Part shown: one piece after another, positions 1 through 64,000 of the stretch
How positions within the stretch are numbered: the first letter of the stretch is position 1
How the letters are laid out: each line of letters begins with the position of its first letter
Source: Psammoneis japonica
Lineage: Eukaryota
Assembly: GCA_008632985.1 (NCBI GenBank)
Contig: QPGO01000104.1
Location: 62,001-126,000, forward strand
Direction of reading: 5' to 3'
DNA length: 64,000 bases
The notes under the pieces: model-generated
What the model saw: only the letters and a program-made list of their open reading frames with translations
Told to the model about the DNA's origin: nothing
Databases searched by the model: none
Made by a program: the position numbers and the translations under genes

Positions 1-990
1 TGCACAGACAAACATCGCCATTGCCAAAAAAACACAGCCAATGCAGAGCACAAGATTTGTCATGGCTTCCATGCTTGCTCTTTTGCAATGCTTTCAGGAG
101 ACACATGTTTTTGCCTTCTTTGCAAATTTGTTTTGCAGCTTGCTCCCACACACCACACTCAATGCTGTTGTCGTCAACACAGAAAAGTCTCTCCCCAAGG
201 GGCATTTGCACCATGTTTTGGCTGGCATGCTCCAACCCAAAAAGCCACTGCACAATGAACAGCAGCAGCTAGGCTGAGAATGACAAAGCAAGCTGGCCAA
301 CTTTTTTAAGCTGAAGCTCACAACCTGCAGCCACACGACGAATTGTGAGTGCAGCACACACAGCAGCATGCTGGTGCTTTCATCGACAGGAGCAAGAAAA
401 AACTGACAAGACAATGGCTTGAAGTCTTCAACAGCAAACACAATCAGAGCACATTGGCCAGAGCCAAAAGCTGCAACAGGGTGCCATCTCAGCAGACATG
501 ATTGTGAAAGAACGCAACTTGGCTGCTCCCATTGCAACATGCGCAGATCCACTGCAGCAGTTTTCTTTGGCTGCTGGTGTGTGATGATGGCATAAAGCCA
601 AGCAGCAATGCACAAAACAAGGCACTTTTTGTGACTGGATTGACTTGTTTCAGATCAACAGAAACTTTCAATTGAGCAAAATTTGGACATGGGACAACAG
701 AAAGGAGCACAGTGAGAGAAGAAGCTCAACTTTGCTTTGCACCCACCAACAACTTTTTCAGATGACTTTGCGGCTGCCCCCACCCTGTCTCCCACAACAT
801 GTAACTGAAGACAAAGAGCAAGCTGTCATCAAGGATTGCATTGGTGATTGGTTGATTGTTGGTTGAGGGACTCTGGGCAGAGCATGAGGCTCGTGTTTCT
901 CGCTTCCAAAATCATCCAAGAAACCTTGTCGAGGTTTTGAAGCATCGCACGGACCAAACATGGGTGCAAATCCGTGCGAAGCCGATTCTG
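1..990. other. TpA-depleted, TG/CA-rich island A (degenerate repeat/TE-derived DNA, left end outside window)
   Basis: Only about 4 TA dinucleotides by eye in ~990 bp (~270, 307, 593, 802). CpG is also scarce. Overlapping ORFs are Cys/His-rich and almost Tyr-free. Confidence 0.8.
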
Positions 991-1338
991 GCGTTATGAA
1001 TCTCGTTTGCATGTTTTGCAATGTATACTTGACACTACTTCCTGTCCGCATCATTTCGATGGTCGAACGTCTTCTCATCAACTTCGCAGCTTTGCCGATG
1101 ACTGCCCTAAAAACTTTCTACGTTTTTGGCCCGGATTGCTCCCCAGGATGCGGGTGTTACCATAGTGTAGTTAATTGTTATTCTACGAACGGTCGATTTG
1201 AAATGCAGCTTTTTCCGATGAACTTCCATGAGTCGGCTCTTTAGTCGCAGTTTAAAGCGATTTCTGAACTAGATCTGCATCCAAGAGAAATCAAAAGCTC
1301 TATATCACATTTCTATATAATCGAGTTGTTCTCATTGT

Positions 1339-2071
1339 TTAGAACAATCCAAAGAACTTCTTCTTATCGTCTCCTCCCTTCTTGAAATCATTGACATTGG
1401 GAGCCTTGTAGTTTTTGGAAAACTTGGGTGCGGCTCCCATGGCGGATTCCGGTCCTCGCTTGGCACGGCTGCCGCTCCAGTCAAGGCCTTCCCCAAAGCC
1501 CAGAACGGAAACGGATTGTTCCTTGCGGTAGCCGCCGGCGGCGTACGCCTTGTCGCTCGCCAACCATGTTTTCTTGTTGCGGGCATTCTTGACATCGGAA
1601 TTGTCCCAAGATCCTCCGCGTTGCATGTACTGTAGCATTTCAAGAGCATTGTAATACAATAATTGGTGTAAGAGACGTCTCGCGATTATAAAACGCAGAT
1701 TCATCGTTACATCCAATCAATCATATTCTTCTACTTACAGGAATATCTTCCTTTCGGATCTTTCCGGATTTCAGTTTTTCTTTGGCATTAAACATGGGCA
1801 TGAGATGCGTCGCTTCGCCTCGCTCCATGGCTTCTTGAAAGGATTGCATAGATCTTGACTTGAAACCTCTTGGTCCCAAACCACCCAAGTTTCCCGGTCG
1901 CAGACGCTTTCGTTCTTCTTCCTTGAATTTCTTGTAACTTTCGGGAGTAAAGCCATCGGGAACATATGCAAAGAGCGCCGTACTACTACGTGTTGGTGAC
2001 GACGACGATGCAGTAAACCCACTCGATACGCCAACAAGAGCAGCAAAAAGAGCAATGCAAACAGTCTTCAT
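1339..2071 (-). CDS. Plastid-targeted conserved hypothetical protein, 2 exons (2071-1739, 1629-1339)
   Basis: Signal peptide MKTVCIALFAALVGVSSG|F followed by a Ser/Thr-rich transit peptide. A GT-AG intron at 1738-1630 joins ...KEDIP|YMQRGGSWDNSD... in frame. Ends KKKFFGLF. Confidence 0.85.
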
Positions 2072-2612
2072 TTTCTCAAAAGATTTTGTTACGGCGCGTT
2101 TCAGAAAAAAGTGTCAAGAGTGATTGCGTTGCCCAAGAAGATGTGTCTTTTGCCAACTGCAACAAAGAACAACAGTTGTTGTGAGAATTTTGGGTCGGCA
2201 TCCCTAAATCGTGGCGACGTGTTGGTCGCTTGCGTCAGCAAAATGCCGATGGTTTGCCTGTCTTGCTGTGCAACACGTCAGTGTTCCCGTGACACTTTTC
2301 TTACCTAGCCATAATGGATGAGTGTGACGTATGCGTACTGGAGATGTACGTGCACGAAAAATTTATATACTTGTCTACGTGCACAGAGGGAAAGTAATGA
2401 TTGGGATCTTTTGGAAAAAACGCGGGAAAGATCATTCAATTCCTTCATGACTGCATTACATAATCCACCACCAAACAAATCTTTTCCGTTCCGCATGCAG
2501 TGGCACCACACAAATTCACTTTTTTTTTTGCAACTGCATTGCAAAACAAGAAAAGTTATAGGTAGAGGAGTCACACAATTCATTGACGTTGTAGTAGGAA
2601 AAAGCACTAAGT

Positions 2613-3707
2613 ATGGATAGTAGCAAGAGACTTAAAATCGGTGAAAGTGACGGCCCTCCACGAAAGGAAGAAGAACAAGAGCCTGATGGTTTCAATGTCC
2701 TGTTTGAAAACGAGGATTTGCTGTTGCAAGTCTTGTTGAGAACCGACGCGGAGGATCATGGGCCGCTTCGTTGTTCCTGCAAGACCTTTCAACGTGTTCT
2801 CAATTCCAGCGTCTTTCGACAAGAACGCTTGAAGAAAGAGTGGGCACAAGTGCATGTCCCTGGGCAGAAAATGGTTCTGGACGGGAACTGTATGGATGAT
2901 GGGTTTCCCGTGATGCATCACGAGGCCAGTATTTTTGTCGACGGAAAAGAGGCTGGATCAGCCAAGCTGGTCTACGTTAATCGGCGTGTTAAGGATGTCC
3001 TTCATGTTCCATTTTTGAATTATGTGGAAGACTGGTTCGAAGACGGAGACGATGATCTGCATTATGCGGCGAACCTGTTCTTTACCGATAGGGCTCGTCC
3101 CAAGTTGAATTCTCTTCGAAAGGCGACAAAGGGGAAAGATCACACCAAGAAAAAACTCTTGTTTATTAAAAGTTTGGATCTATCGGAAGAGTATCGTCGT
3201 CATACCTGGGTGGGAGCATGTGCGCTTGGATGCATGCGTGAGTTTGAATTTGGACGAGGTGACTTGATTATTGATTGGGGCATTGCCATGTACAGAGGTG
3301 ATCGTCGCCGACAGCTTGTCTCCGAGGACGACTTTCGTGATCAGGAACGGTGGGAGGCTCTTATGGAAAATGAAGGAGCTTTGTCTGAGGAGGAAGAAAA
3401 GGAAATGGCGGATTTGGGAGCCAAGCTCGAGGCTCTTGACGTGGCAGACTTGAGGCCGTTTTTACGCGCTGGCTTTGAGCAGCCGGACGAAGTGATTGCT
3501 CGCAGGAACCATTACTTTGTCTTTTGTACGATCGACAAGTTAGTGTGTGAGCCTTCCAGAATGATGACTGGTCAAGAGGCAGAGGCGCTTCCAATCCAGC
3601 CTCTAGTGCCTGGTCCAGAGCCCGAAGAGGATTGTGCCGACTTTAGGGAGGACGACGAGGCAAGCCACGACGAGAGCGATTGGTCGGACGCTTGCTTTGA
3701 TTATTAA
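2613..3707 (+). CDS. Hypothetical protein with N-terminal F-box-like motif
   Basis: 364-aa ORF. EDLLLQVLLRTDAEDHGPLRCSCKTFQRVL resembles the F-box pattern. Acidic C-terminus. Confidence 0.7.
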   Translation: MDSSKRLKIGESDGPPRKEEEQEPDGFNVLFENEDLLLQVLLRTDAEDHGPLRCSCKTFQRVLNSSVFRQERLKKEWAQVHVPGQKMVLDGNCMDDGFPVMHHEASIFVDGKEAGSAKLVYVNRRVKDVLHVPFLNYVEDWFEDGDDDLHYAANLFFTDRARPKLNSLRKATKGKDHTKKKLLFIKSLDLSEEYRRHTWVGACALGCMREFEFGRGDLIIDWGIAMYRGDRRRQLVSEDDFRDQERWEALMENEGALSEEEEKEMADLGAKLEALDVADLRPFLRAGFEQPDEVIARRNHYFVFCTIDKLVCEPSRMMTGQEAEALPIQPLVPGPEPEEDCADFREDDEASHDESDWSDACFDY

Positions 3708-4609
3708 AGAGAAACTGCTTCGGATGATTTCACTAAGGCTTTGCAGAGATGGGAGCATGTTCAGAATCCAGTGGATTTTGAAGACTTCTCCAAGGAAGAC
3801 CTGAACGAAATGGAATTGAATAGCACGGATGGCGAATCGCGTTTTCGGAAACGAGTAATGGTAATAGAATCACGTTCTTCATCACGGATGCCGCGGGCGA
3901 GACAGCCCTTGGACAGTATCGCTACAACTCGAGGGACACTATTTTTACCCGGTGAATCATGAATCGTTTCCTATCGAGGTTACGCCAACCGGAGCTGATG
4001 GCCTCAACTTTGCATCCTTATGTCTTGATACCTCGGGCTTTGATAATTCGTCTTCTAGTGATGATCCGGACAAGGATGTTTTATTGGGAAGACTGCAGCG
4101 ATTGCTGATGTAATCCCCTCTGTGGCATGAAGAGAGATTTTGAATTCTTTGAAGGTGTCATTGAAGATCTCTACCAATGCTACTTATCCGGACGAGGATG
4201 ATTCGGGCGGGTAAGCACTTCGACTTTCGGTGATATCTCTACGGTAGGATGAAAACGAAGTGGATGATTATGCGATCTCAAACTCGTGACTGACATTCCC
4301 ACCACGACTGAACCGATTGAACCACGACTGAAAATATTCAATGTTCGGCGACAGCAGGTTGGCGATGAGAAGCGGCAACTTCACACGAACAATCGAAGGC
4401 TATTTCATGTGTGCACATACGATGGTGACACCTTTCCTCATACTTAAAAAGTGTCACTCCCATTACGTGGTCGGAGTCCCGGTACGATAGAAATGCGAAC
4501 CCATCACTACGGAGTTGCGTAAAGAACATGCCGCAAAGAACAAAAACGCGAGTCTCACAAAAACAACAATAGCAACAAACGACCTAGCAACAAGAACAAC
4601 AACGACACC

Positions 4610-5530
4610 ATGCGCTTCAACATCTTAATGCTCATGCTTTTGCCCCTCGTGACGGTCGCCGACGATGAGGTGGTTCTAGGTGAAGGTACAATTTTCACGG
4701 GAGGCGAGTCTAACCACACTCATAGCGGTGCATGCCATTTGAAACTCCAGCGTGATGGCAACCTGATTGTCCGACGCCGTGGTCCCTTTTGGACCGTCCC
4801 AAACGACCCTGATCCCAGGGAGGACTCTATCAGTTGGACCAGTGGTCATCACCAAGTAGGAAGTTATCACGCGAGGCTTCAGAACGATGGAAACCTTCAA
4901 GTCATTTTCCACGGATCGGATGCTGAAGAAGTTGTCTTTTCAACTCATGTGTATCCCTTTCCTGAGAATGAGCCGGCTCCGAGTCATGATTTACTCTTTA
5001 CCGACAACTGCATTCTGAAAATTCAGAGAAAGTTTCCTGACGGGAGTAAGGACATCATTTGGCGAAACATCCACGGCTGGCTTGATAACTTTTCAGCCGA
5101 CGAGTATCCCGGACTGGACAATGTAATGCAAAAGGGCGAGTTTTTTTCGTATCCCAATCAAAACCACGGAACGGTATGTGGCACGGGAGCCAACTTTTGT
5201 ATGGAGGTACCCTTTTCGCTTCGACTCCAACAGGATTGCAACCTGGTGAGCTTTGTCGGACACGACTTTGGGGATGCGGCTGCCGTGGTGTGGTCGGCGG
5301 GTGTGGCGCGGCCCCAGTTTGACAATTGCTATCTCTTGGTGGACTCGAACGATGTAGCGCTTTATGAAGGTGATTTTGATCCAACGCTTCCGCCCAATTC
5401 GAACCGCCCCGGAAAGTATTGGAGTGTGCCACAGAGTTTTTTTGATGACGCTGGCGGGTTCCAACCGGGTACTTCTACGTACCAGATTCTCATCAACAAT
5501 GCAGGCCAGATGTATTTGGATTGGGATTAG
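4610..5530 (+). CDS. Secreted bulb-type (B-type/GNA) lectin-domain protein
   Basis: Signal peptide plus QxDxNL motifs LKLQRDGNLIV, ARLQNDGNLQV and LRLQQDCNLV. Close paralog at 7387. Confidence 0.85.
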   Translation: MRFNILMLMLLPLVTVADDEVVLGEGTIFTGGESNHTHSGACHLKLQRDGNLIVRRRGPFWTVPNDPDPREDSISWTSGHHQVGSYHARLQNDGNLQVIFHGSDAEEVVFSTHVYPFPENEPAPSHDLLFTDNCILKIQRKFPDGSKDIIWRNIHGWLDNFSADEYPGLDNVMQKGEFFSYPNQNHGTVCGTGANFCMEVPFSLRLQQDCNLVSFVGHDFGDAAAVVWSAGVARPQFDNCYLLVDSNDVALYEGDFDPTLPPNSNRPGKYWSVPQSFFDDAGGFQPGTSTYQILINNAGQMYLDWD

Positions 5531-7386
5531 GGAGGAATCAGAATGATGAGAGTAATTGTTCGGTTGACATTACGCGCTTGTATTATACGAAACAAAGTTG
5601 AATTGGGATATTGAGCCAAGAAGACGGAGAGTGAGCGACGCGGAGGATGTCAGCAATGCGAATGCGCCAGGAGGATGAGATATTGTGATACTTTCACCTT
5701 CAGCATTCCTCTACGTCTATGAATGATAGTAGCGTGATAAAAATAGGATGATGATTAGAAACAAAAGCATTCACGAGTAGCGATAAACCTTACGTACCTT
5801 CCTCGCCCTTCATCGTGTTGTGCGCCAAACGCCAAACAACCACACCGCGATGCGGCTCGCTGCTGCGTGGCGCGGACAGACAACATATCATATCTTTTTG
5901 TGATTGCGTTGCTTGCTTTCGCATCAGTTGTCAACGCTCACGTCTCACGTCTCACGTCACGATGGCTTTGACAACCTCAGCTCTGACAGCCCGATGCATG
6001 CCACCATATTGTACTCTATGCAATAGTCTTTCGATCAGTACGACTGTGGCAAGTTGGTGGCATTTGAACTTCAATCTGCACTATTGGGCTTGCGCAGAAG
6101 GGGCACGGGGCGCACTCTGAACTACAAATAATGTAATTGTACGAATAGCTTTCGACGTTGAAAACGGGAGCCATTTCTCCGAAGGATGGGAGAAGCAAAT
6201 GCAAGGTACTCAAAGGACGGATAGCATGCCCACAATCGAGTACGAGCCAAACCGGGTGCTTGAAAGGAGATGGCTTGCAAGTTTGAAGCTACAGAAATAA
6301 GCCTTTTTGCAAAGAACAAAAATCATTTTTGTTCATGTCGAGGAAGCGATATCTTGTGTGGATTGGGAGGGATGCAAATCTCACATGGCAACAAGGACAG
6401 CCCTGAAGTTTGTTTTCACTGCGTCTTTCTTTTCAGAGGACAAGGATGATTCGCGTTAGCAGATCTCACCTTTGTTTACCCCGGTGAATAGTTTTGCCTT
6501 TTTTCCGACGAATCCTAGAGGCTTAGTGAAGACTATTTGGCTCACCTACTTCGTACTCCTGCAACTCTCTCTAGAGAGAGGGAAGTTGAAAATTCTGGAA
6601 GGACGAGTGGATAGCGGAGCTGAGAAGGCCTTATTCAAATACACTTACAAAGGCGAGCTGCTGCAACTGAAGATGATGCGTGGCATGGAGCGGCAATAGG
6701 AGTAGGTCCCGACAAGTTGTCAAAACTTTACGAGAAGAGAATCGACGCCCGAGTGTCACTTTATTTCGCTTTCAGACAGGAACATTATCTTTTGATGTTC
6801 TTCGCCCAGCTGCGATGGTCCAACTTGAGCTACAGTATCTTATTGACATCAACGTGGTCTTGATTCCTTGACATTCAGATAGAGAGATGAATTGTAGTCA
6901 CAAGCAGCCGCCGCACGGACGAAACCATTGAGAAAGGCACCAAATGTCAAGTTTCTCAAGCACGACCGGGGCCGTCAACCGAGATGACCTCTCATCTAGC
7001 TCTCGCAGAGAGTAGCTAGGGAGTAGACGACGAAGAATTGGAATAGCGAATGTGGATTATCGTATGACGGAACAGTGGTGAATGAGACACCCGCAATGCT
7101 GTAAGACTGCGAAGATCATCTTCGCCCACGACTGCGGCTCCATGCGACCCACGACCCGCAACAATAACACCCACGATTGATTTTATAAAATCGGAAGCAT
7201 GATGACGAGTGGTCGTGCACAATAGCATTTCTCTCACCTTCATAGACTCAAAAATTGGTATTCGACAATCGCTCTATGAGTGGTTGTCAACATGGTGCCA
7301 CAGTACCGTCACGATCTTATGCGAACCTTCCATACTGTCTCATTGAATCAACAACAAAAAAACAACGAAACAAAGACAAGGACAAT

Positions 7387-10243
7387 ATGCGATTCTATCT
7401 CTTACTGCTTGTACTTTTGCCTCTTTTGGCTCTCGCCGATGAGGTCATTCTGAGGAAGGGTACAGTGTTGACGGGGGGTGAGTCTCTTCATACCAGTAAT
7501 GATTCCTGCCGCTTGAAGCTCCAGCGCGACGGCAACTTGATTGTTTATCGACACAGTCCTTTTGCGCCCTCCCCAGGCAACTCTGATGCCTTTGACGAGG
7601 TCATAAGTTGGACCAGTGGTCACCACCAAGTAGGAAGTTACTATGCGGAGCTTCAGGATGATGGGAATCTCCAAGTGATTCGAACGACGGGGTCAGGAGA
7701 TGAAGTGGTCTATTCGACACACGTCTATCCTTCCCCTTCAAATCAGCCAGCTCCTACTCATGAGCTATTGTTTACCGACAACTGCATTCTTCAAATAAAG
7801 AGAACCTTTTCTGACAAGATTTACGATATCATATGGGAGAATATCCATACTACGCTGGATAACTTTTCGGCAGAGAAGCGTCCCGGAAGGAACAACGTGT
7901 TGCAAAAGGGCGAGTTCTTTTCGTACCCAGCTAACAACCATGGGACTGTTTGCGGCACCGGAGCCAACTTTTGCATGGATGTGCCCTTCTCAATGCGACT
8001 TCAACACGACTGCAATCTTGTGACTCTTGTCGGACACGACTATGCAGATGCGGCAGCCATTGTGTGGTCGGCGCGTGTGCCTCGCCCCAGTTTTGACAAG
8101 TGTTATCTGCTGCTGGACGTGAACGACGTGGCACTTTACGAAGGAGATTTTGATCCTACTCTGGCGCCGAATTCGGACCGCTCTGGAAAGTACTGGAGCG
8201 TGCCGGAGAGTTTCTTTGACGAGTTGTCGACCGATGGATCCTCGAAGTACCAGATTCTCATAAACAATGAGGGCAAAATGCATCCTACAACTATGAGACC
8301 ACCCACTATTGCTCCCACCACTCCGCCTCCTATCACCATTGGTCCGACAACAGATTCGCCCACGCCAGCCTCAACATCTTACAGCGACTTTCTGAGCGGG
8401 CTGTTGGCAGAAAGAAGTCCTTGGTCTGTGGATGCTCTGAAAGAGCCCAGTTCGGCCCAAACCCAAGCTTTCGATTGGCTCTTGGCCGATGAAGTTACCA
8501 GTGATTTGGAAGAGCCTGATGAAAATTTGCATTCTTCAACGATTTGCCCTTGCAACGATCTTTTACGCCATGGAGGACGAAGATTTTATGGACGAAACGT
8601 GGCTGGAAGCGACAGACGAGTGCACTTGGAGCGGTGTCGATGCATGTGGCTCTGAGGGTGGGTTGAAGAATCTAACGATTGATCAAGATAACATTAAAGG
8701 CCTGCCGCCGGAACTCGGCCTATTGACGAACCTAGGTGCGATCAAATCTCGTTAAGGATTGCTTCTTTCCGCTTGTGCATTCGATCTAACATGATGTTTT
8801 CTTCTCGTCGAAAGTACACTTTCATGTGTCTTCGAATGTATACGACATCAACGTTGCACCACAAACCAATCTTTTGCCTTCAACGATAGGTCTGCTAACT
8901 GACATGAGTAAGTTATTATGTTTGGACCAAATCTCTTCCGGCTCAAATGAAAAACGAAAAACATTCACACGGTACTTGATTCCATGTCCTACTTTTTAGG
9001 GCGATTTGACGTGGGGTACTACGTGAATGGCGCGCCTCTAGAAGCGGGATACACTGGAGGACCAATACCCCCTGAGGTGGGCCAGCTGACGCGTCTAAAG
9101 GAGCTGCGTTTCGGTGGAGCGTTCACGGGCACGTTACCTCAACCGATTTGTTCCCTCGATGAATTAGAACAAGTCAAAGTCGACTGTGACGATTTCTTTT
9201 GTGGCGACTGCAGGTATTGCCCAAATTGTTTCGACTCTTATGAGATTTCCGTTGAGGCAATGTCGGTGGTCGATCTGGGACCTGATGGAGAATTTGACTT
9301 TCTCCGGGAACCTGGTGGTGAAAACAAGAATCAGTTTTATGTGAATAATAGGTTTCTCACGATGAATGACCGAGAAGAACGCGTTGTGTTAGAAAGCCAA
9401 AGATTGCCGCCAATACCGCTAGGCCATTCCCTAGCAAATGCCGGGTTCGCTGGATCCATTATTGGGCAGGGATACAGCGGCGAGACACCGGTGATCCAGG
9501 TCTTTGCCTATGCTGGAAACGGCATTGTTGAAGTTGACGACGTCGACGCGACAAATAATGAGCAGAACAGAATCGAGCTTCTAACACAGGACGGCGGCGT
9601 GTTCAATTTGGATATTAAAGAGTTCGTTCGAAACCTGTATGATCAAGGAGAGAAGTACTTGGGATTGGCCATGAGTCAGAAGAGCGTCGGAGCATACTCC
9701 AGGGTTGCAGACCTGGCTGTCACTCTAGGCATTCATGTGGACTGTGAGGCTGTCATTTGCTCTTGCTACGAGGCCGCCGTATGCAACTTGGAACTGCCTC
9801 CCAAACCAATGGACGCGCGTCATTATGTAATTTACTATGATGATGAAAGGTGCATAATGCTCAAAGACGGCAACACATCTGAGTGCAATCCTTTGGTCAT
9901 TGGAAACTGCAGTGATAGCATTCCTGGTTATCCCGCAGAAGCACTGTGGTGGAGAGACGAACACGGCTTCTGGCACCCATATCTAGACAGTAGCATGTGC
10001 ATGCAAGCTGGGTGTGGAGAAGAAAGTGTTGCGGAAGGATCTACAATTCATATTGCCAAGTGTGATATCAACAACAAGAGCCAATGGTTCGGGAAGTCTG
10101 TATGGTCCAGCGACAATCTCTCGATTGAGGAGAGGCCAGACCTCTGTGCCACTGGAAATAACGTAGGCGATGAAGTCGTTTTGGAAACTTGCAGCTCTGA
10201 CCATGACTCTTGGAATTTCAATACCGGTGCATCTCAAGACTGA
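7387..10243 (+). CDS. Secreted multidomain protein: bulb-type lectin, Pro/Thr linker, LRR cap/LRRs, ricin-B-like C-terminal region (introns ~8735-8814 and ~8908-8999; apparent frameshift ~8525)
   Basis: N-terminus is paralogous to 4610-5530. SSAQTQAFDWL...LQRFALATIFYA...W....DECTWSGV is the diatom LRR N-cap pattern. LRRs LPPELGLLTNL and IPPEVGQLTRL. C-terminal MCMQAG...IAKCDINNKSQWF...LETC...W is ricin-B-like. Confidence 0.7.
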
Positions 10244-11065
10244 TGGGATAGGACGATCTGCATATCTGGAGAGCAGCAGCTTTCCACAATTGCATACTAC
10301 TTTGACGCATCGCAAACCGCCCAAAACGCCTTACGAATCGATTCAATGACGGTGAATGGTCACGAGGGGGGAGACTTCCCAGTAAACACGACGAGCGCGA
10401 AGATCAATGACGGGGCGCGAGCCGACTGGGACCAAGTGAATGCAAATCACCATATCAACGAAGCGTCCGTAAGAATCCTCATCAGTTTTAAAGCGTCTAC
10501 ATAGTTGATGCCCCCCTCCACTAAAAATAGTGTGTAGGTCTAGCTACACAGTAGAAAACAGCAGGATCGTCTTCGTTGCTCGTCTTTTGCTTTGACTGTC
10601 CTTTGCATCGGCTATATTACCCTCCATTGCTTTACCCATGATTGCTCTGGCAAAATCGTATCCACCATAACTGGAAGTTCTTCTAGCAATTGCAGCGTCA
10701 ACGCATTTTCACCGGAGATGTCACTTCCACTCATCCCTAATGTGTCACCATATGGCCTTCAACGATTTTACTTCGAAGTACGTTCGAGGGGAGCTCCGCT
10801 GAGGCGTCAAGTTTTCTTTGATACAAATTCAACAAACTTTCTACAATTATGTTATGCTCGCACTAAACTAATGGCATGATTCTCGTCCAACACCGTAATC
10901 TTACTCTCCTGTGTAACATATTATATGCAACATTTAACTTTCCGTGTTCATCAAACAATTCTTGTTGTCTCCTAATTCTCTTTGTCGTCCCGTTCACCGG
11001 CTCTCGAGTCTTCGGAATACACAACTCAGAATCTCCCTCCGGGAACGGTAGTACTATCCGTCGTC

Positions 11066-11591
11066 CTAATGGATGCATGCGACACCATAGCGGTAATGAT
11101 AAACACGGTCACATTCATTACCACCAGCGTCGCCGTGAACTCTGTACTTCATGGTCACGCGAATCTGGCCGAAGCCCTCTTTTTTAAGTGCGTTGACCTT
11201 TCCTGTGATCCGGGAGTCTGTTCTACAAAATTGGTCAGGATCAAAATGAGGATGAGGGCGCGAGACTTTACTTTCAATGTCACACTTGCTCTTCGTCCTT
11301 TCCGAATCTCCAGTCTTGATGAAAGTTTCGCAGCACTCTTTCACTAATGCAACCGCACGGTCTTTTGCCTTCTTCCTTCCTTTCCTGCTGTATCTTCCCC
11401 CATACTTCCTGTTCCGTCGGCGTATTCAACAACGTGTTCTATGTCAGGAATCCATCCAATGAGGTCAGGACCACTCCAGAATTCACAGTGCTCGAACTCA
11501 AGCCAGCCTTAGCTTTTCGTACAACGTCAGCATCAACTGTGCTGCAAAGGCTGAGAGCCACCACAGCAAACATGGTTGCGAACAACATCAT
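11066..11591 (-). CDS. Secreted hypothetical protein (frameshift ~11445; may extend to ~10863)
   Basis: Signal peptide MMLFATMFAVVALSLCSTVDA. Coding-like frames continue into ORF 11066-11344. Confidence 0.5.
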
Positions 11592-11706
11592 TTTGTTTTT
11601 GGCGCTGATTTTCGTAGAGTAATGTGAGATGGTGCTTACCAAGATGCAATTTTTAGAATTTATGAGCACAATGAGTATTTCTCTTTAGCTTTCATTCATT
11701 CCTCTT

Positions 11707-11798
11707 GGCATCGCGGAAGATTGTTGTCGCGTTTTTCAGGCATCGAGGAAGATTGTCGCGTTTTTTAGGCATCGCGAAAGAAAATATCGCATTTAGCA
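11707..11798 (+). repeat. Three tandem ~30-bp CpG-rich units (ggcatcgcggaagattgtcgcgtttt...)
   Basis: Units start at 11707, 11739 and 11768. Confidence 0.8.
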
Positions 11799-12339
11799 GG
11801 CGAGTCTGACTCCGCACTCGATCCTTTCACTTCCGGCGCCCAGAGAAATCCACTCTGAGCACTTCTACCGACCGGCATGTTATGGTGCGCCCGAACGGAT
11901 GTCTGCTGCAACAGCGCAGCTCATTGCCTTGTGTGTTGTGTCATCGACATGAGGCCTTCCTCTCGATTGAAAGAACACAACATAGGACATCAAAATCAAT
12001 GATTTCCCGTCGTCTCCTGCGATCCCATTCCCGTTTCCCTCGCTTTTGCCATGCCAATCATGACAAGATTGAGATCCACATCCATTTAATCCCGCACATC
12101 CTTTGAGAAAATTCTGAGTCGCGAATCAAAACACACATGACATGATGATAAAAACTGACGACTCGCGATCCCGTCACTCGTGCGAAACTAATCCCGTTTG
12201 CCTATGTTGTGAAACTAACCACGACTGAGACCCATCCTTTAGACATGACTGCGCAATCACTGTGATGTCGCAATGAGCGTTCAGGCGTTTGACATGTCGC
12301 CGACGAACATCGAAGCCAGCTCAATGAAGAGTTTAAACA

Positions 12340-14010
12340 GCACAGCTCACGAGATCACCGGTTGTGGCATTGCTGGCAAGTGAAAAAAGCCAGCTGCCAG
12401 CGTGTGCTTTCAAGCAAACTGCTGCTGCAAGCCGAGATGAACATCAAGCTTGCCTCCAACTGGACACATGTCAGGGGGCATTGTGTCACCTTCAGACTTT
12501 TGAAGGAGCCTGCAAAAATCACCTCCAGACTTTTGAAGGAGCCTGCAAACCTCCCAAGACCCTGCTGCCCATTGTCAGCAAAACAGGGGGCTCGCCCAAG
12601 ACTCTCTGTGGGGAGTCAGCTGATGAGCGCCTTCGTGCTTGTCAGGAGGGCAAGACCAAGATCCCAGTGGCATGAATTGTTGTTGCTCATGAGAGCCAAG
12701 AGGTGCTGATGTGGAGGTGGACAGCACTCAAAGCAATGGCCACAATGCCTTTGCAAAGATGACAGCCAGGGCCCCTCACCTTGCCACTTGGCCTGACTCC
12801 TGACGCTGTGCCGAGACCTTGGCCGCTGATGACGCCAAGGCTTGGGGTGCAATTGCAGGCATCATTGCATGAATGAGAGCATTTGTGCTGGGTTTGCATC
12901 AAGTTTTCTCAGAACAACCATGATGGCAGGGCCACCTGCTGCACTGAAACCTGCGCAACAATTTTGTGGGCCCCAAGGCAACAAAATGTGGGAATGATGA
13001 TGCCAGCGCTGCTGAGAAGTGCTCTCCACATCACTCCCCTGCATGGCAAATGCCACAACAGCTGGAGCCCTGCACCAACATCCAAGTCTTGAAGAACTCA
13101 AGGGCGGGAAATCCCTTGTTTTGGGAGGCATTTTGGAAATTTCACAGGAAAAATGGCCAAGGTGAGAAAATGTTTTTTACAAATGTGAGCGCCACTCACA
13201 GAAAAACACTCAAACAGCTTTTGAACAGAAATGCAACAATGGCTGAAATGCATTTTTGTTGAGTGCAATGGAGGTGGAGAGGTGCCCAACTTTCTTCACA
13301 TTGTTTGCACAACGTGTTGTCTTGTTTGGACATTGAGTGCAGAACACACAGGGATGTTTTTCCACAGTTGTGCCACAAACAACTGAAATGTTGGCTGGGT
13401 CTTTGATGCTTTTTGTGGGTGTGTGTCAAAAAACAAGGGAATTTCCACCATCAAGGAATGCGATTGTGCCAGCATTGATGAGTGCTCCAAGGTGCACCAC
13501 CTCCTGCTTGTGAGAGAGTCCATGTCATCAAGAGGAGAACAAGGGTGCTGAGCCCGGCTTGGCCAAGGGGCGCGCAAATCATGGCTGGCACAGTGCTTTG
13601 TGCAGCACAACTTCAAAACACATGCCTGTCTTGTTCAAGGACTTTGTGAGATGGCCCAAGCCAAGCAAAGAGAGTCAAACCCCCCTCTGCACTGTGGTTC
13701 TCAAAACTGGCACAAGTGTGAGTGTGATGATGTTGAGGGCAAGCACTGCCATCCTCACAAAAGGAGTGCTGCAAGACAACTTCTCACGATGCAGCAGAGG
13801 CTGAGAAGAAGCTCCAGCAATGTGCAACCCCACAGACAGACCAAAGACAAGTCATCCAAGGCCGCCAATGCCAAGAACGCTTGGCAGATTGAGGTTCTTG
13901 CCAACGCTGCTGCCCCACCGCTTTGTGTTTCGTGTTTCAATCACGACGCAGCTCACATTGAAAAGATCAGAGCGACAATTCAACGAGTCTTCCACAAGAA
14001 TCTTCATCAG
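12340..14010. other. TpA-depleted island B (degenerate repeat/TE-derived DNA)
   Basis: About one TA (~13178) seen in ~1.67 kb. Strong TG/CA excess. Contains a 33-bp tandem duplication at ~12487-12549. Confidence 0.85.
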
Positions 14011-14244
14011 TTCTAAAGAGTCAAAATGGCTGATGACTCCCTCCACTGCAAACAGTGTGCAGATGTAGCGGCAGAGCAGACAACAGCAGGATCGTCTTCA
14101 TCGCTCGTCTCGGCGCTTTTACCGTGAATTGCATCAAAGATGCGTGAGGCGCGCGGGCAGACACATTTTTTCTGTCGAAACGCACGCGCTATCAATCTCA
14201 ATCTCTGGAAATCGCCTCTGAACAACATCGCTTGGAACATCACC

Positions 14245-15319
14245 ATGGTCGTGGCAGCCTCCTCAGCTCCGGCAGTCCCTCCCTTATCACCTTATGGCAC
14301 TCTTCATGGGTCTCTGTTTCAATACAGTGGCAATTTAGTGGCGTTTGAATCTCCTTCTGCCGCTCTTCCTCCCAATACGGGTGAAACTCCGCGCGAGACA
14401 ACAAGTGCATTTTGCTCGGAGGCTTGTCGGATGGATTGATGCCTACACCTTATACACTGGCTCTTCAAGACGCTTGCTATGACTTGGGCTGGAGCTTGGT
14501 GCAACCCATCCTATCATCAAGTTATACCGGCTTTGGGCACGGGACGTTGGAGCGTGACTCGTCGGAACTGGATGCGCTGTTAACCTATCTCAATGCTCAC
14601 CGAATGCCAAGAGCTTTGCCATTGTGGGACATTCGACTGGATGTCAAAATTCGATACACTATTAAAGCATGGAGAAGCCGAGTTGGTGAAGCAAATCAAG
14701 GTAACTAGTGCGACTGTCGTGAATATCACATGCTAGATCCTGCCTTCATGTTTGATTGTTCTTTTCTTAAAAAAGGCACGGTTCTATTTCTCCTGTTTCT
14801 TTCCAATGTATAGTTGGTGGCGTTGCAAGCTCCCGTAAGTGATCGAGAACGCCATGACAGAAGCCAACTACCAAGCCAACTTAAACCACGCCAAAAAACT
14901 TGTAGCCGAAAACAAGGAGAATGAAATGATGCCACGGAGCGCCTTTTGGGCTCCCATTACGGCCAGGCGCTTTTTGGACTTGCAGGCCAAGGGCGGCTCG
15001 GACGATTTCTTTAGCAGTGACTTTACAAACAAAGAGCTTGCAGACGATTGAGTCACGTGGGAAGGCTATCCGAAACATTAAAAGTGTTGGTTGCCTTTTC
15101 AGGATCGGATGAGTATGTTCCGAGACACGTGGATTCCAAACTATTGACGCAACGCTTGTGCCAAGCCATGAATGCCGAATGCAGCGACGGAGGACCAGTA
15201 GCGATACCATTGTATCTACCGAATGCCAACCACAATCTATCGGAAGCCGAAGGAGACTGTCAAGTTTTGTGGAAAAGGTGTCAGAGCTACTGAAGCAACA
15301 AAATAGCTTGAGAGAATAA
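14245..15319 (+). CDS. DUF1749/UPF0613 alpha/beta hydrolase (intron 14701-14813; several single-base frameshifts)
   Basis: Motifs LLGGLSDGL, LVQPILSSSYTGFGHG, nucleophile elbow VGHSTGCQ, DDFFSSD, FSGSDEYVP and ANHNL are spread across consecutive frames. Confidence 0.8.
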
Positions 15320-15713
15320 TGTCATGCTCGAAAGACTTTTAATAAAGCCGGGGGCTAAGGTGGTCTTGGTTTCTGCCTTCCGCCAAATCTACATCATATT
15401 CCATACCAACCTCCTATTCCGACTCTGGTGAAGACCAGTGTTCCACCTCCAACCTAAAAATAATCTCAAGATACTCGCATACTGTAATGCCGCACGTGAT
15501 CGAGAGCATGCTATGACGGAAGAAACGCAGCATAATATGTATCGTAGCCACTGTATCAGAATCTGACGGAGACTATCAAGTATCTGTGGAAGAAAGTTGC
15601 AGAGACAGTGAAGAAACAGAGTAGGTAGCTATTCTCTCTAGAGTAAATGATAGTATGCTTTTAAATTTAGCTATGCTCTCGACGTTGAAACAACTATTAC
15701 CATGGAGCGCTTT

Positions 15714-16658
15714 TTACGAAAAGTAGAGATGAATATTCAAAAGAACCAAGACAAACACCGATGCCAGCAGCGCGACACGCGTAATGGAAACCTCCTTACT
15801 CTTGGTTGTCGCGACGCAAGCCCCCTGATTATCCGTTGCTGCACACGTATCGACGGTGCTGATTTCTGTTGATTTTGGTTTCATTGGAGGAAGGAATCCA
15901 AATCTTCTCTTCTTTTTGGATGGCTCTTCTTCATCTCCCATGGATCCACCTTGTTTTTGATATTCCAGCTCACTGTATTTCTTAACCCACCCCGTTGCAT
16001 CCGTCAAGGCTTTGGTGCTCATGAAATCGACGACAAACTTTGGTACCCACGAAAACATGCTCACCTCGACGGAATAATAGACACGCGTCCAATCCTTGCC
16101 GTTTTCGGGATGAGGAATGACATACCAATACCCGCACGAATCATCAAAATCCGATTTCTTGCTGTAATCCAAGGTCCACACGAGTGAATTCAATCGAGGA
16201 TAATACTCGTGCTTGACAAAAAATTCCAATTTCAACATGGGAAAGCCCACCTTCATTCTTGTAAAAATGGTTTCGTGTCCGCCGCGGTGTTTTTGAACCG
16301 AGTAATTCTTCGATTCGACCGTTTTCGGAACCATTTTTGCATAATTGTTGTAATCCAAAATGCGATCCCACACAATGTGAGTGGGAGCGTGCACGTCTTG
16401 AACGACAAGGCCACGACCGGATGTGCCCGACGATTGAATCTGTGTTTGATGGGGCTTGCCACTGTTGAGAATCTTTTTCGCCTTGCCGTCCAATTTGACC
16501 TTTGGGTCGCCGGGTTGAAAGGGAGTCACGACACCCTGATGTGGATGAGGTTCTTTCGAAGACGACGCATGAGCACCAAGGCAAAGGAGCAACACAACAA
16601 GTACTTGTACAACCAGCTGTCTTCCGACGAAGCGGTTAGTATTAATAGATACAGTCAT
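15714..16658 (-). CDS. START/SRPBCC (polyketide cyclase-like) domain protein with N-terminal signal and C-terminal TM
   Basis: VHAPTHIVWDRILDYNNYAKMVP...LVWTLDY...DDSCGYWYV...TRVYYSV...WVPKFV, plus a hydrophobic C-terminus. Confidence 0.8.
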   Translation of the reverse strand: MTVSINTNRFVGRQLVVQVLVVLLLCLGAHASSSKEPHPHQGVVTPFQPGDPKVKLDGKAKKILNSGKPHQTQIQSSGTSGRGLVVQDVHAPTHIVWDRILDYNNYAKMVPKTVESKNYSVQKHRGGHETIFTRMKVGFPMLKLEFFVKHEYYPRLNSLVWTLDYSKKSDFDDSCGYWYVIPHPENGKDWTRVYYSVEVSMFSWVPKFVVDFMSTKALTDATGWVKKYSELEYQKQGGSMGDEEEPSKKKRRFGFLPPMKPKSTEISTVDTCAATDNQGACVATTKSKEVSITRVALLASVFVLVLLNIHLYFS

Positions 16659-17140
16659 CTTTTAGATTGTCTCCCAGTTGACAATGGTTTGTTGACGCCT
16701 GGGTCGGCTCTTGACAGAGTGTCGTCGCCAAAGATCCGTTGCTGGCAAAGTGAGAAACGCATGTCGGAGGGAGTTTGAGGTGGTCGGAGTGGGTGGTAGC
16801 TTCAACTTTGTGTAGAATTGAACCAGGAAAGACGTAGAAAAAAGATGCATGGGTCGCCAATACGCACGACTCACAGACTCATCATGCGTTGAAGAGCCCA
16901 ACATCCGGGTTCATTTTCTCTTCGTACGCATCACCGCTCATTTTTTTTCTCTTTCAACTTCCTTTGCATGCGACGAACATCAAAGGGGCATACAGAGTGA
17001 GCCATTCATCGGCTTTGCAAGACCGGCAACTCAAGTCAATCCCCACCATTTCGCTTTTAAACATTTTTCTGAGGAGTTGAATAAGTTTCGAGAAAAAGAC
17101 AGGGTCGAAGAAACAATAAAAATACAACAGAAAACTTGCA

Positions 17141-18505
17141 ATGATTGGTTCCAAGTCACTCTTGACAACGTTGTGGTTGCTCTTGCTGAATACCAGTGGA
17201 ATGATAAAGTTTTCCAAACTGTCTTTTGGAGGAATCCATCGCGTATCGGCACTGGCTTCCATGTCGTTTGTTCCACGACACGTTCCTCTTAGAATACCCT
17301 TGGTGGTTTATTCTTCGGATCGTTCCGTGTGGCAGGTTCGAGGCGGACAACAACCAACAACAACAACAGCGACTTCAACACCATCCTACAGTCCAAGAAA
17401 GCTAACAGCTTTGAAACAAGCAGCAACGACCAGTGAAGAGGTATCCGAATCAGCCATGCATGAAATTGCAAAGGAAACCCTGCCAATCATGGGAAATGAG
17501 CTTTCGACTGCTAAATTTGGTGATTCGATTTCGTATTGGGACACTTCCAAATTTACCAATTTTCGCGTCTTGTTTATTCTGGGCGGTCCCGGTGCCGGCA
17601 AGGGGACACAGTCGGCGTTATTGGAGGAAAATTATCCTGTTGTACACCTTAGTGTCGGCGAGTTGTTGCGAGAAGAACAGTCCAAGGAGGACTCGCCGCA
17701 TCGTGAACTCATTCACGAGTGTTTGGTGGGTGGCAAGATTGTTCCTGTCGAAATATCCATTGCGCTCTTGCAACAAGCCATGCAACAAGCTGCATCCCAA
17801 AAGAGCGAATCACTCTTGTTTCTCGTGGATGGCTTTCCCCGCAATTTTGATAATTTGGAGGGATGGGTCCGTTGCATGGACGGTGTGTCGAGTGTGTGGG
17901 GTGTCTTGGTGTACAAGTGTCCCCTGGAGGAATTGGAACGGCGTATTTTGAAACGGGCCGAAACGTCGGGACGGTCCGACGATAACGTCAAGTCGGCCAA
18001 GAAGCGATTCAAAACCTTTGAGCAAGAAACCATGCCGGTCGTGGAGGTGCTCAAGATTGTTCAAAATATGCAAGAGAAGGACGAAGAATCGAGCAAACCA
18101 GCCGTGCAAGTGATAGAACTCAAGGGAGATGAAACGATAGAACAAGTATGGAGCGACACGCAAGACGTGATGAATACCTTTTTGGCACACGACGTTTGGA
18201 CCGCCAATGCGCAACTATTAGAAGCCGTCCAAGAGGGAGACGTGGAGCTCTACTGCAAACTCGTGAGTCCTGAAATGCTGGGAGGCGATAGTGACAAGAG
18301 AAAAATAATGGAGAAATATGAAGGGCCTCCGACAAGCCTGAAAATATCCAATCCAAAAATGGAACACATTTCTGGGACCAAAATCATTGTTTCTTATGAT
18401 CGACCGTCAGCCGGCGAGAGCAAGGAGGTTGTTCGCGAATCACGGGTTTGGTCGCACCGACCAAGTGGATGGGTTAACGTGCACTTTTCAAGAAGTCCAC
18501 TGTAA
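17141..18505 (+). CDS. UMP-CMP/adenylate kinase family protein with organellar presequence and C-terminal NTF2-like extension
   Basis: P-loop ILGGPGAGKGTQ, HLSVGELLR, LVDGFPRN, GRSDDN...KKRF. C-terminal RESRVW...W.NVHFSRS. Confidence 0.9.
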   Translation: MIGSKSLLTTLWLLLLNTSGMIKFSKLSFGGIHRVSALASMSFVPRHVPLRIPLVVYSSDRSVWQVRGGQQPTTTTATSTPSYSPRKLTALKQAATTSEEVSESAMHEIAKETLPIMGNELSTAKFGDSISYWDTSKFTNFRVLFILGGPGAGKGTQSALLEENYPVVHLSVGELLREEQSKEDSPHRELIHECLVGGKIVPVEISIALLQQAMQQAASQKSESLLFLVDGFPRNFDNLEGWVRCMDGVSSVWGVLVYKCPLEELERRILKRAETSGRSDDNVKSAKKRFKTFEQETMPVVEVLKIVQNMQEKDEESSKPAVQVIELKGDETIEQVWSDTQDVMNTFLAHDVWTANAQLLEAVQEGDVELYCKLVSPEMLGGDSDKRKIMEKYEGPPTSLKISNPKMEHISGTKIIVSYDRPSAGESKEVVRESRVWSHRPSGWVNVHFSRSPL

Positions 18506-18875
18506 CTGCAATACTGTAGAGGACCATTGTGTTTTTACGCCGCAAGAAGCCTTTCGTCCCGTTCTCTCGCACTCGGTTTTGGTGATTTCAACAGCACATG
18601 GAGCCAGGACCGATCGAAGCAGTCATTGTGTCTACTTTTGGACAGACGGCAGGTCACTTTTTGATAATTCAATGATCTCTTCGGAGATGAATATTTTGGA
18701 CATTCTCTATGCAGCGTTTCAGAAAATCGATCGTGCCACAAGATCGCGGATGACCAGATCCGCATGATGATCACCTTTCTCACAGAACAATTCAATTCAA
18801 GAGCAACGCCACCATACTGTGCTGGTCGCTTTCGTTAGTTGCATGTTAGTAGTCAACCGGTAACTAACTTCGATA

Positions 18876-21781
18876 ATGCAGTCCAGCAAGCCCGAAGAGA
18901 ATGGCGTGGGTGTTGTGTCAGAAGTCGAACAGGCCAAGGAACAGGATGAGATCGACGTCGAGGCAGGAGTAGTAGAAAAAGACACGCTGGGCATTGAAGA
19001 ATTCGTTCCAACCGATATCCAAGTTGGTTTGACAGATGCCCAAGTCACTGCGTCAAGAGAAAAGCATGGGCTAAATGAGATCCCCGCTCCTGTTACTCCT
19101 CTCTGGGTGCTGTTTCTTCGTCAATTTACGGGCTTTCTGCAAGTACTCATCGAGATTGCGGCCATTGTTACCTTGGCCGTGGAAGATTGGACCGACTTTG
19201 GAATCATTGTTGGACTACTCTTAATTAATGCCGTCCTTGGCTTTCGCGAAGAGTATCACGCCAAGAAAGCCTTGGATGAACTGAGCGAATCCCTCGAGAG
19301 TGAAATCTCTGTTCGTCGAAACGGTGAAATCAAGAGCGTGCTCTCCAAGGAGATCGTTCCGGGTGATATTTGCTTGCTTGTGGGAGGAACCATGGTGCCT
19401 GCCGACACGAAATGGATCAAGGGTGACACCATGTCTATCGACACGGCGGCTCTGACTGGAGAGCCAATTCCACGCAAGTATCCAAGCAGTGACCACGGTG
19501 ATGTTATTCTGAGTGGAACCACGGTTGTCGCCGGCGAATGTTACGGACAAGTACTCCGTACCGGGGTCAATACTGAAATTGGAAGGGCTCAAGCCGACGT
19601 TCTCAAAGACAAATCGATTAGAGTTGTTTCTGTGTTCGAGCAAAAGATCATGAACGTTGTTCAGATTGCAGTCGCTGCAAGCCTCGCCATTTCCGTTGCG
19701 GTGTTGCTGGTCCAGGGAATTGTCTACGATGGCTTTGACCGGAGCGTCGAAAGGACCATCTTGGCAGCATTGAGCATCATGATTGCTTCGATACCGGTTG
19801 CTCTTCCGTTGGTTGTCAAGGTCAATCTTGCTCTCGGGGCGTCTTTTTTGGCGGAAAAACACCACGCAATTGTGACGACGATTCCAGCTCTTCAAGATAT
19901 TGCATCCATGAGTATGTTGTGTTCAGACAAGACCGGCACCCTTACGACTGCCAATATGTCCATCATTGTTGACCGTATTATTGCCAACGACGGGTTTACC
20001 AAGGAAGACGTTATCCGCTACGCATACCTATGCTCGAATCCTGATAAGCAGGACGACCCAATTGACGGTGCCGTGGTGCGAGCCTTTCGAGAGCATTCGG
20101 GAGAGAAGGAATTGGAAGACTACGAGCAGACCGAAATCATTGGTTCAATCCGAATGTGAAGCGCGTGGTGGCCTTTGCCAAGTATGGTGACAAGATCCTA
20201 ACGATTGCCAAGGGCCTTCCAGCGAAAATCATTGACACAGAAGCCGGCGGCAAGGATGATCATGAATGCCAATGGAAGGTCGAGAACTACGACTCCAAGA
20301 GCTTTATCGACCTGATTGAAAAAGCGAACAACGACCTCAGCAAGGCGGGATACAAGACAATTGCGATTGCTATTTGTGAAGGCGACGGCCGCGAAGAGGA
20401 TCACGGCACTTGGAAGTTTGTTGGTCTTATGCCCATGCTGGATCCGCCCCGAGAAGATACCAAGGCCACAATTGAGTCTCTCCATCACGCCAACATTTCC
20501 GTCAAGATGATCACTGGTGATCACGTCAATGTTGCTGTTGAAACCGCAAGACTGATTGGTCTCGGAACCAACATTCACGCTGGCGAAGATATTCGAGCCC
20601 AGTCTAGCCAGCCTGTCAAGAATGAAATGATATGGCAAGCTGACGGCTTTGCCGCTGTTCTACCAACTGACAAGCGTGAAGTGGTCATGACACTCAAGAA
20701 CGAGTTTGGGATAGTGTGTGGTATGACTGGAGACGGAGTAAACGATGCGCCTGCGCTCTCGGCAGCTCAAGTCGGTATCGCCGTGGAAGGCGCTACCGAT
20801 GCAGCCAGGAACGCCGCCGATCTCATCCTTACAGAGCCTGGTTTGAGTCCGATTTACGGTGCTGTCCTTGAGTCTCGACGCATCTTTGCTCGTCTCAAGG
20901 CATACGTTGTGTACCGTATCGCGGCGTCCATTATTATGGTATTGACTCTTTCCATCATTATCTTTGCAACCGGATGTGCCGTCGATAGCTTGTTGGTGAT
21001 TCTGCTAGCTCTCTTCAACGACATTTCCATGATCCCTGTAGCCTACGATAACGCCTCAGCGACTACGAAACCGCAAGTTCCCCTGGCCTCAAAGCTTCTG
21101 CTGCAGTCGCTCTACTATGGTTTTGTTCAAACGGCAGTTGGTCTTTCGTTCATCTTCATCATGAGCAATAGTGCTCATGAATTGACGCTAACGCGGACAT
21201 GCAACAATGCATCTCAAAGTTTCATTTGGATGCACCTTGTGCTAGTAACAGAGCTGGCGATTTTCTCTGTGCGAGCACCCTCCTTCTTTTTCCAATCCAT
21301 GCCCAGCCCTTGGCTGCTCGTTTCCGTTTTGGGTACCTGCGTCGGGTGCTGCTTCCTTGCCGTTTATTGGAAAGATCTCTCGGGAGCGGACCTTGGTTGG
21401 ATTTGGCTGTTCAACATTGGAGCTTTTATTGTCGTCGACATTGGAAAGATTTGGTTCCGAGACTTGATTGATGACGCACCAGGAGAGATTATTGAAAATG
21501 ATGAACTTGTTCCTGTCGATGAAGCCAAAACGGAAATAACCCAGCACCTGGAGAAAGAGAGTCGATACATGGTTCACCAACAAGCAAGGCTGGATCCTTC
21601 CGATCTGGATCATACGATTGAGATCCGTGACAAGAAGTTCTTGCACACTATTAGAGAAAGCTCTATTTCACAAGGAATAATCAACGTGAGGAAGAGGCAA
21701 AAGACATTGTCTACACTATCTGGTATGGGAAATGTAACAACTGCAACAAGAAATTCACGCAGTAAGAGTGACTTCCACTAG
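18876..21781 (+). CDS. Plasma-membrane P-type H+-ATPase (P3A); single-base frameshift ~20146
   Basis: CSDKTGTLT, LDPPREDT, MITGDH, MTGDGVNDAPAL, ALFND...AYD. Adding one T restores GFNPNVKR and joins the two ORFs. Confidence 0.92.
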
Positions 21782-22045
21782 TTCCATGCAACTCAAGGAG
21801 GCGGATCGTTCTGCAGCAGCTAGCTTTGAAGTACTGGATAGCAGCTCGGGCTTCGTGCGGGAAAAGGTATTTGGTGATGTCGTGCATAGGGCTAGATACA
21901 CATTTCTCAAGAATAGAAGGGATTCTGGTTACCTCTGGTTCTCATAGGCAAGGAAGCATGCACATGATAGTCGTACTTCAACAATTTTATATCTTTACGT
22001 TTATATTCTCATATGTTGTGAACTTTGACATCGGTCACTGTTCTC

Positions 22046-25000
22046 TTATCTGCTTGGGGCCCTCTTGGTGGCTGACTTAATAAAAGACGAGCTCTTGCGA
22101 CTTGCCTGACGCTGCTGTTCTCCCCTACGCTGCTGCTCTTGACGGCGTTGATCACGTCGTTCACATCTTGGACAAACCTGCTTGTCCTTGGCATCGTGTT
22201 GAAGCAACATGTTTTGCATCTCTAGCTCCTTCAATCTAGCTTTCATCTCTTCCACAGCACGATTGGGGTCAGACGCAACAATGTACCCTTCCATCGCGTC
22301 CTTTGTTTCTTCATTGATTTTCGCTTGGGAATTCTCCTCAAGCGAGTAGAGGTTGTTAAGCAGATAAATCATGTTACACATCGAGTCCACTTCACGGGCG
22401 GACGCGTCACTATTAGTCAGGGTCGATTCGAGCTTACTCGTGACCTCTTTGAACTTCAGGGCTCGCTTCCTACGTGCTACCTCATTGCGCTCAACCTCTT
22501 TCTGCATTGTCGAAACCTCGTCCTCGTCGACTTCCATGCCAGACCTTCCCCTCGCTTGTGAGACGCCTTCTCTGTTCATCTCTCGAAGCATAGCAACCTC
22601 TCGCTGTAAATGCAAGATGTGCGAATCTTTCTCCTCCTTTACCGACTGCAGTTCGGCGGTAATTCGAGCCGTCTCACTCTCTCTCGCCGCATGGGTTGTC
22701 TCCAGCACATCCATAAGCTTGGCAAGATAGTCGTGATGGGAATCTTGGGTACGTCGGAGCTCATCTTTGAGCCTCAAAATCTCGGCAGCATGCGTTTCCG
22801 ATTGCTTGGCAATCTCATCTCGCAATATATCCTTGGCAGCCTCGCACTCGACATGTGCCTTCTTATGGGATCTCTTAATGCGTCTTATCTCCTTGTCGCG
22901 ATCTTCCAGTATGGCCTCGAAATCCTTGCTAGTAGAAACGATACTCTCTTCACAGCTTGCGTTTAGGGTTCTTACTTCCTTCCGAAGAGCCGCAATTTCA
23001 TGCTTGTGCGCAATCGATTCATTCACAAGCGTTGCGTTCTCCTTGGCCATTTTTGCAACCTGTAGCCGGGTCACCGAAGCGGCGGACTCTGCTGTCTCGT
23101 AATTTGTCTCCAAATCACGCTTTTCCGTTTCAATCTCACGCACCTGTTCTTTCAAGTCTGCATTCTTGGTTCGTAGAGCGAACAGCTCCTTTCGAACATA
23201 ATCAAACATCCTGGAGAGTAAAAAAGGAACAAAAGGAGAACACCAAGAAATGAGTAAAAGCATCAGAAATTCCGAGACACGATACCGCATCACAATTTAA
23301 ACTCACGTTTCCATATCTCCCAATAGCTCAGTACCGACACGACGATCGGAGGATACCGGAGCAGCTCGGGGCAAGGACGCCCCCTTGCGTGACACCTGAC
23401 GTTGTAATTCCTGAAGTTTGTGATCCATACGAGCCTCCACAACCACAACGGCCAGTTTTGCATTGAAGTTATCCTTTTGCTTTCGGTTGCGCACAAAGCG
23501 TTGGATAATGGAGGCGGCCTGCTTGAAATTAGAAACCTTGGCCGTCGACTTTCGCCTCCACAAGGTTTGCAATTGGGTCGCGGCTTTGTTCTTGCGAAGC
23601 GTATCCGTCTTTTTCTTGGCAGCAGCCGTCCTCGTCATGCACTGCAGACTGAGAGCGGCCTTTTTCTTGGCTTGATATCGATTCCACTCGATCCTAGCAC
23701 GTGCCCATGCCTGCACCTCAATGACGTGCTGACGAATCAAGGCGTACTTGGCCTGTGCCTGCAACTTGCGAATCCACCGCTGGACACGCACGACATAACG
23801 CGTGTAGTAGTCTAAACGCTTTGTTTCGAGCACTTCCAAGGCACCGGCACGAAAGTATGCCTTGGTTTTGCCACACGCATACGCCAACCTAGTTGTCCCA
23901 TCGGTTTGTTCTTCCGCCATGGGTTGCAAAAAGTTGGAAAGCATGTAATTCACAGCGTCCTTGTCACTCATTCCCGCAATATTCTTTCGATCCGCATCCG
24001 ACAAGAGCAATCCGAACCGTTCCATTGTGGTGCCATATCCCAGCTTGTTGGGAAAACTCTCTCGAGAAATGGTAATTGCCGTCACGAGTCCAGCACATTC
24101 CAGTTGATGAATCGTCAAACGATGATCGGTTAGTTTGGGCGTCATTGTTGAATTGGGCTTGATGCAACGAATGTAACGCGTTGTCGTGTTTTCCATATTG
24201 GCCATGAGCTCCTTGAGCTGAAGACGAAATTTTTCCAGCACCGTCTTGTTGGTGCGTTTACGATGCACGACACTGGAATCGACATTTTTCTGGTGCAAAT
24301 CAATCACGCCCTTGAATTCGGATTGAATCAAGTGATTGGTGCTTTCCGCCGCACAATGCAACAAGTCTTCAGGCAACTTATCCGTGTTGCGCTCGACAAA
24401 CTTGGTGGCTGTATACTTGACGGGTCCCGCAAAGTGATGAATACCAAACTCGGTCTTGTGATGAAGCTTCTCATCAATCAATCGCTCGTGTTCCTTGTGC
24501 ACCACTTTAATCTTGTACACGTACGACTCATCATTTCCCTTGGGACGGATGCACTCTTCATTGAGTGAAATAAGCAGCCCAATCCGTCCCTCCAACAAGT
24601 CCAACACTCTAGAGTTGTCCACCACGGCAAAATCAAATATCTCAATCCCCTCGGCAATGTACTCTTGTTGGACTTGACGGAAATTGTCCAACACGTACTT
24701 GTATTGAATTTTCTCATTGGCGTAGTTAATGTTGAAAGTTTCAAACCCATTGGTATGAAAGCGTTCAAAGCCAAAGATATCCAAGAGCGAAATCAACCCA
24801 AACTCCTTTCCTTTGGGATGGTTCCGTTCGGCCGTGGTGTAGTCGTTAATCTTGCTGACGAGGTAGTCAAAGACGCGGGCATAAATTTCCTTGGCAAGCG
24901 CATCACAACTTCCTTGGCAACAGACGGTTGTAGCTGAACATTGACTTCATCGTAGGCCGTCTTGATGACACGCATCGTCATGGCGGCTTCAATGTCTTGT

Positions 25001-26478
25001 GTCGGAATGCCACTGAGTTCCGACAGCGTTTCGAGTTCCTCGACCGAGGTAATGACGGTCCCACCCTCTTCGACATCATTGTTGGGGTCGTGATCAAAGG
25101 TCAAATTGCCCAATTGCAACACAACACACAAGGCACGCATGAGGGTACGGAGAGACTCGCCTTCGAGCGTAAACACCTTGAGAGCTTGCAACGTCCGTGG
25201 CCACTGTTCGGCGTCTGTGACTCCGTCAATGGCGTGTGTGTCCGTAAAGCCGAGATATTTGAAGCTCTCCGTGGTTGTGTTTTCGAGTCCACTCCAAATT
25301 TCCTTTTTATACTCGTTCGGTGCCGCCAGCAATTGGTAAAAGACGTGATAGGTCCGTTCGTCTTGAGAATGAGACACGACGCGGCTCTTTTCCAATAGAT
25401 AGGTAGTACACTTGCTTCCCGCTAAAAGACAGTACGGAATATCTCGTCCGTGATGCTCGGCACTGGCCAGACTCTCCACGTCAAACTGAAGTTGTGTAAA
25501 TTTGCCAAACCGACTCGAATTGTCATTGCGAATCGTTTTGGCATTGCCAAAGGCTTCAAAGACGGGGTTGCTTTGCAATACTCGGCGCGTTGTTTCTTCT
25601 GCGGCTGAAACGGTTTCCTCCATGTCATCGTCCGGTGATTCCACTTGTTCTTCCTTGGGTCTTGTCAATTCTAGTGTGGCCAGCGATTGCATTAAAATTT
25701 TTACCGTTTCCGTCTTGCCTGCGCCAGATTCACCCGAAACCAAAATGGTTTGCGTGTCTCCCGACGTCGCGAGTCCCTTGTAACTCAAACACGAGGTTTC
25801 GTAAATGTGCGGATCGAAACCAAGACGATCGTACATGTTTCCAAAGGTACTAAAGTCTTGTTCCTTGTCTTCTTCTTCCAAATCCTTTTCTTCCCAAATT
25901 AAATTCTTGGCATAAACCTCTCGCTTTTCCTGAGAATACAATCCATCAATCCATAAAAACGGATTCATGGCGACCACAATATCTCCAACACGCGTATACG
26001 GCTGTAAGTTGGCATGGCGCTCCTTCAAGTTATACAGAATCGCAGCCTCGTGCAAGAACGGCAAATCCGCCATGTCGCGCTTGCCCAATAATTGTTGCGT
26101 GTTTTTATCAATGTTTTGCAGCGGCAACTCTGAATTATCATAATCGTTCAAATCCACCACGCGAGTCACTTTAGGAACGGCATGATCCGTACTACTCTTT
26201 TCTTCTTCTTCTTCCGTTGTCTCAATCAAGGCATCTTCTAGATTTTCAATCGTCGAATCACGAGACAGTACGGTCGAATCATGCCATGTCTTGGGGATTT
26301 CAATCGATACCGTTACACGTTGTGTTTGCTCAATGTCATCCGTGTTGATAATTTTGGCCGGCAACCATTCATACGCATCATCCTTGACATAGACACCCGT
26401 GACGGATGATTGATATACCGACGATAAGCGACGCGGTGGACTGCGGCGGGGTGGTGGAGTAGTGGATGACGACGACAT
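22046..26478 (-). CDS. Myosin heavy chain (motor, IQ motifs, coiled-coil tail); intron 23306-23211; frameshift ~24910
   Basis: P-loop GESGAGKT, NPVFEAFGNAKTIRNDNSSRFGK, LLDIFGFE, YIRCIKPN and IQ-like repeats. Adding one G restores AKEGCDALAKEIY. The likely start is MSSSSTTPPP at 26478. Confidence 0.92.
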
Positions 26479-26479
26479 G

Positions 26480-27955
26480 GTGTGAAGTGATGTTGTTGAA
26501 AAGCGTTGAGAGAATGCGGGCAAAAGATGTTGGCGAAAAATGACTGCATGAAAAAGCTTTCCCGCGCAAAACGAGTCCCGCGCGATCTTTTGGCTCCTGC
26601 GCTCGCGCTCTTTGATCGCGCGTGCGTTTGGGGGTGAGTGGTTGGCCAGGATGGGGCGACAGACAGAGCAGGAAGTGTCACACAAACAAGAAAGTGCACA
26701 GCTGAATAAAGTCCCAGGGAATGTGGCATGTTTGTTTGAACAGCAACGACACTGGCAACACAGTGCTGCTGTGGAAACAGAAAGATCGCTGGTGCAAAAA
26801 TGAGGGAAACTCTTTGTCCAAAGTCCTTGCAAAAAACAACTCAGCTGTTGCAAGGGTGAAGCTTGCATCAGCCTCCACATTTGGGAAACAGCCATGTCAG
26901 AAAAAGCCTCAGGCAAAGCGGTGAATGCCAACAAAAGCAAAGGGCCCTGTGCAGCGCCGCATGCGCAAAAAATGGTGGCAGACATGAACGGACACCATCT
27001 CATGTGAAGTTCGGCGGCAGTGGCTGACACAAGCTTTCCTGGTTTGTCTTTTGCCATTGCAAGTTTGAGCACCAAGCTGCCCAAGTGCCATGGCTTTGAG
27101 CTCAGTTGCTTGAGCATGCATGACTGAGCCCACTGTCACTTGCATGCATGCACCACTGTGTGGTCACACACAAACATGCCAGCACTGGGCCAGCAAGTTT
27201 TTTGAAACTTGTGCTGGAGAGTCTTTTGTTTTCAAGCCAGGTTGCAGTGGAGGGAGCCTTCAAGCTTGGTCATGGTCAAAGAGCAATTTTTTGACAAACA
27301 ATGGTGGTCAAAGCACAATCTTTCAACAAGTCATTTGAAAGTGCAAGTGTGCTTGTTGTCTCTTTCAAGTGTGACAACTTTGTCTCATCTTCCAAACAAA
27401 TGTCTTGTGCACACAACAAAGCAGTCTCTCAGCTTGCAGCAAAAGTGGTGCAAGCTTTGCAGCTCATTGTCTCATGTGCCCAATCTCCCCGCTGCAGAAG
27501 CTGTGCAAAAACAGCACCAGGTTTTGTTGATGTTGAAGGGAGCTCAAAAAGTTGAAACACAAGGGCACTGCAAAGCCAGGTGCTGACCCTGAACAGAGCT
27601 TTTTTTGTGCAAAACACTGGCAAACTCCCAACACAAGCCAACGAGGCAATGTGCTCCAAGTGGGTCAGTTGAAACCTGCAAATGACCACGGCAAACATGC
27701 AGTCGACAGCTGAGAGGGGGCAACGGCAAAGCCAGCAGTGTGCTCGCTTGCTGGGATTTTGGCAACAAGGGAGTGACGGGCACAACAGTCTGTCCAAAAA
27801 TGGCTGGGAAGTGGGTGATGATGCAGCTGCCTTGTTTGCAGCCTTTGTCAAGCAAGGAGGAGAGGGGGGGGGGGGGGGTGGCAAAACTTCACAGAGAGGA
27901 GTCAGCACAGCAGAGACACTGCCAAAGTGTGGCTGGCTTTGACAAGATTTTCATT
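26480..27955. other. TpA-depleted island C
   Basis: About one TA (~26707) in ~1.5 kb. CpG is retained at the left edge and depleted in the core. G15 run at 27864-27878. Confidence 0.85.
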
Positions 27956-28205
27956 GCAATATTTTCCACCACTTGTGCAGGATTTACACGGAACAGAGTT
28001 GAGTGACATGATGTCTCAATTCGGAGAAAAGCCAATCGAAATTCGAAGCTTGTGATTGGTGTGTAAGAGTCCGCGATGCTGATTCCCACGTCTTTCCCGC
28101 GCCATCACAAAACACGAAACAGAAACGTGACTCAAAATGGCAGGATGAGCGTTATCGCCTCACAAAACAGAAAAATAAAGAATAAAAAACACGACTACAA
28201 GCATC

Positions 28206-28875
28206 ATGGGTGGATACTCTTCAAAGCATTTGTCCAAAGGGACTCTAGTCGGTGCATACGTGCCACCTGTTAGTTCTGACATTCCATTACCAGTAGCACC
28301 AAAACGAAAAAGAGATTCCGAATTACTGTACCGGTGCACAACAACAAGAGGAACAATGCCACAAGGAAACGAGTGAACATAGGGGGGGAGATGAAGTACG
28401 TCAATATCCCAGCAGGAGTGAAACCCGGCTGTTCCTTCATCTATGAGGAGGAATGCGTTGACACTGGAAAGGTGTACGCTTCGACACTGCCATCAGTTCC
28501 TGGACATGAAATTGTTCAATCCAAGCCAATCGTATGGGGTTCTGTTTCGCACGCTTTTAATCACATGTCTGGTGAAAGTGGGCAGCAACAAATGGGAAAG
28601 GAGGTTGGTCTGTTGATGCAAGAGTCACAAGAGAAATTCTAGAACAAACAATCGAGGTAGGTTGCAATGCATGTTTAGGCATGACATTCAATGTCACGAA
28701 TGATTCGTCGGGGGATAGTGGACAAAACAAAGTGGTGATTGTTACTGCGGTTGGAACGCCGTGCATTATCATACCAACTACTACACTGCCGACTGTTGAC
28801 GCTACAGTCATTGTGGAACCCTTATGCAATGCACCAACAAACGAAAATGCTTCTCCGATTTGTGCTGGAATTTAG
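28206..28875 (+). CDS. YbjQ/UPF0145-like domain protein (two apparent frameshifts, ~28312 and ~28637)
   Basis: STLPSVPGHEIV...IVWG...GCNACLGMTF...VIVTAVGTP matches the YbjQ-like pattern. Confidence 0.7.
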
Positions 28876-29759
28876 CAAGTAACCAAATCCAGTTCGAAAA
28901 ACTGGAATGGCATTCGGGGTGAGATTCAATGGTTTCGATGGACCAGTAAAATTCGTTTGAGCACTTTAGCTGGAGTACATCGGCATGCCATGACATTTAC
29001 AGTATGATGCAGATTGAAGATACGCATAAGCAAAATCCTTAAACCTTTTAGACGCTTCTCATTATAACAGACCGCAGAGTAGCATGAACCTTGCTTATTC
29101 ACCTTCATTATTCTTCTTAAGGCATGTTATCAACATCTCTCCAGAACCGCACTCTTGGGATCATTGCAACTCGATTGTCGAACGTAAGCGTCCTCGTCTC
29201 GTTGAAAGAACTGTCAGTCGCACCCGCAAACGGGAACACTTTTCTGAACTTTTTCCATGCAAACGTCACATATCCCAAGTTGGTAGCAGCGTTCCACAAA
29301 GTCTGCATCACCTCGTTGGGGAGGCTTCCCGTCATTCTCATCGATACTGTAACCATTTGGTAATGCGCGGAACACTTATTCCGCAATGGCGCAAGCAAAA
29401 TCGTAGACGAATATAGTCATAGATTGACGCGGGTGAGCCTCAAACATATAATCCATGAAGTCCTTTCGAAACCTCGCTTGGTCACTTGGCTGATTTTCCC
29501 GCCACTGACAAATCATACCTTATTTTACTTTATCCCCTTCTTCGCCAAGAGAATTCAGCTCCTTGAACCGGCAACAGCAATCGCCTACTTTGCACTTTTT
29601 GGCTTGTGCCATGACAGCGTAAAGCTTCCATTGCCAGTTGCGCGCATGTACCAGAAACGCATTAGCTCCAGGAATGCACATCAGCACTCGCAAGTGGTAG
29701 TCACACAACATGTGACCAAAAAACAGGGTTTGGGGCCAATTTCTGGTGCAAAAAATATG

Positions 29760-32235
29760 CAGAAAATTCACGCAGAATGTCTTGTTCATCGTGCAACAAT
29801 GGGCCACGACCTCAAGGAGTCGATTTCAGTCATGATTATCGACACTTTGTGCACTCACTTTCTGATGACTGGCATGACGATGTCCACCTTTTTGCAAAAC
29901 TCCATGTCATTGGAAAATGTTCGCTGTGGTCCCACCACAGCGAAGTGCTGATCAAACAATGGAAAATGGAGGTTTGAAGTGTTCATGCACAGAATCGTGT
30001 TGCTTGTGCAAAAGTCATCATGCAGAGCATCAACGGTTTCAGGGGAAAATGATTCCTTCTTGAGGCAGCCCAAACCCTGATTTTTATGATTTTTTCTGGC
30101 TCATCCAGTTTTGACGGGGTCTGAGTCTGGAACAAGTCCTGCTGTGCATGTTTGGCTGTGTGGCAGCAGCCCCGCTTGGCTGGGCAAAAAAGCAAAGCTC
30201 ATGACTGACCAAATGAAGCAGTGCTGCCCATGTGTGTGCCGCCATTTGAGGGTGGTTGGTTGCTGCTTTTTTGGCTTAAATTTAGCCAAACAGATTGTGT
30301 GTTTGCATGTTTTTTCCTGAGTTTCACCCCGTGCTTGACTGCAGCAAAAACATCAAGCCACAAGTCTGGCTGTGTGGCGAATGTAGCCCATCTTCAAACT
30401 CTCATGTGTTTCATGTTCCTTGCGCACCAAAGATCTCACACACATGAAAAATTTGAGGATGGCAAGCTGCATTTTTGAGAAATGTTGATGATTGTCATCC
30501 TCATTGTGCTTCAATCATGGCGCGCAATGTTCTCGTTTTTGTGTTTGATTGGCGATCGGGTGTGAACAAGAACAAAAGAACAATTTTTGAAGCCAAGAGC
30601 AGACACTGGCATCCAAATGCCATGGTGATTTTGGGGTGAACACAGGGATGACCCCCCTTGATTGGGGCCAAAAGCCATCATTGTCAATGCATCGAGTTCT
30701 CAGGAAACACTTTTGCATTTGAAAAACATGGTTGGCACCGTCAAGTTGCCATCTCTCAGTCATTGGCATGGCAATTTTCTCACCCGCAGTGCAAGAAAAA
30801 AATCAAACCACTCATGGGGGTTCAATGCATGGAGTCTGGAACAGGCAAACTGTGGTGTGGCTTGGGGGGGGGGTGCAGAAATTCACGAGCGCAGTTTGTG
30901 TCACAGAGGGTCAAATGCCAAGTTTCACAAAAAAATGAGGCTTGCAATGAACAAGATGGCAGCAACATGTGAGACTGTTGAGAATCAAGCAAACCAATGA
31001 AATGAAACATGCATTGTGCCACACAGACGTCAATGTGTCGACTGACACACCATGCCATCATCATGGATGTTGCGTCATCTTTCACATTTTTGCCCATCAT
31101 CTGGCTCTTCAGGTCATTGAACCGTGAACCGTGGCAGGGGTTTGCATGGAAGCCCAGGAAAATGCAAAGCATCTGTGAAACATGAACACATCTGTGGTTG
31201 AACATTGTCAAACAGAATTTTTGCTGTGACAAGCTTGAAAACATCTGTCAAATGATGAAGTGCAAGAGCTGTCATTTTGCTTCTTTGAAATTTTCAATTG
31301 AGGAGAGTTTTCAAAATTGCTGCAAAGTGACTGCAAAGCGACTGGCTGCACAGAAACTTTGAAGTGTCTCAAAGAATCTGAAAGTTGTCTGTGCTTTGAA
31401 GACTTTGAAGAAAATTGATTGATGACCTCTGTGTTTTAAAACAAAAGCAATCTTCAACACAGTTGTTCATTCTTTGAAGAAACTTTAAAGGCTGCAGCAT
31501 GATGCAACACCAACTCAAAAACATCTGTCCCTGAATGTCTTCATTGCAAATGGTCAAAAACAGAACCTCACCAAGTTTCAAAAATGAGCATGTCACGGCC
31601 AAGCACAAAGCACAAATGCCACAAGTTTTGCTTGCATGGCACTTGCTGCAGGGCCCCATGCATGCCGGCACTGTGGTCATTGTTGCAATGGGCAAAGGAC
31701 TTGTCAAAGGGTCTGATCACTGCAATCTTGTCTGGGACCAGCTTTTTGGTGAGAACACCATGCTTGGTGGCTGTCATTGCATTGGGGTCATGTGCACCAA
31801 GCCGGCGCTGCGTCTGACTCCAAAAAGGCATGGGGTGCCATTGCTGTGCAAAAGTGAAAATCACAAGGAGCCACCCAGCACTCGTTCACTCTGCTCAGAG
31901 TCTGAGACAGACTCAGCTTCCGCGAACAATTTTGAGTCAGGCCTCCAAGACATCTTTTGGATCTTTGACAGCCAATTCTCAAAGAATGGGGTGAGTGCAC
32001 TGCATGGTGGCACAGTGTGACATTGCGTTGCGAAGCCCCCTGCTTCAAAGTGCACTTTGAAGACACTTTGAAGACACTTCGAAGTGTCTTCAACATTTAA
32101 AATCAAATGATGTCATCTTCATTCAATGGAAATTCTGCGCAGTGACTTCGAAGTGTCTTCAAAGCTTCCAAGACTTAAGGTGGTGCAAGACAAAAATTGT
32201 CGGGAATTTTTTCTGGTGTGATTTCTGCACTTTTC
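29760..32235. other. TpA-depleted island D
   Basis: About 8 TA in ~2.5 kb, mostly in TTAA/TTA context. TG/CA excess. Confidence 0.85.
32043..32093. repeat. Two adjacent perfect palindromes (20 bp at 32043-32062; 26 bp at 32068-32093) built from cttygaag units
   Basis: cttcaaagtgcactttgaag and ttgaagacacttcgaagtgtcttcaa. Related units at ~32145-32165 and ~31357-31410. Confidence 0.85.
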
Positions 32236-33160
32236 NNNNNNNNNNNNNNNNNNNNNNNNNNNNNNNNNNNNNNNNNNNNNNNNNNNNNNNNNNNNNNNNN
32301 NNNNNNNNNNNNNNNNNNNNNNNNNNNNNNNNNNNNNNNNNNNNNNNNNNNNNNNNNNNNNNNNNNNNNNNNNNNNNNNNNNNNNNNNNNNNNNNNNNNN
32401 NNNNNNNNNNNNNNNNNNNNNNNNNNNNNNNNNNNNNNNNNNNNNNNNNNNNNCGTAGGTGGGAATCCGTGTGACATTGGGCCCGTAGACTTCTACGTGC
32501 GAGCTCCGTAGTAAAATTATACGGTAATTAAAATGTCAATGATCGCCAACAGAAAATGAGGCAATTTTGCGAACGCACAAACTCGCACATGATTGAAGTA
32601 CATCATTTTTTACTTAGCCAGTTACATTCTTCAGACATTGAAGAATGTAACTGGCGCATTATTGTTTCTATAAATTTGTTATATAAAACGTCTGGGGCTT
32701 CGCAAAACAGCGAGTCTGGACAATTTTTTTTAAATATCACACGTAGAAATCTACGTACGAAACATACGACGGATGATAAAAATTATTGTTGTCACACGTC
32801 AGTACTACGAGCTCCCACCTAGGGCTGGAACGCGTCGAAAGGTGCAGTTTCTTTCGCTCGACAGGTGGCGCCAAGACATTGGTGAAAGTGTCTGCATGCT
32901 TGAATTCTCAAGTGTTTTTGTCTTGAAAGTGCCTTTCATGGCCCTTCCGAGATGACATTGAGGAACAGGCGACAAATGAGCGATCTCCGAAACGGAATTT
33001 CCGTTGAGCGACACACTTGCAATCACGCGCTTGCCGACCCACGTGGTTCGCCCACAAAACACAATGCATTTTGTATGACGACGGATTCCTGATTACCGTC
33101 ATTTTCAATGAAAATGCGCGCAGAAACGATTTTCACAATTTTCGTCTCGTACCACCTTAA
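32175..33160. mobile_element. Non-autonomous TIR DNA transposon flanked by TTAA, Kolobok-like; spans assembly gap
   Basis: TTAA(32175-78)+ggtggtgcaagacaaaaattgt at the left end and acaattttcgtctcgtaccacc+TTAA(33157-60) at the right. The 22-bp TIRs have 3 mismatches. TTAA target with RR...YY termini fits Kolobok. Confidence 0.7.
32236..32453. other. Assembly gap (218 N)
   Basis: Run of N. Confidence 1.
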
Positions 33161-33392
33161 ATAAAACTGTTGCGAGCTCCTCAACAATGTAAATCGTGTT
33201 ACGTCACAACAGGAATGTGGAATCTTTCCGCATCTTCGCAGTTTCCCGGGATTCCCGTTCTCCTTTGGTCGTGGATTCTTTGGTCGTGGATTTTTTCGCT
33301 GGCAGCATGCACCACTTGCTCTATTTGCACCAGTTGAAAGTCGCTCTCATTATCTGCTCCTCGGTGTGTCCCTTGAGGTGCTGTTGTCGACA

Positions 33393-36370
33393 ATGATGAA
33401 TCGTTCCAATGAGACAAATGACGACATCGACACTTGTGACAGACAAGGCGTTGATGCTAGCAACAACCTGACAGAAACCCATGATCACAAAAAGGAAACG
33501 AAAAGTTGGAAGAGTTTCGAGAATCAAGGTGCGACGACGACGAGCATGTTTCTCCTCCCGCTCGCAAGAAGAAAAAGAAGAAGCACCGCCGAGCTGGTCA
33601 TCGTCGTCAACATCGACAAAAGGAAGAAGATCGGTTGATTCACGGACATCAGCAACAAGAACGACTCCGTACACGAGATACCGGCAGGGTAGCCGCAAAC
33701 GCTGCATCAAGTACGGTGCTTACGAGTACTTCTGCTGTTGCTGTTGGAGCTTTTGCCGTTGGTCAAGAAGGGCAACAAGTTCAACGACGAGCAAGGAACT
33801 TCACTGACAACAGTAATGTGACGCAACTCTTGTCAGAACTCGAAACTTCCGGTTCTCATCATTCTCTATCTGACACACATCCACCTACGCCTGTTCCTGG
33901 AAGTGCCAACATAAGTCCTGTGCTTATCGAAGCAGAACTGGCGATCCAAGTGAAGACATTCTGATCATGCGTGACCAAGTTGCCCGTCTTGCGGACGAGA
34001 ACAATCGTCTTGAAGACGAAAACATTCGTCTTCGACAGGCAGAAGTTGCTCAAGTTGTGGTGACGACTCCTGATGTTGAAAATGAAAACGAAGCGACGCG
34101 TTTGGAAGATGATGATGATGACGGGTTACTACACAGAAAGCATCGCCAAAAACGTTTCATACTTCTGGGATCAGTAGTATTGGTCAGCATTGCTGCAATT
34201 ATTGGAGGTGTTGTCGGAGTCACGTCAGGCAGTGATAGTATCAACCCTCATACACTCACCATGGAGACCAAAGAAGTTACCGGATTGGTCATGAACTTGG
34301 TTGGTGTAGGCACTGAACTTGATGGGGAACACTCGATTTATGGGTGGCAACAACCAAGGATTTTATTGAGGAATATTACAAGACCAATCGTCGTCGTGGC
34401 CTCTTCGCATCCCGGCGGAACTTACAAGCGTCAAATATATTCAACGTTGAGACGACACTGGAGGTTGCCAGTAACAATGTGGTTCGGGTGGTGATAACGG
34501 CTTAGGGCCTTCTCTACAAGTCAGTTATGACCAAGCCTTCACTTATGCTTTTGAGAGCAGCGGAAAGGTCATTTCTGTAGAAGCGTTGGCAACAGAGCCA
34601 TTCAAGATACCCGAAAGGAGAATGGCTTACGTTGATGACCTAAAGATAGCCGGCGTGAATGCCGGTAGCGACATATTCAACATGTTGGTTGAAGTCAGCT
34701 CCGTAGCAACCACTACTGAAGATCCAACGCCGTCACCCACAAAAGGTGATGTATTAAATGGCACAGAGTCACCGACACTACATCCATCGGTGCCACCATC
34801 CAGTTCAGCCCCAACGACCAACACAATATCATCAGTTCCCACGGGAAGTCCAACTTCAAAAATCCCCACACCTCCAACGAATCCTGACCAAGAGATGACC
34901 CATAGTCCATCGTTGCTTCCATCGAACGACCCAACTCTCATTTCAACCATTCCGCAGACTCTAGATCCAACGACCAGTCCCACTACTCTGCCGATCCAGC
35001 GTCCGACGATACGTAGCACCGGGAATCCAACGACCAGTCCCACTACTCCGCCAACGACCAGTCCCACTACTCCGCCAACGACCAGTCCCACTACTCCGCC
35101 GACTCATCGCCCGACAACACGTAGCACCGGGAATCCAACGACCAGTCCTACTACTCCGCCGACTCAGCGTCCGACGACACGCAGTCCAACGATATTACCT
35201 ACGACAAATCCAACTTCTTGTCCCACTGGGAATCCAACGCCCACTCCTCCTCCGACTGTGGCTCCAACAACAAATCCTGTTGTTTTTTCGCGAAATAGCC
35301 AATGGCTGCCAGTAGGACAGGCAGTGCATGGCAAAAATGAAGGTGATGATTTTGGCGGATCGGTCTCCCTTTCAAATGATGGAAACATCATGGCTGTCGG
35401 ACCGCCGCTTGAATTCTTTGGCGTCGGCTATGTAGCTGTGTTTCGATTCAATCCATCAACCAAGGAGTGGATAGCCATGGGTCAAGAGTTAGTGGGCAAT
35501 CGTGGTGGATTTGGTACATCACTTTCCTTGAATGGTGACGGCACGGTCCTAGCCGTCGGGGAACCAGGCGACGGTTATGTATATGTATTCAATTATGATT
35601 CAGACACGGACAGTTGGCTCCTACGAGGCAATGTTTTGGTTCTTGGAGAATATGATGTTAGACATGTCATCTTATCAAAGCAGGGAGACATCCTTGCCAC
35701 TGGAGGAAATGGTTTTGAACCCATTCACTTCTTTCGGTACGACCGCGACGCAAATTACTGGTATCTACACGGAGAGCCACTCCATGCTGGAGCCGCTGAT
35801 GAGGGTGGGTATTCCATGTCTTTAAGTGGCTCTGGGTCGACTTTTGTAATTGGAAATTATTTGAGTTTTTACGACGGGGTATCGGGTTCTGTGTTGGTTC
35901 ATCAATACAACTCTACTTCGTCGACATGGGATTTTATTGGCTCCCCGAACGGCAGTTTTCAAGATGGGCGTGAGTTTGGTTGTTCCGTTTCATTGGATGA
36001 CAGTGGTTTGGTCATGGCTGTTGGGGCGTGTGGATCTGGATTTCTCCAATCAGCTCCGGGAAGTGTTTATGCTTTTGCGTATGACACCGAAAAATCAGCT
36101 TGGAGTCCACTTGGGCAAATTCTTACGAGTTCCGAACGTTCTGCGTATTTTGGTTGGGAGGTGTCGTTAAGTGGAGATGGAAGTGTGATGGCTGTGGGGG
36201 ATTGGGATCAAGTTTCAATGTATTTTTACGATTCCTCAGAATGGGTTCAATTGGGCCAGAGTTTACCGGGACGCTCCGTTTCCTTGTCTGTCAATGGAAC
36301 CGTCGTTGCAATTGGTAACGCAGGCGAGGTACATGCTTTCTCTTTGCAACAAATGATCGCGATACCATAA
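33393..36370 (+). CDS. Type II membrane cell-surface protein: coiled coil, TM helix, Pro/Thr mucin-like stalk, C-terminal beta-propeller (FG-GAP-like repeats); frameshifts in 5' half
   Basis: TM segment FILLGSVVLVSIAAIIGGVVGV and PTTSPTTP repeats. Repeated FG.SVSLS.DG..MAVG units in ORF 34586-36370. Confidence 0.75.
34967..35190 (+). repeat. Coding minisatellite, 24-bp ccaacgaccagtcccactactccg units (PTTSPTTP) within a longer-period repeat
   Basis: Directly visible tandem units. Confidence 0.9.
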
Positions 36371-36948
36371 CCAAATTTGATGCAACCTCCTCCAGACTCC
36401 GCATCAGTCACTGATCATTGATCCCTGGATTTCTGACAGAAGCTGTCGCAACCACAACTGAACACTGTGCGCTGAAATCTTTCTTCTCCGACCGGGGATC
36501 CTGTGCTTGCGCTGTGGTTCGAGTGGCCGTTCTGAATGAAACTTCTCCGCTCCGTCGGAAGTTGCCACAACGGTGTGTCATGGCATTCACAGAGCAATGC
36601 AGATTGAAGATGCCTAACATTTCGTTGCACTTTTTGTTGACATTGTGCGTTCTTTGTTCTCATTGCAGTTATCGTTCTTTTATGCCCGCTGCGATTTGCT
36701 TTCAGCCAATTTTGCTCGTTTCGCGCCAAAAAGCACCGCTGCGCACTGACGATGGACAGATAGTTCAAAAACAGCGAACCACGACAGAATGACGGACGGA
36801 TGTCATTTGAATGACTAATTGACCGTTAAAAGACATAACCGTTTGAATACACATCTACGTTTTGAATACAAGTTATACTCTCAACGTATGCCTCCGCTCA
36901 GCTCAAACGCTGTCATTTTCTGCAACAGCATACGGTACAAGTACCACC

Positions 36949-38631
36949 ATGACGCGTTTGTTGCTGAGCCGCCGTGGGAGGGCCATGTACCCTCCTCCTC
37001 CACCTCAACACGACTTGTATTCTCGTCGTGGTGTTGTTCCTACTCAGCACAACAGTCGAAACAGTAATTCTGCCTGGTTTAGTCGTCAGACGTTTGTGGT
37101 GTTGTTTGTTGGAATCATGTTTGGGTATCTGTTGCTCCCCGTAATCATGATGCAGCGTTTAAATCAAGATTACAACATGATTACGTCTACTACTACCAAT
37201 GGTAGTCGTTTTCAACCGACCCTCTCCACGACGCATGTACGAACGAACCTTCCGAAACAAGCTTCTGCAGTAGTGGATCGTACGTTGTTTCCCAATTCAG
37301 AAGCAAAAAACGAAGAGCCTGATGAAGATCAAGAAGTAGAACGAAAGGAAGAGGAAGAACCTTATAGCAGCGAACAGGAGGACAAAGACGAAGCAGAAGC
37401 AGTTTCAGATGAAGATGTAGAAGCAGATTCGAATGAAGAAAAAGCAGGCAATTTCAATGACGAATTGAAACGCATTCAGCGCGATCGCGACGTGTTGGCC
37501 TCCCACTCGATTCCCACCGCCACAACTCCGTACATTATGCATACCGCCGTCTTGCCGGATTCCAAGCGCAAAAAGATTCTAGTGACGGGAGGAGCCGGCT
37601 TGTGGGGAGAATATATCGCGCAGTGCGGGTCAACGACGGTCTATTCCTCGTGATGTCTAGAGTCACCTGTCTCTTCTCTCGAGCTCCATCTCTGATCCAT
37701 TTGGTCGATTTACTCATGCAAGAGGGACACGAAGTGACCGTCTTGGACAATTTCTTTACGGGTCAACGAAAGAATATTGCTCACTGGCTCCATCATCCCA
37801 ACTTTTCCTAGTGGTACACGATGTCACAGAACCATCATGCTCGAGGTGGATGAAATTTATCACTTGGCGTGTCCCGCATCTCCACCGCATTATCAATACA
37901 ATCCCGTCAAAACCATTAAAACGAGCACCATGGGCACCATCAACATGTTGGGTTTGGCCAAACGCGTCCGTGCCAAAATACTACTGAGCAGTACATCGGA
38001 AATTTATGGTGATCCCCAAGTCCATCCTCAACCGGAAAGTTATTGGGGCAATGTCAATACGATTGGTCCTCGTGCGTGTTATGATGAAGGCAAGCGTGTG
38101 GCGGAAACCATGATGTACTCGTACCGCAATCAAAACAAGGTCGATGTGAGGGTGGCTCGTATTTTCAACACGTTTGGTCCACGCATGCATCCCAATGACG
38201 GACGGGTTGTGTCAAACTTTATCATTCAAGCCTTGCAACAAAAAGATTTGACGATCTATGGAGATGGATTGCAGACACGGTCCTTTCAATACGTCAGTGA
38301 CTTGGTGAATGGTTTGCACAAACTCATGAATTCCAATTATGATTTACCCGTCAATTTGGGCAATCCCGACGAGTATACCGTGAAGAAATTTGCATCCTAC
38401 ATCAAGGACTTGACCAAGTCGAAATCCAACATTGTGCACTTGGGCAAGAGCAAGGATGATCCGTCCCAACGCAAACCCGATATTGGTACGGCCAAGCGTG
38501 AAATCGATTGGGAACCTCAAGTGGCGGTGCGCGATGGACTGCAAAAGACGATTCAGTATTTTTCATCCGTCTTGGACGAAGCGGGAGAAATCATTCCAAC
38601 GGGACCGGGAGCGGCCAAGCCTGAAGCGTAA
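36949..38631 (+). CDS. UXS1: UDP-glucuronate decarboxylase (UDP-xylose synthase), membrane-anchored; probable intron ~37607-37695 and frameshifts
   Basis: [69 protein letters not shown]-terminal TM and acidic stem. Confidence 0.93.
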
Positions 38632-38967
38632 GAGAGTAAATAATACACACAATGGAATAGTAGTAGTAGTGAGCATAGGAAACAAGGTATGAAGCACATT
38701 AGTTGTGATTGTGTTGAATGCGAAACGCGAGTAGATGGACGGCATGTCCTACCGTTGTGTTTAGGGAGTAGGTACTTTTATTAGCACATTATATGGTTGT
38801 CGTGTATGGTATAGCATGTTTCTCGTGATGGTTGAGCATTTCCCGTTGCATGACTCGCTTTTTTTTCGTTTGCCTCCCTTTATCTCCTCCTTTATTAAAG
38901 TAAGTATTCAGTGTATTATAGATTATCTAGCAGAGCATCACTTTCAGTTCCATATTCGTTTAGGGGA

Positions 38968-39633
38968 CTATTCCTTCTCGGCAAACCGTTTCTTGTGCTC
39001 ATCTACTTGCTTTTGATCAAGCTCTATCCATACTTCATTTCGTCGAAGAAACGGAATGGTGAACGGCGGGTTGTACTGCCATAGACTGTACTTTTGTAGG
39101 GCTTCCTCTAGTGATAAATCAAGCCCATCCTCCGAGAGCTGCTCCACAAGAGCCGAAACTTTTTCCTTGGCCTTTTTCTCCTTGACCCATCCATCAAATC
39201 GATGAATCACACCCACCGCCGGTGGAAGCTCCTCAATAGTGACGGCTGGATTTGTCGGTTTTGGTATTTTGCTCTTGTCATTATACTCGGCTGGAAGTAT
39301 GAATTGCATCTTATTCTTGCAGAACGGATCATTATTTGTGTTTGTGACAACCGGAGCTGTCATGGCGATGGACTTGCCTCTGTTGTTGGTAACAACGGGC
39401 GCCGTCATGGATATCGAGGTACCGCCATCGTTTTGAGGTGACGATCCCACACCAATGTATCCCGCCAAGCGTCGAAATCCGTCACCCACATTTTCACCCT
39501 CGTACGTGGTTTCAATTGCAAAACGTGTTTGGTATTGTCGAATTTCATACGCCGTCTTGACTGCAGTGCTTCTCGAGAATAACACCTCATAGGCGGGTTC
39601 TGCTACTCCCGTTCTTCCAAACACAATTCCCAT
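38968..39633 (-). CDS. SOUL family heme-binding protein
   Basis: EPAYEV, YEIRQY, GFRRLAGYI, MTAPV (twice), MQFILP, QYNPPFTIPFLRRNEVWI. Confidence 0.93.
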   Translation of the reverse strand: MGIVFGRTGVAEPAYEVLFSRSTAVKTAYEIRQYQTRFAIETTYEGENVGDGFRRLAGYIGVGSSPQNDGGTSISMTAPVVTNNRGKSIAMTAPVVTNTNNDPFCKNKMQFILPAEYNDKSKIPKPTNPAVTIEELPPAVGVIHRFDGWVKEKKAKEKVSALVEQLSEDGLDLSLEEALQKYSLWQYNPPFTIPFLRRNEVWIELDQKQVDEHKKRFAEKE

Positions 39634-39755
39634 ACTTTATTATTGTTTGTCACGGCAATTTTATACGAAACGAGGACACTGCTTGAACGAACTGTAGCAA
39701 AACAACAGCAGCAAACTATTTGTGGTTTGTCGTGTTGCACATATCCCTGCTTATC

Positions 39756-41331
39756 CCCAACCCGTGACTTGAGGGGTCATAAAATGTACCCTCACTTTTC
39801 AGTCACGAATTAAGATGTCAGAACGATTTGATACGAAACTTGCCTAAACATGATAAAACAGAAGCTTTCCTTCTAAAACAGGCCATTATCGCAAAATGTG
39901 GTTGCTAAATGCATTTCGATGCCCTGTAAGCTCGTTAAAGCTAAAGCTTTTTCGTCCAAATTGATCGCCAAAACTGAGCAGGGGACACATTGTGTACCCT
40001 CACGCAACGCATTTTTCGCGATAATTATTGCATTATATATATTATACTATTAATATTGTATATATAGCTGGCCGATCCAAAAACAGCAAAAACGACGTTT
40101 TCCCGCGCTGCGACGCCAAACACCAAACATAATCACAATAAATCGACCATGACAACATCGACAGGCGGCGCTCGATTATGGCGCCCACACGCTTCCTGAC
40201 AATCACATCAGTAAAGAATACATTACTATTCGCTGTAAGAAATGTATCCACGAAAAGAGAGGTGAGAAAAAGTGGAAGAATGGACAAAACCGCGTTCTGC
40301 ACTGTCTGCTCGATTCTCACTACTTGTTTCTCACGCTTGCGTTGTATTTTCGGTTTGTTCTCAACAGATTGACAAGGGCACAACCCATTGTTTCCTGAAA
40401 GTCTCAAAGAATTGACTCTACGAGGTTGCTCTAGTCACCAAGTGTGTAAAGTGAGTACCGGGCTTGGAACTTCGGGCTCACATGTCGCGTTGCCGATGGA
40501 ATCAACAATCCACCCAACTTAGCAGGAGTAGTCCGAATCCCTGGAACGGTGAATAGCATTAAGAGATAGCAGTGGCAGTGGTGATAGGTCTAATTGCTGT
40601 AATTGTGTGACAAGTGGCAGCAGTGGCAGCGGCAGCATACGCAATCGACGGAACTGTTCATTCAGGAATCGGAAGAGTTTTCGGCACACGTTGACAGTGC
40701 CAACAAGACGCTGGAATTGGTTTGGCAACAAAGGGAACATGTATACTTTACTCTCTAGCATGGTCACTCTTGTTGATGCCGAAAGTGGATGTTGCAATAG
40801 ATTTTGAAACACAATGCACAGTGACACACACACAGCTACTTCTACTTGTTACATTTTGCTAAGTGACAAAACATTTGGTGACAATTCAATGTGTGCTGTA
40901 ACTTTACACTTTACAGCGTATTACTACACAATACAATACATTGCTACACAGCATAAACAGTGTTGTGTATGACCATTAACAACTTCACCAACAATGCTTT
41001 ATGTAACATAGCATACCCAATAACTTGCTAGCTAAGGTAATTGTTAGTTTCATGTCATCGTTGTAGTGACGCTCATGATCTGTTGCTGAGAATTCAACTA
41101 CTTCCGGATCAAAAAATTTGCCATGTTGTGATGCAGCATTGTGGCAAGGTTGTAACGTGTTGCGGAGACGTTACAAGGCCAATAGAGGCACTTGTTTGCG
41201 TGCCGCCGATGCTTTCATTACTCACCCTCTGAGGGTACATTTTATGTCCCCGAAGGCGGCGGAATCCGGATTCTGGATTTTTGACAAAAACACCGTCGGG
41301 GACATTTTATGACCCCTTAGCGCGGGTTGGG
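39756..41331. mobile_element. Non-autonomous TIR element (~1.58 kb) with duplicated subterminal inverted motifs
   Basis: Left end cccaacccgtgacttgaggggtcataaaatgtaccctca is the inverse of right end ...ggggacattttatgaccccttagcgcgggttggg. Inner motif copies at 39981 (ggggacacattgtgtaccctca) and 41230 (tgagggtacattttatgtcccc). No intact transposase. TSD not evident. Confidence 0.75.
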
Positions 41332-41919
41332 CCAAAACGAGGGTCACTGCCACCGCGCGTGCAGTGACCCCCCAAAACGAGGGTCACTGCAGCTGCGTTA
41401 AATTCTACGTGTTTGTACCAGGAAAATGTACCTCCAACCTATCCGGCAGGCGTGAGTAATATTTTACTACAAATTGCAAGACAATTGCGCGATTCACGTG
41501 CCCGAAGGTGGAATATCGTTGCCCGAAGCAACATTCTCCCTTCGCGCAGATGTCAATTCTACGTATGATGTGGTATCAAAATTTTCATTTTGGTCGTCTA
41601 AATCGTCCCAGTCATTTCATCAAATGACCTTGTGGTACTCTCCTACGTGATCTACGCAAATCGGAGCTTCGGGCTGGCTGGTACATTTTCTACAGGCTCT
41701 ACGTGCGCGAAGCTCGAATTTCAACAATCACCCTTCGGGCACGTGAATCGCGCAATTGTCTTGCAATTCGTAGTATGTACGAGAAAGAGTTCGTTGGGGC
41801 AGGCGAACAACATCACTCTACGATGCGACTGGTACAAAATCTACGTAAATGCACAGACACGCTCTGGAGCATGTCTGTGCAAATTCGAGCTCGTAAATAA
41901 TAAGCAGGGATATCGCATA

Positions 41920-44900
41920 CAACATCATGACCACGATCGGGCACCGAACGCACAAACGACAAGCGATGGAGTGTGGGCATCTCCAGCAGTTTTGCATGAG
42001 TCACAAGTGGTGAGGTGCAATTCCTCCACAGGAACATTGCCAGAGCAACAAAGGGTGTGTGCCATCTCTTTGTCCAAAGTGGGCTGAAAGAAGTGTTGTC
42101 TCAGGCTGTTTTCCGCATGTGGCTCCAATTTTCTCACATCCTCGCTGTCAAAGCCAGCAAGTCATGAACAACAATCGCGCTTTGCACCTGCTTGAGTGTG
42201 GCAAGATTTTGCAAATGGGCAGCACTGCTGTGGTGGTTGTGCTGTTCCCACCTGTGGTGCACTGAGGAGAAGGTCATGTGTCTCTCAACACCAGAGTGCC
42301 AGCACAACAAGATGCTCCTCATGCAGGAAAAGAAGGGGTGGATGATGCAAACAATGTGGGCTCTCTGTGGTTCAAAGGTTGCGTGAAAATGCATCTTCCA
42401 TGATGAAGCTGCACAGCTTGAGAGGCAACTCAGCAACACCCCACCTGCCAGGCATTTTGAAAATTTGTCATTTGTCATTTCCGCTCAACAGCAGCTTGTG
42501 CAGCAGCAAGAGCTCTTTTTTTTTCTGGGCGATGCACCGCACAACGTGGAGGAAAACAAATGCAGCTTGCCCCCCATGCTTGCATCAACAAAAGCAGTGG
42601 CAGTGCTGAGCCCTGTTTGATGGAAGTCAATTTTGTCCATTTGTCAACAGGGAGATTGTGGCAAGTGTTTGGAGTCTCTCAACAAGGAGGTGGTGTTCAA
42701 GATCTGTGCCAGAGACCACAAGCCAAAGGCTCTTGTTTCCTGAAAAGAGCTGTGGGGGAGGATTCATCAAAACACATCACATTGTCCTGTGCATTGCAAG
42801 CACAAGGCACTCTGCTGCTTGTGAGGGGCTTCTCAATGATGCTTTCAACATGATCATCCACAGTTTCTGTCATTTTGTTCTGGAGAGCATTGGCAAACAC
42901 AAGCAAAACAACCAGGTGAACATTTGAACGACATTTTGTTGTCTCTTTGTTTTGGGTGCAAGGGACTGCAATTTTCAAACAGAAGAGCTTGGTGTCAGTT
43001 CATTGCTCCACAGATTGCACCAGAGCACAGCTGGGCCAAGTCACCCAGCTTGACAGAGCAAGAATCACATGCAGCCACAACTCCAGCAGATGTGTTCCAG
43101 CCCCCCAGGCAGGACCTCACAGTGCTGCTGAGGTGCAACATTTGAGCACAGGGGATTGACTTGGTGCAGAAACTGTGCAGATTTCTGTGCAAACAATTGC
43201 CCAATTTTGGTTGAATTGGGGGAATGAATTGCAAACTCTCAAAACTGCATCTCAACAAAAAATGGCTCCATGCCACACTTCAAAGCTTGCATGATGGCCC
43301 AAAGCATTGCAAGTCTTCATTTTTAGCTGACAACACTGCACTGAAGTTTGAGAAGAGAGGCAGAGGAGAAATCATCGTCACACACAAAAACAGAAGCAAC
43401 CACAGAGCAGCCATGCAGCGCGCCTGCTCTGGCCTCAAAGCTGCCACAATTGACAAGACATTTTGTGCCTCTCATGCCACAAAAGGTGACAAGGTTGCAA
43501 ACAAAATGTTTGATGCATTTCAAGCCAAAAATCAGGACAAGCCATTTAACAAATTGGAACCCAAGGGCACAACACATTTTAGCAAGCACTTGTCAGATGA
43601 GCCCATCATCCATCAGCATGGCAATCCTGACAAGGAGCTGATGGGGGTTGATGCCAAGCAGCAAATTCTTGGCACAGAAGCAAAAAAATGAAGTTTCCCA
43701 AGCACCCTGACTGGGAAGATGAGGGCAAGTGGTGCACAAGCCTCTCCGCAGCAGCGACATGGCAAAGGCTGCTGGCAAAGCCAGCCTGCTAGCATGGAGC
43801 ACATGGACAAAAAAACTTTCCCTCTGGCCCAATGTGTTTTTTCAGAACATGTTTGAGCAAAGAGCAAAGCACCATTCTTGTGTCAGATGGAAGTGCAATG
43901 TTGAGAATTGAAAGTGAGGCATTTGCATGTGACACAGAGATGTTGTTTCTTGCTCTCTGGCTCTGCAGCACAGTTGTCTTTTGTGATGAACAACGGCACT
44001 CTTTAGCAGCATTGCCAGATTTTAATGAGTGCCATGGCTCCTTTTAATGATGCAACCAATGGCTTTGTGATTTGTTCTACAAGAATTTGGAAGCTGCGTG
44101 GTGTGAGTCCAAGACAGTGGATTTGTGTGGACTTCTTTTTCCACCAAACAAAACATCTTGTCTCTTTCATTTGTGCTGTGCTTTTGCAGACAATGTGGAA
44201 AAGGAACTCCACAAACACACATTTCCATGGAGAATCTGGTGTGAAAGCTCAAGGCAAGTTGTTTTCATTGAACAGGACATCTTCAATGCTTTTGCACAAG
44301 TTGAGCAGTGAGATGACATTTTTTCTCAGGAAAATTGCCAGAGCAACACAACCAATGTACACCATCTTTATCCAGAGTGAAATTGTTGTTCATCAAGAAT
44401 CTTTTGTCTGGATGTTGTGGCAGCCTTTCTTAAAAGAAATGTTGTCTCAGGCTCTTCCTGCTCCATGACATTTTGGACACAGCTCCAACTTTCTTGTTGC
44501 TGTCAAAACTGGTGATTCACAAACAACAGGTGCCATGGGCTGCCCTCCACTTGAATGCAGTGAGCTTTTGTAAATGGATTTTGTGGTGCTGCTGCTCCTG
44601 TGGTGCATTGAGGATGAGGTTGACACAACATGTCGATGCAACATGAACTTCCACCACATGCAGTGAAAAGGAAGTGAGTGCCACAAACAGCGTGAATGTC
44701 AAGATTGAAAGGGAATGACAAGGCATCCTTGATGAAGATGCTGGGGTTAAGAAGTGACTTTTAAACACCCCACCTGTGAGGCATTTTGAATTTGTCAATG
44801 ACAGCTTGCTCAATCACAAGAGCCCCTTTTGCTTCTTTTTTTCCCAGATGAAAAACCCAGCAGATGCGGACAAGAAAAAATGCAGCTCATTCCTGCTTGC

Positions 44901-44990
44901 ATCAACAAGAACAATGGAAGCACTGAGCCCTGTCAAACAGCAGTTTGTTTCAGTTGTTGTTCAACAGGATTGTCATGAGGGTGTTTGGAA
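41920..44990. other. TpA-depleted island E containing two diverged copies of a ~1-kb unit (~42000-42953 and ~44300-45350)
   Basis: No TA seen from ~41915 to ~43320. Collinear shared blocks include attgccagagcaaca, tgttgtctcaggct, aacaccccacctg and tgcttgcatcaacaa. Confidence 0.85.
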
Positions 44991-45348
44991 TCTCGAGGAG
45001 GTGTTCAGGATCTGCCGGAGACTACAAGCTCAAGGTTGTTGCCTGAAAGAGGAGCCACGTGGAGGACGCAGCGAAGTGTGCCATCTTACAGCACCAATCA
45101 CGTGCATTACAAGCATTCGAATATTTTTGAAAATCAGGACATGGTGGCGGGTTCAATCGAATTTACTTATTCAGGCGACTTGTGAAGGGCTTCTCAACAT
45201 TCCACATGAACTATTGGGCGTTATTTTACTCTCTACTAGAGAGAGGGCGTTACTTGCAAACACAAGAAGTTCTTGAACAAGGAATCTCGGATGCAGCTCT
45301 CGACAAAACTAGGTAAACATTTGAGTAATATCTCGCTATCTCTTTGTT

Positions 45349-46398
45349 TTAAGCGCTCTGTAGATTTCGTCGAAGCGTGAACCGAGTCAACCGGCTGCCA
45401 TGGCCTTTCCCCCCCCTTGCTCCATTCTTACACAACTCTGGCTTATTGGTCAACATCCAAAATAAAAAGTCGGCATTGTGGCTTGACCGAGCAAATGCAT
45501 GCGACCACAACCCCAACGGAACAAGTCTCGGCGATCGTACAAGGTGTCGTCCTGCCTTGTTCATGCTGTAGTAGCAGTTCATTAAGACTTGTGTGGTATC
45601 ATCATCAGTCCTTCCAGACAATAATGAAAATGACGTCTCTCCGATTTCTTGTACAGACGTAATTAATTTGGGACAATTGTCGACATTTAGCACTTGCAGC
45701 TTTGACAATAGTAATATCGCTTTTGGTATCTCAACAAGACGAGAGCAAGACGATAGCTTCAAAACTTCCAGGTTATCCAGGTCGCCGATTGTACTTGATA
45801 ACGTTCGAATATTGCTGCAACCAGTTAGGTCTATTTCAGATAGCTCCGATAGCTGACCAATCGCATTGGGGAGGCCTGACAAGAGCTCACAAAAGTTCAC
45901 CTTTAGCCGATTCAGACGACGACACGATCCAAACTCCACAGGCAGTTCCTTTAGACTTTCACAGCGACTCAGTGTCAGCTCTCTTAAATTTTGGAGATTG
46001 CCAATCTCAGACGGCAATTCGTTCAATGCCCCACAGCCAACAATGGACAGGCGGCGCAAATTCTCACCAAGAACCTGGAATGTCTCTTGAGGCAGCTCTT
46101 GCAACCGTGGACAGTCCACGAATTGCACCTCTTGCAATTGCTCGAGCTGCACGATTTCAGGAGAACAACTCTGAAAATTGCTGCAATTCGATATACAAAG
46201 CGTTTCCAAATGGCGCAACAAGACAATTTCAGGAGGCAACTCTATCAAACCACGACAGTTCTTTAGAGTGAGTTTTGTGCAGTTTGCCAAGCCAGTTTTG
46301 CGTGTGTGCAACGTCGCATCAACATGACGATGCAATCGAATGGGCTGCAAGCCCATGGCCTGAGCAAGAGCAAGAATAAAGCGTTGAGAGCGATCCAT
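45349..46398 (-). CDS. Leucine-rich repeat protein (LxxLxLxxCxxLxxLP repeats)
   Basis: 349-aa ORF with ~8 LRRs of plant NLR-like type. C-terminal N.AGR.L...PLGLW..AF motif. Confidence 0.85.
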   Translation of the reverse strand: MDRSQRFILALAQAMGLQPIRLHRHVDATLHTRKTGLANCTKLTLKNCRGLIELPPEIVLLRHLETLCISNCSNFQSCSPEIVQLEQLQEVQFVDCPRLQELPQETFQVLGENLRRLSIVGCGALNELPSEIGNLQNLRELTLSRCESLKELPVEFGSCRRLNRLKVNFCELLSGLPNAIGQLSELSEIDLTGCSNIRTLSSTIGDLDNLEVLKLSSCSRLVEIPKAILLLSKLQVLNVDNCPKLITSVQEIGETSFSLLSGRTDDDTTQVLMNCYYSMNKAGRHLVRSPRLVPLGLWSHAFARSSHNADFLFWMLTNKPELCKNGARGGKGHGSRLTRFTLRRNLQSA

Positions 46399-46749
46399 AC
46401 TGCACGGGGCACTTATTTTCCGTTTGTGGTTTGCAGCATTTCGGTCATGATCGATCTCTTATCAGCACAACTGTTGATGGGCTGAATAAACAGCGCAGCA
46501 GCCATCAGCCGCAGCGGGACTGTAATGTGGAGATGGTCGATTTCATTCGTGCGTTCAAGTCGTGTTTAAAATTTGAAAAATTTCGGTTCAATTTCGACGT
46601 TTGCGTAAAAAACATACGAAATTGACCAATCCAAACAATCATCACGTCTCACAGTGATGGAGGTCAGTGAGAGAACGGAGGTCACTGCGCGCATTGTATT
46701 TAGATCTTCCATCTTATTGTCCAAGGCAGTCTTGCACTCCTTAATCTGT

Positions 46750-49700
46750 GCAATGGCCATGTCTGGTTGTGTCCAGTGTGCATTCAAGAGGGCTTCATGG
46801 GTTTGAGCTCTTTGACTTCCCAATGGTTTTGTCCCCTTGAGAGAACAAGACCCGCAGGCTTGCACCACACATGACTGAAAGCAACAACGAACATCTTTGA
46901 CATCCTTTTTTGGGCAACTGCACTGAGCCACAGTGCAAGCTGAGCAGCAAACTCCAGCCCATTTTGTCGGCTCCAGAAAAGGTTTTTGACATGCAGGTTT
47001 TCATTCACAAGTGCCTCACTTGCCAGCTGAGCCAAATGAGTGCCTTTTGGCACCGTTTCCTGACAATCTTCATTTGGCATGGGGGGCAGCATCAACTGAC
47101 ACACCACCAGTGTCCTTCCAATCTTGATTCGCTGTTTTGGAGGATGCATGCAGAGTCTTGCCACTTGAATCTTCATTGAAGTGCTTGCCGGCAGATGGCA
47201 TGGCTGCTTTTAAAGATGTGCCGGCGAGCAATGGCAGCCGCAATGTTTTGTCAACAAGTTTGGTCTTTGTTCTGCAGCTGCACGTCGCCAAGTGGCAAAC
47301 ATTTGAATCTTGTAAAATTTGGAAAGGCCAACATGTGCACATGCATTTTCAAATTCTCTTTAGACTGCGGAATTTTCTGAGGGTTTTGTCAACTCGTCTC
47401 CACTCCGACCTCGTTTTGGAGCAATGGCAAAGAGAGGAGTTCAAGCCACATCACATGGTCAGGAATGGCATGCCCACACATTTTGTTTCTGTTTGTGACA
47501 ATGCAAACCTGCTGAGTCTTTTGGGGAGTTGTTTTCACCGGCATTCCGAAGGTCACCGCATCTCCCATGATTTGGGTTTGGCACTTTCATGCTGTGAGTT
47601 CCTTTGCTCGTCTGTTGTGGGTTGCTCCCCTCGGGCTCACAATCTGCTTTGTAAAAAGATTGTGAAGAGGCATTTCCCCTGGCACACCTGTTGAGCAAAA
47701 GCAACTGGCCTCTTTTTCCAATGCCAGCCCAGCTCACAACTTGATCATTGTGAGTCATGCATCTGCTGGTGAGCTTGACCACAGCAAGACTCACATTTGC
47801 CCAGTGCCTTTTCTGTCCAGGCATTGCACTGGACTTTCAGTGGCTCCAACTGTCTCTTTCCCAGCTGGCAAGTTCTAATGCAGACCACCATGGCCAAAAC
47901 TGGCAATTGTTGAAAAACACTCAGCACACATTCAAGGCAATTTGAGCTTGTCACTCACTGTCAATGTGCAGCAATGGCTTGTTCAATGACAAGAGCCCTT
48001 TTCAGTCTTTTTGTTGCATGAGGAACAAGTGATTGTTGATCTGAAAAGAGCAAGTGCAGCTCTTGTCTGCAGGGTTGTGACAAAGATGCTTGGAGTTTCA
48101 AAAAGACATTTGGAATCTGCTGAATGTCAACAAGCTCAAGAGGCAGTTGTGCCTGAAACAGGATCTGTGCCAAGGACGTGGCAATGCATGCCACCTTGTC
48201 TCATGCTTTGCAAGGTGCTCCACACCATTTGTGAAAATTGGCACATGTGCGGTGGCAGGTGAAATCAATTTGAGGCACTTTGGGCAACCACTTGGTTTTA
48301 CAACAAAAGGCTTCTCGATGTCATCCTCAGAGAGTGCTGACAAAGACAAAAGCAGTTGCTGAACAAGCAAGGGCTCTTGGTCACCACTCAACAAAACCAG
48401 GCAAAACAACTGCACAACACATTGTCATCTCTTTGTTTTGTGAAAGCAGGGGCCTGTGTGGTTTTCAAGTGGGCTGCCTCTTGTGCAGGAGAGTGTGAGC
48501 TGAGTCAACCAGCTGCCACAGTGTTTCTGCCCATTGCTCCACCCCCTTGTGTGACTTTGGTTTGTTGGTCAGCATGAGACCACAAACCCAACAAGAAAAC
48601 AAGTCTTGGCAATCACACAAAGCAGCATTGTCCAGCCTTGTCCATGCTGCAGCAGCAACTCATCAGAGCTTCTTCCAGACAACAGCAAAAATGATGCAGT
48701 CTTTTTGATTGCTTGCACACAGTGGGTGTGATCAACTTGGAGAAGTTGCTGGCACATTTGAGAGCAAGAACGAGGTGGCAGGTTCAAAACTTCCTGGTCA
48801 TTCTCCAGGTTGCTGGTTGTTTGACTTTCTAAAGCTGCAATTTTGTGGAGTGAACAAGTTGCCCCACACATCTCAATGAAAAACTGTCTTTCGCTCAAGT
48901 TCAGCATGTCAAAAAAGCTGGTCCAAGCAAAGAGGCCCTGTTTTCCTTAGTGTTCCAAAGATCTCTTCTGCAATGACAGTGAGAACAAATCATGGCACAG
49001 CAGATGTGGTCCATTTGATTGGCTCTGCCATTTTTGGGATCTAAGATGACAATCTGAAAAATGTTCTTGTGGGTCCATTGAGGAGTGGGAGCAATTTGTG
49101 GCTGCAAATGTTTGAGTGGCAGGGGTTGGGGACAACAGTGCCCCTGGCCCCACAAAACCACCATGAAAACAATCTACAGAACTTTGCAACTCACTTGTCT
49201 TGAAAACCTCAATCATTTGCACAAGTTCACTGGCCCGGTTTTGTGATGCAAAATGCACAATTTCCAGCCCAATCCATTTGTCGCATCATCAGGAAAAATC
49301 TCTCAAATCTGCCTCACTGTGAGAAGAGTCTCCTGAAGAGCTGGCTGGCACCAAACCTGGGTCACCTTGTTGTGCCACCTCATTGTGAGCACTCATGAAC
49401 TCACGGAGTGCAGCCCTCCTGTCACCTTCAACCATGTCGTCAGCACGTGTCAAGCCAATGCCCCGATGGCCTCAAAATCCCTTTGGCACCTGTTGAACTT
49501 CTTTGACATTGGTGTCCCCAGATGAGCAACTCAAGCACTCTGCAAGGGTGCCTTGTTGCTCTGAATGACGAAGTTCCTGAAGGAAACGCCCCCCACACCC
49601 ATGTGAACTCCGCTGTTTCGACAAACATTCTTTGGCCCAACCAGGGTTTCAATGTGCTCTTTGAGAACACTTTCATCTGCTGGGGGCAATTTTCTCAGTG

Positions 49701-50100
49701 TTGCAAGTTCCCCAAATTGACCCAAGTGAGCATCGCTCTTGGCAGCACCAGGAAACAAAATTTGCAGGGCAAACACTCATCGCTGCCTGGGGTTGAGTCA
49801 ATGAACTGTCGCAATGTTGTGTTGTGACCCTGAGATTGATTCTGGACCCAATGTGTCTGCAGGAACAGAAAGAAACAATGAAGATCCTCCCTTGTTGCCA
49901 CTTTTCTTCTCTGTGTCGACAACACAACAAAACAGTGACATTGTTGAGCGACAAGCAAATGGCGGGGACTGCGGAAAGCATGGTCCTCACAAAGACTTGC
50001 TTTCTTCTGCTCAGGGCGTGCCTTCCGTTCTCGGCTACCTTTCTCGGCTTTCTGATCCTCAAGCACCGAATCGACCCCCTTGAAATGCACCTGACGTTCG
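46750..50100. other. TpA-depleted island F
   Basis: About 12 TA in ~3.35 kb by eye. TG/CA excess. Bracketed by a ~50-bp diverged direct repeat. Confidence 0.85.
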
Positions 50101-50259
50101 TTCAACAACGTAAGGGGTTCAACGTGTCAAGCGAAATGATCGAAAAAAATTCGCACAGCACAATAATTTTGACGTTTTTGCGCAAAAAATCAGACGAAAA
50201 TTGACCAAACCCAAAACACACGTACATCAGAGGAGCACACAACACAACACAGATGCAAC

Positions 50260-51380
50260 ATGGGTTCCGACAATGATGAAAGCCACCGGCGGTTTGCGTT
50301 TCAACGACTGTTCATACTGCAAAAACGGCATGCCCTACTTTTACTGGGAGGACTGATTCTGTTACTTTACAAAAATAATCTCCCTCCACCCGAACTTTAT
50401 TATGCCAACACGTTTGAAACATATGACGAATCGTTTGTACCAGAACGTTGTCTCGACACTGTTGATAAATTCAAACAAGTTCAAGAAGAGCACAAGAAAC
50501 AAATTGTGTTTGTGTGTCATCGTAAATGGTGTAATAGTTGGGGACACTGTGATCCATGCATGGGATTGGGAGATCGAATGCGCTTTTTGCTATCCGCCGT
50601 CGAGTTGGCCACCAAGGACGGGATTGCCATTCAACTCGATCATTCGGTGCAGGGCATGGAAATTTTAAAATCGGCAGTCTACCTCGACAAGTCAGGATGG
50701 TGGGGTGAAGTGTTTCGGTATCGATCTTGGCCTGGAAAGGAACGAACCGTCAAGGAGTTTTGTAAGAATCAGGATGAAACACGTGCACACGTGAATTTTC
50801 AAAAGGGCGCAGCTCCGTTTGACTATGATGCATGCTATTTTTATGCCCTCTTTCGACCCACACCTGCACTACAAAAAGAAATTCAACGGCACGATCAACA
50901 ATTGGTCAGCCGAGCATTGGTATTCACTTTCGAGCTGGCGATGTGGCTGCGTTTGGATTGGAACGAACCAAAGATGTACGAAGCACGGGATCGCTCGAGT
51001 CGTCTCTGAAACAAATGTTGACGTGTGCCGACGAGTTGGCAGACCAATTATTTCCTAGTGCAAAGAAACAACAAAATGTCACGTATTATCTCGCCACGGA
51101 CAGTGTCGCGGCCAAGGAGTGGATCAAGGAGCGCAAACAATTGTATTCGCACGTGTACACGACAACCGTTCAACCTCAACCCTACATAAGGGCCGTGACG
51201 AGCAGTGAATGGCTCGAACTCTTCCTCTTATCGCACCGACAAGGGTTGGTTTCCAACAAGTTGCCCAAAAATTATCCCGGTTTGGTGAGCTATCCCTATA
51301 GCATGTTTGCCAAAATGGCAAAAACCATTGGATTTTTACCCGAGGATGCCTTTCGACTGTGTGATTTGAGTATCCAATGA
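50260..51380 (+). CDS. Type II membrane fucosyltransferase-like glycosyltransferase (frameshift ~50905)
   Basis: N-terminal TM. GLGDRM, IGIHFRAGD, YYLATDS and ELFLLS resemble conserved GT-B fucosyltransferase motifs. Confidence 0.7.
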
Positions 51381-51613
51381 GTATGAAAAGCGATATGCTC
51401 ATCATACTGCTCAAAGGATTAACTCTCTTGCGCTTAAAAAGGGAGATCGGGCTTTTGGTTGCAAATATACTCGGCTGGTCCGGTCGAATGCACAATGTGG
51501 TTTAAAAGAGGATATGGGAGCAATGACATGATTGAAAAGAAACTTTTCGAGCAAGTATAGATAGAGCAAGCCACTTTGAAGCAGAGTCATCACCAGTCTA
51601 TCATTTTTATAGC

Positions 51614-52153
51614 TTACTTTTGTTGCCATGGCCATCCAACACCGACACGTCCTCGTTCATCCCACTCATCGTCGGATTTGCTTTTCTCATTTTGTAGCTC
51701 CTCCTCTTGACTTGTTGTAAACATGGATGGATTCTTTTTGAAAACTGGAGGTTGATATCCCACCATGGAAACAAAACTCTTTAATCTCATTTCACCCTCT
51801 TTGAAGGACATTTGAATGGCCAATGGATCTTTTTCGTGGAGTAAATCTCGATAGGAACGTCGAATTTCATCTTGAGCTTGGTCTCGCTCGTCTCCTGCCG
51901 GTATGTTTTTCGAGGCTCTCAGAAACGTTCGGTATTGTCGCAATACAGTAGCCTTGTGCATGAATTCTTTCAGTGTGGGAATGTCTTTATTTTGTTTGTA
52001 GGAAGCACGTTTTCGAGGTCCTTGCCGTCGTGATGGTGGTTTGGTTGTTGAAAAAGCGTTTCTTAGGATGGTTGTAGCGCGTGAAGAAAAGTCAACTCTC
52101 AAACGCGTACAACAATGTACTCTCATGGTGAAGGGCTTAGATACTGCAGACAT
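51614..52153 (-). CDS. Mitochondrial LYR-motif (Complex1_LYR-like) protein
   Basis: Basic presequence, then VLRQYRTFLRASKNIP...DEIRRSYR...EGEMRL. Confidence 0.75.
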   Translation of the reverse strand: MSAVSKPFTMRVHCCTRLRVDFSSRATTILRNAFSTTKPPSRRQGPRKRASYKQNKDIPTLKEFMHKATVLRQYRTFLRASKNIPAGDERDQAQDEIRRSYRDLLHEKDPLAIQMSFKEGEMRLKSFVSMVGYQPPVFKKNPSMFTTSQEEELQNEKSKSDDEWDERGRVGVGWPWQQK

Positions 52154-52608
52154 GATACTCTTACAACAGAATAGGGCATAAATGCATACAGAGAAGCTTA
52201 GACCGTTGCCGCGTCATTCATCGCAATATAAATAATGAGAAAGGCCGCGCCACAAAATAGTGAGTCAGTCGACGGCGCAGATTCCATCGCGAGATTCCCG
52301 CGCAAAAAAATTCCATCGCCCGACAACTCGAGCTTGTTCCAGTTCTCGCAAAGTATGAATAGACTAGATATTTGCTTCGAATGACGATTCGTCTGAAACA
52401 TTTTCAATTTGGTCCGTAGCCCTCTCGACATGGAGTGAAAGGTTCATGGCAACTGAGGTGCGACGGGTCATAGCCTCTATTGTTATTCTCTCTCTCGAAA
52501 ACTCGTTCGCTTATACTAACAAAATGTACAATCTATCATGTTTCAACCCATCTTTAAAAGTGTATCATACACTACTATTCAAATTCAATTTTCATTTTTA
52601 TACAAGAT

Positions 52609-53297
52609 TCAATCCAACGCTGGATTCGACGCAAAGTTCTTAATGGCAAAGGACGATCCACATCCACACGCACTCTCGGATTGTGGATTTTCCGTCACGA
52701 CAAAGGCCGACTTGATTAATTCCTGTACAAAATCAATCGTACTGCCGTGCACCAATTGTAGAGAAGTCTTGTCAATGACGACTCGCATGTCTTGAAAAGA
52801 AAACACCACATCCTCGTCCTCGTCAACAGCTTCGTCCTGATCGAGGGTCAATTCAAATTTGTATTGAAATCCAGAACAACCACCGGCGTCCACGTATAAC
52901 CGTAAATACATTTCGTGTGGTGATAGTTTGCGTTGTTGTAACAATTGGCGAATGCGATTCCAACAATTATCGGTAATTAGTACCTTGTTTTCATTTTCTG
53001 AAGAAGTATTGGTGGTGATGACGACTGGTTCCTCCGCCGCTGAGACTGTAGCAGTAGTAGTACTGTTTTGAATACTCTCTTTCATAGTTGTGTTTACATC
53101 AAGAGATCCAGCAGGTGTTTGGGTAACAACCACCATGGTTCGTTTTGAAGCAAAAGAAAATACAGCTGCTGCTGCAAAGGATGGAGCCTTTGATGATTTT
53201 TCTTCACGGCACTTGTAAAACAATGTCGTCTCAGAAACCGCAAGCCCATCGTTCGATATTGTCGACTTGTAGTACTAATACACAGTACTGAATTCAT
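52609..53297 (-). CDS. ISCA2: Mitochondrial A-type Fe-S cluster assembly protein (IscA2/HesB family); frameshift in presequence
   Basis: LRLYVDAGGCSGFQYKF, TIDFVQELIKSAF, NPQSESACGCGSSF. Confidence 0.9.
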
Positions 53298-53678
53298 TGT
53301 TTTTTCGTATTGTTTTGTTGTGAATGAGTCAAGAGGAGCGCACCGTTATTCGTGTTGTCATGGTTGCCTCTGAAACTGTGCAAACTTTGGGGCTCCTTGG
53401 AAGAAATCAAAACAACGTCGACGTGATAGTGACGTCAGCAGGAAAGACATATATGTATATGAAGAGCTGAAGGTTTAAATATGCTCGAGAAATCGAAATT
53501 AAAATATATCCTCAGTGCTGAATATATTCTAATTCCTGTTGGCAGCAGATTTTCCTTTTTCGAAAAACGAACCAATCAAATTGTTTCAAAATCGTGACGA
53601 GGCCGATTGCGCGATCCAGCCAGCGGCGCATGCCATCTTTTTTTTGTTTGTGGCATTGGCATTTTATTTTGCATCACC

Positions 53679-54229
53679 ATGGCGCTCGTAACGACGGCAT
53701 CAGCTCCATTAGTTGCCTCGCAAGCAGAGCAGGACAACAAGACGATCCATGTCTTTTTTCGGCTTGCTAGTGGCAAGGTATGTTGTGCTATGTGTTGATT
53801 ATGTGACTCTTTGTATGTATGTATCCTTTCGATCTTTTTGCAGATATAAAATCTAACTTTTATATGCCTATTGCTCTCCTCTTGTCTCGTTTTCAGACCA
53901 TCTGTTTAGATGTCAATCCCTATGTACAAGACATGATGGATTTGGAAAAACGCCTCGGCTTGTCATCGTGCCGACACGATGATGTCTTTTACACGTACAA
54001 TGGCAAGCCCCTCTCGGAGGACGTGCTGTTGTCTCATTACAGTGTGAGAGATGGATCCACTGTATTTGTATCGCATCGACAGAGGGGTGGGTGCTTCATG
54101 GTGTCCTTTTCGATTCTCGTCATTATTTTCTTGTCATTCATGGGGAGTTTTTGTACCTGCGGTTTGTCGCTCGTGGTGATTCCGTTTCTACTACCGCTCT
54201 TGTTTGTGTTGCCCCTGTTTTGTTTGTAA
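53679..54229 (+). CDS. Ubiquitin-like domain protein with C-terminal hydrophobic hairpin (intron 53778-53896)
   Basis: IHVFFRLASGK|TICLDV...YNGKPL...LSHYSVRDGSTVFV..RQRGG followed by a TM/Cys-rich tail. The GT-AG intron is in frame. Confidence 0.8.
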
Positions 54230-54711
54230 AATAGTATGTGCAAAACAACACAAGAGGGAAGGGTGTGAGACGCAGATGCAAGCAAGAAATAATATGATTG
54301 GGGGGTGATCCATGACGTGAACAAGAATGGCAGATTGAATCGGTCGTTCTACTATGCGCTTGTTTGCAAGAGTGAGTACTACAAGATTTGAACGTTTCCG
54401 CATTTTCAGTATGGGACTGAACAGAAAATACACAAGAAATTGAAGCTCTAAATTGCTTGGGTACACTCTACACTAGTTTATAGCTTCCATTATAGGTGTT
54501 GGTTTGGGTTGGCTTTCGTCGCTTGCTAGCTACTAGTTTCTTATGGGGGGTAGTGGGTGGGAGAGTACTGCTCTTTGTGTGTTCTTATTTGCTCCTACTA
54601 GATACTAGAGCCTTTGCTCCATCAATGCTAGAAAGTTGATTCAAGCAGAGGCTAGAAAACAACTGGCATGCCCTGCACTCTGTGAGTACGTAAAGTTGAT
54701 GCAGTCTTGCC

Positions 54712-55005
54712 GTGATTTGAGTTTTTGCCGTGCGAGTGAGTCGATTCTCTAGCCGCCTATACTACAGCCATGCTCTGCGCACTCTACAGTAGAGTTTTAG
54801 CCCTACGCAAAAGCAAAGAGCGTTCACCACTGTCTAGCTAGTAGGTAGGGCCTTCAGTGGAGAGTATTGGTGATTTGAGTTTCTACCGTGCGAGTCGATT
54901 CTCTAGCCGCCTATTTCCCTATCCATGCTCTGCGATCTCAAGAGTTTTGTCCCTACAGCACGCAAGAGCAAAGAGCGTGAACCACTGTCTAGCTAACAAG
55001 TAGAG
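54712..55005. repeat. Tandem duplication of a ~140-bp non-coding unit (54712-54850, 54870-55005)
   Basis: Shared blocks gtgatttgagttt, gagtcgattctctagccgcctat, ccatgctctgcg, agcaaagagcgt and accactgtctagcta. Confidence 0.85.
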
Positions 55006-55229
55006 AGAATTTGTGTGATAAACACAAGCAGAGACGGCGATTTGCAAAAAGAAATGCTACATAAAGAGTAGATTGCTATAAGGACCACGTCAGAGAATGA
55101 GCATCACAACGTGTAATATTCCACACAAATACAGTAGTTCCAAAACTTAGACCCACTTTATACACTGCGAGCTAGACGTAAAGCACTATAAATAGCCGTG
55201 TTGTTGGGTTTTAGACTTAATCATACTAC

Positions 55230-56361
55230 TCATGCACTAGGTTCAATCAATCCAACTCCACCAGCGTTTCGCTTGTAAACAACGTTTACTTCCTTGGTTT
55301 CCTCGTTGCGAAAGACATAAAAGTCATGGTCAATGTAATCCAAGGCAAAAATGGCTTCCTGAAGTGAGGTTGGCTTCTTTAAATCGAAGCTATATAGGAA
55401 ATAAAGTGACACAATGAGACTACACATTCATACACACAACCCCTCATTTCCACAAACACACTCACCTTTTGATCTTGGTCACGACGGGAGCTTCGGGATC
55501 TTCAAACCCTTCGTCTTGATCCGAATCACCCTCCTCCTGGTCGTCGACAATGGAATTTAAGGCTTCCGCTAGATCGTCGCCCATTTTTTCGCCACCGTGC
55601 CATCCATCCAATCGACGTTCCTTGTACTTGACAAGTTTGCGTGCCTAACAAACAATATAGGGAGGAATTTCAAAGGCTCGTTTTTAGAATAAACAACAAC
55701 CTGAACAACAACAGCACGCTTTTTCTGTACGTACCAAACGACCAGCAACCGCATCAATCGTCGTGTACATGTCTTCGGTCTCATCCTTGACGTGAATGGT
55801 GGTACCTTTCAGCTCGGTGGTCAGTTCCACCCTGTGACCCTTTTTGACCTATAGAGTAGAATTGAGAACAAAAGAGGGAGGTAAGTATAAGCCATGGGGA
55901 ACACAGTCAGAGAGGATCATGTCGACATGCGAGAAAGAGGATTGAGAAAAAAAGATTTGCTGACACCTTCAACCCATCGCCACGTAGATTTGTACGTGAT
56001 GTCTCTGGTACACAGTCAGACCGCAATGATACGGCATGATGCTGTTCACCGCCATGAAGCTTTAGACAAATATATGATTAACAACAACGACTTACCTTTG
56101 GATTCTTATTGACGGTAAGATGAACATCACAATCCAATATCGCTCCCGACTTCGCTAACTTTCCCAGGGGCCTTTCCAAGCGCTTATTGACATAATCCTC
56201 AAGAGCATCGGTGACTTCAATGTTGTTTCCACTAATTGTTACCGGAACGGCTGATGCTTGTAGAAATAAAGCAGGAACATTGGGTTTTTTATTTGTTGGT
56301 ACAAACGCAGTAACAGCCGAGAGTGCTGCTACGAATACTATAGCAACGTTGGACGCATCAT
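55230..56361 (-). CDS. PSRP1: Plastid ribosome hibernation factor (long HPF/LrtA, PSRP1-like), 4 exons
   Basis: Bipartite presequence ...SAVTAF. ISGNNIEVTDALEDYV..RL, DMYTTID, RKLVKYKERR, EAIFALDYIDHDFYVFRN...VVYKR..GGVGLIEP. Introns 56095-55849, ~55734-55645 and 55465-55391. Confidence 0.9.
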
Positions 56362-56579
56362 GGTGTTTTTTTTGGGTGTCGTTTTTTGTGTGTCGCAAGG
56401 ATTTGTGACGAACGAACGAGAGCGTCAGAATGATACGCTGAGCGATTCCGTTTTTGTACATGAGAATAATAGGAAGAAGGGAATCATTCATTTCTCGAAC
56501 GATGCGAACCCTGCGGCGCGTGGAATGATGGCGCCATCACCGTGTATGTCGTTGGACCGATGGACGGACTTACTTCTTG

Positions 56580-58480
56580 TTGCCAGTGCGTGGTGTGCAC
56601 TGTGTGAACTGCACAAAGCAACAAATGTGAAGCTGTGACTTGTTTGAAGCACGCTTGCATGCAAATCCTCAGTGGGAAGTGACTCTCCTCTCTTTCTTCT
56701 CACATCATTGTGTGTGCTGCGTCCGTGTGTGTCTTTTGGAGCTCTCCTGCACCTCTGCTTGCTGCGCGCCTCTTTGCCTGAGATGACAAAACAAGGAGCG
56801 GTGGGCCCGACTTGCAGCAGCACTCCATGGCATTGACTCTGTCAGTTTGGGGCTTGTTTTCAACTTGCTAGAGTGTTTCACCTGATGAGCTGCCTGAGTG
56901 TGTCAACATGTCACAGCAAGAGAACAAACTCTCAACAGCGCACTGCAAAAGACGCTCCCCCAGCACTGTGGTCACACGCACCAAAAGCAACAAGGGCAGC
57001 CAGTTTCTCCACTCAGCTTTGCAAAAAGCCACCTCCCTGGGCAGCATCTTGTTCTAAGCACCTGAGTCAGCATCAATCAGAACATGATGTCATCATGACG
57101 GAAATGTCACCCACCCAATGAAAGCGACATGGTTGACATCACCTGTGACGTCATTGTGCAAAACCATCAAAACAAAGAACATCAAAAGACCTCTCCTGTT
57201 GGGGTCATTCTTCTCCATTGCTGTCAGTCTCCTGTTGCCATGTTCACTGTGCTTGAAGAAGAGTGCAAATGAAACAGAGTGAAGTGCAAAAAGCAAAAAT
57301 GTGAGATTGGATTTTGCACAATCACTTTGGGTTTGTCCAAATGAGTTCTCAATGGCCTAAATTTTCTGCACTGCTCCCACATGAGAGAGGCCTTTCAGAG
57401 AATGCAATCGTGACATCAGATTGTCCAGGTGCAATTGCTGTTGACACATGAAATGTCAGCATTGAACTCTGCATGATCGATCTAACTGACCTTCGCATGA
57501 ACTCACAATCAATGCACGATTGAGCACACAACAATGTGCAAGCACACACATGCACATTGTGCAACATGTGCAAGTTGTGTGGTGCACCATTTGGCCATTT
57601 TGCAAACACCTGAACCCCCCACGCACATGCGTGTAACAACAGCAACATCATCACATCATGACAGCCGCAAAATTGTGCCAAATCATGAAATGAAAATGGA
57701 GTTTTCTCTGCACCTCAAGAGCTGCCATGTGCATTTCTCCTGCGGCCTTTTGACATCAAGCTGACAAAACTCACCCCAGCTTGTGTCATTCTTGATCTCT
57801 TTTTGTTTTCCTTTGAGATTGTCAAGGGTGGGGCTGCCTGAAGCAGGCCACAGAGCGCCAACTGCCGCCAAACCGCCATGACACAATGCACACAATGCCA
57901 AGCACCGTTCTTTTCCAGTCAGCTGCCAGACTTGGGCCACCTGAAGTGCTGCCATGACACAAAGCACCAATGGCTGACTGACCCACTTTTTGCTGCCAAA
58001 CTTCCACACAGAGACTTGCTAGAAGCAGGTGGTAGATGAAGTTGTCAAGAAGGTTTTCTGACATCACTGAGAAAAAACTTGGCATCCTTGTTTTGTTGTC
58101 CACCACTTTTGTGTGAAGCAGCAGTGATCAGCTTTGTGCAAGGCAGCAGCGCTCGCTTTCTGCTCGCCACTGCAGCAGAGCCTTCAGCATGGCTTGTTGC
58201 TTTCACTGATGCCTCCACACATTTAATTCATTTCTCTGCCCAAACTTGCACCCCCTTGTCACTCAAGAAACTGAGTTTGATGTTCACTCACCCACTTTTG
58301 TCGGCGTGTCTCTCCAACCATTGTGCACACACATGATGGTGCTTAGAACTGCAGCATTCAGCAAGCTTGACAGATTTGTTGGGAAGGCTGATCCAGAGCG
58401 TAGTTCTAATGGCCATGGATTTTTGAAAAGCCTGTGAGCATCATCGTGGAGCGACCGCTTGCGCAGCATTTCTGGTGTGC
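56580..58480. other. TpA-depleted island G
   Basis: About 10 TA in ~1.9 kb, nearly all TAA/TAG. Abrupt switch to TA-rich DNA at ~58490. Confidence 0.85.
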
Positions 58481-58845
58481 AACTGCGCGTACCGTAGAAA
58501 GAAATAATAATCATCCTGGATTCAATTCCAGTTTTATGTCTATAGACATACTTCTATTTAATAAGAAATAGACAAAAAGGAAAATGACTTAACATGTTGT
58601 GGTACATAAGTAATCATAGTGAAGACTAAAGAAGGTCATTATATGATAAATGTTTAGTGAGAAGGTCATTTAGGCAAAGTTGTCATATTTCATATATGTA
58701 TGTATTTTATGTTTGATTCGGTTCGCGTCGGTCATGGAAAAGAACGAAGAAAAAAACAAAAAGCTCACCGACCGACCTTGGACGCAATCAATCATCAATA
58801 TTATTACTTCTACGATAGACGCAGTTTCGTAGCAAAGACGACACT

Positions 58846-61053
58846 ATGGTTGGGAACAAGAAGAATAGATGCTATTTGGCTACAGTTTTATTGCTGCTGT
58901 GGGCTTCGAGAATTGGGTCAGCTGTTGTAAGTTGAGCGGTATCTTGGGTTCAAAATCAACACGTACCTGCATCATACTCCGTCAAAAGCATGGTATGATC
59001 TTACACGATTGCTTTTACGAATCTCACGTTTTGATAAAGGCATTGGAGATTCCAAGTATTCATTACCTACAGAAACGCAACACACAGGTGACTACTAAAC
59101 AGTGGGTCCCCCGTGAATTAAGACAGGCTGGAACTGCTCCTCCCAAAGTTACCGGCAAAGAGATGTGCATCGGCCGCACATCTGGTCTAACTCTCAACAT
59201 CTTTGTTCTAAAAGAGGATGGAACGTACGCACCTCGTGGTTCGCTTTCACTCCCTCAAGGTTATGGAATCCATAAATACTGGCGTTTTCTCCACAGATTG
59301 TCAATTCGTTGGCGTTACCCTCTATCACGACAATCGCTCTGGAGAAGACAAATACTTCATGTTCATTTTCGAGTACATTTCAGAAGATAATTCTTGGGAA
59401 CTGGTGGGTGGGCGCCATGTGGAAGGACGGGGAAATTCGATCTCGGACAACGGAAAACGCACAATCACCTGTGCGATAGAAGAGGACTACAGCGATAACT
59501 ATAGCTGCCAAGTGTACACGCTAACTGACGGAAAGTGGGAAGTATCAGAGTTACCTGCTGATGACCTCCGCTCAGGCTCAATATCCGCTGACGGAAAGGT
59601 TGTTGTCGCTTCCGGAGCAAGTACTGAATCACCTGGCCAATGGATTTTCGTGTACGAATTGGACGAATCCGGCCGACAGCCAGAATGGAAAGAAAGGAAG
59701 TTGGATCCAGACAATCTAATTACTCCAACACATTTTCGCCAAGTGTCGGCTGATGGCGGAGTCATTTCTTTTGCTTATAGTTCATATTCCTTTTACAAAG
59801 GGGCAGTGCAAACGGTCGTATGGGACGCGTCGACGAAAGAGTACAAGAAGATGGGTGAGCCATTTGTGGGCGGACCTCGTGATCAGTGCGGATTTTCAAC
59901 ATCTCTCAATGCCGATGGATCAATCCTCGCAATTGGTTGTTATGGCCGATCACGAAGGAGCTTAGGGTATGTACGTGTGCTTCGGTACAATGATGTATCC
60001 AACGAGTGGCGTCAGGAAGAAAACCAGGACATTCTGGCTGGCCAAGAAGCGGGGAAGAAGTTTGGTGCACGATTACGGCTTTCGCCGGATGGCAATATCT
60101 TGCTAGTCAACGACGATCTCATGTTTAATTTTGGTGTACAGTCCAAAGCCAGATTTTTGATGCCGCCAAATGTCAGATTGAGGTGCGGTCAAAGCACAAA
60201 CTCGACCACAACAGGAATGGCCCAATTCTCGGGTACGTCTGCATGTCCGTTGAAGAGCATTACCGAAGAGGACACCACCGTTGATCTCGACTGTGGCAAA
60301 ACGATTCAGCGCACATGGACAGCAATCGACACCTGTGGTAAGGTCAAGAGCGGAGTTCAGGAGATTCAGTTGGTGGACAGGGATCGCCAATCTAACAGTT
60401 GGCATGCCCAATTTCGAAGTGAAGTGTGGCACTGTTCCCGATTTCACAAAGAGAGCAAGCGCGGTAGACAAATGCGATGGTGAAATCCCGCGTTCTGACA
60501 TATATGCATCACTGATATGGACTCGAACACTGTTGGAACTTACAAGGTTACCATTGGTGTGAAAGATAAATGTGGGAACGGGAGCACACATCAGCGCATC
60601 GCCTGGGTTCCATACAAGATAAGGGCAAAGGGAGTGCTCTCCCGGAACGTTACGTTAGGAATTAAGTCTCTCCTCCCTCGAGATTGGAGGAATGCCGGAA
60701 GACTTTTCTCCTGTCCAGATTCTTTGAAACCTTTCAAGGGCAAGAACGGAACACGAGTGCCTCTGGTTTTGAAGATATTTGACTGCCAAAGGAACCTGTT
60801 GGTTGATCCCGAAGCCTCTAACCTCGAGATACCTCGAGTGATAAATGTGTTCAAAATCAAAGGACGACGTCTTAAGAGGAATTGGAGGGCAGAGGGGCCC
60901 ATGGAATTGAATGACAAGAGTAAGAAATGGATCTCGGCCGTAAATGTAGACGATCTCCGTGGAGATGGCTGTTACGTAGCAAGCTTCAATGTAATGCTTC
61001 CCGGGAAGGAAAGGAAATGGCTGTTTGCATATTCAACATTCCGGCTTGCTTAG
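58846..61053 (+). CDS. Secreted protein: beta-propeller repeats, HYR-like Ig repeats, C-terminal PxKF-like domain (intron from 58927; frameshifts)
   Basis: Signal peptide MVGNKKNRCYLATVLLLLWASRIGSA. ISADG/LNADG/LSPDG repeats, TIQRTWTAIDTCG, GTYKVTIGVKDKCGN, KNGTRVPLVLKIFD. Confidence 0.65.
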
Positions 61054-61129
61054 AGAATAAGAGTCTAGACAAAAGGATCCCTGGCATGCGCTCATTCGGC
61101 CACTTCTAATTGACAATAAGTAATTTCCT

Positions 61130-64000
61130 CTTTCTCATTCTCTTTCGACACTCGACTGCCCGGACGGGCTTTGCACCGCCAGTTCCTCCTTCTCTCTCAC
61201 TTTTTTGCATGTGGCACATGGCTTAACACCAACCCCTGCAAACTAACCTGAACTTGCGTTGTCTTGGTGGTTCTAGACATGTTGTGATCTGTCAAATCTG
61301 GTTACTTCTCTGTTGGTCTCTTTTAGTTTTGCTTCATCTAGATTGCCCTTCCAAATGAGTTGTCCACAACATCAGTCAACATGACATTTTTTCTTACATT
61401 GACTTCACTTGTGGGTTCATTTTGTGCAAGCTGTGATCCACAATTTGCCTCTGGTCCTCAAGATGCTTCCCCAGCAAAAATGATCTGTAGATCCAGATGA
61501 CAAATGTTGGAAAACTGGGTGGGCCAATGAGGAACAAGTCACTGGATGAACAAACACCCACCCATTGCCAATTTGAGGCAGCAGATGAAGTTTCATTTCA
61601 ATGTTTCAACCGCCCAACTGCAGACACTCTGGGGGGTCCATGTCACCTGCAGCAGGAAAGATCCCTGCTTGGTTTGTGCAGGGTGCACAACGACACCATG
61701 CTGCTGTCTTTGTTCTGATTGCAGCCACAGATTGTGGCTCTTTCCACACACACACACAAAAACATCAACTCTCTGTTTTGTGTCTGTCACAACAGCTCTG
61801 CTTGGGCTTCTCTGCTGCCTCTCAACTTTCTTGCAGCTGCCAAAGAAAGTTGCAAAGGGTCAGTGCAGCTGGCGGGCAAGTTGTGCCAGCATGGCCCATT
61901 GAGAACATTTGCAGCCCCTGTTGGAAAACAAATTTTTGCACTGACACACTGCACCAGCAGAAGATTGTCAAAAAGCAGCTTTCTTGTCCATTTTTCATGC
62001 GCATTTTTTTCTTGGTCAGGTTGAGGGGGGAGCTTTTGTTGCTGCTTGCTGCACCCTTTGCTTGTTGTCTTTGCCTCTTCTCAAGCTTCTGAGTGCAATG
62101 ACCAATCAACAGAGCAAAACAAGATGCTGGTGGAACAAAAGAGCACCAAAGGGCCACAACATAAAGTGCAAAACTGTTGTCAAGCAGGCAGCCAGCCACA
62201 CAGCCAGTGCTGCATCATCAGCACATGTGCAGCATGCTCCAGTGCTGGGTGGAACCTTGTGCTGCTGAGCTGCAATGCTGGCAGCATTTTGTCTTGTGCA
62301 GGGCCATGTTTTCTGCTGCAATCAGGGGGGGGGGGACATTTGTTGTGGCACGCTCTGCAGAGAAACAACGCCCTTTTTTTGATGTTTTTTTCATGCAGAG
62401 GTGTGGGAGAGCTGGTGATCATGACCTTTCTGCAACCTTCTTTCAATGCCCAAAAAAATGCTTTGTGTGGCAAAAAAGTTGAGAAGTGAGGAGGGCTTGC
62501 CTTCGTGGAAAGAGGGGTGCGGGCCATTTGATCAACGTGCTCCCCAGCAAAATGCGTGCCCAGAGCTGGGGCAAAAAACAAGCAACCTCATCAGAGCGCG
62601 AAATGTGGTGATCCTGGCCACCCTTCTTGTGGGCAATTTTTAATGCCATTGCATGTAAAAATGCACACCCATCCTTTTGAGAGAGTTGTGTAGAACGTGA
62701 TTTTTTATTGCACATCACAGTGTGCCATTTTTCACCATGGGACCCCTCCTTCACCCATGGGACCCCTCCCTTGACTGTCAGAATTCCGTCACTTTTCACC
62801 TTTTGAAAGCGATGTTCACAACGTTTTAGTCAACAACAAATCAATGCCAATCATTGCGTTGCATTGATTTAAGAACCTCACATTGCACACACTGGCTCCA
62901 TTGCGTGCACTGGCTGGAAAACAAAAGGTTGTGTCACAAACCAATGATTCCTAAAACACTTCATCAAACCTCACAACTGTTGGCATTGAAACCCACTGCA
63001 TTGCTCATCCTCTTTCCATTGTCACACTGACAAAAGCCTCCGCTGCCTTTTCACACCGCAGCTTGCTCATCCTCTGCATCTGCACTCGTGTCGCTGCCCG
63101 CATCACTTTCCTCCTCCTCTTCCTCGCTGTCCTCGTCTCCTCTGTTCTTGTCCATTGCCTCTTCCTCCTTCTCCTCATCGTCACTTGAAAGCTCTGTCGT
63201 TGCCTGTGTTCTTGCCTCCTCCACCGGCTTTTTCTTTCTTTTCAATCCCTTGCCTCTTTCGTCAATCTTCCTTTTCTTGCCTTTGCTGTGCCATGTGTTG
63301 AACTGCATGCCCTCCTCACTGAACCTGTCTTTCTTTACTTCTGCCATCAGCTCGTTGAATCGCTTGATCCCTGCATCCTTCCAGGAGTCTCGTTGCCTCG
63401 ACGGGTCCGTGTGCTTGGGTGTTGGTTCCAACTCTTCCTCATCTTCATTGTCCGAACCTCCCCCTGCTGCAACAGTCTTGTCATGACGTGCCTTGTGCTC
63501 CCAACTCTTCCAGCAGTTCTCCAATGTCAACAGCACTGGAGCCTCGTCGCTCGCTGCAGCCAGACCGGTTGCCTTCGTCTCACCCGACTCCATCTTCCTT
63601 CTCCATGTGGTGGTGCTCTTTGTGAATTTCAGGATGTTTTCGCAGAACCAAGCACATGCTTCCTTGTTCTTGCGCTTGTCCTCCACAATCGTTGTCACTG
63701 TCTCCTCCCCCCAAGTTGCCAGGAATGGCTCTTCCTCTTCCGTGCGATCGTTCTTCTTCCTCTTCTTGCTCTTCTTCCCACATCCACCCTTTGCTGCCGG
63801 CTCCTTCTGACTGCGCATCTCCTCTGCTTCATTCTCTGTCAACACGACTTCAGCAAATGAAGGTGCAGCTGTGTTGAGCACAACTAAACTCAACATGCCG
63901 TGCACCACAAAACACTTGCCAGCCGTTGCATTGTTCTTGATCGCCTGAGTGACCGTGCTCCTTTTCGCGTTAATTGCATGCATGATGCACTTCTTTGCCC
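61130..64000. other. TpA-depleted island H (TE-derived, continues beyond window)
   Basis: Very few TA. CpG is depleted in ~61300-62500 but retained in 63050-64000. Confidence 0.85.
63051..63983 (-). pseudogene. Mutated transposon-associated-type ORF (SDEA..LL.LEN.W...PK.T...W...GI.RFNEL...V..DR family), Tyr-free
   Basis: 310 aa with no Tyr. I recall this motif from repetitive diatom/oomycete hypothetical proteins but have not verified it. Positions expected to be Tyr or Leu read TGC, CAC, TGT or CCA. Confidence 0.6.

Follow-up and report, generated by a model that had tools for sequence, protein, structure and literature searches.

Background

The closest described counterpart of the sequences reported here is in the rhizarian alga Bigelowiella natans, in which integrated giant-virus (NCLDV) and virophage DNA undergoes A to G and T to C hypermutation at TpA only (Mettrop et al., bioRxiv 10.64898/2026.01.13.699255, 2026). 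According to the text of that preprint, all GC-biased mutations of two viral regions fall on TpA and both products occur; in mutation-accumulation lines, 230 of the 231 de novo mutations in these regions were A to G or T to C (10.64898/2026.01.13.699255). It also describes clusters across the B. natans genome with TpA depletion and CpA and TpG enrichment, and cites reports that the ADAT2 of amphioxus and of trypanosomes acts on DNA (10.64898/2026.01.13.699255). The pattern has so far been reported only this once, in an alga unrelated to the diatom, a stramenopile, studied here; our literature search found no report of TpA-erasing hypermutation in diatoms.

Other processes resemble it in part. 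Fungal RIP likewise makes regional, dinucleotide-bound transitions, permanent disabling and compositional islands; as described, however, it turns CpA into TpA (C to T), making TA and AT-rich DNA, and it requires duplication and hits every copy, whereas in the diatom TA is destroyed, G+C is unchanged and an intact copy lies between mutated ones. In methylated DNA, CG decays to TG or CA through deamination of 5-methylcytosine (5mC), and a matching TG/CA gain accompanies CG loss in the island cores, but such decay is incapable of removing TA, and the CG-poor zone of the diatom is narrower than the TA-poor one. The tRNA adenosine deaminases ADAT2/3 and TadA convert A to I, which reads as A to G, and their natural target A34 follows U33, that is, a 5'-U-A context; a thymine modification at TpA would, however, leave an identical outcome in sequence. 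The footprints that APOBEC and ADAR enzymes leave in retroelements are context-bound clusters of transitions, driven by a deaminase, and they inactivate mobile DNA. These enzymes act on single-stranded cDNA or double-stranded RNA and leave strand-coordinated clusters in retrocopies, whereas the diatom islands are changed on both strands in bulk, in genomic DNA that stayed in place.

We analysed a stretch of 64,000 nt of diatom DNA (the window), for which a sequence-only reading had proposed eight islands hypermutated by an undescribed process, possibly a genome-defence system, targeted to repeats or silenced DNA. The process can no longer be called undescribed, since the same TpA to TpG/CpA signature occurs in the integrated viruses of B. 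natans, as the preprint presents them (10.64898/2026.01.13.699255). Our results establish that the TA loss in the window is real, directional, specific, dependent on context and regionally confined.

Eight islands nearly free of TA

Islands were called as stretches with no more than 2 TA per 300 bp, which yielded eight, together 18,366 nt or 29% of the window, with coordinates within approximately 50 to 210 bp of those given by the earlier sequence-only reading; the TA-poor islands are thus confirmed as real. Island 1 (1..1024) runs past the window start and has 5 TA (observed/expected, o/e, 0.07), with CG o/e 0.32 and TG+CA o/e 1.80. Island 2 (12217..14120) has 5 TA (0.04) and CG o/e 0.37; island 3 (26426..28064), directly upstream of a minus-strand myosin gene, has 4 TA (0.04); and island 4 (29699..32235), which stops at an N gap (32236-32453), has 10 TA (0.05) and CG o/e 0.36. 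The TA counts are 18 (0.08) in island 5 (41902..45108; CG o/e 0.19), 14 (0.06) in island 6 (46702..50164; CG o/e 0.28), 11 (0.09) in island 7 (56471..58401; CG o/e 0.38) and 13 (0.08) in island 8 (61340..64000), which runs past the window end. Pooled, the islands contain 80 TA against 1,246±27 expected from 200 mononucleotide shuffles, with CG o/e 0.33 and TG/CA o/e 1.73. The per-island ranges are 0.04-0.09 for TA, 0.19-0.44 for CG and 1.67-1.81 for TG+CA, and the rest of the window has 0.57 for TA, 1.02 for CG and 1.18 for TG/CA. Computed within the window, these ratios bear out the TA deficit and TG/CA excess that had been proposed for the islands.

At the island edges the TA-poor zone is wider than the CG-poor zone: over 13 edges, the outermost 250 bp have o/e ratios of 0.12 for TA and 0.65 for CG, as compared with 0.05 and 0.24 in the cores. 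In island 3, CG is normal (o/e 1.34) over the first approximately 200 bp and 0.24 in the core; myosin homology nearby begins only at approximately 25845-26076. In island 8, the CG ratio stays at 0.07-0.46 as far as 63000 and is 0.65 past that point. The CG depletion and the wider TA-poor zone are points that the sequence-only reading had not stressed. Of the 114 island ORFs that are 80 aa or longer, none has a credible Pfam match or carries a transposon or viral domain, and such domains were likewise absent from the 201 ORFs across the window that were submitted to Pfam.

TA sites have become TG or CA

As fractions of all dinucleotides, TA makes up 0.0406 of non-island but 0.0044 of island DNA, and CG 0.0551 and 0.0186, respectively; TG/CA is higher in the islands, at 0.2159 as compared with 0.1468. 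The combined TA and CG loss (0.073 of dinucleotides) nearly equals the TG/CA gain (0.069), and G+C is unchanged. When we applied solely TA to TG/CA (85%) and CG to TG/CA (70%) changes to non-island DNA in a forward simulation, its trinucleotide correlation with the islands rose from 0.73 to 0.94.

The direction of change could be read from two alignments, each with a non-island copy as reference for an island copy. The first concerns a tandem unit of approximately 2.3-3.1 kb containing an LRR gene. Its intact copy B (45349..46458, minus strand; Pfam LRR_14 at 1e-21 and others) lies between islands 5 and 6 with margins of approximately 240 bp, is spanned by a cDNA-like contig of run X2 (45332-46473), and has TA o/e 0.60-0.68 in the windows of 45001-46000 and 0.27 in that of 46001-46500. 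Island 5, which also contains repeat families D5-D7 and D11, carries copy A in degenerate form, together with the flank of copy B (42111-42827 against 44471-45133, 80% purine/pyrimidine identity). Island 6 carries a degenerate copy C, aligned over 48057-48820, where 48057-48755 matches 44951-45686 in purine/pyrimidine coding and LRR residues 290-321 align by tblastn to 48672-48571 (E=9e-5). Between copies B and C, the 12 TA of the gene copy became CA (10), TG (1) and GA (1), with none kept, and its 6 CG became CA (3) and TG (3). The second alignment pairs the right edge of island 2 (13980-14137) with its non-island paralogue at 10455-10611, whose 10 TA correspond to CA (4), TG (2), TA (2) and other dinucleotides (2). 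Over both, 17 of the 22 TA sites are now CA or TG and 2 are kept (Fisher p 1.3e-6 for TA loss), and 3 of the 14 CG sites are kept (0.004), as compared with 189 of 309 for the other 14 dinucleotides.

In bulk counts, conversion looks equal on both strands: the variance of the TG-versus-CA z-score per 300 bp is 1.37, against 1.44±0.10 in simulations with the strand chosen independently. Locally, the polarised TA sites gave 14 CA and 3 TG on the plus strand (p=0.013), a bias at odds with the bulk symmetry and for which we offer no explanation.

Neighboring bases matter. AA/TT shows no depletion, with o/e of 1.31 inside the islands and 1.17 outside them (AG/CT o/e 1.02), and conversion is thus specific for T at position −1; the same figures speak against the Pol-eta mechanism (WA to WG) that had been suggested. 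Conversion is almost complete at RTAY and weakest at TTAA. Survivors in island interiors, set against sites in the rest of the window, number 18 to 84 for TTAA and 16 to 136 for CTAA/TTAG, but 1 to 134 for ATAT, 1 to 147 for GTAC, 1 to 277 for ATAC/GTAT and 0 to 210 for ATAG/CTAT.

A hypermutated gene copy in island 8

On the minus strand of island 8, an open frame of 315 codons (63054..63998) extends up to the window end and belongs to an orphan family, with 186 homologues at E<=1e-3 and 4 at E<=1e-30. It aligns to these over residues 54-304 with no frameshift. None of its 315 residues is Tyr, whereas each of 18 homologues has 3-10 (P=4e-4 given a family frequency of 2.5%). In the four columns that are all Tyr in the 4 closest homologues, it has C, C, C and H; in every one of the 5 columns where 30% or more of the 18 have Tyr, that residue is replaced, by C, C, C, H and H. 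The destruction of Tyr codons that had been predicted is thus directly seen. The frame contains 3 TA against approximately 38 expected, and 39 CG against approximately 52. By its sequence, it is a dead copy, with four conserved Tyr lost and no selection. Together with the mass balance, the simulation and the paralogue polarity, the changes from Tyr to Cys or His uphold the earlier view that the islands arose by TA to TG/CA transitions on both strands, that 5mC deamination alone is insufficient, and that the change is opposite in direction to RIP.

A probable regional process acting on TpA

Taken as a whole, the evidence is probably best explained by a regionally confined, DNA-level TpA mutation process in non-genic nuclear DNA of the diatom. 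The islands would be such DNA, decayed tandem LRR-gene copies and the dead orphan-family copy included. Within them the process would convert T:A to C:G only in TpA, nearly exhausting TA and leaving TpG or CpA depending on the strand hit, at a rate set by the flanking bases, from almost complete at RTAY to least at TTAA. It would be far faster than background decay, because the island-8 gene lost approximately 92% of its expected TA while its frame remained open and could still be aligned. CG would be stripped from the island cores by another process, in part separate from the first and most likely 5-methylcytosine deamination at CpG, with TG/CA as the common sink of both. Transcription units, introns included, would be spared, and chromatin or transcriptional state may set the island borders.

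By analogy, this would be the same kind of process as in B. natans, where, as far as the preprint describes it, TpA alone is hit, TpG or CpA results according to strand, the action is regional, and long-term clusters are poor in TpA and rich in CpA and TpG; we count the transcriptional silence of its giant-virus target as a further likeness to the islands. For the giant-virus region the preprint gives a mild depletion, with a Rho TpA of 0.45, whereas the depletion is near-total in the diatom over more than a quarter of the window, and the B. natans targets are viral or transposon-like, whereas the identifiable island contents are dead host-type genes. The main text of the preprint makes no mention of CpG or of context, as against the CG decay and the preference for RTAY over YTAR seen here. 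Rates were measured in B. natans; in the diatom, the mutation rate and current activity are inferred. The agent is presumably enzymatic, either an ADAT2/TadA-like deaminase that acts on adenine in polynucleotides and requires a 5' T, or a modification of thymine at TpA that mispairs with G, two routes that are inseparable from sequence alone. Around myosin relatives, 79 metagenome loci totalling 615 kb were scanned with a looser filter, which let through only 10 of 2,876 windows, none of them depleted in CG; the eukaryotes sampled in this set thus do not share the trait generally.

Genes, introns and TIR elements retain TA

Island borders follow gene borders within approximately 10-250 bp, and four introns, defined by spliced contigs, have 39 TA in 532 nt against approximately 44 expected. 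Multi-copy TIR elements (39772..41775) adjoin island 5 and offer contrast material outside the islands. One, at 41465-41775, is 311 bp long with 44-nt arms that are 98% complementary; a second family, with 22-nt TIRs, lies between 39772 and 41320. Both elements noted earlier as having ordinary TA were recovered (TA o/e 0.67-0.79). TA-rich elements stand directly against islands, with a border width below 100 bp. In run X1 (public reads in a k-mer assembly, from one sample of one study that is possibly the source of the genome assembly itself), summed depth at the TIR elements, measured only across 40500-42302, is 800-3100, against 51-68 in genes and islands, and some contigs skip 41465-41773.

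These borders bear on the reading that nothing is targeted: TpA would be hypermutable genome-wide, with transcription-coupled repair or another transcription-tied protection restoring genes, and the islands would be the unprotected remainder. The fit of island to gene borders, the TA kept by introns, the TA-poor zone that reaches into CG-normal promoter-proximal edges, and island contents that resemble ordinary dead host DNA all agree with it. The TIR elements beside island 5 do not, being non-genic yet normal in TA, though possibly young or transcribed; nor does the ordinary rate of 3.5e-10 that the preprint gives for B. natans outside the two regions, intergenic DNA included (10.64898/2026.01.13.699255). 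We think this reading rather unlikely; it and targeted action are inseparable from the window alone.

Duplicated sequences outside the islands

A RIP-like trigger, by which repeats are sensed and their copies mutated, would make the islands former repeats that have diverged past recognition. The decayed tandem LRR copies of islands 5 and 6, the paralogue of the island 2 edge, and the 186 relatives of the island-8 frame detectable in public data would suit it. The middle LRR copy, however, is intact and has normal TA, yet the duplicated flank that belongs to it (44471-45133) is mutated; the tandem paralogue genes at 4660-5515 and 7434-8283 (71-74% identical) are both normal in TA; the multi-copy TIR elements are untouched; and islands 5 and 6 lie in single-copy-depth bins of run X1. 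The hypermutated giant-virus region of B. natans is single-copy as well, according to the preprint (10.64898/2026.01.13.699255). Such a trigger is improbable. The depth of islands 5 and 6, the want of transposon or viral domains among the island ORFs and the TA kept by TIR elements also leave the claim that the process is targeted to repeats unsupported. A simple defence against repeats fits poorly, because the targets are not recognisably foreign and multi-copy TIR elements retain TA.

Read support for the islands

An 8,923-nt contig of run X1, at depth 68, spans 41884-50805, from which it departs by 1 gap and 9 letters, and includes islands 5 and 6 entire at a depth equal to that of genes. 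This excludes an assembler or polishing artefact. The two islands are thereby reproduced by an independent k-mer assembly, but the run is not an independent biological replication. Some long-read platforms make systematic errors at methylated motifs, and no sequencing platform is recorded for the assembly or for run X1; in silent chromatin, a modified base at TpA and at CpG might then be misread as TG/CA. That this explains the islands is very improbable: the same TA-free sequence was obtained over 8.9 kb, approximately 95% misreads on both strands would be needed, the borders with abutting TA-rich elements are sharp, and many transversions and indels separate the island copies from their paralogues, which marks these copies as old and genuinely diverged. 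The Bigelowiella data, moreover, are from Illumina sequencing, according to the preprint (10.64898/2026.01.13.699255).

It is hardly credible that the composition is native, in foreign or functional sequence that never had TA, or selected against TATA boxes or TA-targeting transposons. Our analysis yielded no evidence in favor, although TA-duplicating elements are present (the element at 41465-41775 begins with TA); the island copies derive from TA-containing host genes, mass balance and simulation fit conversion, the dead gene, with four conserved Tyr gone, is not subject to selection, and, on population-genetic reasoning, per-site selection across 18 kb of spacer is implausible. ADARs favor a 3' G, and CTAG and TTAG, which have one, are among the least converted contexts. 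ADAR-type A-to-I editing of RNA followed by reverse transcription and reintegration is thus extremely unlikely, even though ADARs prefer a 5' U, as stated in the preprint (10.64898/2026.01.13.699255), for the islands are tandem genomic copies with flanks rather than retrocopies, and in bulk their two strands are hit equally, without clusters coordinated by strand.

Six differences between the window and run X1 are listed within islands, among them CA/TA at 49275 in a CTAT context, TG/CG at 44068 and an adjacent TG/CA double at 42840-1. Only the one at 49275, of the 9 in all, would restore a TA. The three island differences named here are the only hints of recent activity.

TA-free islands in the window

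The large open reading frames (ORFs) of the window are of ordinary eukaryotic kinds. Pfam identified a myosin, a P-type ATPase, adenylate kinase, SOUL, LYR, an Fe-S assembly protein and an LRR protein, and another matched NAD-dependent epimerase/dehydratase of the GDP-mannose 4,6-dehydratase type. All named proteins related to the myosin come from diatoms (Thalassiosira, Pseudo-nitzschia, Trieres, Attheya and Phaeodactylum), and its top match has only 59% identity. We therefore assign the window to the nuclear genome of a diatom, a close relative of which is absent from the protein collection.

Islands were delimited by sliding dinucleotide statistics and TA-density segmentation. The segmentation recovered all eight of the nearly TA-free, TG/CA-rich islands named in the sequence-only reading, whose coordinates were off by approximately 50-210 bp: island 1 at 1-1024, island 2 at 12217-14120, island 3 at 26426-28064, island 4 at 29699-32235, island 5 at 41902-45108, island 6 at 46702-50164, island 7 at 56471-58401 and island 8 at 61340-64000. 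A scaffold gap of 218 N (32236-32453) abuts the end of island 4, which may run on further. The islands sum to 18,366 nt, or 29% of the non-N window, and the stretches between them are mostly genes. They contain 80 TA dinucleotides, compared with 1,246±27 in 200 shuffles, giving a pooled observed/expected ratio (o/e) of 0.06, a 16-fold depletion. Across islands, o/e ranges from 0.04 to 0.09 for TA, from 0.19 to 0.44 for CG and from 1.67 to 1.81 for TG+CA; the corresponding values in the non-island window are 0.57, 1.02 and 1.18. The original observation of TA loss with TG/CA excess thus stands, with the necessary addition that CG is also depleted. The TA borders of the islands are sharp, with a width below 100 bp, and the action is confined to discrete regions beside normal DNA.

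Support from public reads

We compared the window with contigs assembled from k-mers of two public sequencing runs, X1 and X2; a third run, X3, yielded no contig on it. Run X1 contains 88% of the sampled words from 40500-46500; no RNA runs were listed among those matching this segment. One X1 contig (8,923 nt, depth 68) spans 41884-50805, departing from the window at 9 letters and 1 gap. It takes in islands 5 and 6 entire, its depth matches that of the adjacent genes (51-68), and the bins of both islands are at single-copy depth. The single listed difference that restores a TA is at position 49275. Because this contig reproduces islands 5 and 6, an assembler or polishing artefact is excluded. 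X1 is one sample from one study, perhaps the assembly's own source, with its platform unrecorded, and so does not amount to independent replication. Two features argue against a base-calling artefact, namely the many transversions and indels by which islands differ from their paralogues and the TA-rich elements that adjoin islands.

Within islands 5 and 6, six differences between X1 and the window were listed, including one CA versus TA in a CTAT context, one TG versus CG, and one adjacent TG versus CA double change. This last is the outcome expected of two independent conversions at one ancestral site, an anecdotal case; the three together are suggestive, again anecdotally, of recent activity. 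In island 7, the summed depth of X1 contigs climbs to approximately 1,300 over 57328-57928, and one X1 contig has a 74-nt joint that 'goes back' from 57946 to 57873; this suggests that a portion of island 7 is multi-copy or that related TG/CA-rich contigs collect there.

Run X2 is cDNA-like, with four skips bounded by GT..AG or CT..AC, the canonical ends of introns, each crossed without break by a run X1 contig; for the three at 55.4-56.1 kb, extra letters between the two sides are possible. Its cover is approximately nil across most island bins, which does not count as evidence of silence.

Conversion rather than native composition

Relative to the rest of the window, dinucleotide frequencies in the islands change by -0.0362 for TA, -0.0365 for CG and +0.0691 for TG/CA, while G+C is unchanged (47.9% in islands, 46.6% elsewhere). 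When we simulated forward on non-island DNA, applying only TA->TG/CA at 85% and CG->TG/CA at 70% with random choice of strand, the trinucleotide correlation with the islands rose from 0.73 to 0.94. TA is normal in four introns (39 in 532 nt), which were taken from spliced X2 contigs and are run through by X1, so the contrast between islands and genes does not come from selection on coding sequence.

Only A after T is depleted in the islands, where o/e is 1.31 for AA/TT, 1.02 for AG/CT and 0.95 for GA/TC. Error-prone repair by Pol-eta, one of the mechanisms put forward from the sequence alone, would leave a WA->WG signature; with AA/TT higher in the islands than outside (1.17) and AG/CT at expectation, that signal is missing and Pol-eta mutagenesis is rejected.

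Direction of change in paralogous copies

At the nucleotide level, blastn self-comparison of the islands gave only 3 weak pairs, and tblastn with 105 non-island ORFs as queries found a single match there. Purine/pyrimidine recoding hides transitions, and blastn on the recoded sequence was required to reveal copies of the LRR gene; a reversed-sequence control scored up to 84, and we accepted matches above that score. Repeat finding, tblastn and recoded blastn agree in showing islands 5 and 6 to be decayed tandem copies (period approximately 2.3-3.1 kb) of a unit holding the intact LRR gene at 45349-46458 on the minus strand.

A first transition-tolerant alignment scoring was dropped for its high null scores (231±17-21). 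A stricter scheme with a reliability filter retained 271 of 862 columns between the LRR gene and its degenerate copy in island 6. None of the 12 TA in the gene was kept there: 10 read CA, 1 TG and 1 GA. Its 6 CG became CA (3) or TG (3), while 9/12 TG, 11/14 CA and 12/14 AA were kept. A second pair sets non-island sequence at 10455-10611 against the margin of island 2 (13980-14137); the 10 TA of the non-island member are replaced there by CA (4), TG (2) or another dinucleotide (2), or kept (2). These two pairs provide the polarised substitutions that the sequence-only reading had proposed tabulating, and they bear it out: pooled, TA became CA or TG in 17/22 cases and was kept in 2/22. CG was kept in 3/14 and became CA or TG in 9/14, and all other dinucleotides were kept in 189/309 (Fisher p = 1.3e-6 for TA and 0.004 for CG).

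A hypermutated gene copy in island 8

Positions 63054-63998 of island 8 hold, on the minus strand, a 315-codon ORF that is a hypermutated copy of an orphan-family gene. It was first taken for chance, since 15 of 200 dinucleotide shuffles contained an open frame of 315 aa. More generally, ORFs of 150 aa or longer number 13 in the islands, compared with 11.6 in dinucleotide shuffles; TA-free DNA lacks TAA and TAG and so yields long spurious ORFs, and ORF length in islands is no evidence of coding. An exhaustive HMMER search with this ORF found 186 relatives at E<=1e-3, including four at E<=1e-30 that align without a break over residues 54-304 at 35-45% identity.

The ORF contains no Tyr, while each of 18 aligned relatives contains 3-10 (family frequency 2.5%, P=4e-4). 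At the four columns that are Tyr in all four closest relatives it reads Cys, Cys, Cys and His, and where Tyr makes up at least 30% of the residues in the 18 relatives (five columns) it reads C, C, C, H and H. Judged at the level of codons, Tyr to Cys or His is exactly TAY->TGY and TAY->CAY. A Leu->Pro change at a CCA codon is consistent with CTA->CCA, and a Thr->Ala change at t|GCA is consistent with a TA across the codon boundary. The region retains 3 TA of approximately 38 expected but 39 CG of approximately 52, and its frame is open; TA had thus run out while the frame was still intact and the loss of CG limited, which indicates hypermutation rather than slow drift.

The listed members of the family (proteins P0122-P0271) are 89-442 aa long, mostly approximately 170-330, and share the motifs KR..Y.WFY.NVL, SDEAL.LL.LEN.W, KYT and GI.RFNEL. 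Pfam gave no credible match for 17 members, the one sub-threshold hit being MCM4_WHD (E=9e-4, under its cut-off). In a large protein collection the family profile scored 5 proteins, none informatively named, and a search with the member P0123 found 2; a scan of viral contigs with P0122 found no relatives. AlphaFold confidently predicts an all-helical fold (pLDDT 82.5), for which Foldseek found no PDB structure at E<=0.001 and VIA gave a best Z of 3.7.

Sequence context, strands and CpG decay

For each flanking context, we compared the TA surviving in island interiors with the TA elsewhere in the window. Survival is best at TTAA (18/84), CTAA/TTAG (16/136) and CTAG (4/73), middling at GTAA/TTAC (11/250), CTAC/GTAG (8/244) and ATAA/TTAT (7/294), and nearly nil at ATAT (1/134), GTAC (1/147), ATAC/GTAT (1/277) and ATAG/CTAT (0/210). 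Conversion is favoured by a purine at -2, a pyrimidine at +1, or both, the two effects being inseparable at a palindromic site.

Both products are present in the islands, which contain 1,948 TG and 2,015 CA in total. Counted per 300 bp, TG/CA shows no over-dispersion (var(z) 1.37, compared with 1.44±0.10 under simulated independent choice of strand). Against this bulk symmetry, the polarised sites are lopsided (14 CA versus 3 TG, p=0.013), an unexplained local bias.

Over 13 island edges, the outermost 250 bp have an o/e of 0.12 for TA and 0.65 for CG; the cores have 0.05 and 0.24. TA conversion and CpG decay overlap without coinciding, the TA edge being 100-300 bp further out than that of CG. 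Decay of CpG driven by 5mC resembles the islands in its loss of CG with gain of TG/CA, and would account for the CG part alone.

We rejected an ADAR or APOBEC footprint on retrocopies: the copies are tandem and in place, retain their flanks and are changed on both strands, and the dispersion that fits independent choice of strand leaves out the strand-coordinated clusters of ADAR. The 3' G preferred by ADAR marks contexts that outlast RTAY (CTAG and TTAG/CTAA), with the same reservation that -2 and +1 effects are inseparable at palindromes.

Targets and repeats

Pfam gave no credible match for any of the 114 ORFs of 80 aa or more in the islands, and none of the 201 ORFs submitted from the whole window had a transposon or viral domain. 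The identifiable contents of the islands are the LRR-gene duplicate and the orphan-family gene.

The elements with terminal inverted repeats (TIRs) at 39772-41775 have normal TA, and summed depth over 40500-42302 is 800-3100, compared with approximately 60 for single-copy sequence. They include a multi-copy cluster at 39772-41320, adjoining a TA-free island and itself normal in TA, whose inverted repeats (GGGGTCATAAAATGTACCC type, 20-28 nt) are at 39772, 39981, 41229 and 41293. A MITE-like element of 311 bp lies at 41465-41775; it begins with TA and has 44-nt TIRs that are 98% complementary. Several X1 and X2 contigs connect 41464 directly to 41774, leaving the element out, so that it is either an insertion polymorphism or missing from other copies of the enclosing repeat. 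TA is also normal, in contrast to the decayed LRR copies, in both of the tandem paralogous gene segments at 4660-5515 and 7434-8283, which are spaced 2,774 bp apart with 71-74% identity and match B_lectin weakly.

Fungal RIP, in which CpA->TpA makes an excess of TA, runs in the opposite direction to the islands, which lose TA and gain CA/TG. It also depends on duplication and affects all copies, whereas here the intact LRR gene is flanked by mutated copies on both sides and the multi-copy TIR repeats are unaffected, which argues against a RIP-like homology trigger. We ruled out RIP as the family on both direction and spared copies.

Relation to TpA hypermutation in Bigelowiella and possible mechanism

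The sequence-only reading presented the process as undescribed, a claim that fails, as the same signature is reported in the chlorarachniophyte Bigelowiella natans in the main text of a preprint by Mettrop et al. (bioRxiv 10.64898/2026.01.13.699255). In mutation-accumulation lines, that text places 231 of 302 nuclear single-nucleotide mutations in an integrated giant-virus (NCLDV) region and a virophage region; 230 of the 231 are A->G or T->C, and all such GC-biased mutations are on TpA. Regional rates are approximately 6e-7, approximately 1000-fold over background, and occur in some lines only. The islands share the transitions, the restriction to TpA, both products and the regional confinement; the targets may differ, being viral in B. 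natans, and the contents identifiable here, in islands 5, 6 and 8, being an LRR duplicate and an orphan-family gene. Our search of the openly accessible literature found no reports of TpA loss in diatoms. In a survey of other eukaryotes, a loose filter let through only 10 of the 2,876 windows from 79 metagenome loci (615 kb), none with CG depletion and all from loci of 54-58% G+C; many loci were short or transcripts, making the survey a weak negative.

At TpA, the islands have undergone T:A->C:G transitions by a fast process that is confined to regions, depends on context and spares transcription units. They are best read as a second, far more saturated instance of the Bigelowiella hypermutation, in a diatom. 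From the tight sequence rule and the limitation to part of the genome we infer an enzyme. A polynucleotide adenine deaminase requiring a 5'-T would be an attractive candidate: ADAT2/3 and TadA act on A34 of tRNAs, which follows the invariant U33. The preprint likewise puts forward an ADAT2-like enzyme that deaminates adenine in DNA, and cites DNA activity of some ADAT2 proteins (10.64898/2026.01.13.699255). Alternatively, a thymine modification at TpA could mispair with G; its trace would be identical, so sequence cannot choose between the two. The process may be aimed at silent chromatin, or may be general and corrected in transcribed DNA, and the window fits either. 'Genome defence' is best treated as a hypothesis.

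More broadly, diatoms (Stramenopila) and chlorarachniophytes (Rhizaria) might share a chromatin-directed enzymatic editing of DNA, by adenine deamination or thymine modification, at TpA of the RTAY type wherever DNA is transcriptionally silent, which erases every TA of a gene copy before its frame breaks and has rewritten approximately a quarter of this diatom's genome; we offer this tentatively, the odds being somewhat against it. If true, TpA editing would be a widespread equivalent, among eukaryotes, of RIP and APOBEC, and a major unrecognised influence on the composition of genomes across the SAR supergroup (stramenopiles, alveolates and rhizarians).

TpA-limited regional hypermutation is otherwise known from one alga in that one 2026 preprint, and a second, saturated case in an unrelated lineage means that it is probably no single-species curiosity. 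Beyond the preprint's main text, which mentions neither CpG nor flanking context, the islands add the preference for RTAY over YTAR, a partial independence from CpG decay, the involvement of ordinary dead host genes, and the sparing of whole transcription units, introns included (10.64898/2026.01.13.699255). TA-free islands can also mislead gene prediction, repeat annotation and the dating of pseudogenes. Diatoms are a place to seek the enzyme: several species are transformable, with methylome maps. Histone marks have also been mapped in diatoms (PMC4504042).

Other features of the window

At its 5' end (32821-33679), the FG-GAP gene has a TA o/e of 0.19, a CG o/e of 1.25 and a mild TG/CA excess, a pattern that differs from the islands and possibly reflects codon usage. 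The same FG-GAP repeat gene carries a perfect 24-nt tandem repeat of 3.1 copies at 35027-35100, which sits in a larger array of 24/60-nt periodicity at 34967-35238.

What the first reader, a model, noticed from the sequence alone, without database searches (positions are those of the whole stretch)
32175..33160. Two TIRs of a TTAA-flanked Kolobok-like element differ only by the island mutation signature
The right TIR, outside the island and reverse-complemented, reads ggtggTACGagaCGaaaattgt. The left TIR, at the edge of island D, reads ggtggTGCAagaCAaaaattgt. The three mismatches are one TA->TG and two CG->CA, while the flanking TTAA survives. TIRs are normally near-identical at insertion, so this suggests the change occurred in situ afterwards and depends on position. 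Caveat: a 218-N gap lies between the two ends.
Basis: partly seen in the sequence, partly recalled or inferred. Interest (0 to 1): 0.75.

Follow-up and report, generated by a model that had tools for sequence, protein, structure and literature searches.

The report
TA-erasing mutation caught inside one transposon
The two ends of a small diatom transposon differ because, after it landed, a local process rewrote its TA steps to TG or CA everywhere except the last 90 bases beside a gene, which shows a position-dependent A-to-G mutator acting on silent DNA, a process I found reported for only one unrelated alga.

Summary
Confirmed and extended. 32175-33160 is one copy of a ~610-bp TTAA-flanked, Kolobok-type non-autonomous family in a diatom genome, split by a young 396-bp MITE; the 218-N gap fits the ~243 bp missing. 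The three TIR differences are private: the TIR's TA survives at 5 of 5 family ends with TA-rich flanks and 0 of 22 ends in TA-poor DNA. Direction is TA->TG/CA. In 20 heavily hit copies of the young MITE, A>G struck 457 of 1217 TpA adenines against 37 of 3324 others, preferring TAC/TAT; TTAA resists, which explains its survival. Correction: the erased zone runs on to ~33070; the MITE masks it. Longer relatives with shared ends carry Kolobok-type transposase relics. The same spectrum and TAC/TAT preference appear in microbial-mat contigs, probably of other diatoms. Closest known: TpA hypermutation in Bigelowiella natans (2026 preprint); my searches found no diatom report. This scan already noted the process elsewhere in this genome. 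The enzyme is unknown; DNA adenine deamination is my best guess (~0.5).

The parts
32175..32178 (.). Left TTAA target-site duplication; resistant context
   Evidence: both TTAA sites inside the young MITE were changed to TG/CA in 0 of 20 heavily mutated copies
32179..32200 (+). Left TIR, mutated in situ (TA->TG, CG->CA twice)
   Evidence: no difference here in the X1 contig
32201..32235 (+). Start of the element body (family positions ~27-61), both TA sites changed to TG
32236..32453 (.). 218-N gap, expected to hold family positions 62-291 plus the first 13 bp of the young MITE (~243 bp)
   Evidence: mapping; an X1 contig runs 106 letters into it, letters not shown
32454..32836 (+). Young 396-bp TIR element ('MITE-A', 4-bp TSD, at least 224 left ends in the genome), nested in the Kolobok-type copy; all 31 TA intact
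32837..33073 (+). Right body of the Kolobok-type copy: TA erased (0 TA; 0 of 10 family TA sites kept, 6 read TG/CA), CpG largely kept
33074..33134 (+). Spared subterminal stretch, edge of the mutated zone
   Evidence: TA at 33074 and 33094; the one at 33094 is private to this copy
33135..33156 (-). Right TIR, unmutated; keeps GTAC, the most sensitive context
   Evidence: GTAC sites intact in 0, 2 and 0 of 20 heavy MITE-A copies
33157..33160 (.). Right TTAA target-site duplication
29750..32174 (.). TpA- and CpG-depleted island to the left (TA o/e 0.02-0.09); its last three TA before the element all sit in TTAA
33394..36370 (+). Probable host gene starting ~230 bp past the right TIR (FG-GAP repeat near its end); likely source of the protection (inferred)
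   Evidence: ORFs, Pfam; single-base indels in both runs suggest assembly frameshifts; start codon is my reading

Best explanation
A non-autonomous Kolobok-type element inserted at TTAA with matching TIR cores. A host process that works on silent, repeat-rich DNA then converted the A:T pairs of its TpA steps to G:C, one hit per TA and on either strand, while CpG decayed more slowly. The process reached from the island on the left to ~33070 and stopped short of the gene on the right, so only the right TIR stayed ancestral. MITE-A inserted afterwards and has not been hit yet. SHOWN (about 0.95): one element, in-situ change, direction, TpA and TAC/TAT specificity, link to position. INFERRED: targeting by silent chromatin (CG methylation, as DNMT5a does on diatom TEs, PMC9998398), and the chemistry, most likely deamination of adenine in DNA by a TadA/ADAT- or ADAR-fold enzyme, read as G at replication. 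The confidence below is for the whole chain including the chemistry.
For: Direction: at L038's 31 TA sites, 11 other copies (L034/L037 are duplicates) give CA 119, TG 117, TA 42, CG 2 of 341 cells, while 3 of 451 TG cells read TA. Held-out test: of 48 columns where 8 island copies show both TG and CA, L038 has TA at 24 and CG at 19. A CG ancestor is excluded because true CpG stay mostly intact in the same copies. TSD pairs differ, e.g. TTAA/TCAA in L039 and TTGA/TTAA in L040. Specificity: A>G at TA 457/1217, AA 17/1531, CA 16/965, GA 4/828; TAC 0.585, TAT 0.475, TAG 0.222, TAA 0.145; C>T at CG 72/1032, at CA 2/967. Position: 5/5 against 0/22 ends; L042 keeps 8 of 10 left and 1 of 19 right TA, Fisher p = 9e-5; L044 and L045 are 15% and 26% diverged yet keep 30 and 38 TA in TA-normal flanks, whereas L037 differs from L038 at 2 of 474 other sites but has 7 TA against 31. 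Chemistry: near-pure transitions, no strand runs (p = 0.27); candidate deaminases exist.
Against: No enzyme is identified. TadA/ADAT2/ADAT1 genes are housekeeping, so their presence says little. A TA step is symmetric, so sequence cannot tell a change at A from a change at T. No methylation or chromatin data were available. The likeness of the TAC/TAT preference to TadA-derived editors is recalled: my look-ups did not confirm it and one paper states no obvious context preference for such editors in rice (PMC11369719). The right body lost TA but kept 19 of 24 CpG sites, so the two kinds of change are not tightly coupled. The flank threshold (5 TA per 200 bp) was chosen after seeing the table, and this copy's right flank sits just on it.
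Confidence: 0.5

Rival explanations
1. Same targeting, different chemistry: an enzyme marks silent DNA at TpA with a modified base (oxidised thymine such as 5-hydroxymethyl- or 5-formyluracil, or methylated adenine) that miscodes, so the hypermutation is a by-product of an epigenetic mark.
For: The symmetric TA step fits a change at T equally well (motif RTA = reverse complement of TAY). Independent hits without strand runs fit a mark on double-stranded DNA. Thymine oxidation in some protists is recalled, not looked up.
Against: No Tet_JBP (PF12851) match in the genome, although that search also found nothing in its controls. Few transversions. Adenine methyltransferases were not searched.
Confidence: 0.2
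2. Error-prone gap filling by a Y-family polymerase (eta or iota) during repair in methylated repeats puts G opposite T at TA steps.
For: The genome has two eta-like and one iota-like gene. Pol eta makes WA hotspots in somatic hypermutation (PMC6423074, passages). CpG decay in the same blocks could trigger repair.
Against: AA is hit 34-fold less often than TA and no more than CA; mutations show no same-strand runs, which patch repair should leave; transversions are rare. TA loss runs ahead of CpG loss.
Confidence: 0.15
3. Position is not causal: spared copies are simply young, or the element itself seeds the process and its ends lag behind.
For: Young MITE-A copies inside islands are unmutated (51 of 100 copies have 0-5 of 31 TA changed), so age clearly matters. 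L038 could be a recent insertion.
Against: Two ends of one copy have the same age, yet differ here and, mirrored, in L042. Copies inside islands lose the TIR TA at both ends. Old copies L044 and L045 in TA-normal flanks are spared.
Confidence: 0.1
4. Artefact or ordinary decay: mis-scaffolding, assembly error, or plain CpG deamination from a CG-rich ancestor.
For: A gap lies between the ends, and the assembly has indel errors nearby.
Against: Family structure and gap size agree; the X1 contig agrees with the left TIR; TA sites read CG in 2 of 620 cells of heavy MITE-A copies while real CpG stay ~86% intact.
Confidence: 0.03

Closest known systems
TpA hypermutation of integrated viral DNA in Bigelowiella natans (Mettrop et al., bioRxiv 10.64898/2026.01.13.699255; parts 1-3 of 5 read plus a term search; supplements closed)
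   Same: A:T->G:C transitions at TpA on both strands, confined to foreign or silent regions; TpA-poor coding sequences there are enriched for transposon domains; adenine deamination proposed.
   Different: Here a diatom; DNA transposons and MITEs; near saturation; resolved inside single 600-bp elements; accompanied by CpG decay; a TAC/TAT over TAG/TAA preference. The preprint's main text has no 'diatom', 'CpG', 'context' or 'polymerase'. It measured a de novo rate, which I could not.
Repeat-induced point mutation (RIP) of fungi
   Same: Dinucleotide-specific transitions that degrade repeats in place.
   Different: RIP changes C to T and creates TpA (context recalled); this process destroys TpA. 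Copies of one family are hit or spared by location, which does not fit a pure homology trigger.
Kolobok superfamily, non-autonomous elements (PMC9587614, passages)
   Same: TTAA TSD, GG...CC termini in this copy, short TIRs; longer relatives carry relics of a transposase with the Kolobok motif set.
   Different: No coding capacity; the main subfamily starts with CG at its left end, against the 5'-RR rule; no intact autonomous element with these TIRs was found.
CpG decay of DNMT5-methylated diatom transposons (PMC9998398, passages)
   Same: Accounts for the two CG->CA changes.
   Different: Does not account for TA->TG/CA, which is the faster change here.

Membership tests
Kolobok | [quoted passage not shown] | tested here: met
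   TTAA at both ends here; TTAA or its TG/CA products at most family ends; definition
Kolobok | Termini 5'-RR ... YY-3' | tested here: met
   GG...CC in this copy, L039, L040 and in L149/L157; exception: L037, L038 and L042 begin with CG on the left
Kolobok | DDE transposase with C/DxxH and the Kolobok zinc fingers (in the element or its partner) | tested here: inconclusive
   None in the element. L149 and L157 share its first ~190 bp (scores 52 and 55, maximum 41 in 20 shuffles), the TIR start and a right subterminal motif, and hold relics 29-31% identical to the intact 885-aa ORF of L147, in which I read D, CCHC, DDD, DPSH, HHCC finger and E by eye (criteria). Pfam names it PF20700 'Mutator-like'.
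Kolobok | Placement in a tree with reference Kolobok transposases | not tested
TpA hypermutation of the B. natans type | A:T->G:C transitions almost only at TpA, both strands | tested here: met
   457 of 494 A>G changes in heavy copies are at TpA; TG 117, CA 119
TpA hypermutation of the B. natans type | Confined to foreign or silent regions | tested here: met
   65 TA in 15,742 island bases against 1436 in 35,904 outside; silence itself not measured
TpA hypermutation of the B. natans type | De novo rate ~1000-fold raised, active in only some lines | not testable with these tools
   Needs mutation-accumulation lines; copy counts are bimodal but two insertion waves would also give that
RIP | C->T at CpA, gain of TpA | tested here: not met
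   C>T at CA 2 of 967; TpA is lost
Pol eta WA mutagenesis | A mutated after A as well as after T, in same-strand clusters | tested here: not met
   AA 17/1531 against TA 457/1217; no strand coordination, p = 0.27

The most novel reading that the evidence does not exclude
Diatoms carry a natural genomic A-to-G editor, guided by silent chromatin, with a conserved TAC/TAT preference and an edge sharp to about 100 bp: the chemical mirror image of RIP, shared with Rhizaria. The extra ADAR-fold deaminase gene on contig C79 (beside an ADAT1-like one on C40) or ADAT2 is its catalytic part.
Probability: 0.3. Interest if true: 0.9.

Novelty: new variant of a known kind. Interest (0 to 1): 0.7.

Why it matters
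TIR pairs and TSD pairs are same-age internal controls, so they prove the change happened in place and map where it stops. A host process that turns most TpA in transposons into TG/CA removes tyrosine codons and transposase binding sites, distorts TE dating and dinucleotide statistics, and adds GC to silent DNA, against the usual trend. Finding it in diatoms, which have CRISPR tools and DNMT5 mutants, makes the enzyme and its targeting testable. A natural DNA adenine deaminase acting on chromosomes would be notable, because such activity is known mainly from engineered editors.

Tried and rejected
Mis-scaffolding: rejected. Asymmetric consensus as the cause of the three mismatches: rejected. 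RIP direction or a CG ancestor: rejected. Reading the gap from public contigs: an X1 contig enters it by 106 letters but the letters were not among the rows shown; nothing on the right TIR was shown either. No RNA holder was listed; X2 has GT..AG joints and no cover over 29985-33304, which I do not use as evidence. Intact autonomous partner with these TIRs: not found by TIR pattern (24 ends) or among 11 PF20700 loci; a search with L157's end gave 54 matches whose loci I did not examine. Strand-coordinated bursts: not seen. Burst versus clock: not decided. A deaminase fused to a C5-methyltransferase: none in the ORFs scanned from 7 of the 8 loci fetched, out of 27 matches. TET/JBP: no match, control silent. 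A citation for the TadA-editor motif: not found. A distance-to-gene test on element ends was uninformative. Atlas look-up of the C79 deaminase gave only the family. Literature on diatom TpA hypermutation: nothing.

Full report
Observation. The two ends are as described: 26-nt arms at 32175-32200 and 33135-33160, 88% complementary, with TA->TG and two CG->CA in the left arm. The window has sharply bounded blocks in which TpA falls to o/e 0.0-0.1 and CpG to 0.1-0.4 while TpG and CpA rise. The genome is 91.4 Mb in 597 contigs. The best named hits of a window gene are Seminavis robusta and Fistulifera solaris, so I treat it as a diatom.

Anatomy. The stretch holds two elements. 32454-32836 is a 396-bp TIR element with 4-bp TSDs (MITE-A); its left-end pattern has 224 matches. 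The rest belongs to a ~610-bp family: 32837-33170 found 24 matches, and in L032-L034 and L037-L043 both window pieces hit the same locus at family spacing (alignment). The left piece maps to family positions 1-61 and the right to ~288-610, so the gap should hold about 230 + 13 = 243 bp; it is given as 218. An X1 contig agrees with the left TIR and runs 106 letters into the gap (possibly the source sample). The ends therefore belong to one copy into which MITE-A inserted later.

Direction. L038 has 31 TA in 610 bp. At those sites 11 other copies (L034 and L037 are duplicates) read CA 119, TG 117, TA 42, CG 2, with 30 uncovered and 31 other, of 341 cells; 3 of 451 cells at TG sites read TA. With L038 held out, 48 columns show both TG and CA among 8 island copies, and L038 has TA at 24, CG at 19, CA or TG at 5. 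TSD pairs differ by the same change. Among 91 of 102 transposase homologues aligned, 7 conserved tyrosine columns hold 24 His and 11 Cys, in 14 proteins, the coding trace of TA->CA/TG.

Spectrum. I fetched 80 of the 82 listed MITE-A places not already held. 110 loci gave 100 near-full copies: 51 have 0-5 of 31 TA changed, 4 have 7-9, 45 have 15-27 (the first 30 loci were best BLAST hits and lean to the unmutated side). Of 57 copies with at most 2 unrelated differences, 20 are heavily hit. In them A>G occurs at TA 457/1217, AA 17/1531, CA 16/965, GA 4/828; by 3' base TAC 0.585, TAT 0.475, TAG 0.222, TAA 0.145; C>T at CG 72/1032, CA 2/967, CT and CC 0. Neighbouring hits are not strand-coordinated (0.479 against 0.468 permuted, p = 0.27). 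The 37 lightly hit copies show the same order (TA 56/2291). Both internal TTAA sites were never changed to TG/CA and the three GTAC sites were intact in 0, 2 and 0 of 20. In the window's islands 53 of 65 surviving TA have TAA on one strand, against 560 of 1436 outside. So the surviving TTAA is expected, and the surviving GTAC of the right TIR is not.

Position. One search listed 30 family ends; I dropped L034's two (duplicate) and one false internal match in L045. The TIR TA is kept at 5 of 5 ends with at least 5 TA in the outer 200 bp and at 0 of 22 with 3 or fewer (12 TG, 7 CA, 2 CG, 1 TT); the threshold is post hoc. L042 is the mirror image of this copy: 8 of 10 left sites and 1 of 19 right sites kept (p = 9e-5). 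L044 and L045, 15% and 26% diverged at other sites, keep 30 and 38 TA in TA-normal flanks, while L037 differs from L038 at 2 of 474 other sites and has 7 TA. In the window copy TA is absent from 32837 to 33073 although 19 of 24 CpG sites remain; the zone ends about 90 bp before the right TTAA and some 320 bp before a probable gene start. Age also matters: young MITE-A copies in islands, including this one, are untouched. X1 reads CA where the assembly has TG at 31118-9 and 31987-8, as if two alleles resolved one site in opposite ways.

Kolobok. The published criteria are TTAA TSD, RR...YY termini and a DDE transposase with C/DxxH and zinc fingers (PMC9587614, passages). A PF20700 search gave 12 matches. 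L147 has an intact 885-aa ORF in which I read those motifs by eye. L149 (~3.2 kb, TTGA/TTGA) and L157 (~2.1 kb, TTGA/TCAA) share the family's first ~190 bp, TIR start and a right subterminal motif, and carry relics 29-31% identical to that ORF. They are decayed relatives, not a live partner. Against a clean fit: L037, L038 and L042 begin with CG on the left.

Other organisms. A metagenome scan with a transposase alignment kept 80 of 213 loci, named mostly as microbial-mat contigs, 33-43% identical in protein. 8 of 80 contain an 800-bp window with TA o/e at most 0.15. In 14 near-identical pairs (from 18 alignments, each locus used once) 165 of 386 mismatches are TA against TG/CA although TA touches 8% of 39,722 sites, with TAC 66/623, TAT 74/784, TAA 17/812, TAG 8/772 (unpolarised). 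A flanking gene of one such locus has Amphora coffeaeformis as the only one of 9 hits with an organism name, a weak pointer to diatoms. The signal is milder than in this genome but has the same context.

Mechanism. Shown: site, direction, specificity, position. Inferred: a host activity recruited to silent chromatin. DNMT5a methylates CG on diatom TEs (PMC9998398, passages) and explains the CG changes. For TA, I favour adenine deamination: near-pure transitions, strict 5' T, independent hits. The genome encodes TadA-like and ADAT2-like proteins and two ADAR/ADAT1-fold genes, one ADAT1-like on C40 and a second on C79 with no RNA-binding domain seen; ADARs proper are described as a metazoan innovation (PMC4323055, passages). 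None of this ties an enzyme to the pattern. Pol eta/iota-like genes exist but AA is nearly spared and there are no strand runs. A mutagenic T or A mark cannot be excluded from sequence.

Prior knowledge. Mettrop et al. (10.64898/2026.01.13.699255; parts 1-3 of 5 read; term search; supplements closed, and its mutation tables may bear on the context claim) report TpA-only A:T->G:C hypermutation at ~6e-7 in viral inserts of B. natans and propose ADAT2. I learned of it from earlier notes of this scan, which also record TpA-erased islands on other pieces of this genome and in this window. Searches found no report for diatoms; the library lacks most subscription journals.

Verdict. The element is an ordinary Kolobok-type MITE; the mutation process it records is real, position-dependent and little known. 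What this finding adds is same-age proof of in-situ change, a boundary inside one element, the TAC/TAT rule and its recurrence in other organisms. New variant of a known kind; interest 0.7.

Noticed in passing
G000:C79, L284:3672-5385 (+): A second ADAR/ADAT1-fold deaminase gene besides the ADAT1-like one on C40 (L283); zinc-binding motifs present, no dsRNA-binding domain seen. Candidate only.
   Followed up: partly
MITE-A copies L001-L030, L055-L134: Nearly all copies, young or old, sit in TA-erased flanks with perfect 4-bp TSDs: insertion or retention is biased to islands. Its superfamily was not determined.
   Followed up: partly
window 41465-41775: Another small TIR element (44-nt arms, 98% complementary) that some X1 and X2 contigs lack (joint 41464-41774): a possible presence/absence polymorphism.
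   Followed up: no
window 33488, 33941, 34333-4, 34485-6: Single-base insertions in both runs suggest assembly frameshifts splitting one gene into several ORFs.
   Followed up: no
L151 1426-5729, L152 3606-6153, L153 3612-7905: A second TTAA-type family with PF20700 transposase and different TIRs; copies show Tyr/Cys/His swaps.
   Followed up: partly
L147 ~3145-7189: An intact-looking Kolobok-type transposase in TA-normal DNA whose putative TTAA-flanked ends lie in TA-poor DNA.
   Followed up: partly
L186-L188 (C297, C301): C5 DNA methyltransferase genes lying inside TA-erased DNA, perhaps carried by a mobile element.
   Followed up: no
window 42000-49000: Diverged repeats (D6, D7, D9, D12, D14) around an LRR gene, partly inside islands: host-like duplicates may be hit too.
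   Followed up: no
L165, L167: Two polymerase eta-like genes and one iota-like gene (L164) in this genome.
   Followed up: partly

Follow-up and report, generated by a model that had tools for sequence, protein, structure and literature searches.

Eight islands almost devoid of TA and poor in CG interrupt the window, that is, the whole 64-kb stretch of diatom DNA analysed here. Together they amount to 16.7 kb, ~26% of the window. We think it quite probable that they result from position-targeted mutation, in at least eight blocks, by which TA becomes TG or CA alongside a loss of CpG by transitions. Inside the islands the observed/expected ratio (o/e) is 0.05 for TA, 0.28 for CG and 1.75 for TG/CA. 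Their borders are abrupt (within ~100 bp in a 100-bp profile) and the change is confined to these regions. The islands are:

Island I1, 1..1000, clipped by the window start; 5 TA and 17 CG per 1000 bp, no Pfam family
Island I2, 12335..14013; 1 TA in 1679 bp
Island I3, 26461..27959, on the 5' side of a myosin gene; 1 TA in 1499 bp
Island I4, 29838..32097, reaching the N gap at 32236-32453; 6 TA and 39 CG in 2260 bp
Island I5, 41919..45022, with two copies of a duplication (copy 1 whole, copy 2 for the most part) separated by a 1.3-kb spacer; 14 TA and 28 CG in 3104 bp
Island I6, 46743..50035; 10 TA and 45 CG in 3293 bp, no Pfam family in six frames
Island I7, 56572..58019; 5 TA and 26 CG in 1448 bp
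Island I8, 61489..63884; 9 TA in 2396 bp

With these eight islands in the window, the phenomenon is larger than first noted, when attention was on the duplication in I5. At the non-island density, I5 should hold ~126 TA and ~169 CG.

Per kb, the islands contain 3.1 TA, 16.3 CG and 218.8 TG+CA, against 40.6, 54.4 and 146.9 outside them. Transitions at TA and CG conserve the pyrimidine-purine total, as is seen (238.1 vs 241.9 per kb), and they predict 146.9 + 37.5 + 38.1 = 222.5 TG+CA per kb for the islands, close to the observed value. The GC content is 0.480 in the islands and 0.466 in the rest. The islands are non-coding by all tests applied. A six-frame Pfam search of all eight gave 0 families and no viral or transposon protein domain, the only protein-domain matches being two sub-threshold ones in one island search (E 0.08-0.09); neither an Rfam family nor a tRNA was found in them. 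Two islands carry dead gene fragments, and the majority of island DNA has no paralogue within the window. Identifiable island content consists of decayed copies of the end of a host LRR gene, and heavy decay could hide where it came from. The features around I5 are:

MITE-like high-copy element, 41465..41775, abutting the left edge of I5; 44-nt inverted ends, 98% complementary
Copy 1, 41990..42953, + strand; fully converted, 0 TA and 10 CG
Copy 2, island part, 44288..45022, + strand; converted, ~8 leftover TA
Copy 2, tail, 45023..45350, + strand; beyond the island, immediately downstream of the LRR stop, normal TA and CG
Live LRR gene, 45352..46458 (stop-to-stop frame), - strand; first Met at about 46398, TAA stop at 45349-45351
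Copy 3, 47949..48663, + strand, in I6; decayed, fully converted duplicate of 44775-45582

The first-pass annotation had described a diverged duplication of ~1 kb in I5, and this duplication is real. Nine of the 12 direct-repeat families found by a repeat search join 42010-42953 to 44308-45350 in colinear order, 2298-2397 apart. The MAFFT alignment of 41990-42960 with 44288-45357 (A1) has 894 ungapped columns, with an identity of 67% over the 684 in which both copies are island DNA and of 64% over the 210 where copy 2 is outside. Copy 1 extends faintly and colinearly to about 43090 (E = 0.002). The annotation's five quoted sequence pairs are all present at the places it gave. Its placing of copy 1 in the island core, with TG/CA at the aligned sites, agrees with the absence of any TA from 41990-42953; given the TA density of the non-island DNA, the probability of the 1406-bp TA-free run at 41919-43323 is about 1.6e-25. 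Copy 2 had been described as leaving the island and keeping TA, which is correct for its tail, but most of this copy (44288-45022) lies within the island. A Logan contig of 8923 nt, assembled from public run X1, spans 41884-47000 and differs by 5 substitutions and 1 indel, so the island sequence is not the error of a single assembly; run X1 may be the sample behind the window assembly. The 5 substitutions include an adjacent TG>CA pair at 42840-42841, and the chance of any adjacent pair among them is about 0.004.

The fate of TA in this alignment bears out the original claim that nearly every aligned TA resolves to TG or CA. None of copy 2's 21 ungapped TA is kept in copy 1 (nine are TG, six CA and six something else), whereas 420 of 833 other dinucleotides are kept (Fisher p = 8e-7). 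A single-transition outcome was found for 15/21 TA and for 177/833 other dinucleotides (p = 1.8e-6), and in well-aligned blocks, defined by a flank identity >= 0.6, 9/11 TA became TG or CA. Reading the signature as one of TA only proved too narrow: TA is indeed lost, but so is CG, with 0/14 kept in copy 1 and nine turned into TG/CA. Past 45050 the tail of copy 2 provides 14 ungapped TA and 10 CG, none kept in copy 1. Seven leftover TA of the island part of copy 2 align without gaps; six are opposite TG/CA in copy 1 and one is opposite GC.

The same pattern recurs among the other copies. In the three copy comparisons, TA was kept at 0/21, 0/22 and 0/20 sites (TG/CA outcome at 15, 12 and 16) and CG at 0/14, 0/20 and 1/24 (TG/CA outcome at 9, 9 and 17), against 420/833, 127/357 and 194/414 for other dinucleotides. 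A fourth and independent pair is provided by the right margin of I2 (13980-14135), a partly converted copy of the non-island DNA at 10455-10609. In the core of its alignment (A2), 10 TA of the non-island copy became TG/CA six times, with two kept and two other, while three of 8 CG were kept and three are now CA; this margin largely retains CG despite its TA loss. The two outcomes of TA events are balanced (TG to CA, 14 to 17 of 31) and, by runs tests, unclustered (16 runs vs 17.1 expected; 11 vs 12.2 expected). Survival of TA depends on its flanks. Relative to non-island DNA it is 0.42 for TTAA, 0.28 for CTAA, 0.11 for CTAG, 0.10 for GTAA, 0.065 for ATAA, 0.045 for CTAC, 0.02 for GTAC and 0 for ATAT, ATAC and ATAG (0/605). 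Thus TA is most converted after a 5' A and least after a 5' T, and an additive two-strand rate model fits the survival counts by flank. For CG, a 5' T gives the most conversion and a 5' G the least.

The origin of the repeat could be recognised from copy 3, in the next island: the live LRR gene was duplicated at its 3' end together with the flank downstream of it, and the duplicate has decayed. This gene matches Pfam LRR_14 at 2.6e-21 and nine further LRR families, and its last ~230 bp belong to the duplicated unit. The source of copy 3 comprises the tail of copy 2 and the 3' coding end of the gene. Copy 3 was detected by blastn (E = 6e-17, 9e-12 and 9e-9), and tblastn places LRR residues 290-321 at 48672-48571 with 59% identity. 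Compared with the live 3' end, copy 3 keeps 0/20 TA (16/20 TG/CA) and 1/24 CG (17/24 TG/CA). Two tyrosine codons of the live gene, TAC TAC, are now cysteine codons TGC TGC in copy 3, and the TAA stop is CAA in both dead copies. This third copy had been overlooked when further genomic copies were first called for to polarise the changes; as to a true outgroup species, metagenome scans gave no orthologous locus and the protein database no homologue of the LRR tail.

The process is set by position and not by duplication, the last ~300 bp of copy 2 and the duplicated end of the live gene being spared. The profile of the copy 2 tail is back at 4-7 TA per 100 bp, and its o/e values (TA 0.60, CG 0.84, TG 1.05, CA 1.24) are those of ordinary genome; it is probably the 3' UTR or terminator of the LRR gene. 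The MITE-like element next to I5 also has normal TA and CG. In run X1 its depth is in the thousands, with joints that skip 309-326 bp.

The copies were converted independently of each other. Double changes between TG and CA separate copy 1 from copy 2 at 29/171 sites, compared with 25/662 double transitions at other dinucleotides (p = 2e-8), and in well-aligned blocks the figures are 19/78 and 10/284; 25 such flips fall in the island part of copy 2. A TG<->CA flip needs a short-lived TA or CG intermediate that can be resolved either way. The excess of flips therefore argues for conversion rather than for selection or the reverse direction, and the normal TA and CG of other non-coding DNA also points to conversion. 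Mass balance, flips, the third copy, branch lengths and the composition of the tail all support the direction first proposed, and on these sequence grounds we infer strongly that TA becomes TG or CA.

Pairwise comparison alone gives no polarity, and one could suppose that the island state is ancestral, TA having arisen in the copy 2 tail and in the gene by C>T changes at CpA like those of repeat-induced point mutation (RIP). Where both dead copies have TG/CA they agree at 11 of 16 informative sites (11 concordant vs 5 discordant, binomial p = 0.21), which by itself would fit a gain of TA by the live copy, and could also come from shared history or a site-specific bias in outcome. However, a gain of 46 TA+CG by the live copy is implausible because its transversion branch is the shortest (22 over 576 columns, against 76 and 53 for the dead copies), yet ~40% of its TG/CA sites would have to change. 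The tail must then also have gained CG, its ordinary composition has no RIP-type TA excess, the TAA stop and Tyr codons of the working gene are the TA-bearing state, and TG<->CA flips cannot be produced in this way. We regard this direction as hardly credible. No more credible is an artefact in which modified island bases are misread and TG/CA are truly TA and CG. If a modified T or A in TpA were misread on one strand only, the result would be CA or TG but never TA or CG. Nevertheless, single-strand reads should then give one outcome, and the islands switch between TG and CA over a few bases, without runs (in copy 1, 45310 CA and 45314 TG). Over 5.1 kb the separately assembled run X1 contig departs from the window's choice at a single dinucleotide, and the indels and 11-13% transversions between paralogues are genuine divergence. 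A genome-wide mutational bias against both TA and CG, countered by selection in functional DNA and leaving the islands as the only neutral DNA of the window, seems to us quite unlikely. The non-coding nature of the islands and their dead gene fragments agree with it, but ORF-free non-island DNA (18 segments, 9177 bp) has a TA o/e of 0.70, higher than the 0.52 of ORF-covered DNA, with CG at 1.00. Furthermore, the edges of the islands are sharp, a TA-rich non-coding block (58500-58700, 11-14 TA per 100 bp) abuts I7, and the high-copy MITE-like DNA stays unconverted. Selection within functional islands intolerant of TA and CG, for instance nuclease-protected long RNAs or avoidance of transposons that target TA, is very unlikely. 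Because each of the two dinucleotides is its own complement, avoidance on a single RNA strand would seem symmetric, and joint avoidance of CpG and UpA has been described in cytoplasmic RNAs and RNA viruses (PMC3829696). Against this, identity between the copies is only about 67%, indels are numerous and nothing else is conserved, flips have to pass through the forbidden state, TA survival is additive and flank-dependent as a rate process would give, and no Rfam family, tRNA or Pfam domain is present in the islands.

Two further alternatives accept conversion and differ in its chemistry. A single DNA deaminase could act on the A of TpA as well as on the C of CpG, in either case leaving TpG on the edited strand, without cytosine methylation. 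Both losses share the islands and yield TG/CA, and ADAT2 enzymes are reported to deaminate A and C in DNA, as cited by a 2026 preprint (10.64898/2026.01.13.699255). However, the two losses part at some edges: TA loss in I3 begins ~250 bp ahead of CG loss (26461 vs about 26700), 26500-26700 having 0 TA yet 8-9 CG per 100 bp, and both the stretch of I8 from about 63000 to 63884 (TA-free, with near-normal CG at 3-6 per 100 bp) and the I2 margin are TA-depleted with CG largely kept. CG loss is also far less complete (o/e 0.28 vs 0.05) and the flank preferences differ, so that we hold a single enzyme to be rather unlikely. The target might instead be thymine, if within the islands a TET/JBP-type enzyme oxidised or hypermodified the T of TpA (to an hmU-, fU- or J-like base), which then mispaired with G and changed to C. 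Dinoflagellates and kinetoplastids have hmU and base J at TpA, and the base pair changes are those of the adenine model, so all counts fit equally. We found no support for such bases in diatoms, and the strand that was hit favours a C after the mutated A weakly at most (11 chosen vs 6 unchosen of 34, not significant). We consider a thymine target unlikely.

According to the reading that we prefer, an old segmental duplication would have copied a unit made of the LRR gene 3' end and about 1 kb of downstream flank. Three copies remain. In the live one, the gene and the adjacent ~300 bp have an ordinary content of TA and CG, while the two dead copies and the distal flank of the live copy, inside islands, would have been converted independently and site by site, either outcome being about equally likely at each converted site. 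The change of TA to TG or CA would be an A:T to G:C transition at TpA, on one strand or the other, and in the same blocks CpG would be lost by transitions of CG to TG or CA. We hypothesize that the chemistry is enzymatic DNA editing in a silenced chromatin domain. Its likeliest step may be deamination of adenine in 5'-TpA-3' to inosine, which is read as G, as in the proposal for Bigelowiella natans, and CpG cytosine methylation followed by deamination of 5-methylcytosine could be a parallel route. Two processes are assumed, less economically than one, because the edges of TA loss and CG loss differ.

Among known systems, RIP of ascomycete fungi is similar in that it floods particular regions with transitions at specific dinucleotides, destroys duplicated or dead DNA and skews the dinucleotide composition strongly. 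RIP is triggered by duplication and strikes both copies across the repeat. In I5 the boundary cuts through a repeat copy, with the copy 2 tail and the duplicated end of the gene unconverted, the neighbouring high-copy MITE-like element is untouched, and most island DNA is without a paralogue in the window. RIP changes C:G to T:A mainly at CpA and so makes TpA (RIPCAL, PMC2621366), which in the diatom islands is destroyed; instead of its TpA excess and CpA/TpG deficit, we observed the opposite skew (TA o/e 0.05, CA/TG 1.75). Decay of CpG by 5-methylcytosine deamination likewise turns CG into TG/CA regionally and would explain the CG half of the signature (CG kept at 0/14, 0/20 and 1/24; island o/e 0.28), but unlike the process in the islands it leaves TA alone. 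Diatoms methylate CpG in transposon-rich regions. ADAR and APOBEC also cause deaminase-driven floods of transitions, against selfish or foreign sequence. They act on single strands or RNA and give strand-coordinated clusters, whereas the diatom outcomes are strand-balanced and unclustered, and what is hit is the resident genome itself, without any trace of a retro-copy. One-strand editing followed by copy-back does not agree with TG and CA at 14 to 17 of 31 without clustering. ADAR is not known outside animals. It shares a preference, that for U before the edited A, according to the discussion of the B. natans preprint (10.64898/2026.01.13.699255).

The closest precedent is the TpA-only hypermutation described in that preprint for B. 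natans, a chlorarachniophyte, the present case being a diatom (stramenopile). Two integrated viral regions acquired 231 new mutations in mutation-accumulation lines, of which 230 were A>G or T>C and every one of these sat at TpA; the rate was about 6e-7 per site per generation, a rise of about 1000-fold, and the genome of about 95 Mb has 124 clusters depleted in TpA and enriched in CpA+TpG (10.64898/2026.01.13.699255). In the diatom, the one hint of ongoing change is the TG>CA pair among the 5 substitutions that separate the window from the run X1 contig. As in the diatom, TpA becomes TpG/CpA on both strands in confined regions, and the clusters are likewise a few kb long, many without annotation. 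The diatom evidence is comparative: A:T>G:C change at TpA with TG/CA at 15/21, 12/22 and 16/20 sites, within eight islands surrounded by normal DNA. Saturation is stronger here, with a TA o/e of 0.05 over ~26% of the window against a Rho of 0.45 for the B. natans NCLDV insert (Mettrop et al., 10.64898/2026.01.13.699255). The diatom islands lose CpG too, and their flank dependence has no counterpart in the main text of the preprint, where 'CpG', 'flank' and 'diatom' do not occur. In B. natans the proposed targets are integrated viral or other foreign sequences; in the diatom, six-frame searches of the 8 islands gave 0 Pfam families and thus no viral or transposon domain, and dead host-gene fragments are found instead. 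It is tempting, if somewhat doubtful, to see in diatoms, or in this one, a standing, domain-targeted TpA eraser of dsDNA that is the same ancient system as in Bigelowiella, used SAR-wide for defence or as a heterochromatin mark. A defence or heterochromatin mechanism common to SAR would follow if both systems were identical. A standing TpA editor would then have already rewritten about a quarter of this genome stretch, its enzyme would be a natural TpA-specific A-to-G editor of DNA, and the flank rule (ATAT and GTAC fastest, TTAA slowest) would be its fingerprint. A targeted TA-erasing footprint has so far been reported from only one other alga.

A 500-bp scan of the window located eight islands, sharply bounded blocks that lack nearly all TA, are poor in CG and are rich in TG and CA:

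I1, 1-1000
I2, 12335-14013
I3, 26461-27959
I4, 29838-32097
I5, 41919-45022
I6, 46743-50035
I7, 56572-58019
I8, 61489-63884

Together they total 16,679 bp, about 26% of the window. TA is almost absent from them and CG is scarce, with observed/expected dinucleotide ratios (o/e) of 0.05 for TA, 0.28 for CG and 1.75 for CA/TG, against 0.57, 1.00 and 1.18 in the rest of the window (44,419 bp). The longest TA-free run (41919-43323, 1406 bp) has a probability of 1.6e-25 at the non-island TA density, and island edges are sharp within about 100 bp. The sharpest composition change in the window is the step at the right edge of I7, directly adjoined by a very TA-rich segment (58400-58700; 11-14 TA per 100 bp, 0 CG).

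The window, with a G+C content of about 47%, is gene-dense eukaryotic DNA with long reading frames, which encode a myosin head, a P-type ATPase, an adenylate kinase, a SOUL protein, an Fe-S assembly protein, an LRR protein and others. The UDP-glucuronate decarboxylase frame (37738-38631) reaches no more than 87% identity with database proteins, and the organism-named matches among its top 85 are all diatoms (Grammatophora, Attheya, Amphora, Seminavis), so that the window is taken as diatom DNA. An adenylate kinase domain and a CaMKII-association/DUF4440-like C-terminal domain share one frame (17120-18505), an unusual pairing, and the FG-GAP repeat gene carries a perfect 24-bp tandem repeat (3.1 copies, 35027-35100) with more diverged copies at 34965-35218. 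Two neighbouring paralogous genes (4599-5515 and 7376-8283; 73% identity over 926 bp, a weak B_lectin match in one) have normal TA and CG and are situated in non-island DNA. No island is a copy of another. A six-frame Pfam scan of all eight yielded no family at threshold, the sole matches, Cnd1_N (E = 0.092) and DUF2798 (E = 0.078), lying far below the cut-off. No Rfam family or tRNA was found in them, the tandem-repeat scan returned nothing relevant, and when 186 non-island reading frames were compared with the islands by tblastn, only the tail of the LRR gene matched, besides three self-overlaps. The islands have no coverage in run X2, but as the kind of this run is a guess, no conclusion on expression is drawn from it.

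Pyrimidine-purine dinucleotides per kb
Islands: TA 3.1; CG 16.3; TG+CA 218.8; total 238.1
Rest of the window: TA 40.6; CG 54.4; TG+CA 146.9; total 241.9

If the missing TA (37.5) and CG (38.1) had moved into TG/CA, 222.5 TG/CA per kb would be predicted, and 218.8 are observed. The same change predicts no net shift in G+C, which is 0.480 in the islands and 0.466 in the rest. The islands thus resemble ordinary local DNA whose TA and CG were altered by transitions.

The first-pass annotation had described a diverged duplication of about 1 kb in which TA of one copy becomes TG or CA in the other. The duplication is real: nine of 12 direct-repeat families pair 42010-42953 with 44308-45350, colinearly, with spacings of 2298-2397 and identities of 71-92%, and every string pair quoted in that annotation is present in the window. 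Relaxed blastn found a third copy in the next island, matching 44775-45582 (E = 6e-17, 9e-12, 9e-9), a segment that spans the end of copy 2 and 232 bp of a live LRR gene:

41990-42953, copy 1, in I5
44288-45350, copy 2, partly in I5, its tail (45023-45350) outside
45352-46458, minus strand, LRR gene; its 3' end together with copy 2 is the live copy
47949-48663, copy 3, in I6

Homology between copies 1 and 2 stops exactly at the LRR gene stop codon. Given this end point and the extent of copy 3, the duplicated unit is the 3' end of the LRR gene plus about 1 kb downstream, and copies 1 and 3 are dead fragments. A dead LRR gene was not found between copies 1 and 2 (42954-44287), where there is just a 43-nt colinear match (E = 0.002).

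Copies 1 and 2 were aligned pairwise with MAFFT (A1). Of the 894 ungapped columns, 684 lie where both copies belong to the island (67% identity) and 210 where copy 2 is already outside it (64%). In a three-way alignment (A3), live-copy positions of at least 45050 were counted.

Fate of dinucleotides in the aligned copies
A1, copy 2 TA against copy 1: 21 sites; 0 kept; 15 TG/CA (9 TG, 6 CA)
A1, copy 2 CG against copy 1: 14 sites; 0 kept; 9 TG/CA
A1, all other copy 2 dinucleotides against copy 1: 833 sites; 420 kept
A3, live TA against copy 3: 20 sites; 0 kept; 16 TG/CA
A3, live CG against copy 3: 24 sites; 1 kept; 17 TG/CA
A3, other live dinucleotides against copy 3: 414 sites; 194 kept
A3, live TA against copy 1: 22 sites; 0 kept; 12 TG/CA
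A3, live CG against copy 1: 20 sites; 0 kept; 9 TG/CA
A3, other live dinucleotides against copy 1: 357 sites; 127 kept

TA changes more often than other dinucleotides (0/21 vs 420/833 kept in A1, p = 8e-7), as does CG (p = 1e-4), and a single transition is the outcome for 15/21 TA vs 177/833 of the others (p = 1.8e-6). Where flanks in A1 are at least 60% identical, 9 of 11 TA and 4 of 4 CG became TG/CA. At the protein level, NCYYSMNKAGRH of the live copy corresponds to SCCCSMDKAGQC in copy 3, with Tyr TAC turned into Cys TGC and Arg CGA into Gln CAA, and the TAA stop of the LRR gene reads CAA in both dead copies. An unrelated pair, non-island 10455-10609 and 13980-14135 at the edge of I2, gives the same picture: six of its 10 TA are TG/CA and two are kept, as are three of its eight CG.

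The observation is thus confirmed, and the interpretation that TA turned into TG/CA is supported by internal evidence: mass balance, flips, transversion branches, tail composition and a difference at 42840-42841. Flips, double changes between TG and CA in aligned copies, occur at 29/171 positions between copies 1 and 2, vs 25/662 double transitions at other dinucleotides (p = 2e-8), and at 19/78 vs 10/284 in well-aligned blocks. Each flip must pass through TA or CG, an intermediate soon resolved in one direction or the other. If the ancestor had normal TA and CG density and each copy was converted independently and 50:50, about 28 flips are expected where both copies lie in the island, and 25 are observed there; a TA-free ancestor with background double changes alone predicts about five. 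Neither pure selection against TA and CG nor a TA-making process would produce flips. Transversions, which the process leaves untouched, arrange the copies as a star tree, with the live copy on the shortest branch (odd-one-out counts of 22, and 76 and 53 for the others, in 576 columns). Had the 46 TA and CG of the live copy been gained, changes at about 40% of its TG/CA sites would be needed along this short branch. The tail of copy 2 also has ordinary composition, without a RIP-type TA excess. Sites where both dead copies read TG/CA (11 agree, five differ; p = 0.21) give no help for direction.

A search for outgroups yielded no true one. The C-terminal half of the LRR protein had one database match, an oak LRR protein useless for direction, and the myosin scan of metagenome contigs gave no match. 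The same scan with UDP-glucuronate decarboxylase gave 80 loci, ten of them diatom-like (77-84% identity). In these ten, about 50 kb and too small a sample to show that other diatoms lack islands, no locus was orthologous to an island and there was no island-type 500-bp window. Among the other 70, one GC-rich locus had a marginal island-type window, with normal CG.

The sequence itself is backed by an 8923-nt Logan contig from the public run X1, which spans 41884-47000 with five substitutions and one 1-base indel, although the run is possibly the window's source sample and its support is therefore not fully independent. Had modified bases been read through wrongly, each strand would show a single outcome; TG and CA alternate within a few bases, without runs. 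Two of the five substitutions are adjacent and turn TG into CA (42840-42841), any adjacent pair having a chance probability of about 0.004, which hints that conversion is still running. The remaining island differences are single transitions at 44068 (TG in the window, CG in the contig) and at 43559 (A/G, outside any TA or CG).

Loss of TA extends beyond that of CG at several edges: 26461-26700 has no TA and 8-9 CG per 100 bp, and 63000-63884 and the margin of I2 behave likewise. TA loss is also far more complete, and flank preferences differ between the two. Judged from these sequence patterns, the simplest reading would be two processes rather than one, CpG methylation decay and a separate TpA process. 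TA conversions fall equally on both strands (14 TG vs 17 CA, n = 31). Conversions showed no clustering by strand (runs 16 vs 17.1 expected and 11 vs 12.2 expected), and this independence of neighbouring events argues against an RNA or single-strand intermediate.

Survival of TA by context (residual island TA relative to non-island DNA)
TTAA: 0.42
CTAA/TTAG: 0.28
CTAG: 0.11
GTAA/TTAC: 0.10
ATAA/TTAT: 0.065
CTAC/GTAG: 0.045
GTAC: 0.02
ATAT, ATAC/GTAT, ATAG/CTAT: 0 (0/605)

Rates from the four palindromic contexts, combined arithmetically, reproduce those of the six mixed contexts well, the additive pattern that a two-strand rate process would give. Rules based on the +1 base and on the -2 base are equivalent when summed over both strands, and a chosen-strand test between them was not significant (n = 34).

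As to what is targeted, repetition fails: the island ends within copy 2, at about 45022-45087, and spares its last 300 bp or so beside the gene as well as the duplicated gene end. A high-copy MITE-like element just outside the left edge of I5 (41465-41775) is unconverted, which also counts against repetition. This element has 44-nt inverted ends (98% complementary), and there are smaller inverted and direct repeats just upstream (41229-41320 and 41332-41397). Its depth in run X1 is in the thousands, and joints there skip 309-326 bp exactly between the ends, so that empty sites or other copies exist. Simple lack of constraint fails too, since 18 ORF-free non-island segments (9177 bp) have o/e of 0.70 for TA and 1.00 for CG. 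Islands stop a few hundred bp short of coding regions (45022 vs the stop at 45349; 46743 vs the first Met at about 46398), from which we infer that the target is a chromatin domain bounded at gene ends.

TA-free DNA is without TAA and TAG stops and therefore holds long false reading frames, so gene callers will probably extend genes too far there or predict spurious ones; converted pseudogenes escape similarity searches. The stop-to-stop frame of the myosin gene (24793-27135, minus strand) extends about 675 bp into I3 for no other reason than the lack of TAA and TAG there. At 63000-64000, TA-free (1-2 TA per kb) with near-normal CG and a strong strand skew (GC skew -0.33, AT skew -0.41), a Glu/Asp/Lys-rich open frame of about 330 codons on the minus strand continues past the end of the window. 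This frame may be a real low-complexity gene in a TA-free zone or, as TAA and TAG are absent there, a false frame.

A natural A:T to G:C change at a defined dinucleotide in chromosomal DNA opposes the usual GC-to-AT mutation bias. Our evidence comes from comparisons within one 64-kb window. We consider the islands of high interest because they are extreme, lie in a major group of algae for which genetic tools exist and are a readable, ready-made record of an enzyme's sequence preference and of target bounding at gene ends. Questions on the enzyme, its guidance and the link to methylation are thus directly testable in transformable diatoms.

Fungal RIP runs in the opposite direction and is triggered by repeats, and both defining features fail in the diatom islands. 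In the literature searched, which contained no report of TpA hypermutation in diatoms, the sole close precedent is a 2026 preprint on the chlorarachniophyte Bigelowiella natans (bioRxiv 10.64898/2026.01.13.699255). It reports that in mutation-accumulation lines two regions, an integrated giant-virus region and one of a virophage, acquired 231 new mutations, of which 230 were A>G or T>C, all at TpA, at about 1000 times the background rate, and that the genome has 124 clusters depleted in TpA and enriched in CpA+TpG. An ADAT2-like adenine deaminase that acts on DNA is the authors' untested proposal. The substitution signature is that of our islands. However, the diatom belongs to another lineage, conversion in its window is saturated and spread over much of the sequence, CpG loss accompanies it (the preprint's main text contains none of the terms CpG, flank and diatom), the islands carry no viral or transposon signature, and dead host-gene fragments are identifiable among the targets. 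We therefore rate the diatom islands as a variant of this very recently described targeted hypermutation. As an end state of the TpA process, they would show that it is not an oddity of one species, that much of a compact genome can be remodelled by it and that its targets include dead host DNA besides viruses.

What the first reader, a model, noticed from the sequence alone, without database searches (positions are those of the whole stretch)
63051..63983. Transposon-type ORF with Tyr recoded to Cys/His while CpG is retained
The 310-aa ORF has zero Tyr. Motif positions read EN-C-W (TGC), PK-H-T (CAC), EA-C-AW (TGT) and SDEA-P-VLL (CCA). Each is one TA->TG/CA step from ENYW, PKYT, EAYAW and SDEALVLL. 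The expected consensus is from my recollection of this family. The segment still has many CG, so TA loss here is not a by-product of CpG decay and may precede it. The gene appears to be inactivated by missense change with the frame left open.
Basis: partly seen in the sequence, partly recalled or inferred. Interest (0 to 1): 0.78.

Follow-up and report, generated by a model that had tools for sequence, protein, structure and literature searches.

The report
TpA-hypermutated repeat gene in a diatom
A gene carried by a repeated element in a diatom genome has lost nearly every TA dinucleotide to TG or CA, turning all its conserved tyrosines into cysteine or histidine. This is the mark of a TA-targeted hypermutation so far reported only in one unrelated alga.

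Summary
ORF 63051-63983(-) has 0 Tyr and 3 TA in 933 nt (o/e 0.07), with 39 CG (o/e 0.68). It belongs to a large uncharacterised family: 837 representatives, no Pfam, no PDB fold match. At all 5 alignment columns where at least 25% of 40 homologs have Tyr, the ORF has Cys (TGT/TGC) or His (CAC). A unique Pro (CCA) sits in a conserved helix.

The ORF is one case of a window-wide pattern. Nine sharp-edged islands (18.2 kb, about 28% of the window) have TA o/e 0.06 and TG = CA o/e 1.73. Total pyrimidine-purine content is unchanged, 0.239 against 0.242.

The host is a diatom. The same TpA->TpG/CpA signature was measured directly in Bigelowiella natans in a 2026 preprint. I found nothing on it in diatoms.

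Best reading: host-driven T:A->C:G hypermutation at TpA, aimed at inserted DNA, separate from CpG decay and probably faster. It cripples proteins by missense and cannot create stop codons. I rate it a new member of a recently described kind. The enzyme, and whether the process is still active, remain untested.

The parts
63051..63998 (-). ORF of an uncharacterised repeat-borne family. It is 310 aa from the ATG at 63983, and the frame is open to the window end. Stop TGA at 63051-63053. Zero Tyr.
   Evidence: Homologs. The N-terminal stretch AKKCIMHAINAKRSTVTQAIKN aligns to an internal segment that lies about 90-140 residues into longer homologs, so the gene is 5'-cut by the window edge.
63654..63656 (-). 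Cys110, codon TGT, at a column that is Tyr in 34 of 38 homologs (TAT->TGT).
63642..63644 (-). Cys114, codon TGC. The column is Tyr in 15 of 38 homologs, including the three closest, and Cys in 7.
63537..63539 (-). Pro149, codon CCA, where homologs have L/F/M/Y/H/W (CTA->CCA). The position lies in a confidently predicted helix of the family model.
63513..63515 (-). Cys157, codon TGC, in the LEN-x-W motif. The column is Tyr in 14 of 40 homologs.
63411..63413 (-). His191, codon CAC, in the PK-Y-T motif. The column is Tyr in 35 of 40 homologs (TAC->CAC).
63288..63290 (-). His232, codon CAC. The column is Tyr in 19 and Phe in 14 of 40 homologs.
62828..64000 (.). TA-depleted island that holds the ORF: TA o/e 0.08, CG o/e 0.62, TG 1.72, CA 1.54. 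It is strongly repeated in DNA run X1.
   Evidence: summed contig depth 3210 and 2924 over 62677-64000, against 50-68 over flanking single-copy genes.
61340..62691 (.). Adjacent island that is more CpG-decayed (TA o/e 0.06, CG o/e 0.15). It is not repeated at 90% likeness or more in run X1.
56471..58401 (.). TA/CG-depleted island (TA 0.09, CG 0.38), repeated in run X1 (depth 347-936).
46702..50164 (.). TA/CG-depleted island (TA 0.06, CG 0.28), single-copy in run X1.
   Evidence: an 8923-bp contig spans 44001-50805 with 6 differences.
41902..45108 (.). TA/CG-depleted island (TA 0.08, CG 0.19) with a 1406-bp TA-free run. It contains an internal pair of diverged direct repeats, about 42350-42800 and 44680-45110.
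29699..32235 (.). TA/CG-depleted island (TA 0.07, CG 0.41) that runs into the N gap at 32236-32453.
26426..28064 (.). TA/CG-depleted island (TA 0.04, CG 0.44) just upstream of the myosin gene.
12217..14120 (.). TA/CG-depleted island (TA 0.04, CG 0.37).
1..1024 (.). TA/CG-depleted island at the window start (TA 0.07, CG 0.32).

Best explanation
The ORF is a copy, cut at its 5' end by the window edge, of a gene of unknown function carried by a repeated element in a diatom nuclear genome. After insertion, the element was hit by a host-driven mutational process that converts T:A to C:G specifically at TpA dinucleotides. Each TA becomes TG or CA, depending on which strand is hit.

In codons this reads as TAY->TGY/CAY (Tyr->Cys/His), CTA->CCA (Leu->Pro) and GTA->GCA (Val->Ala). 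TAA/TAG become TGA/CAA/TGG/CAG. The only stop these changes can yield is TGA from TAA, which is already a stop, so the process creates no new stop codon. It leaves a long open frame that encodes a crippled protein.

The same process has swept nine sharp-edged islands, about 28% of this window. In most of them a second process has also acted: CpG->TpG/CpA decay, expected from cytosine methylation of diatom repeats. TA loss is already saturated in the ORF's island while most CpG remains there. So the two processes are separable, and TpA loss is probably the faster.

Shown: the signature, its restriction to islands, its action on both strands, and its effect on conserved residues.

Inferred: that it acts on integrated DNA; that it is targeted to foreign or silenced DNA as a defence; and that the chemistry is adenine deamination in a TpA context, as proposed for Bigelowiella natans.
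For: ORF composition and codons:
- 3 TA (o/e 0.07), 39 CG (o/e 0.68), 0 Tyr.

Comparison with homologs:
- 5 of 5 Tyr-rich columns are Cys/His in the ORF. All 40 aligned homologs keep at least 2 Tyr.
- Directional test: 7 forward against 1 reverse replacements out of 47 mismatches in 104 consensus columns. The ORF ranks 1st of 41 sequences.
- Of 150 family representatives, only one other (P0111) has 0 Tyr.

Both strands are hit:
- Tyr->Cys is A->G on the sense strand. Tyr->His and Leu->Pro are T->C on the sense strand.
- TG and CA are about equally enriched.

Islands:
- TA o/e 0.06 against 0.57 in the rest of the window; CG 0.32 against 1.02; TG = CA 1.73 against 1.18.
- The summed frequency of TA+CG+TG+CA is conserved, 0.239 against 0.242. 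This is what conversion by transitions predicts.
- TA-free runs reach 1406 bp. The TA and CG edges coincide within 50-100 bp.
- 16 of 64 1-kb windows, in 3 clusters of at least 3, pass the thresholds the B. natans preprint used.

Independent conversion in two copies:
- A diverged repeat pair inside one island has 13 TG<->CA adjacent double mismatches out of 81. This is the commonest type. The column-shuffle mean is 3.0, and the maximum in 2000 shuffles is 10.

Repeat status:
- Summed contig depth over 62677-64000 is about 45-60 times that of flanking genes in DNA run X1.

Precedent:
- In B. natans mutation-accumulation lines, 230 of 231 mutations in two integrated viral regions were A->G or T->C, all at TpA, at about 6e-7 per site per generation. 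There were 124 TpA-poor, CpA+TpG-rich clusters genome-wide (bioRxiv 10.64898/2026.01.13.699255; abstract, Results and Discussion read).

Host:
- All named relatives of the window's SOUL protein are diatoms, at 50-62% identity.
Against: - No ancestral or less-mutated copy of this element was seen, so each change is inferred from 25-43%-identical homologs, not from a direct parent.
- No de novo mutation was observed. The process could be extinct in this lineage.
- Only one 64-kb window of the genome could be examined.
- The other islands carry no recognisable mobile-element domain: 49 island ORFs gave 1 sub-threshold Pfam hit. They are not similar to each other. Two are single-copy at 90% likeness or more in run X1. 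That they are inserted foreign DNA is therefore an inference from their sharp edges and composition.
- The family member on metagenome contig L001 has normal TA content, o/e 0.4-0.8, so the signature is not a property of the family.
- The ORF's CG o/e of 0.68 may be its native value; it need not mean 'little decay yet'.
- Run X1 may be the data set the window was assembled from, so its agreement with the window is not independent (warning).
Confidence: 0.75

Rival explanations
1. RNA- or cDNA-level editing before integration. In this reading an ADAR-like or ADAT/TAD-like A-to-I editor with a 5'-U preference edits transcripts of retroelements. Reverse transcription then fixes A->G, so the elements arrive already mutated.
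For: The island edges are sharp, as expected if the mutations pre-date insertion. A preference for U before the edited A is known for ADARs, as stated in the preprint's Discussion.
Against: Both strands are affected about equally. There are 3 Tyr->Cys (sense A->G) against 2 Tyr->His plus Leu->Pro (sense T->C), and TG is about equal to CA. Copying an edited sense RNA would give A->G on one strand only. In B. natans the mutations arise in already integrated, single-copy DNA. The repeat pair inside one island differs by TG<->CA alternatives, which suggests change after duplication.
Confidence: 0.08
2. The same T:A->C:G outcome arises by thymine chemistry, not adenine chemistry. The T of TpA in silenced DNA would be modified (for example 5-hydroxymethyluracil or base-J-like, by a TET/JBP-type enzyme) and then mispaired or repaired to C.
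For: TA is its own reverse complement. T->C on one strand cannot be told from A->G on the other in any of the data here. That thymine modifications with TpA preference exist in some protists is my recollection, not a call.
Against: No direct evidence here. The only published proposal for this signature is adenine deamination by an ADAT2-like enzyme, and that too is unproven.
Confidence: 0.1
3. TA avoidance is an intrinsic, selected composition of these elements (for example of a virus or transposon lineage) and is not damage done by the host.
For: Each island is a discrete unit with its own composition. One other family member, P0111, also lacks Tyr.
Against: The replaced residues are the family's best-conserved Tyr (88-89%), plus a Pro inside a conserved helix. 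Selection on the element would not favour that. Unrelated islands share the same extreme values. The YR mass balance points to conversion. The family member on L001 has normal TA content.
Confidence: 0.04
4. Assembly or base-calling artefact. Heavily modified DNA in silent regions (modified A/T at TpA, 5mC at CpG) would be systematically misread by a long-read platform, so the assembly shows TG/CA where the DNA has TA or CG.
For: I recall that modified bases cause systematic long-read consensus errors; no call tested this. The window comes from a scaffolded assembly with an N gap, and the sequencing platform is unknown.
Against: Contigs of DNA run X1, built from exact 31-letter words at depth 50-68, reproduce the islands. 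An 8923-bp contig over 44001-50805 has 6 differences, and a 1678-bp contig over 60969-62647 has 0. There are no frameshifts in 315 codons. The same signature in B. natans rests on Illumina data. However, X1 may not be independent of the assembly.
Confidence: 0.03

Closest known systems
TpA-targeted hypermutation of integrated viral and other foreign DNA in the chlorarachniophyte Bigelowiella natans (Mettrop et al., bioRxiv 10.64898/2026.01.13.699255, 2026)
   Same: The signature is identical: T:A->C:G only at TpA, giving TpG or CpA according to strand. The result is clustered TpA-poor, CpA+TpG-rich regions in mobile or foreign sequence. By the preprint's own thresholds, 16 of 64 1-kb windows here pass, in 3 clusters.
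   Different: - The host here is a diatom (stramenopile), not a rhizarian.
- Nothing was measured directly here; everything is inferred from composition and homologs.
- The signature is far denser here: 3 clusters in 64 kb, against 124 in a genome whose callable 85 Mb is stated to be 90% of its size.
- The islands here are also CpG-depleted. The preprint does not mention CpG, tyrosine or stop codons.
- The target shown here is a repeat-borne gene of an unnamed family, not NCLDV or virophage DNA.
Repeat-induced point mutation (RIP) of ascomycete fungi
   Same: Both are dinucleotide-specific transition hypermutation that permanently disables mobile DNA, leaves sharp compositional islands and acts on both strands.
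   Different: RIP runs the other way. It converts C:G to T:A, mainly CpA->TpA, which enriches TA, lowers GC and creates stop codons. Here TA is destroyed, GC is unchanged (0.479 against 0.466) and no stops can arise. RIP needs duplicated sequence; here two islands are single-copy at 90% likeness or more. The RIP features are recalled and appear in the abstracts listed.
CpG decay of cytosine-methylated transposable elements (known in diatoms and many other eukaryotes)
   Same: It also feeds the TpG/CpA pool, and it explains the CG o/e of 0.15-0.44 in eight of the nine islands.
   Different: It cannot remove TA. The ORF's island shows TA loss with most CG retained, so a second, separate process is needed. 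That diatom repeats are methylated is recalled; PMC6604790 cites Huff and Zilberman 2014 and Veluchamy 2014 in a passage seen.
Deaminase hypermutation of retroelements and viruses in animals (APOBEC3 C->U on cDNA; ADAR A->I on dsRNA)
   Same: Both are host editing used to cripple invading genetic elements. ADAR favours a U before the edited A.
   Different: Those act on RNA or on single-stranded cDNA and leave a one-strand bias. Here both strands of an integrated element are changed. No ADAR is known outside animals (recalled, and in the preprint's Discussion).

Membership tests
TpA->TpG/CpA hypermutation of foreign DNA (B. natans type) | [quoted passage not shown] | tested here: met
   16 of 64 windows pass. 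The clusters are 42001-45000, 47001-50000 and 61001-64000.
TpA->TpG/CpA hypermutation of foreign DNA (B. natans type) | The changes are T:A->C:G transitions at TpA, on either strand | tested here: met
   The test is indirect. 5 of 5 Tyr-rich columns read TGY/CAC, Leu->Pro is CCA and Val->Ala is present. YR content is conserved. There is an excess of TG<->CA alternatives between two repeat copies. No parent sequence was available.
TpA->TpG/CpA hypermutation of foreign DNA (B. natans type) | A locally raised de novo mutation rate (about 1000-fold) in integrated DNA | not testable with these tools
   This needs mutation-accumulation lines or dense population data. The one run laid listed only 40 of 234 variant places, none of them in the ORF.
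TpA->TpG/CpA hypermutation of foreign DNA (B. natans type) | The targets are mobile or foreign sequences and not host genes | tested here: inconclusive
   The ORF's island and 56674-58007 are strongly repeated in run X1. Host genes have normal TA. The other islands have no recognisable domains, and two are single-copy at 90% likeness or more.
Fungal RIP | C:G->T:A at CpA, giving TpA enrichment and a GC drop | tested here: not met
   TA o/e is 0.06 and GC is 0.479 in the islands, against 0.57 and 0.466 outside. The direction is opposite.
CpG decay by cytosine methylation as the sole cause | It explains the loss of the depleted dinucleotide | tested here: not met
   CpG decay cannot remove TA. 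The ORF has TA o/e 0.07 with CG o/e 0.68.
A-to-I RNA hyperediting fixed by reverse transcription | A->G on one strand (the sense strand) only | tested here: not met
   On the sense strand there are both A->G (3 Tyr->Cys) and T->C (2 Tyr->His, Leu->Pro) changes. TG is about equal to CA.
Unnamed ~200-aa family (consensus KR..Y.WF..N.L..VVG...WK / AT.SDEA..LL.LEN.W..W / KYT / GWS.EGI.RFNEL..EV..DR) | Significant sequence similarity over the helical core | tested here: met
   P0001 has E 1.9e-37 and 43% identity over 208 columns. The profile search found 837 representatives with E <= 1e-3. The nearly invariant R, E, N, W, T, W, G, V and R are kept in the ORF.
Known transposase or transposon-protein families (Pfam) | A match to a curated transposase, integrase or reverse-transcriptase model in the ORF, its homologs or its neighbours | tested here: not met
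   No family at E <= 1 for the ORF. None for 17 of the 18 homologs scanned; the 18th, P0042, matched only unrelated families, none a transposase, all with 0 stretches passing, and I took it for a spurious low-complexity hit. None for the 7 ORFs of L001 at E <= 0.001; its three largest ORFs gave only noise, E 0.31-0.93, when rescanned at E <= 10.

The most novel reading that the evidence does not exclude
Diatoms may possess an active genome defence that rewrites TpA to TpG/CpA in inserted DNA. It would be either homologous to the system just reported in the rhizarian alga Bigelowiella natans, and so ancient within the SAR supergroup or wider, or a striking convergence. In this reading it works faster than CpG decay and independently of it. 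It hits both multi-copy and single-copy insertions, and it has shaped about a quarter of this stretch of genome. Because it cannot create stop codons, it would leave many long open but dead 'genes', rich in Cys and His and lacking Tyr, that inflate gene predictions in diatom genomes. Comparing diatoms with B. natans would then narrow the search for the unknown enzyme.
Probability: 0.45. Interest if true: 0.8.

Novelty: new member of a known kind. Interest (0 to 1): 0.66.

Why it matters
TpA-specific hypermutation of foreign DNA was described in 2026 in a single chlorarachniophyte, and its enzyme is unknown. Three things would follow from finding the same extreme signature in a diatom, at much higher density.

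1. The process would no longer be a one-species curiosity. It would be a candidate widespread eukaryotic genome defence, a mirror image of fungal RIP.
2. It would allow a comparative screen for the enzyme, looking for genes shared by carriers and absent from non-carriers. If the signature is also present in model diatoms that have genetic tools, the enzyme becomes experimentally reachable.
3. There are practical consequences for annotation. TA loss removes TAA and TAG, so hypermutated relics keep long open frames and can be called as genes. The myosin frame here runs on for about 236 spurious codons into an island. Tyr-free proteins rich in Cys and His are a simple flag for such relics.

The ORF also shows that TA loss can be complete while most CpG is still present, which suggests the order of the two decay processes.

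Tried and rejected
Searches on the ORF and its family that found nothing:
- Pfam on the ORF: no family at E <= 1.
- Pfam on 18 homologs: none for 17. P0042 matched only unrelated families, each with 0 stretches passing on its own; I took it for a spurious low-complexity hit.
- PDB by sequence with the family profile: 0 hits.
- AlphaFold model of the family (pLDDT 80.3) against PDB: 0 Foldseek matches at E <= 0.001. The best VIA-align Z is 3.9, within noise. The fold and function remain unknown.
- ESM Atlas with P0002: no usable hit.

Searches for genomic context and further copies:
- The word-indexed protein search found only 1 homolog for the ORF and 1 for the 41-sequence profile. The acidic and basic low-complexity tails probably saturated the candidate list.
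- Metagenome contig scan with A1: none. The scan with P0006 gave 1 locus, L001.
- Alignments A3 and A4 were too divergent for the pattern scan.
- Viral contigs with the ORF core: none.
- L001 neighbours (692, 376 and 1077 aa): no Pfam, no PDB hit for the 1077-aa ORF, no terminal repeats. The parent element therefore remains unidentified.
- The DNA beyond 64000 cannot be read, because no genome is held.

Other checks that led nowhere:
- Exact look-up of 9 window proteins: not in the collection. Cluster look-up of 10 homologs gave no organism names.
- No RNA holder is listed for 62800-64000, so expression is untested.
- The variant table of run X1 showed 40 of 234 places, none inside the ORF, so no copy-to-copy spectrum could be taken.
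- Islands against each other by blastn: only one internal repeat pair. The tblastx step in the same script printed nothing and may not have run.
- A 4-mer regression of island TG contexts on background TA/CG contexts gave R2 0.54, with an unphysical negative CG coefficient. It is not used.
- 49 island ORFs against Pfam: 1 sub-threshold DUF hit.
- Earlier-findings look-ups: nothing relevant.
- GC-biased gene conversion was considered and rejected. Island GC is about equal to background, and only TA among the AT-only dinucleotides is lost: AT o/e 0.76, AA o/e 1.31.
Full report
**1. The observation**

The ORF lies at 63051-63983 on the minus strand. It is 310 aa from an ATG, the frame stays open to the window end at 63998, and the stop is TGA. 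It has no Tyr, 5 Cys and 6 His.

The 933 nt hold 3 TA (o/e 0.07), 39 CG (o/e 0.68), and TG and CA at o/e 1.57 and 1.59.

At the window's background TA level about 25 TA would be expected. Poisson P(<=3) is 5e-8, and P(0 Tyr) at the family's median Tyr content is 2e-4.

The coding frame has only its own TGA. The other five frames of the same stretch have 3-13 stops, so this is the real frame.

**2. What the ORF is**

Pfam finds nothing. One 43%-identical protein, P0001, was found by the indexed search. A profile search of 1.84 billion representatives found 837 relatives with E <= 1e-3, 115 of them with E <= 1e-10. Most are 170-250 aa long.

Of the 18 homologs scanned, 17 have no Pfam domain. 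The 18th, P0042, is a 1267-aa sequence that I took for a spurious low-complexity hit.

The family profile has no PDB relative by sequence. A fairly confident AlphaFold model (pLDDT 80.3, helical core at residues 45-190) has no fold match: Foldseek gives 0 at E <= 0.001, and the best VIA-align Z is 3.9. The function is unknown.

The ORF's first residues align to an internal conserved segment of longer homologs and of an upstream frame in locus L001. The gene is therefore cut by the window edge, and the ATG at 63983 is probably not its start.

In DNA run X1 the summed contig depth is 3210 and 2924 over 62677-64000, against 50-68 over neighbouring genes. In all, 636 contig pieces at 90-99+% likeness were laid on the 20 kb. 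The stretch is therefore a diverged multi-copy repeat, although summed depth is not a copy number. No transposase was identified, either here or beside the one related locus I could fetch.

**3.

I aligned the ORF with 40 homologs. Five columns have Tyr in at least 25% of the homologs. The ORF has Cys110, Cys114, Cys157, His191 and His232 at all five. Two of these columns are 89% and 88% Tyr.

Every homolog keeps at least 2 Tyr. Among 150 representatives only one other, P0111, has none.

Pro149 (CCA) stands where homologs have L/F/M/Y/H/W, in the middle of a predicted helix.

I also ran a directional count against the consensus of the other sequences. Forward types are Y>C, Y>H, I>T, I>M, V>A, L>P and L>S.

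| Sequence | Forward | Reverse |
|---|---|---|
| ORF (47 mismatches) | 7 | 1 |
| 40 homologs, mean | 1.12 | 0.70 |
| 40 homologs, maximum | 4 | not recorded |

Homologs with Cys or His at the two best Tyr columns exist but are rare: 1 of 38 and 2 of 40.

**4. The wider pattern**

The ORF is not a special case. Nine islands of 1.0-3.5 kb total 18,230 bp. Their TA o/e is 0.04-0.09, their CG o/e is 0.15-0.62, and TG and CA are at 1.5-1.9. TA-free runs reach 1406 bp.

| Measure (both strands pooled) | Islands | Rest of window |
|---|---|---|
| TA o/e | 0.06 | 0.57 |
| CG o/e | 0.32 | 1.02 |
| TG = CA o/e | 1.73 | 1.18 |
| GC fraction | 0.479 | 0.466 |
| Summed frequency of TA+CG+TG+CA | 0.239 | 0.242 |

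The TA and CG that were lost reappear as TG and CA, which is what conversion by transitions predicts.

Island edges are sharp to within 50-100 bp, and the TA and CG edges coincide. The islands are not similar to one another. Their frames give no Pfam domains: 49 ORFs gave 1 sub-threshold hit.

Host genes between the islands are ordinary: myosin, a P-type ATPase, adenylate kinase, a SOUL protein and others.

Inside island 41902-45108, two diverged direct repeats (63% identity over 406 columns) differ by 13 TG<->CA adjacent double mismatches. This is the commonest of 81 such pairs. The column-shuffle mean is 3.0, and the maximum in 2000 shuffles is 10. This is the footprint expected if one ancestral YR site went to TG in one copy and to CA in the other.

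**5. The host and the literature**

The window's SOUL protein has only diatoms among its named relatives, at 50-62% identity: Trieres, Eucampia, Cylindrotheca, Corethron, Seminavis, Attheya, Mayamaea and a Bacillariaceae MAG.

A 2026 preprint (bioRxiv 10.64898/2026.01.13.699255; I read the abstract, Results and Discussion) reports the following for mutation-accumulation lines of the chlorarachniophyte Bigelowiella natans:
- Two integrated viral regions mutate about 1000 times faster than the rest of the genome.
- 230 of 231 changes there are A->G or T->C, and all of these fall on TpA.
- 124 TpA-poor, CpA+TpG-rich clusters exist genome-wide, enriched for DDE and reverse-transcriptase domains.
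- The authors propose an ADAT2-like DNA adenine deaminase.

By that paper's thresholds, 16 of 64 1-kb windows here pass, in 3 clusters of at least 3.

The preprint does not mention diatoms, CpG, tyrosine or stop codons. Seven further full-text searches found no report of this signature in diatoms. A term search in the Phaeodactylum mutation-rate paper PMC6604790 (passages seen) found none either. Papers outside the held library were not searched.

**6. How it most likely works**

Shown:
- A TpA-specific T:A->C:G signature, on both strands.
- It is confined to discrete islands.
- It replaces conserved residues.

Inferred:
- The process acts on integrated DNA. This rests on the B. natans precedent and on the repeat-pair footprint.
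- It is aimed at inserted or silenced DNA.
- It is chemically adenine deamination at TpA. Modification of the paired thymine would give the same sequence result.

The ORF's island has lost its TA but keeps most of its CG, while the other islands have lost both. TpA loss is therefore separate from CpG decay and probably faster. This fits the very high rate measured in B. natans.

One corollary follows from the genetic code. TA->TG/CA cannot make a new stop: TGA arises only from TAA, which is already a stop. It does destroy TAA and TAG. Hypermutated genes therefore stay open while they accumulate Tyr->Cys/His, Leu->Pro, Val->Ala and similar changes. This explains the 'frame left open' without invoking selection. 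It also explains why island frames are long and why the myosin frame runs on into an island.

**7. Rivals**

- RNA or cDNA editing before insertion is disfavoured, because both strands are hit.
- An intrinsic TA-avoiding composition is disfavoured. The changes destroy the family's best-conserved residues, unrelated islands share the signature, and a relative on L001 has normal TA.
- A base-calling artefact at modified DNA is unlikely. Contigs built from exact words in run X1 reproduce the islands, and the frame has no indels. However, that run may not be independent of the assembly.
- Thymine chemistry against adenine chemistry cannot be decided from sequence.

**8. Limits**

- Only one 64-kb window was available, and no genome is held.
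- No parent copy and no de novo events were seen.
- No expression data exist; no RNA holder is listed.
- The nature of the other islands and of the parent element is open.
- The preprint's supplementary tables were not seen.

**9. Verdict**

The mechanism class has been known since 2026 in one rhizarian alga. Its presence in a diatom, its density here, its separation from CpG decay and its protein-level footprint are new as far as my searches show. I rate it a new member of a known kind, interest 0.66.

Noticed in passing
window 42350-42800 and 44680-45110: Two diverged direct repeats (63% identity) lie inside one TA/CG-depleted island, possibly the terminal repeats of one element. Their commonest double mismatch is TG against CA: 13 of 81, shuffle mean 3.0.
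   Followed up: partly
all islands (77 residual TA): The TA that survive are not random. TTAA keeps 19 against 84 in the background sample, and CTAA/TTAG keeps 17 against 134. ATAG keeps 0 of 209, ATAC 2 of 277 and GTAC 1 of 147. This hints at a wider context preference: purine before the T, or pyrimidine after the A, may be more susceptible. The numbers are small and the ancestral composition is unknown.
   Followed up: partly
window 24793-27135 (-): The stop-to-stop frame of the myosin gene runs about 236 codons upstream into island 26426-28064. The island has almost no TAA or TAG, so TA loss can inflate predicted ORFs.
   Followed up: partly
window 56674-58007: A second repeat lies here. 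Summed contig depth is 347-936 in run X1 against 50-68 in the flanks, inside island 56471-58401.
   Followed up: no
window 63581-63806 and 63801: Some contigs of run X1 skip 224 bp inside the ORF, and some lack 3 bp at 63801. Other copies of the repeat therefore carry internal deletions.
   Followed up: no
window 44348-44894: One contig of run X1 skips 545 bp here. This may be a structural difference between the run and the assembly inside an island.
   Followed up: no
L001 1-6617 (metagenome contig holding a family member at 7639-8253): Three large frames of 692, 376 and 1077 aa lie next to the family member. They have no Pfam match, and the 1077-aa frame has no PDB match. TA content is normal. 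This may be the intact form of an undescribed element.
   Followed up: partly
protein P0111 (192 aa): This is the only other one of 150 family representatives with zero Tyr (9 Cys, 4 His). It has Cys at the main Tyr column and several conserved Trp replaced. It may be a second hypermutated or decayed copy from another sample.
   Followed up: partly
window 17141-18505 (+): An adenylate kinase domain is fused to a C-terminal CaMKII-association / SnoaL-like domain, which is an unusual architecture.
   Followed up: no
window 62641-62952: A short stretch between the two terminal islands holds several TA and a tandem ccatgggacccctcc repeat. It may be the junction or end of the ORF-bearing element.
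   Followed up: no
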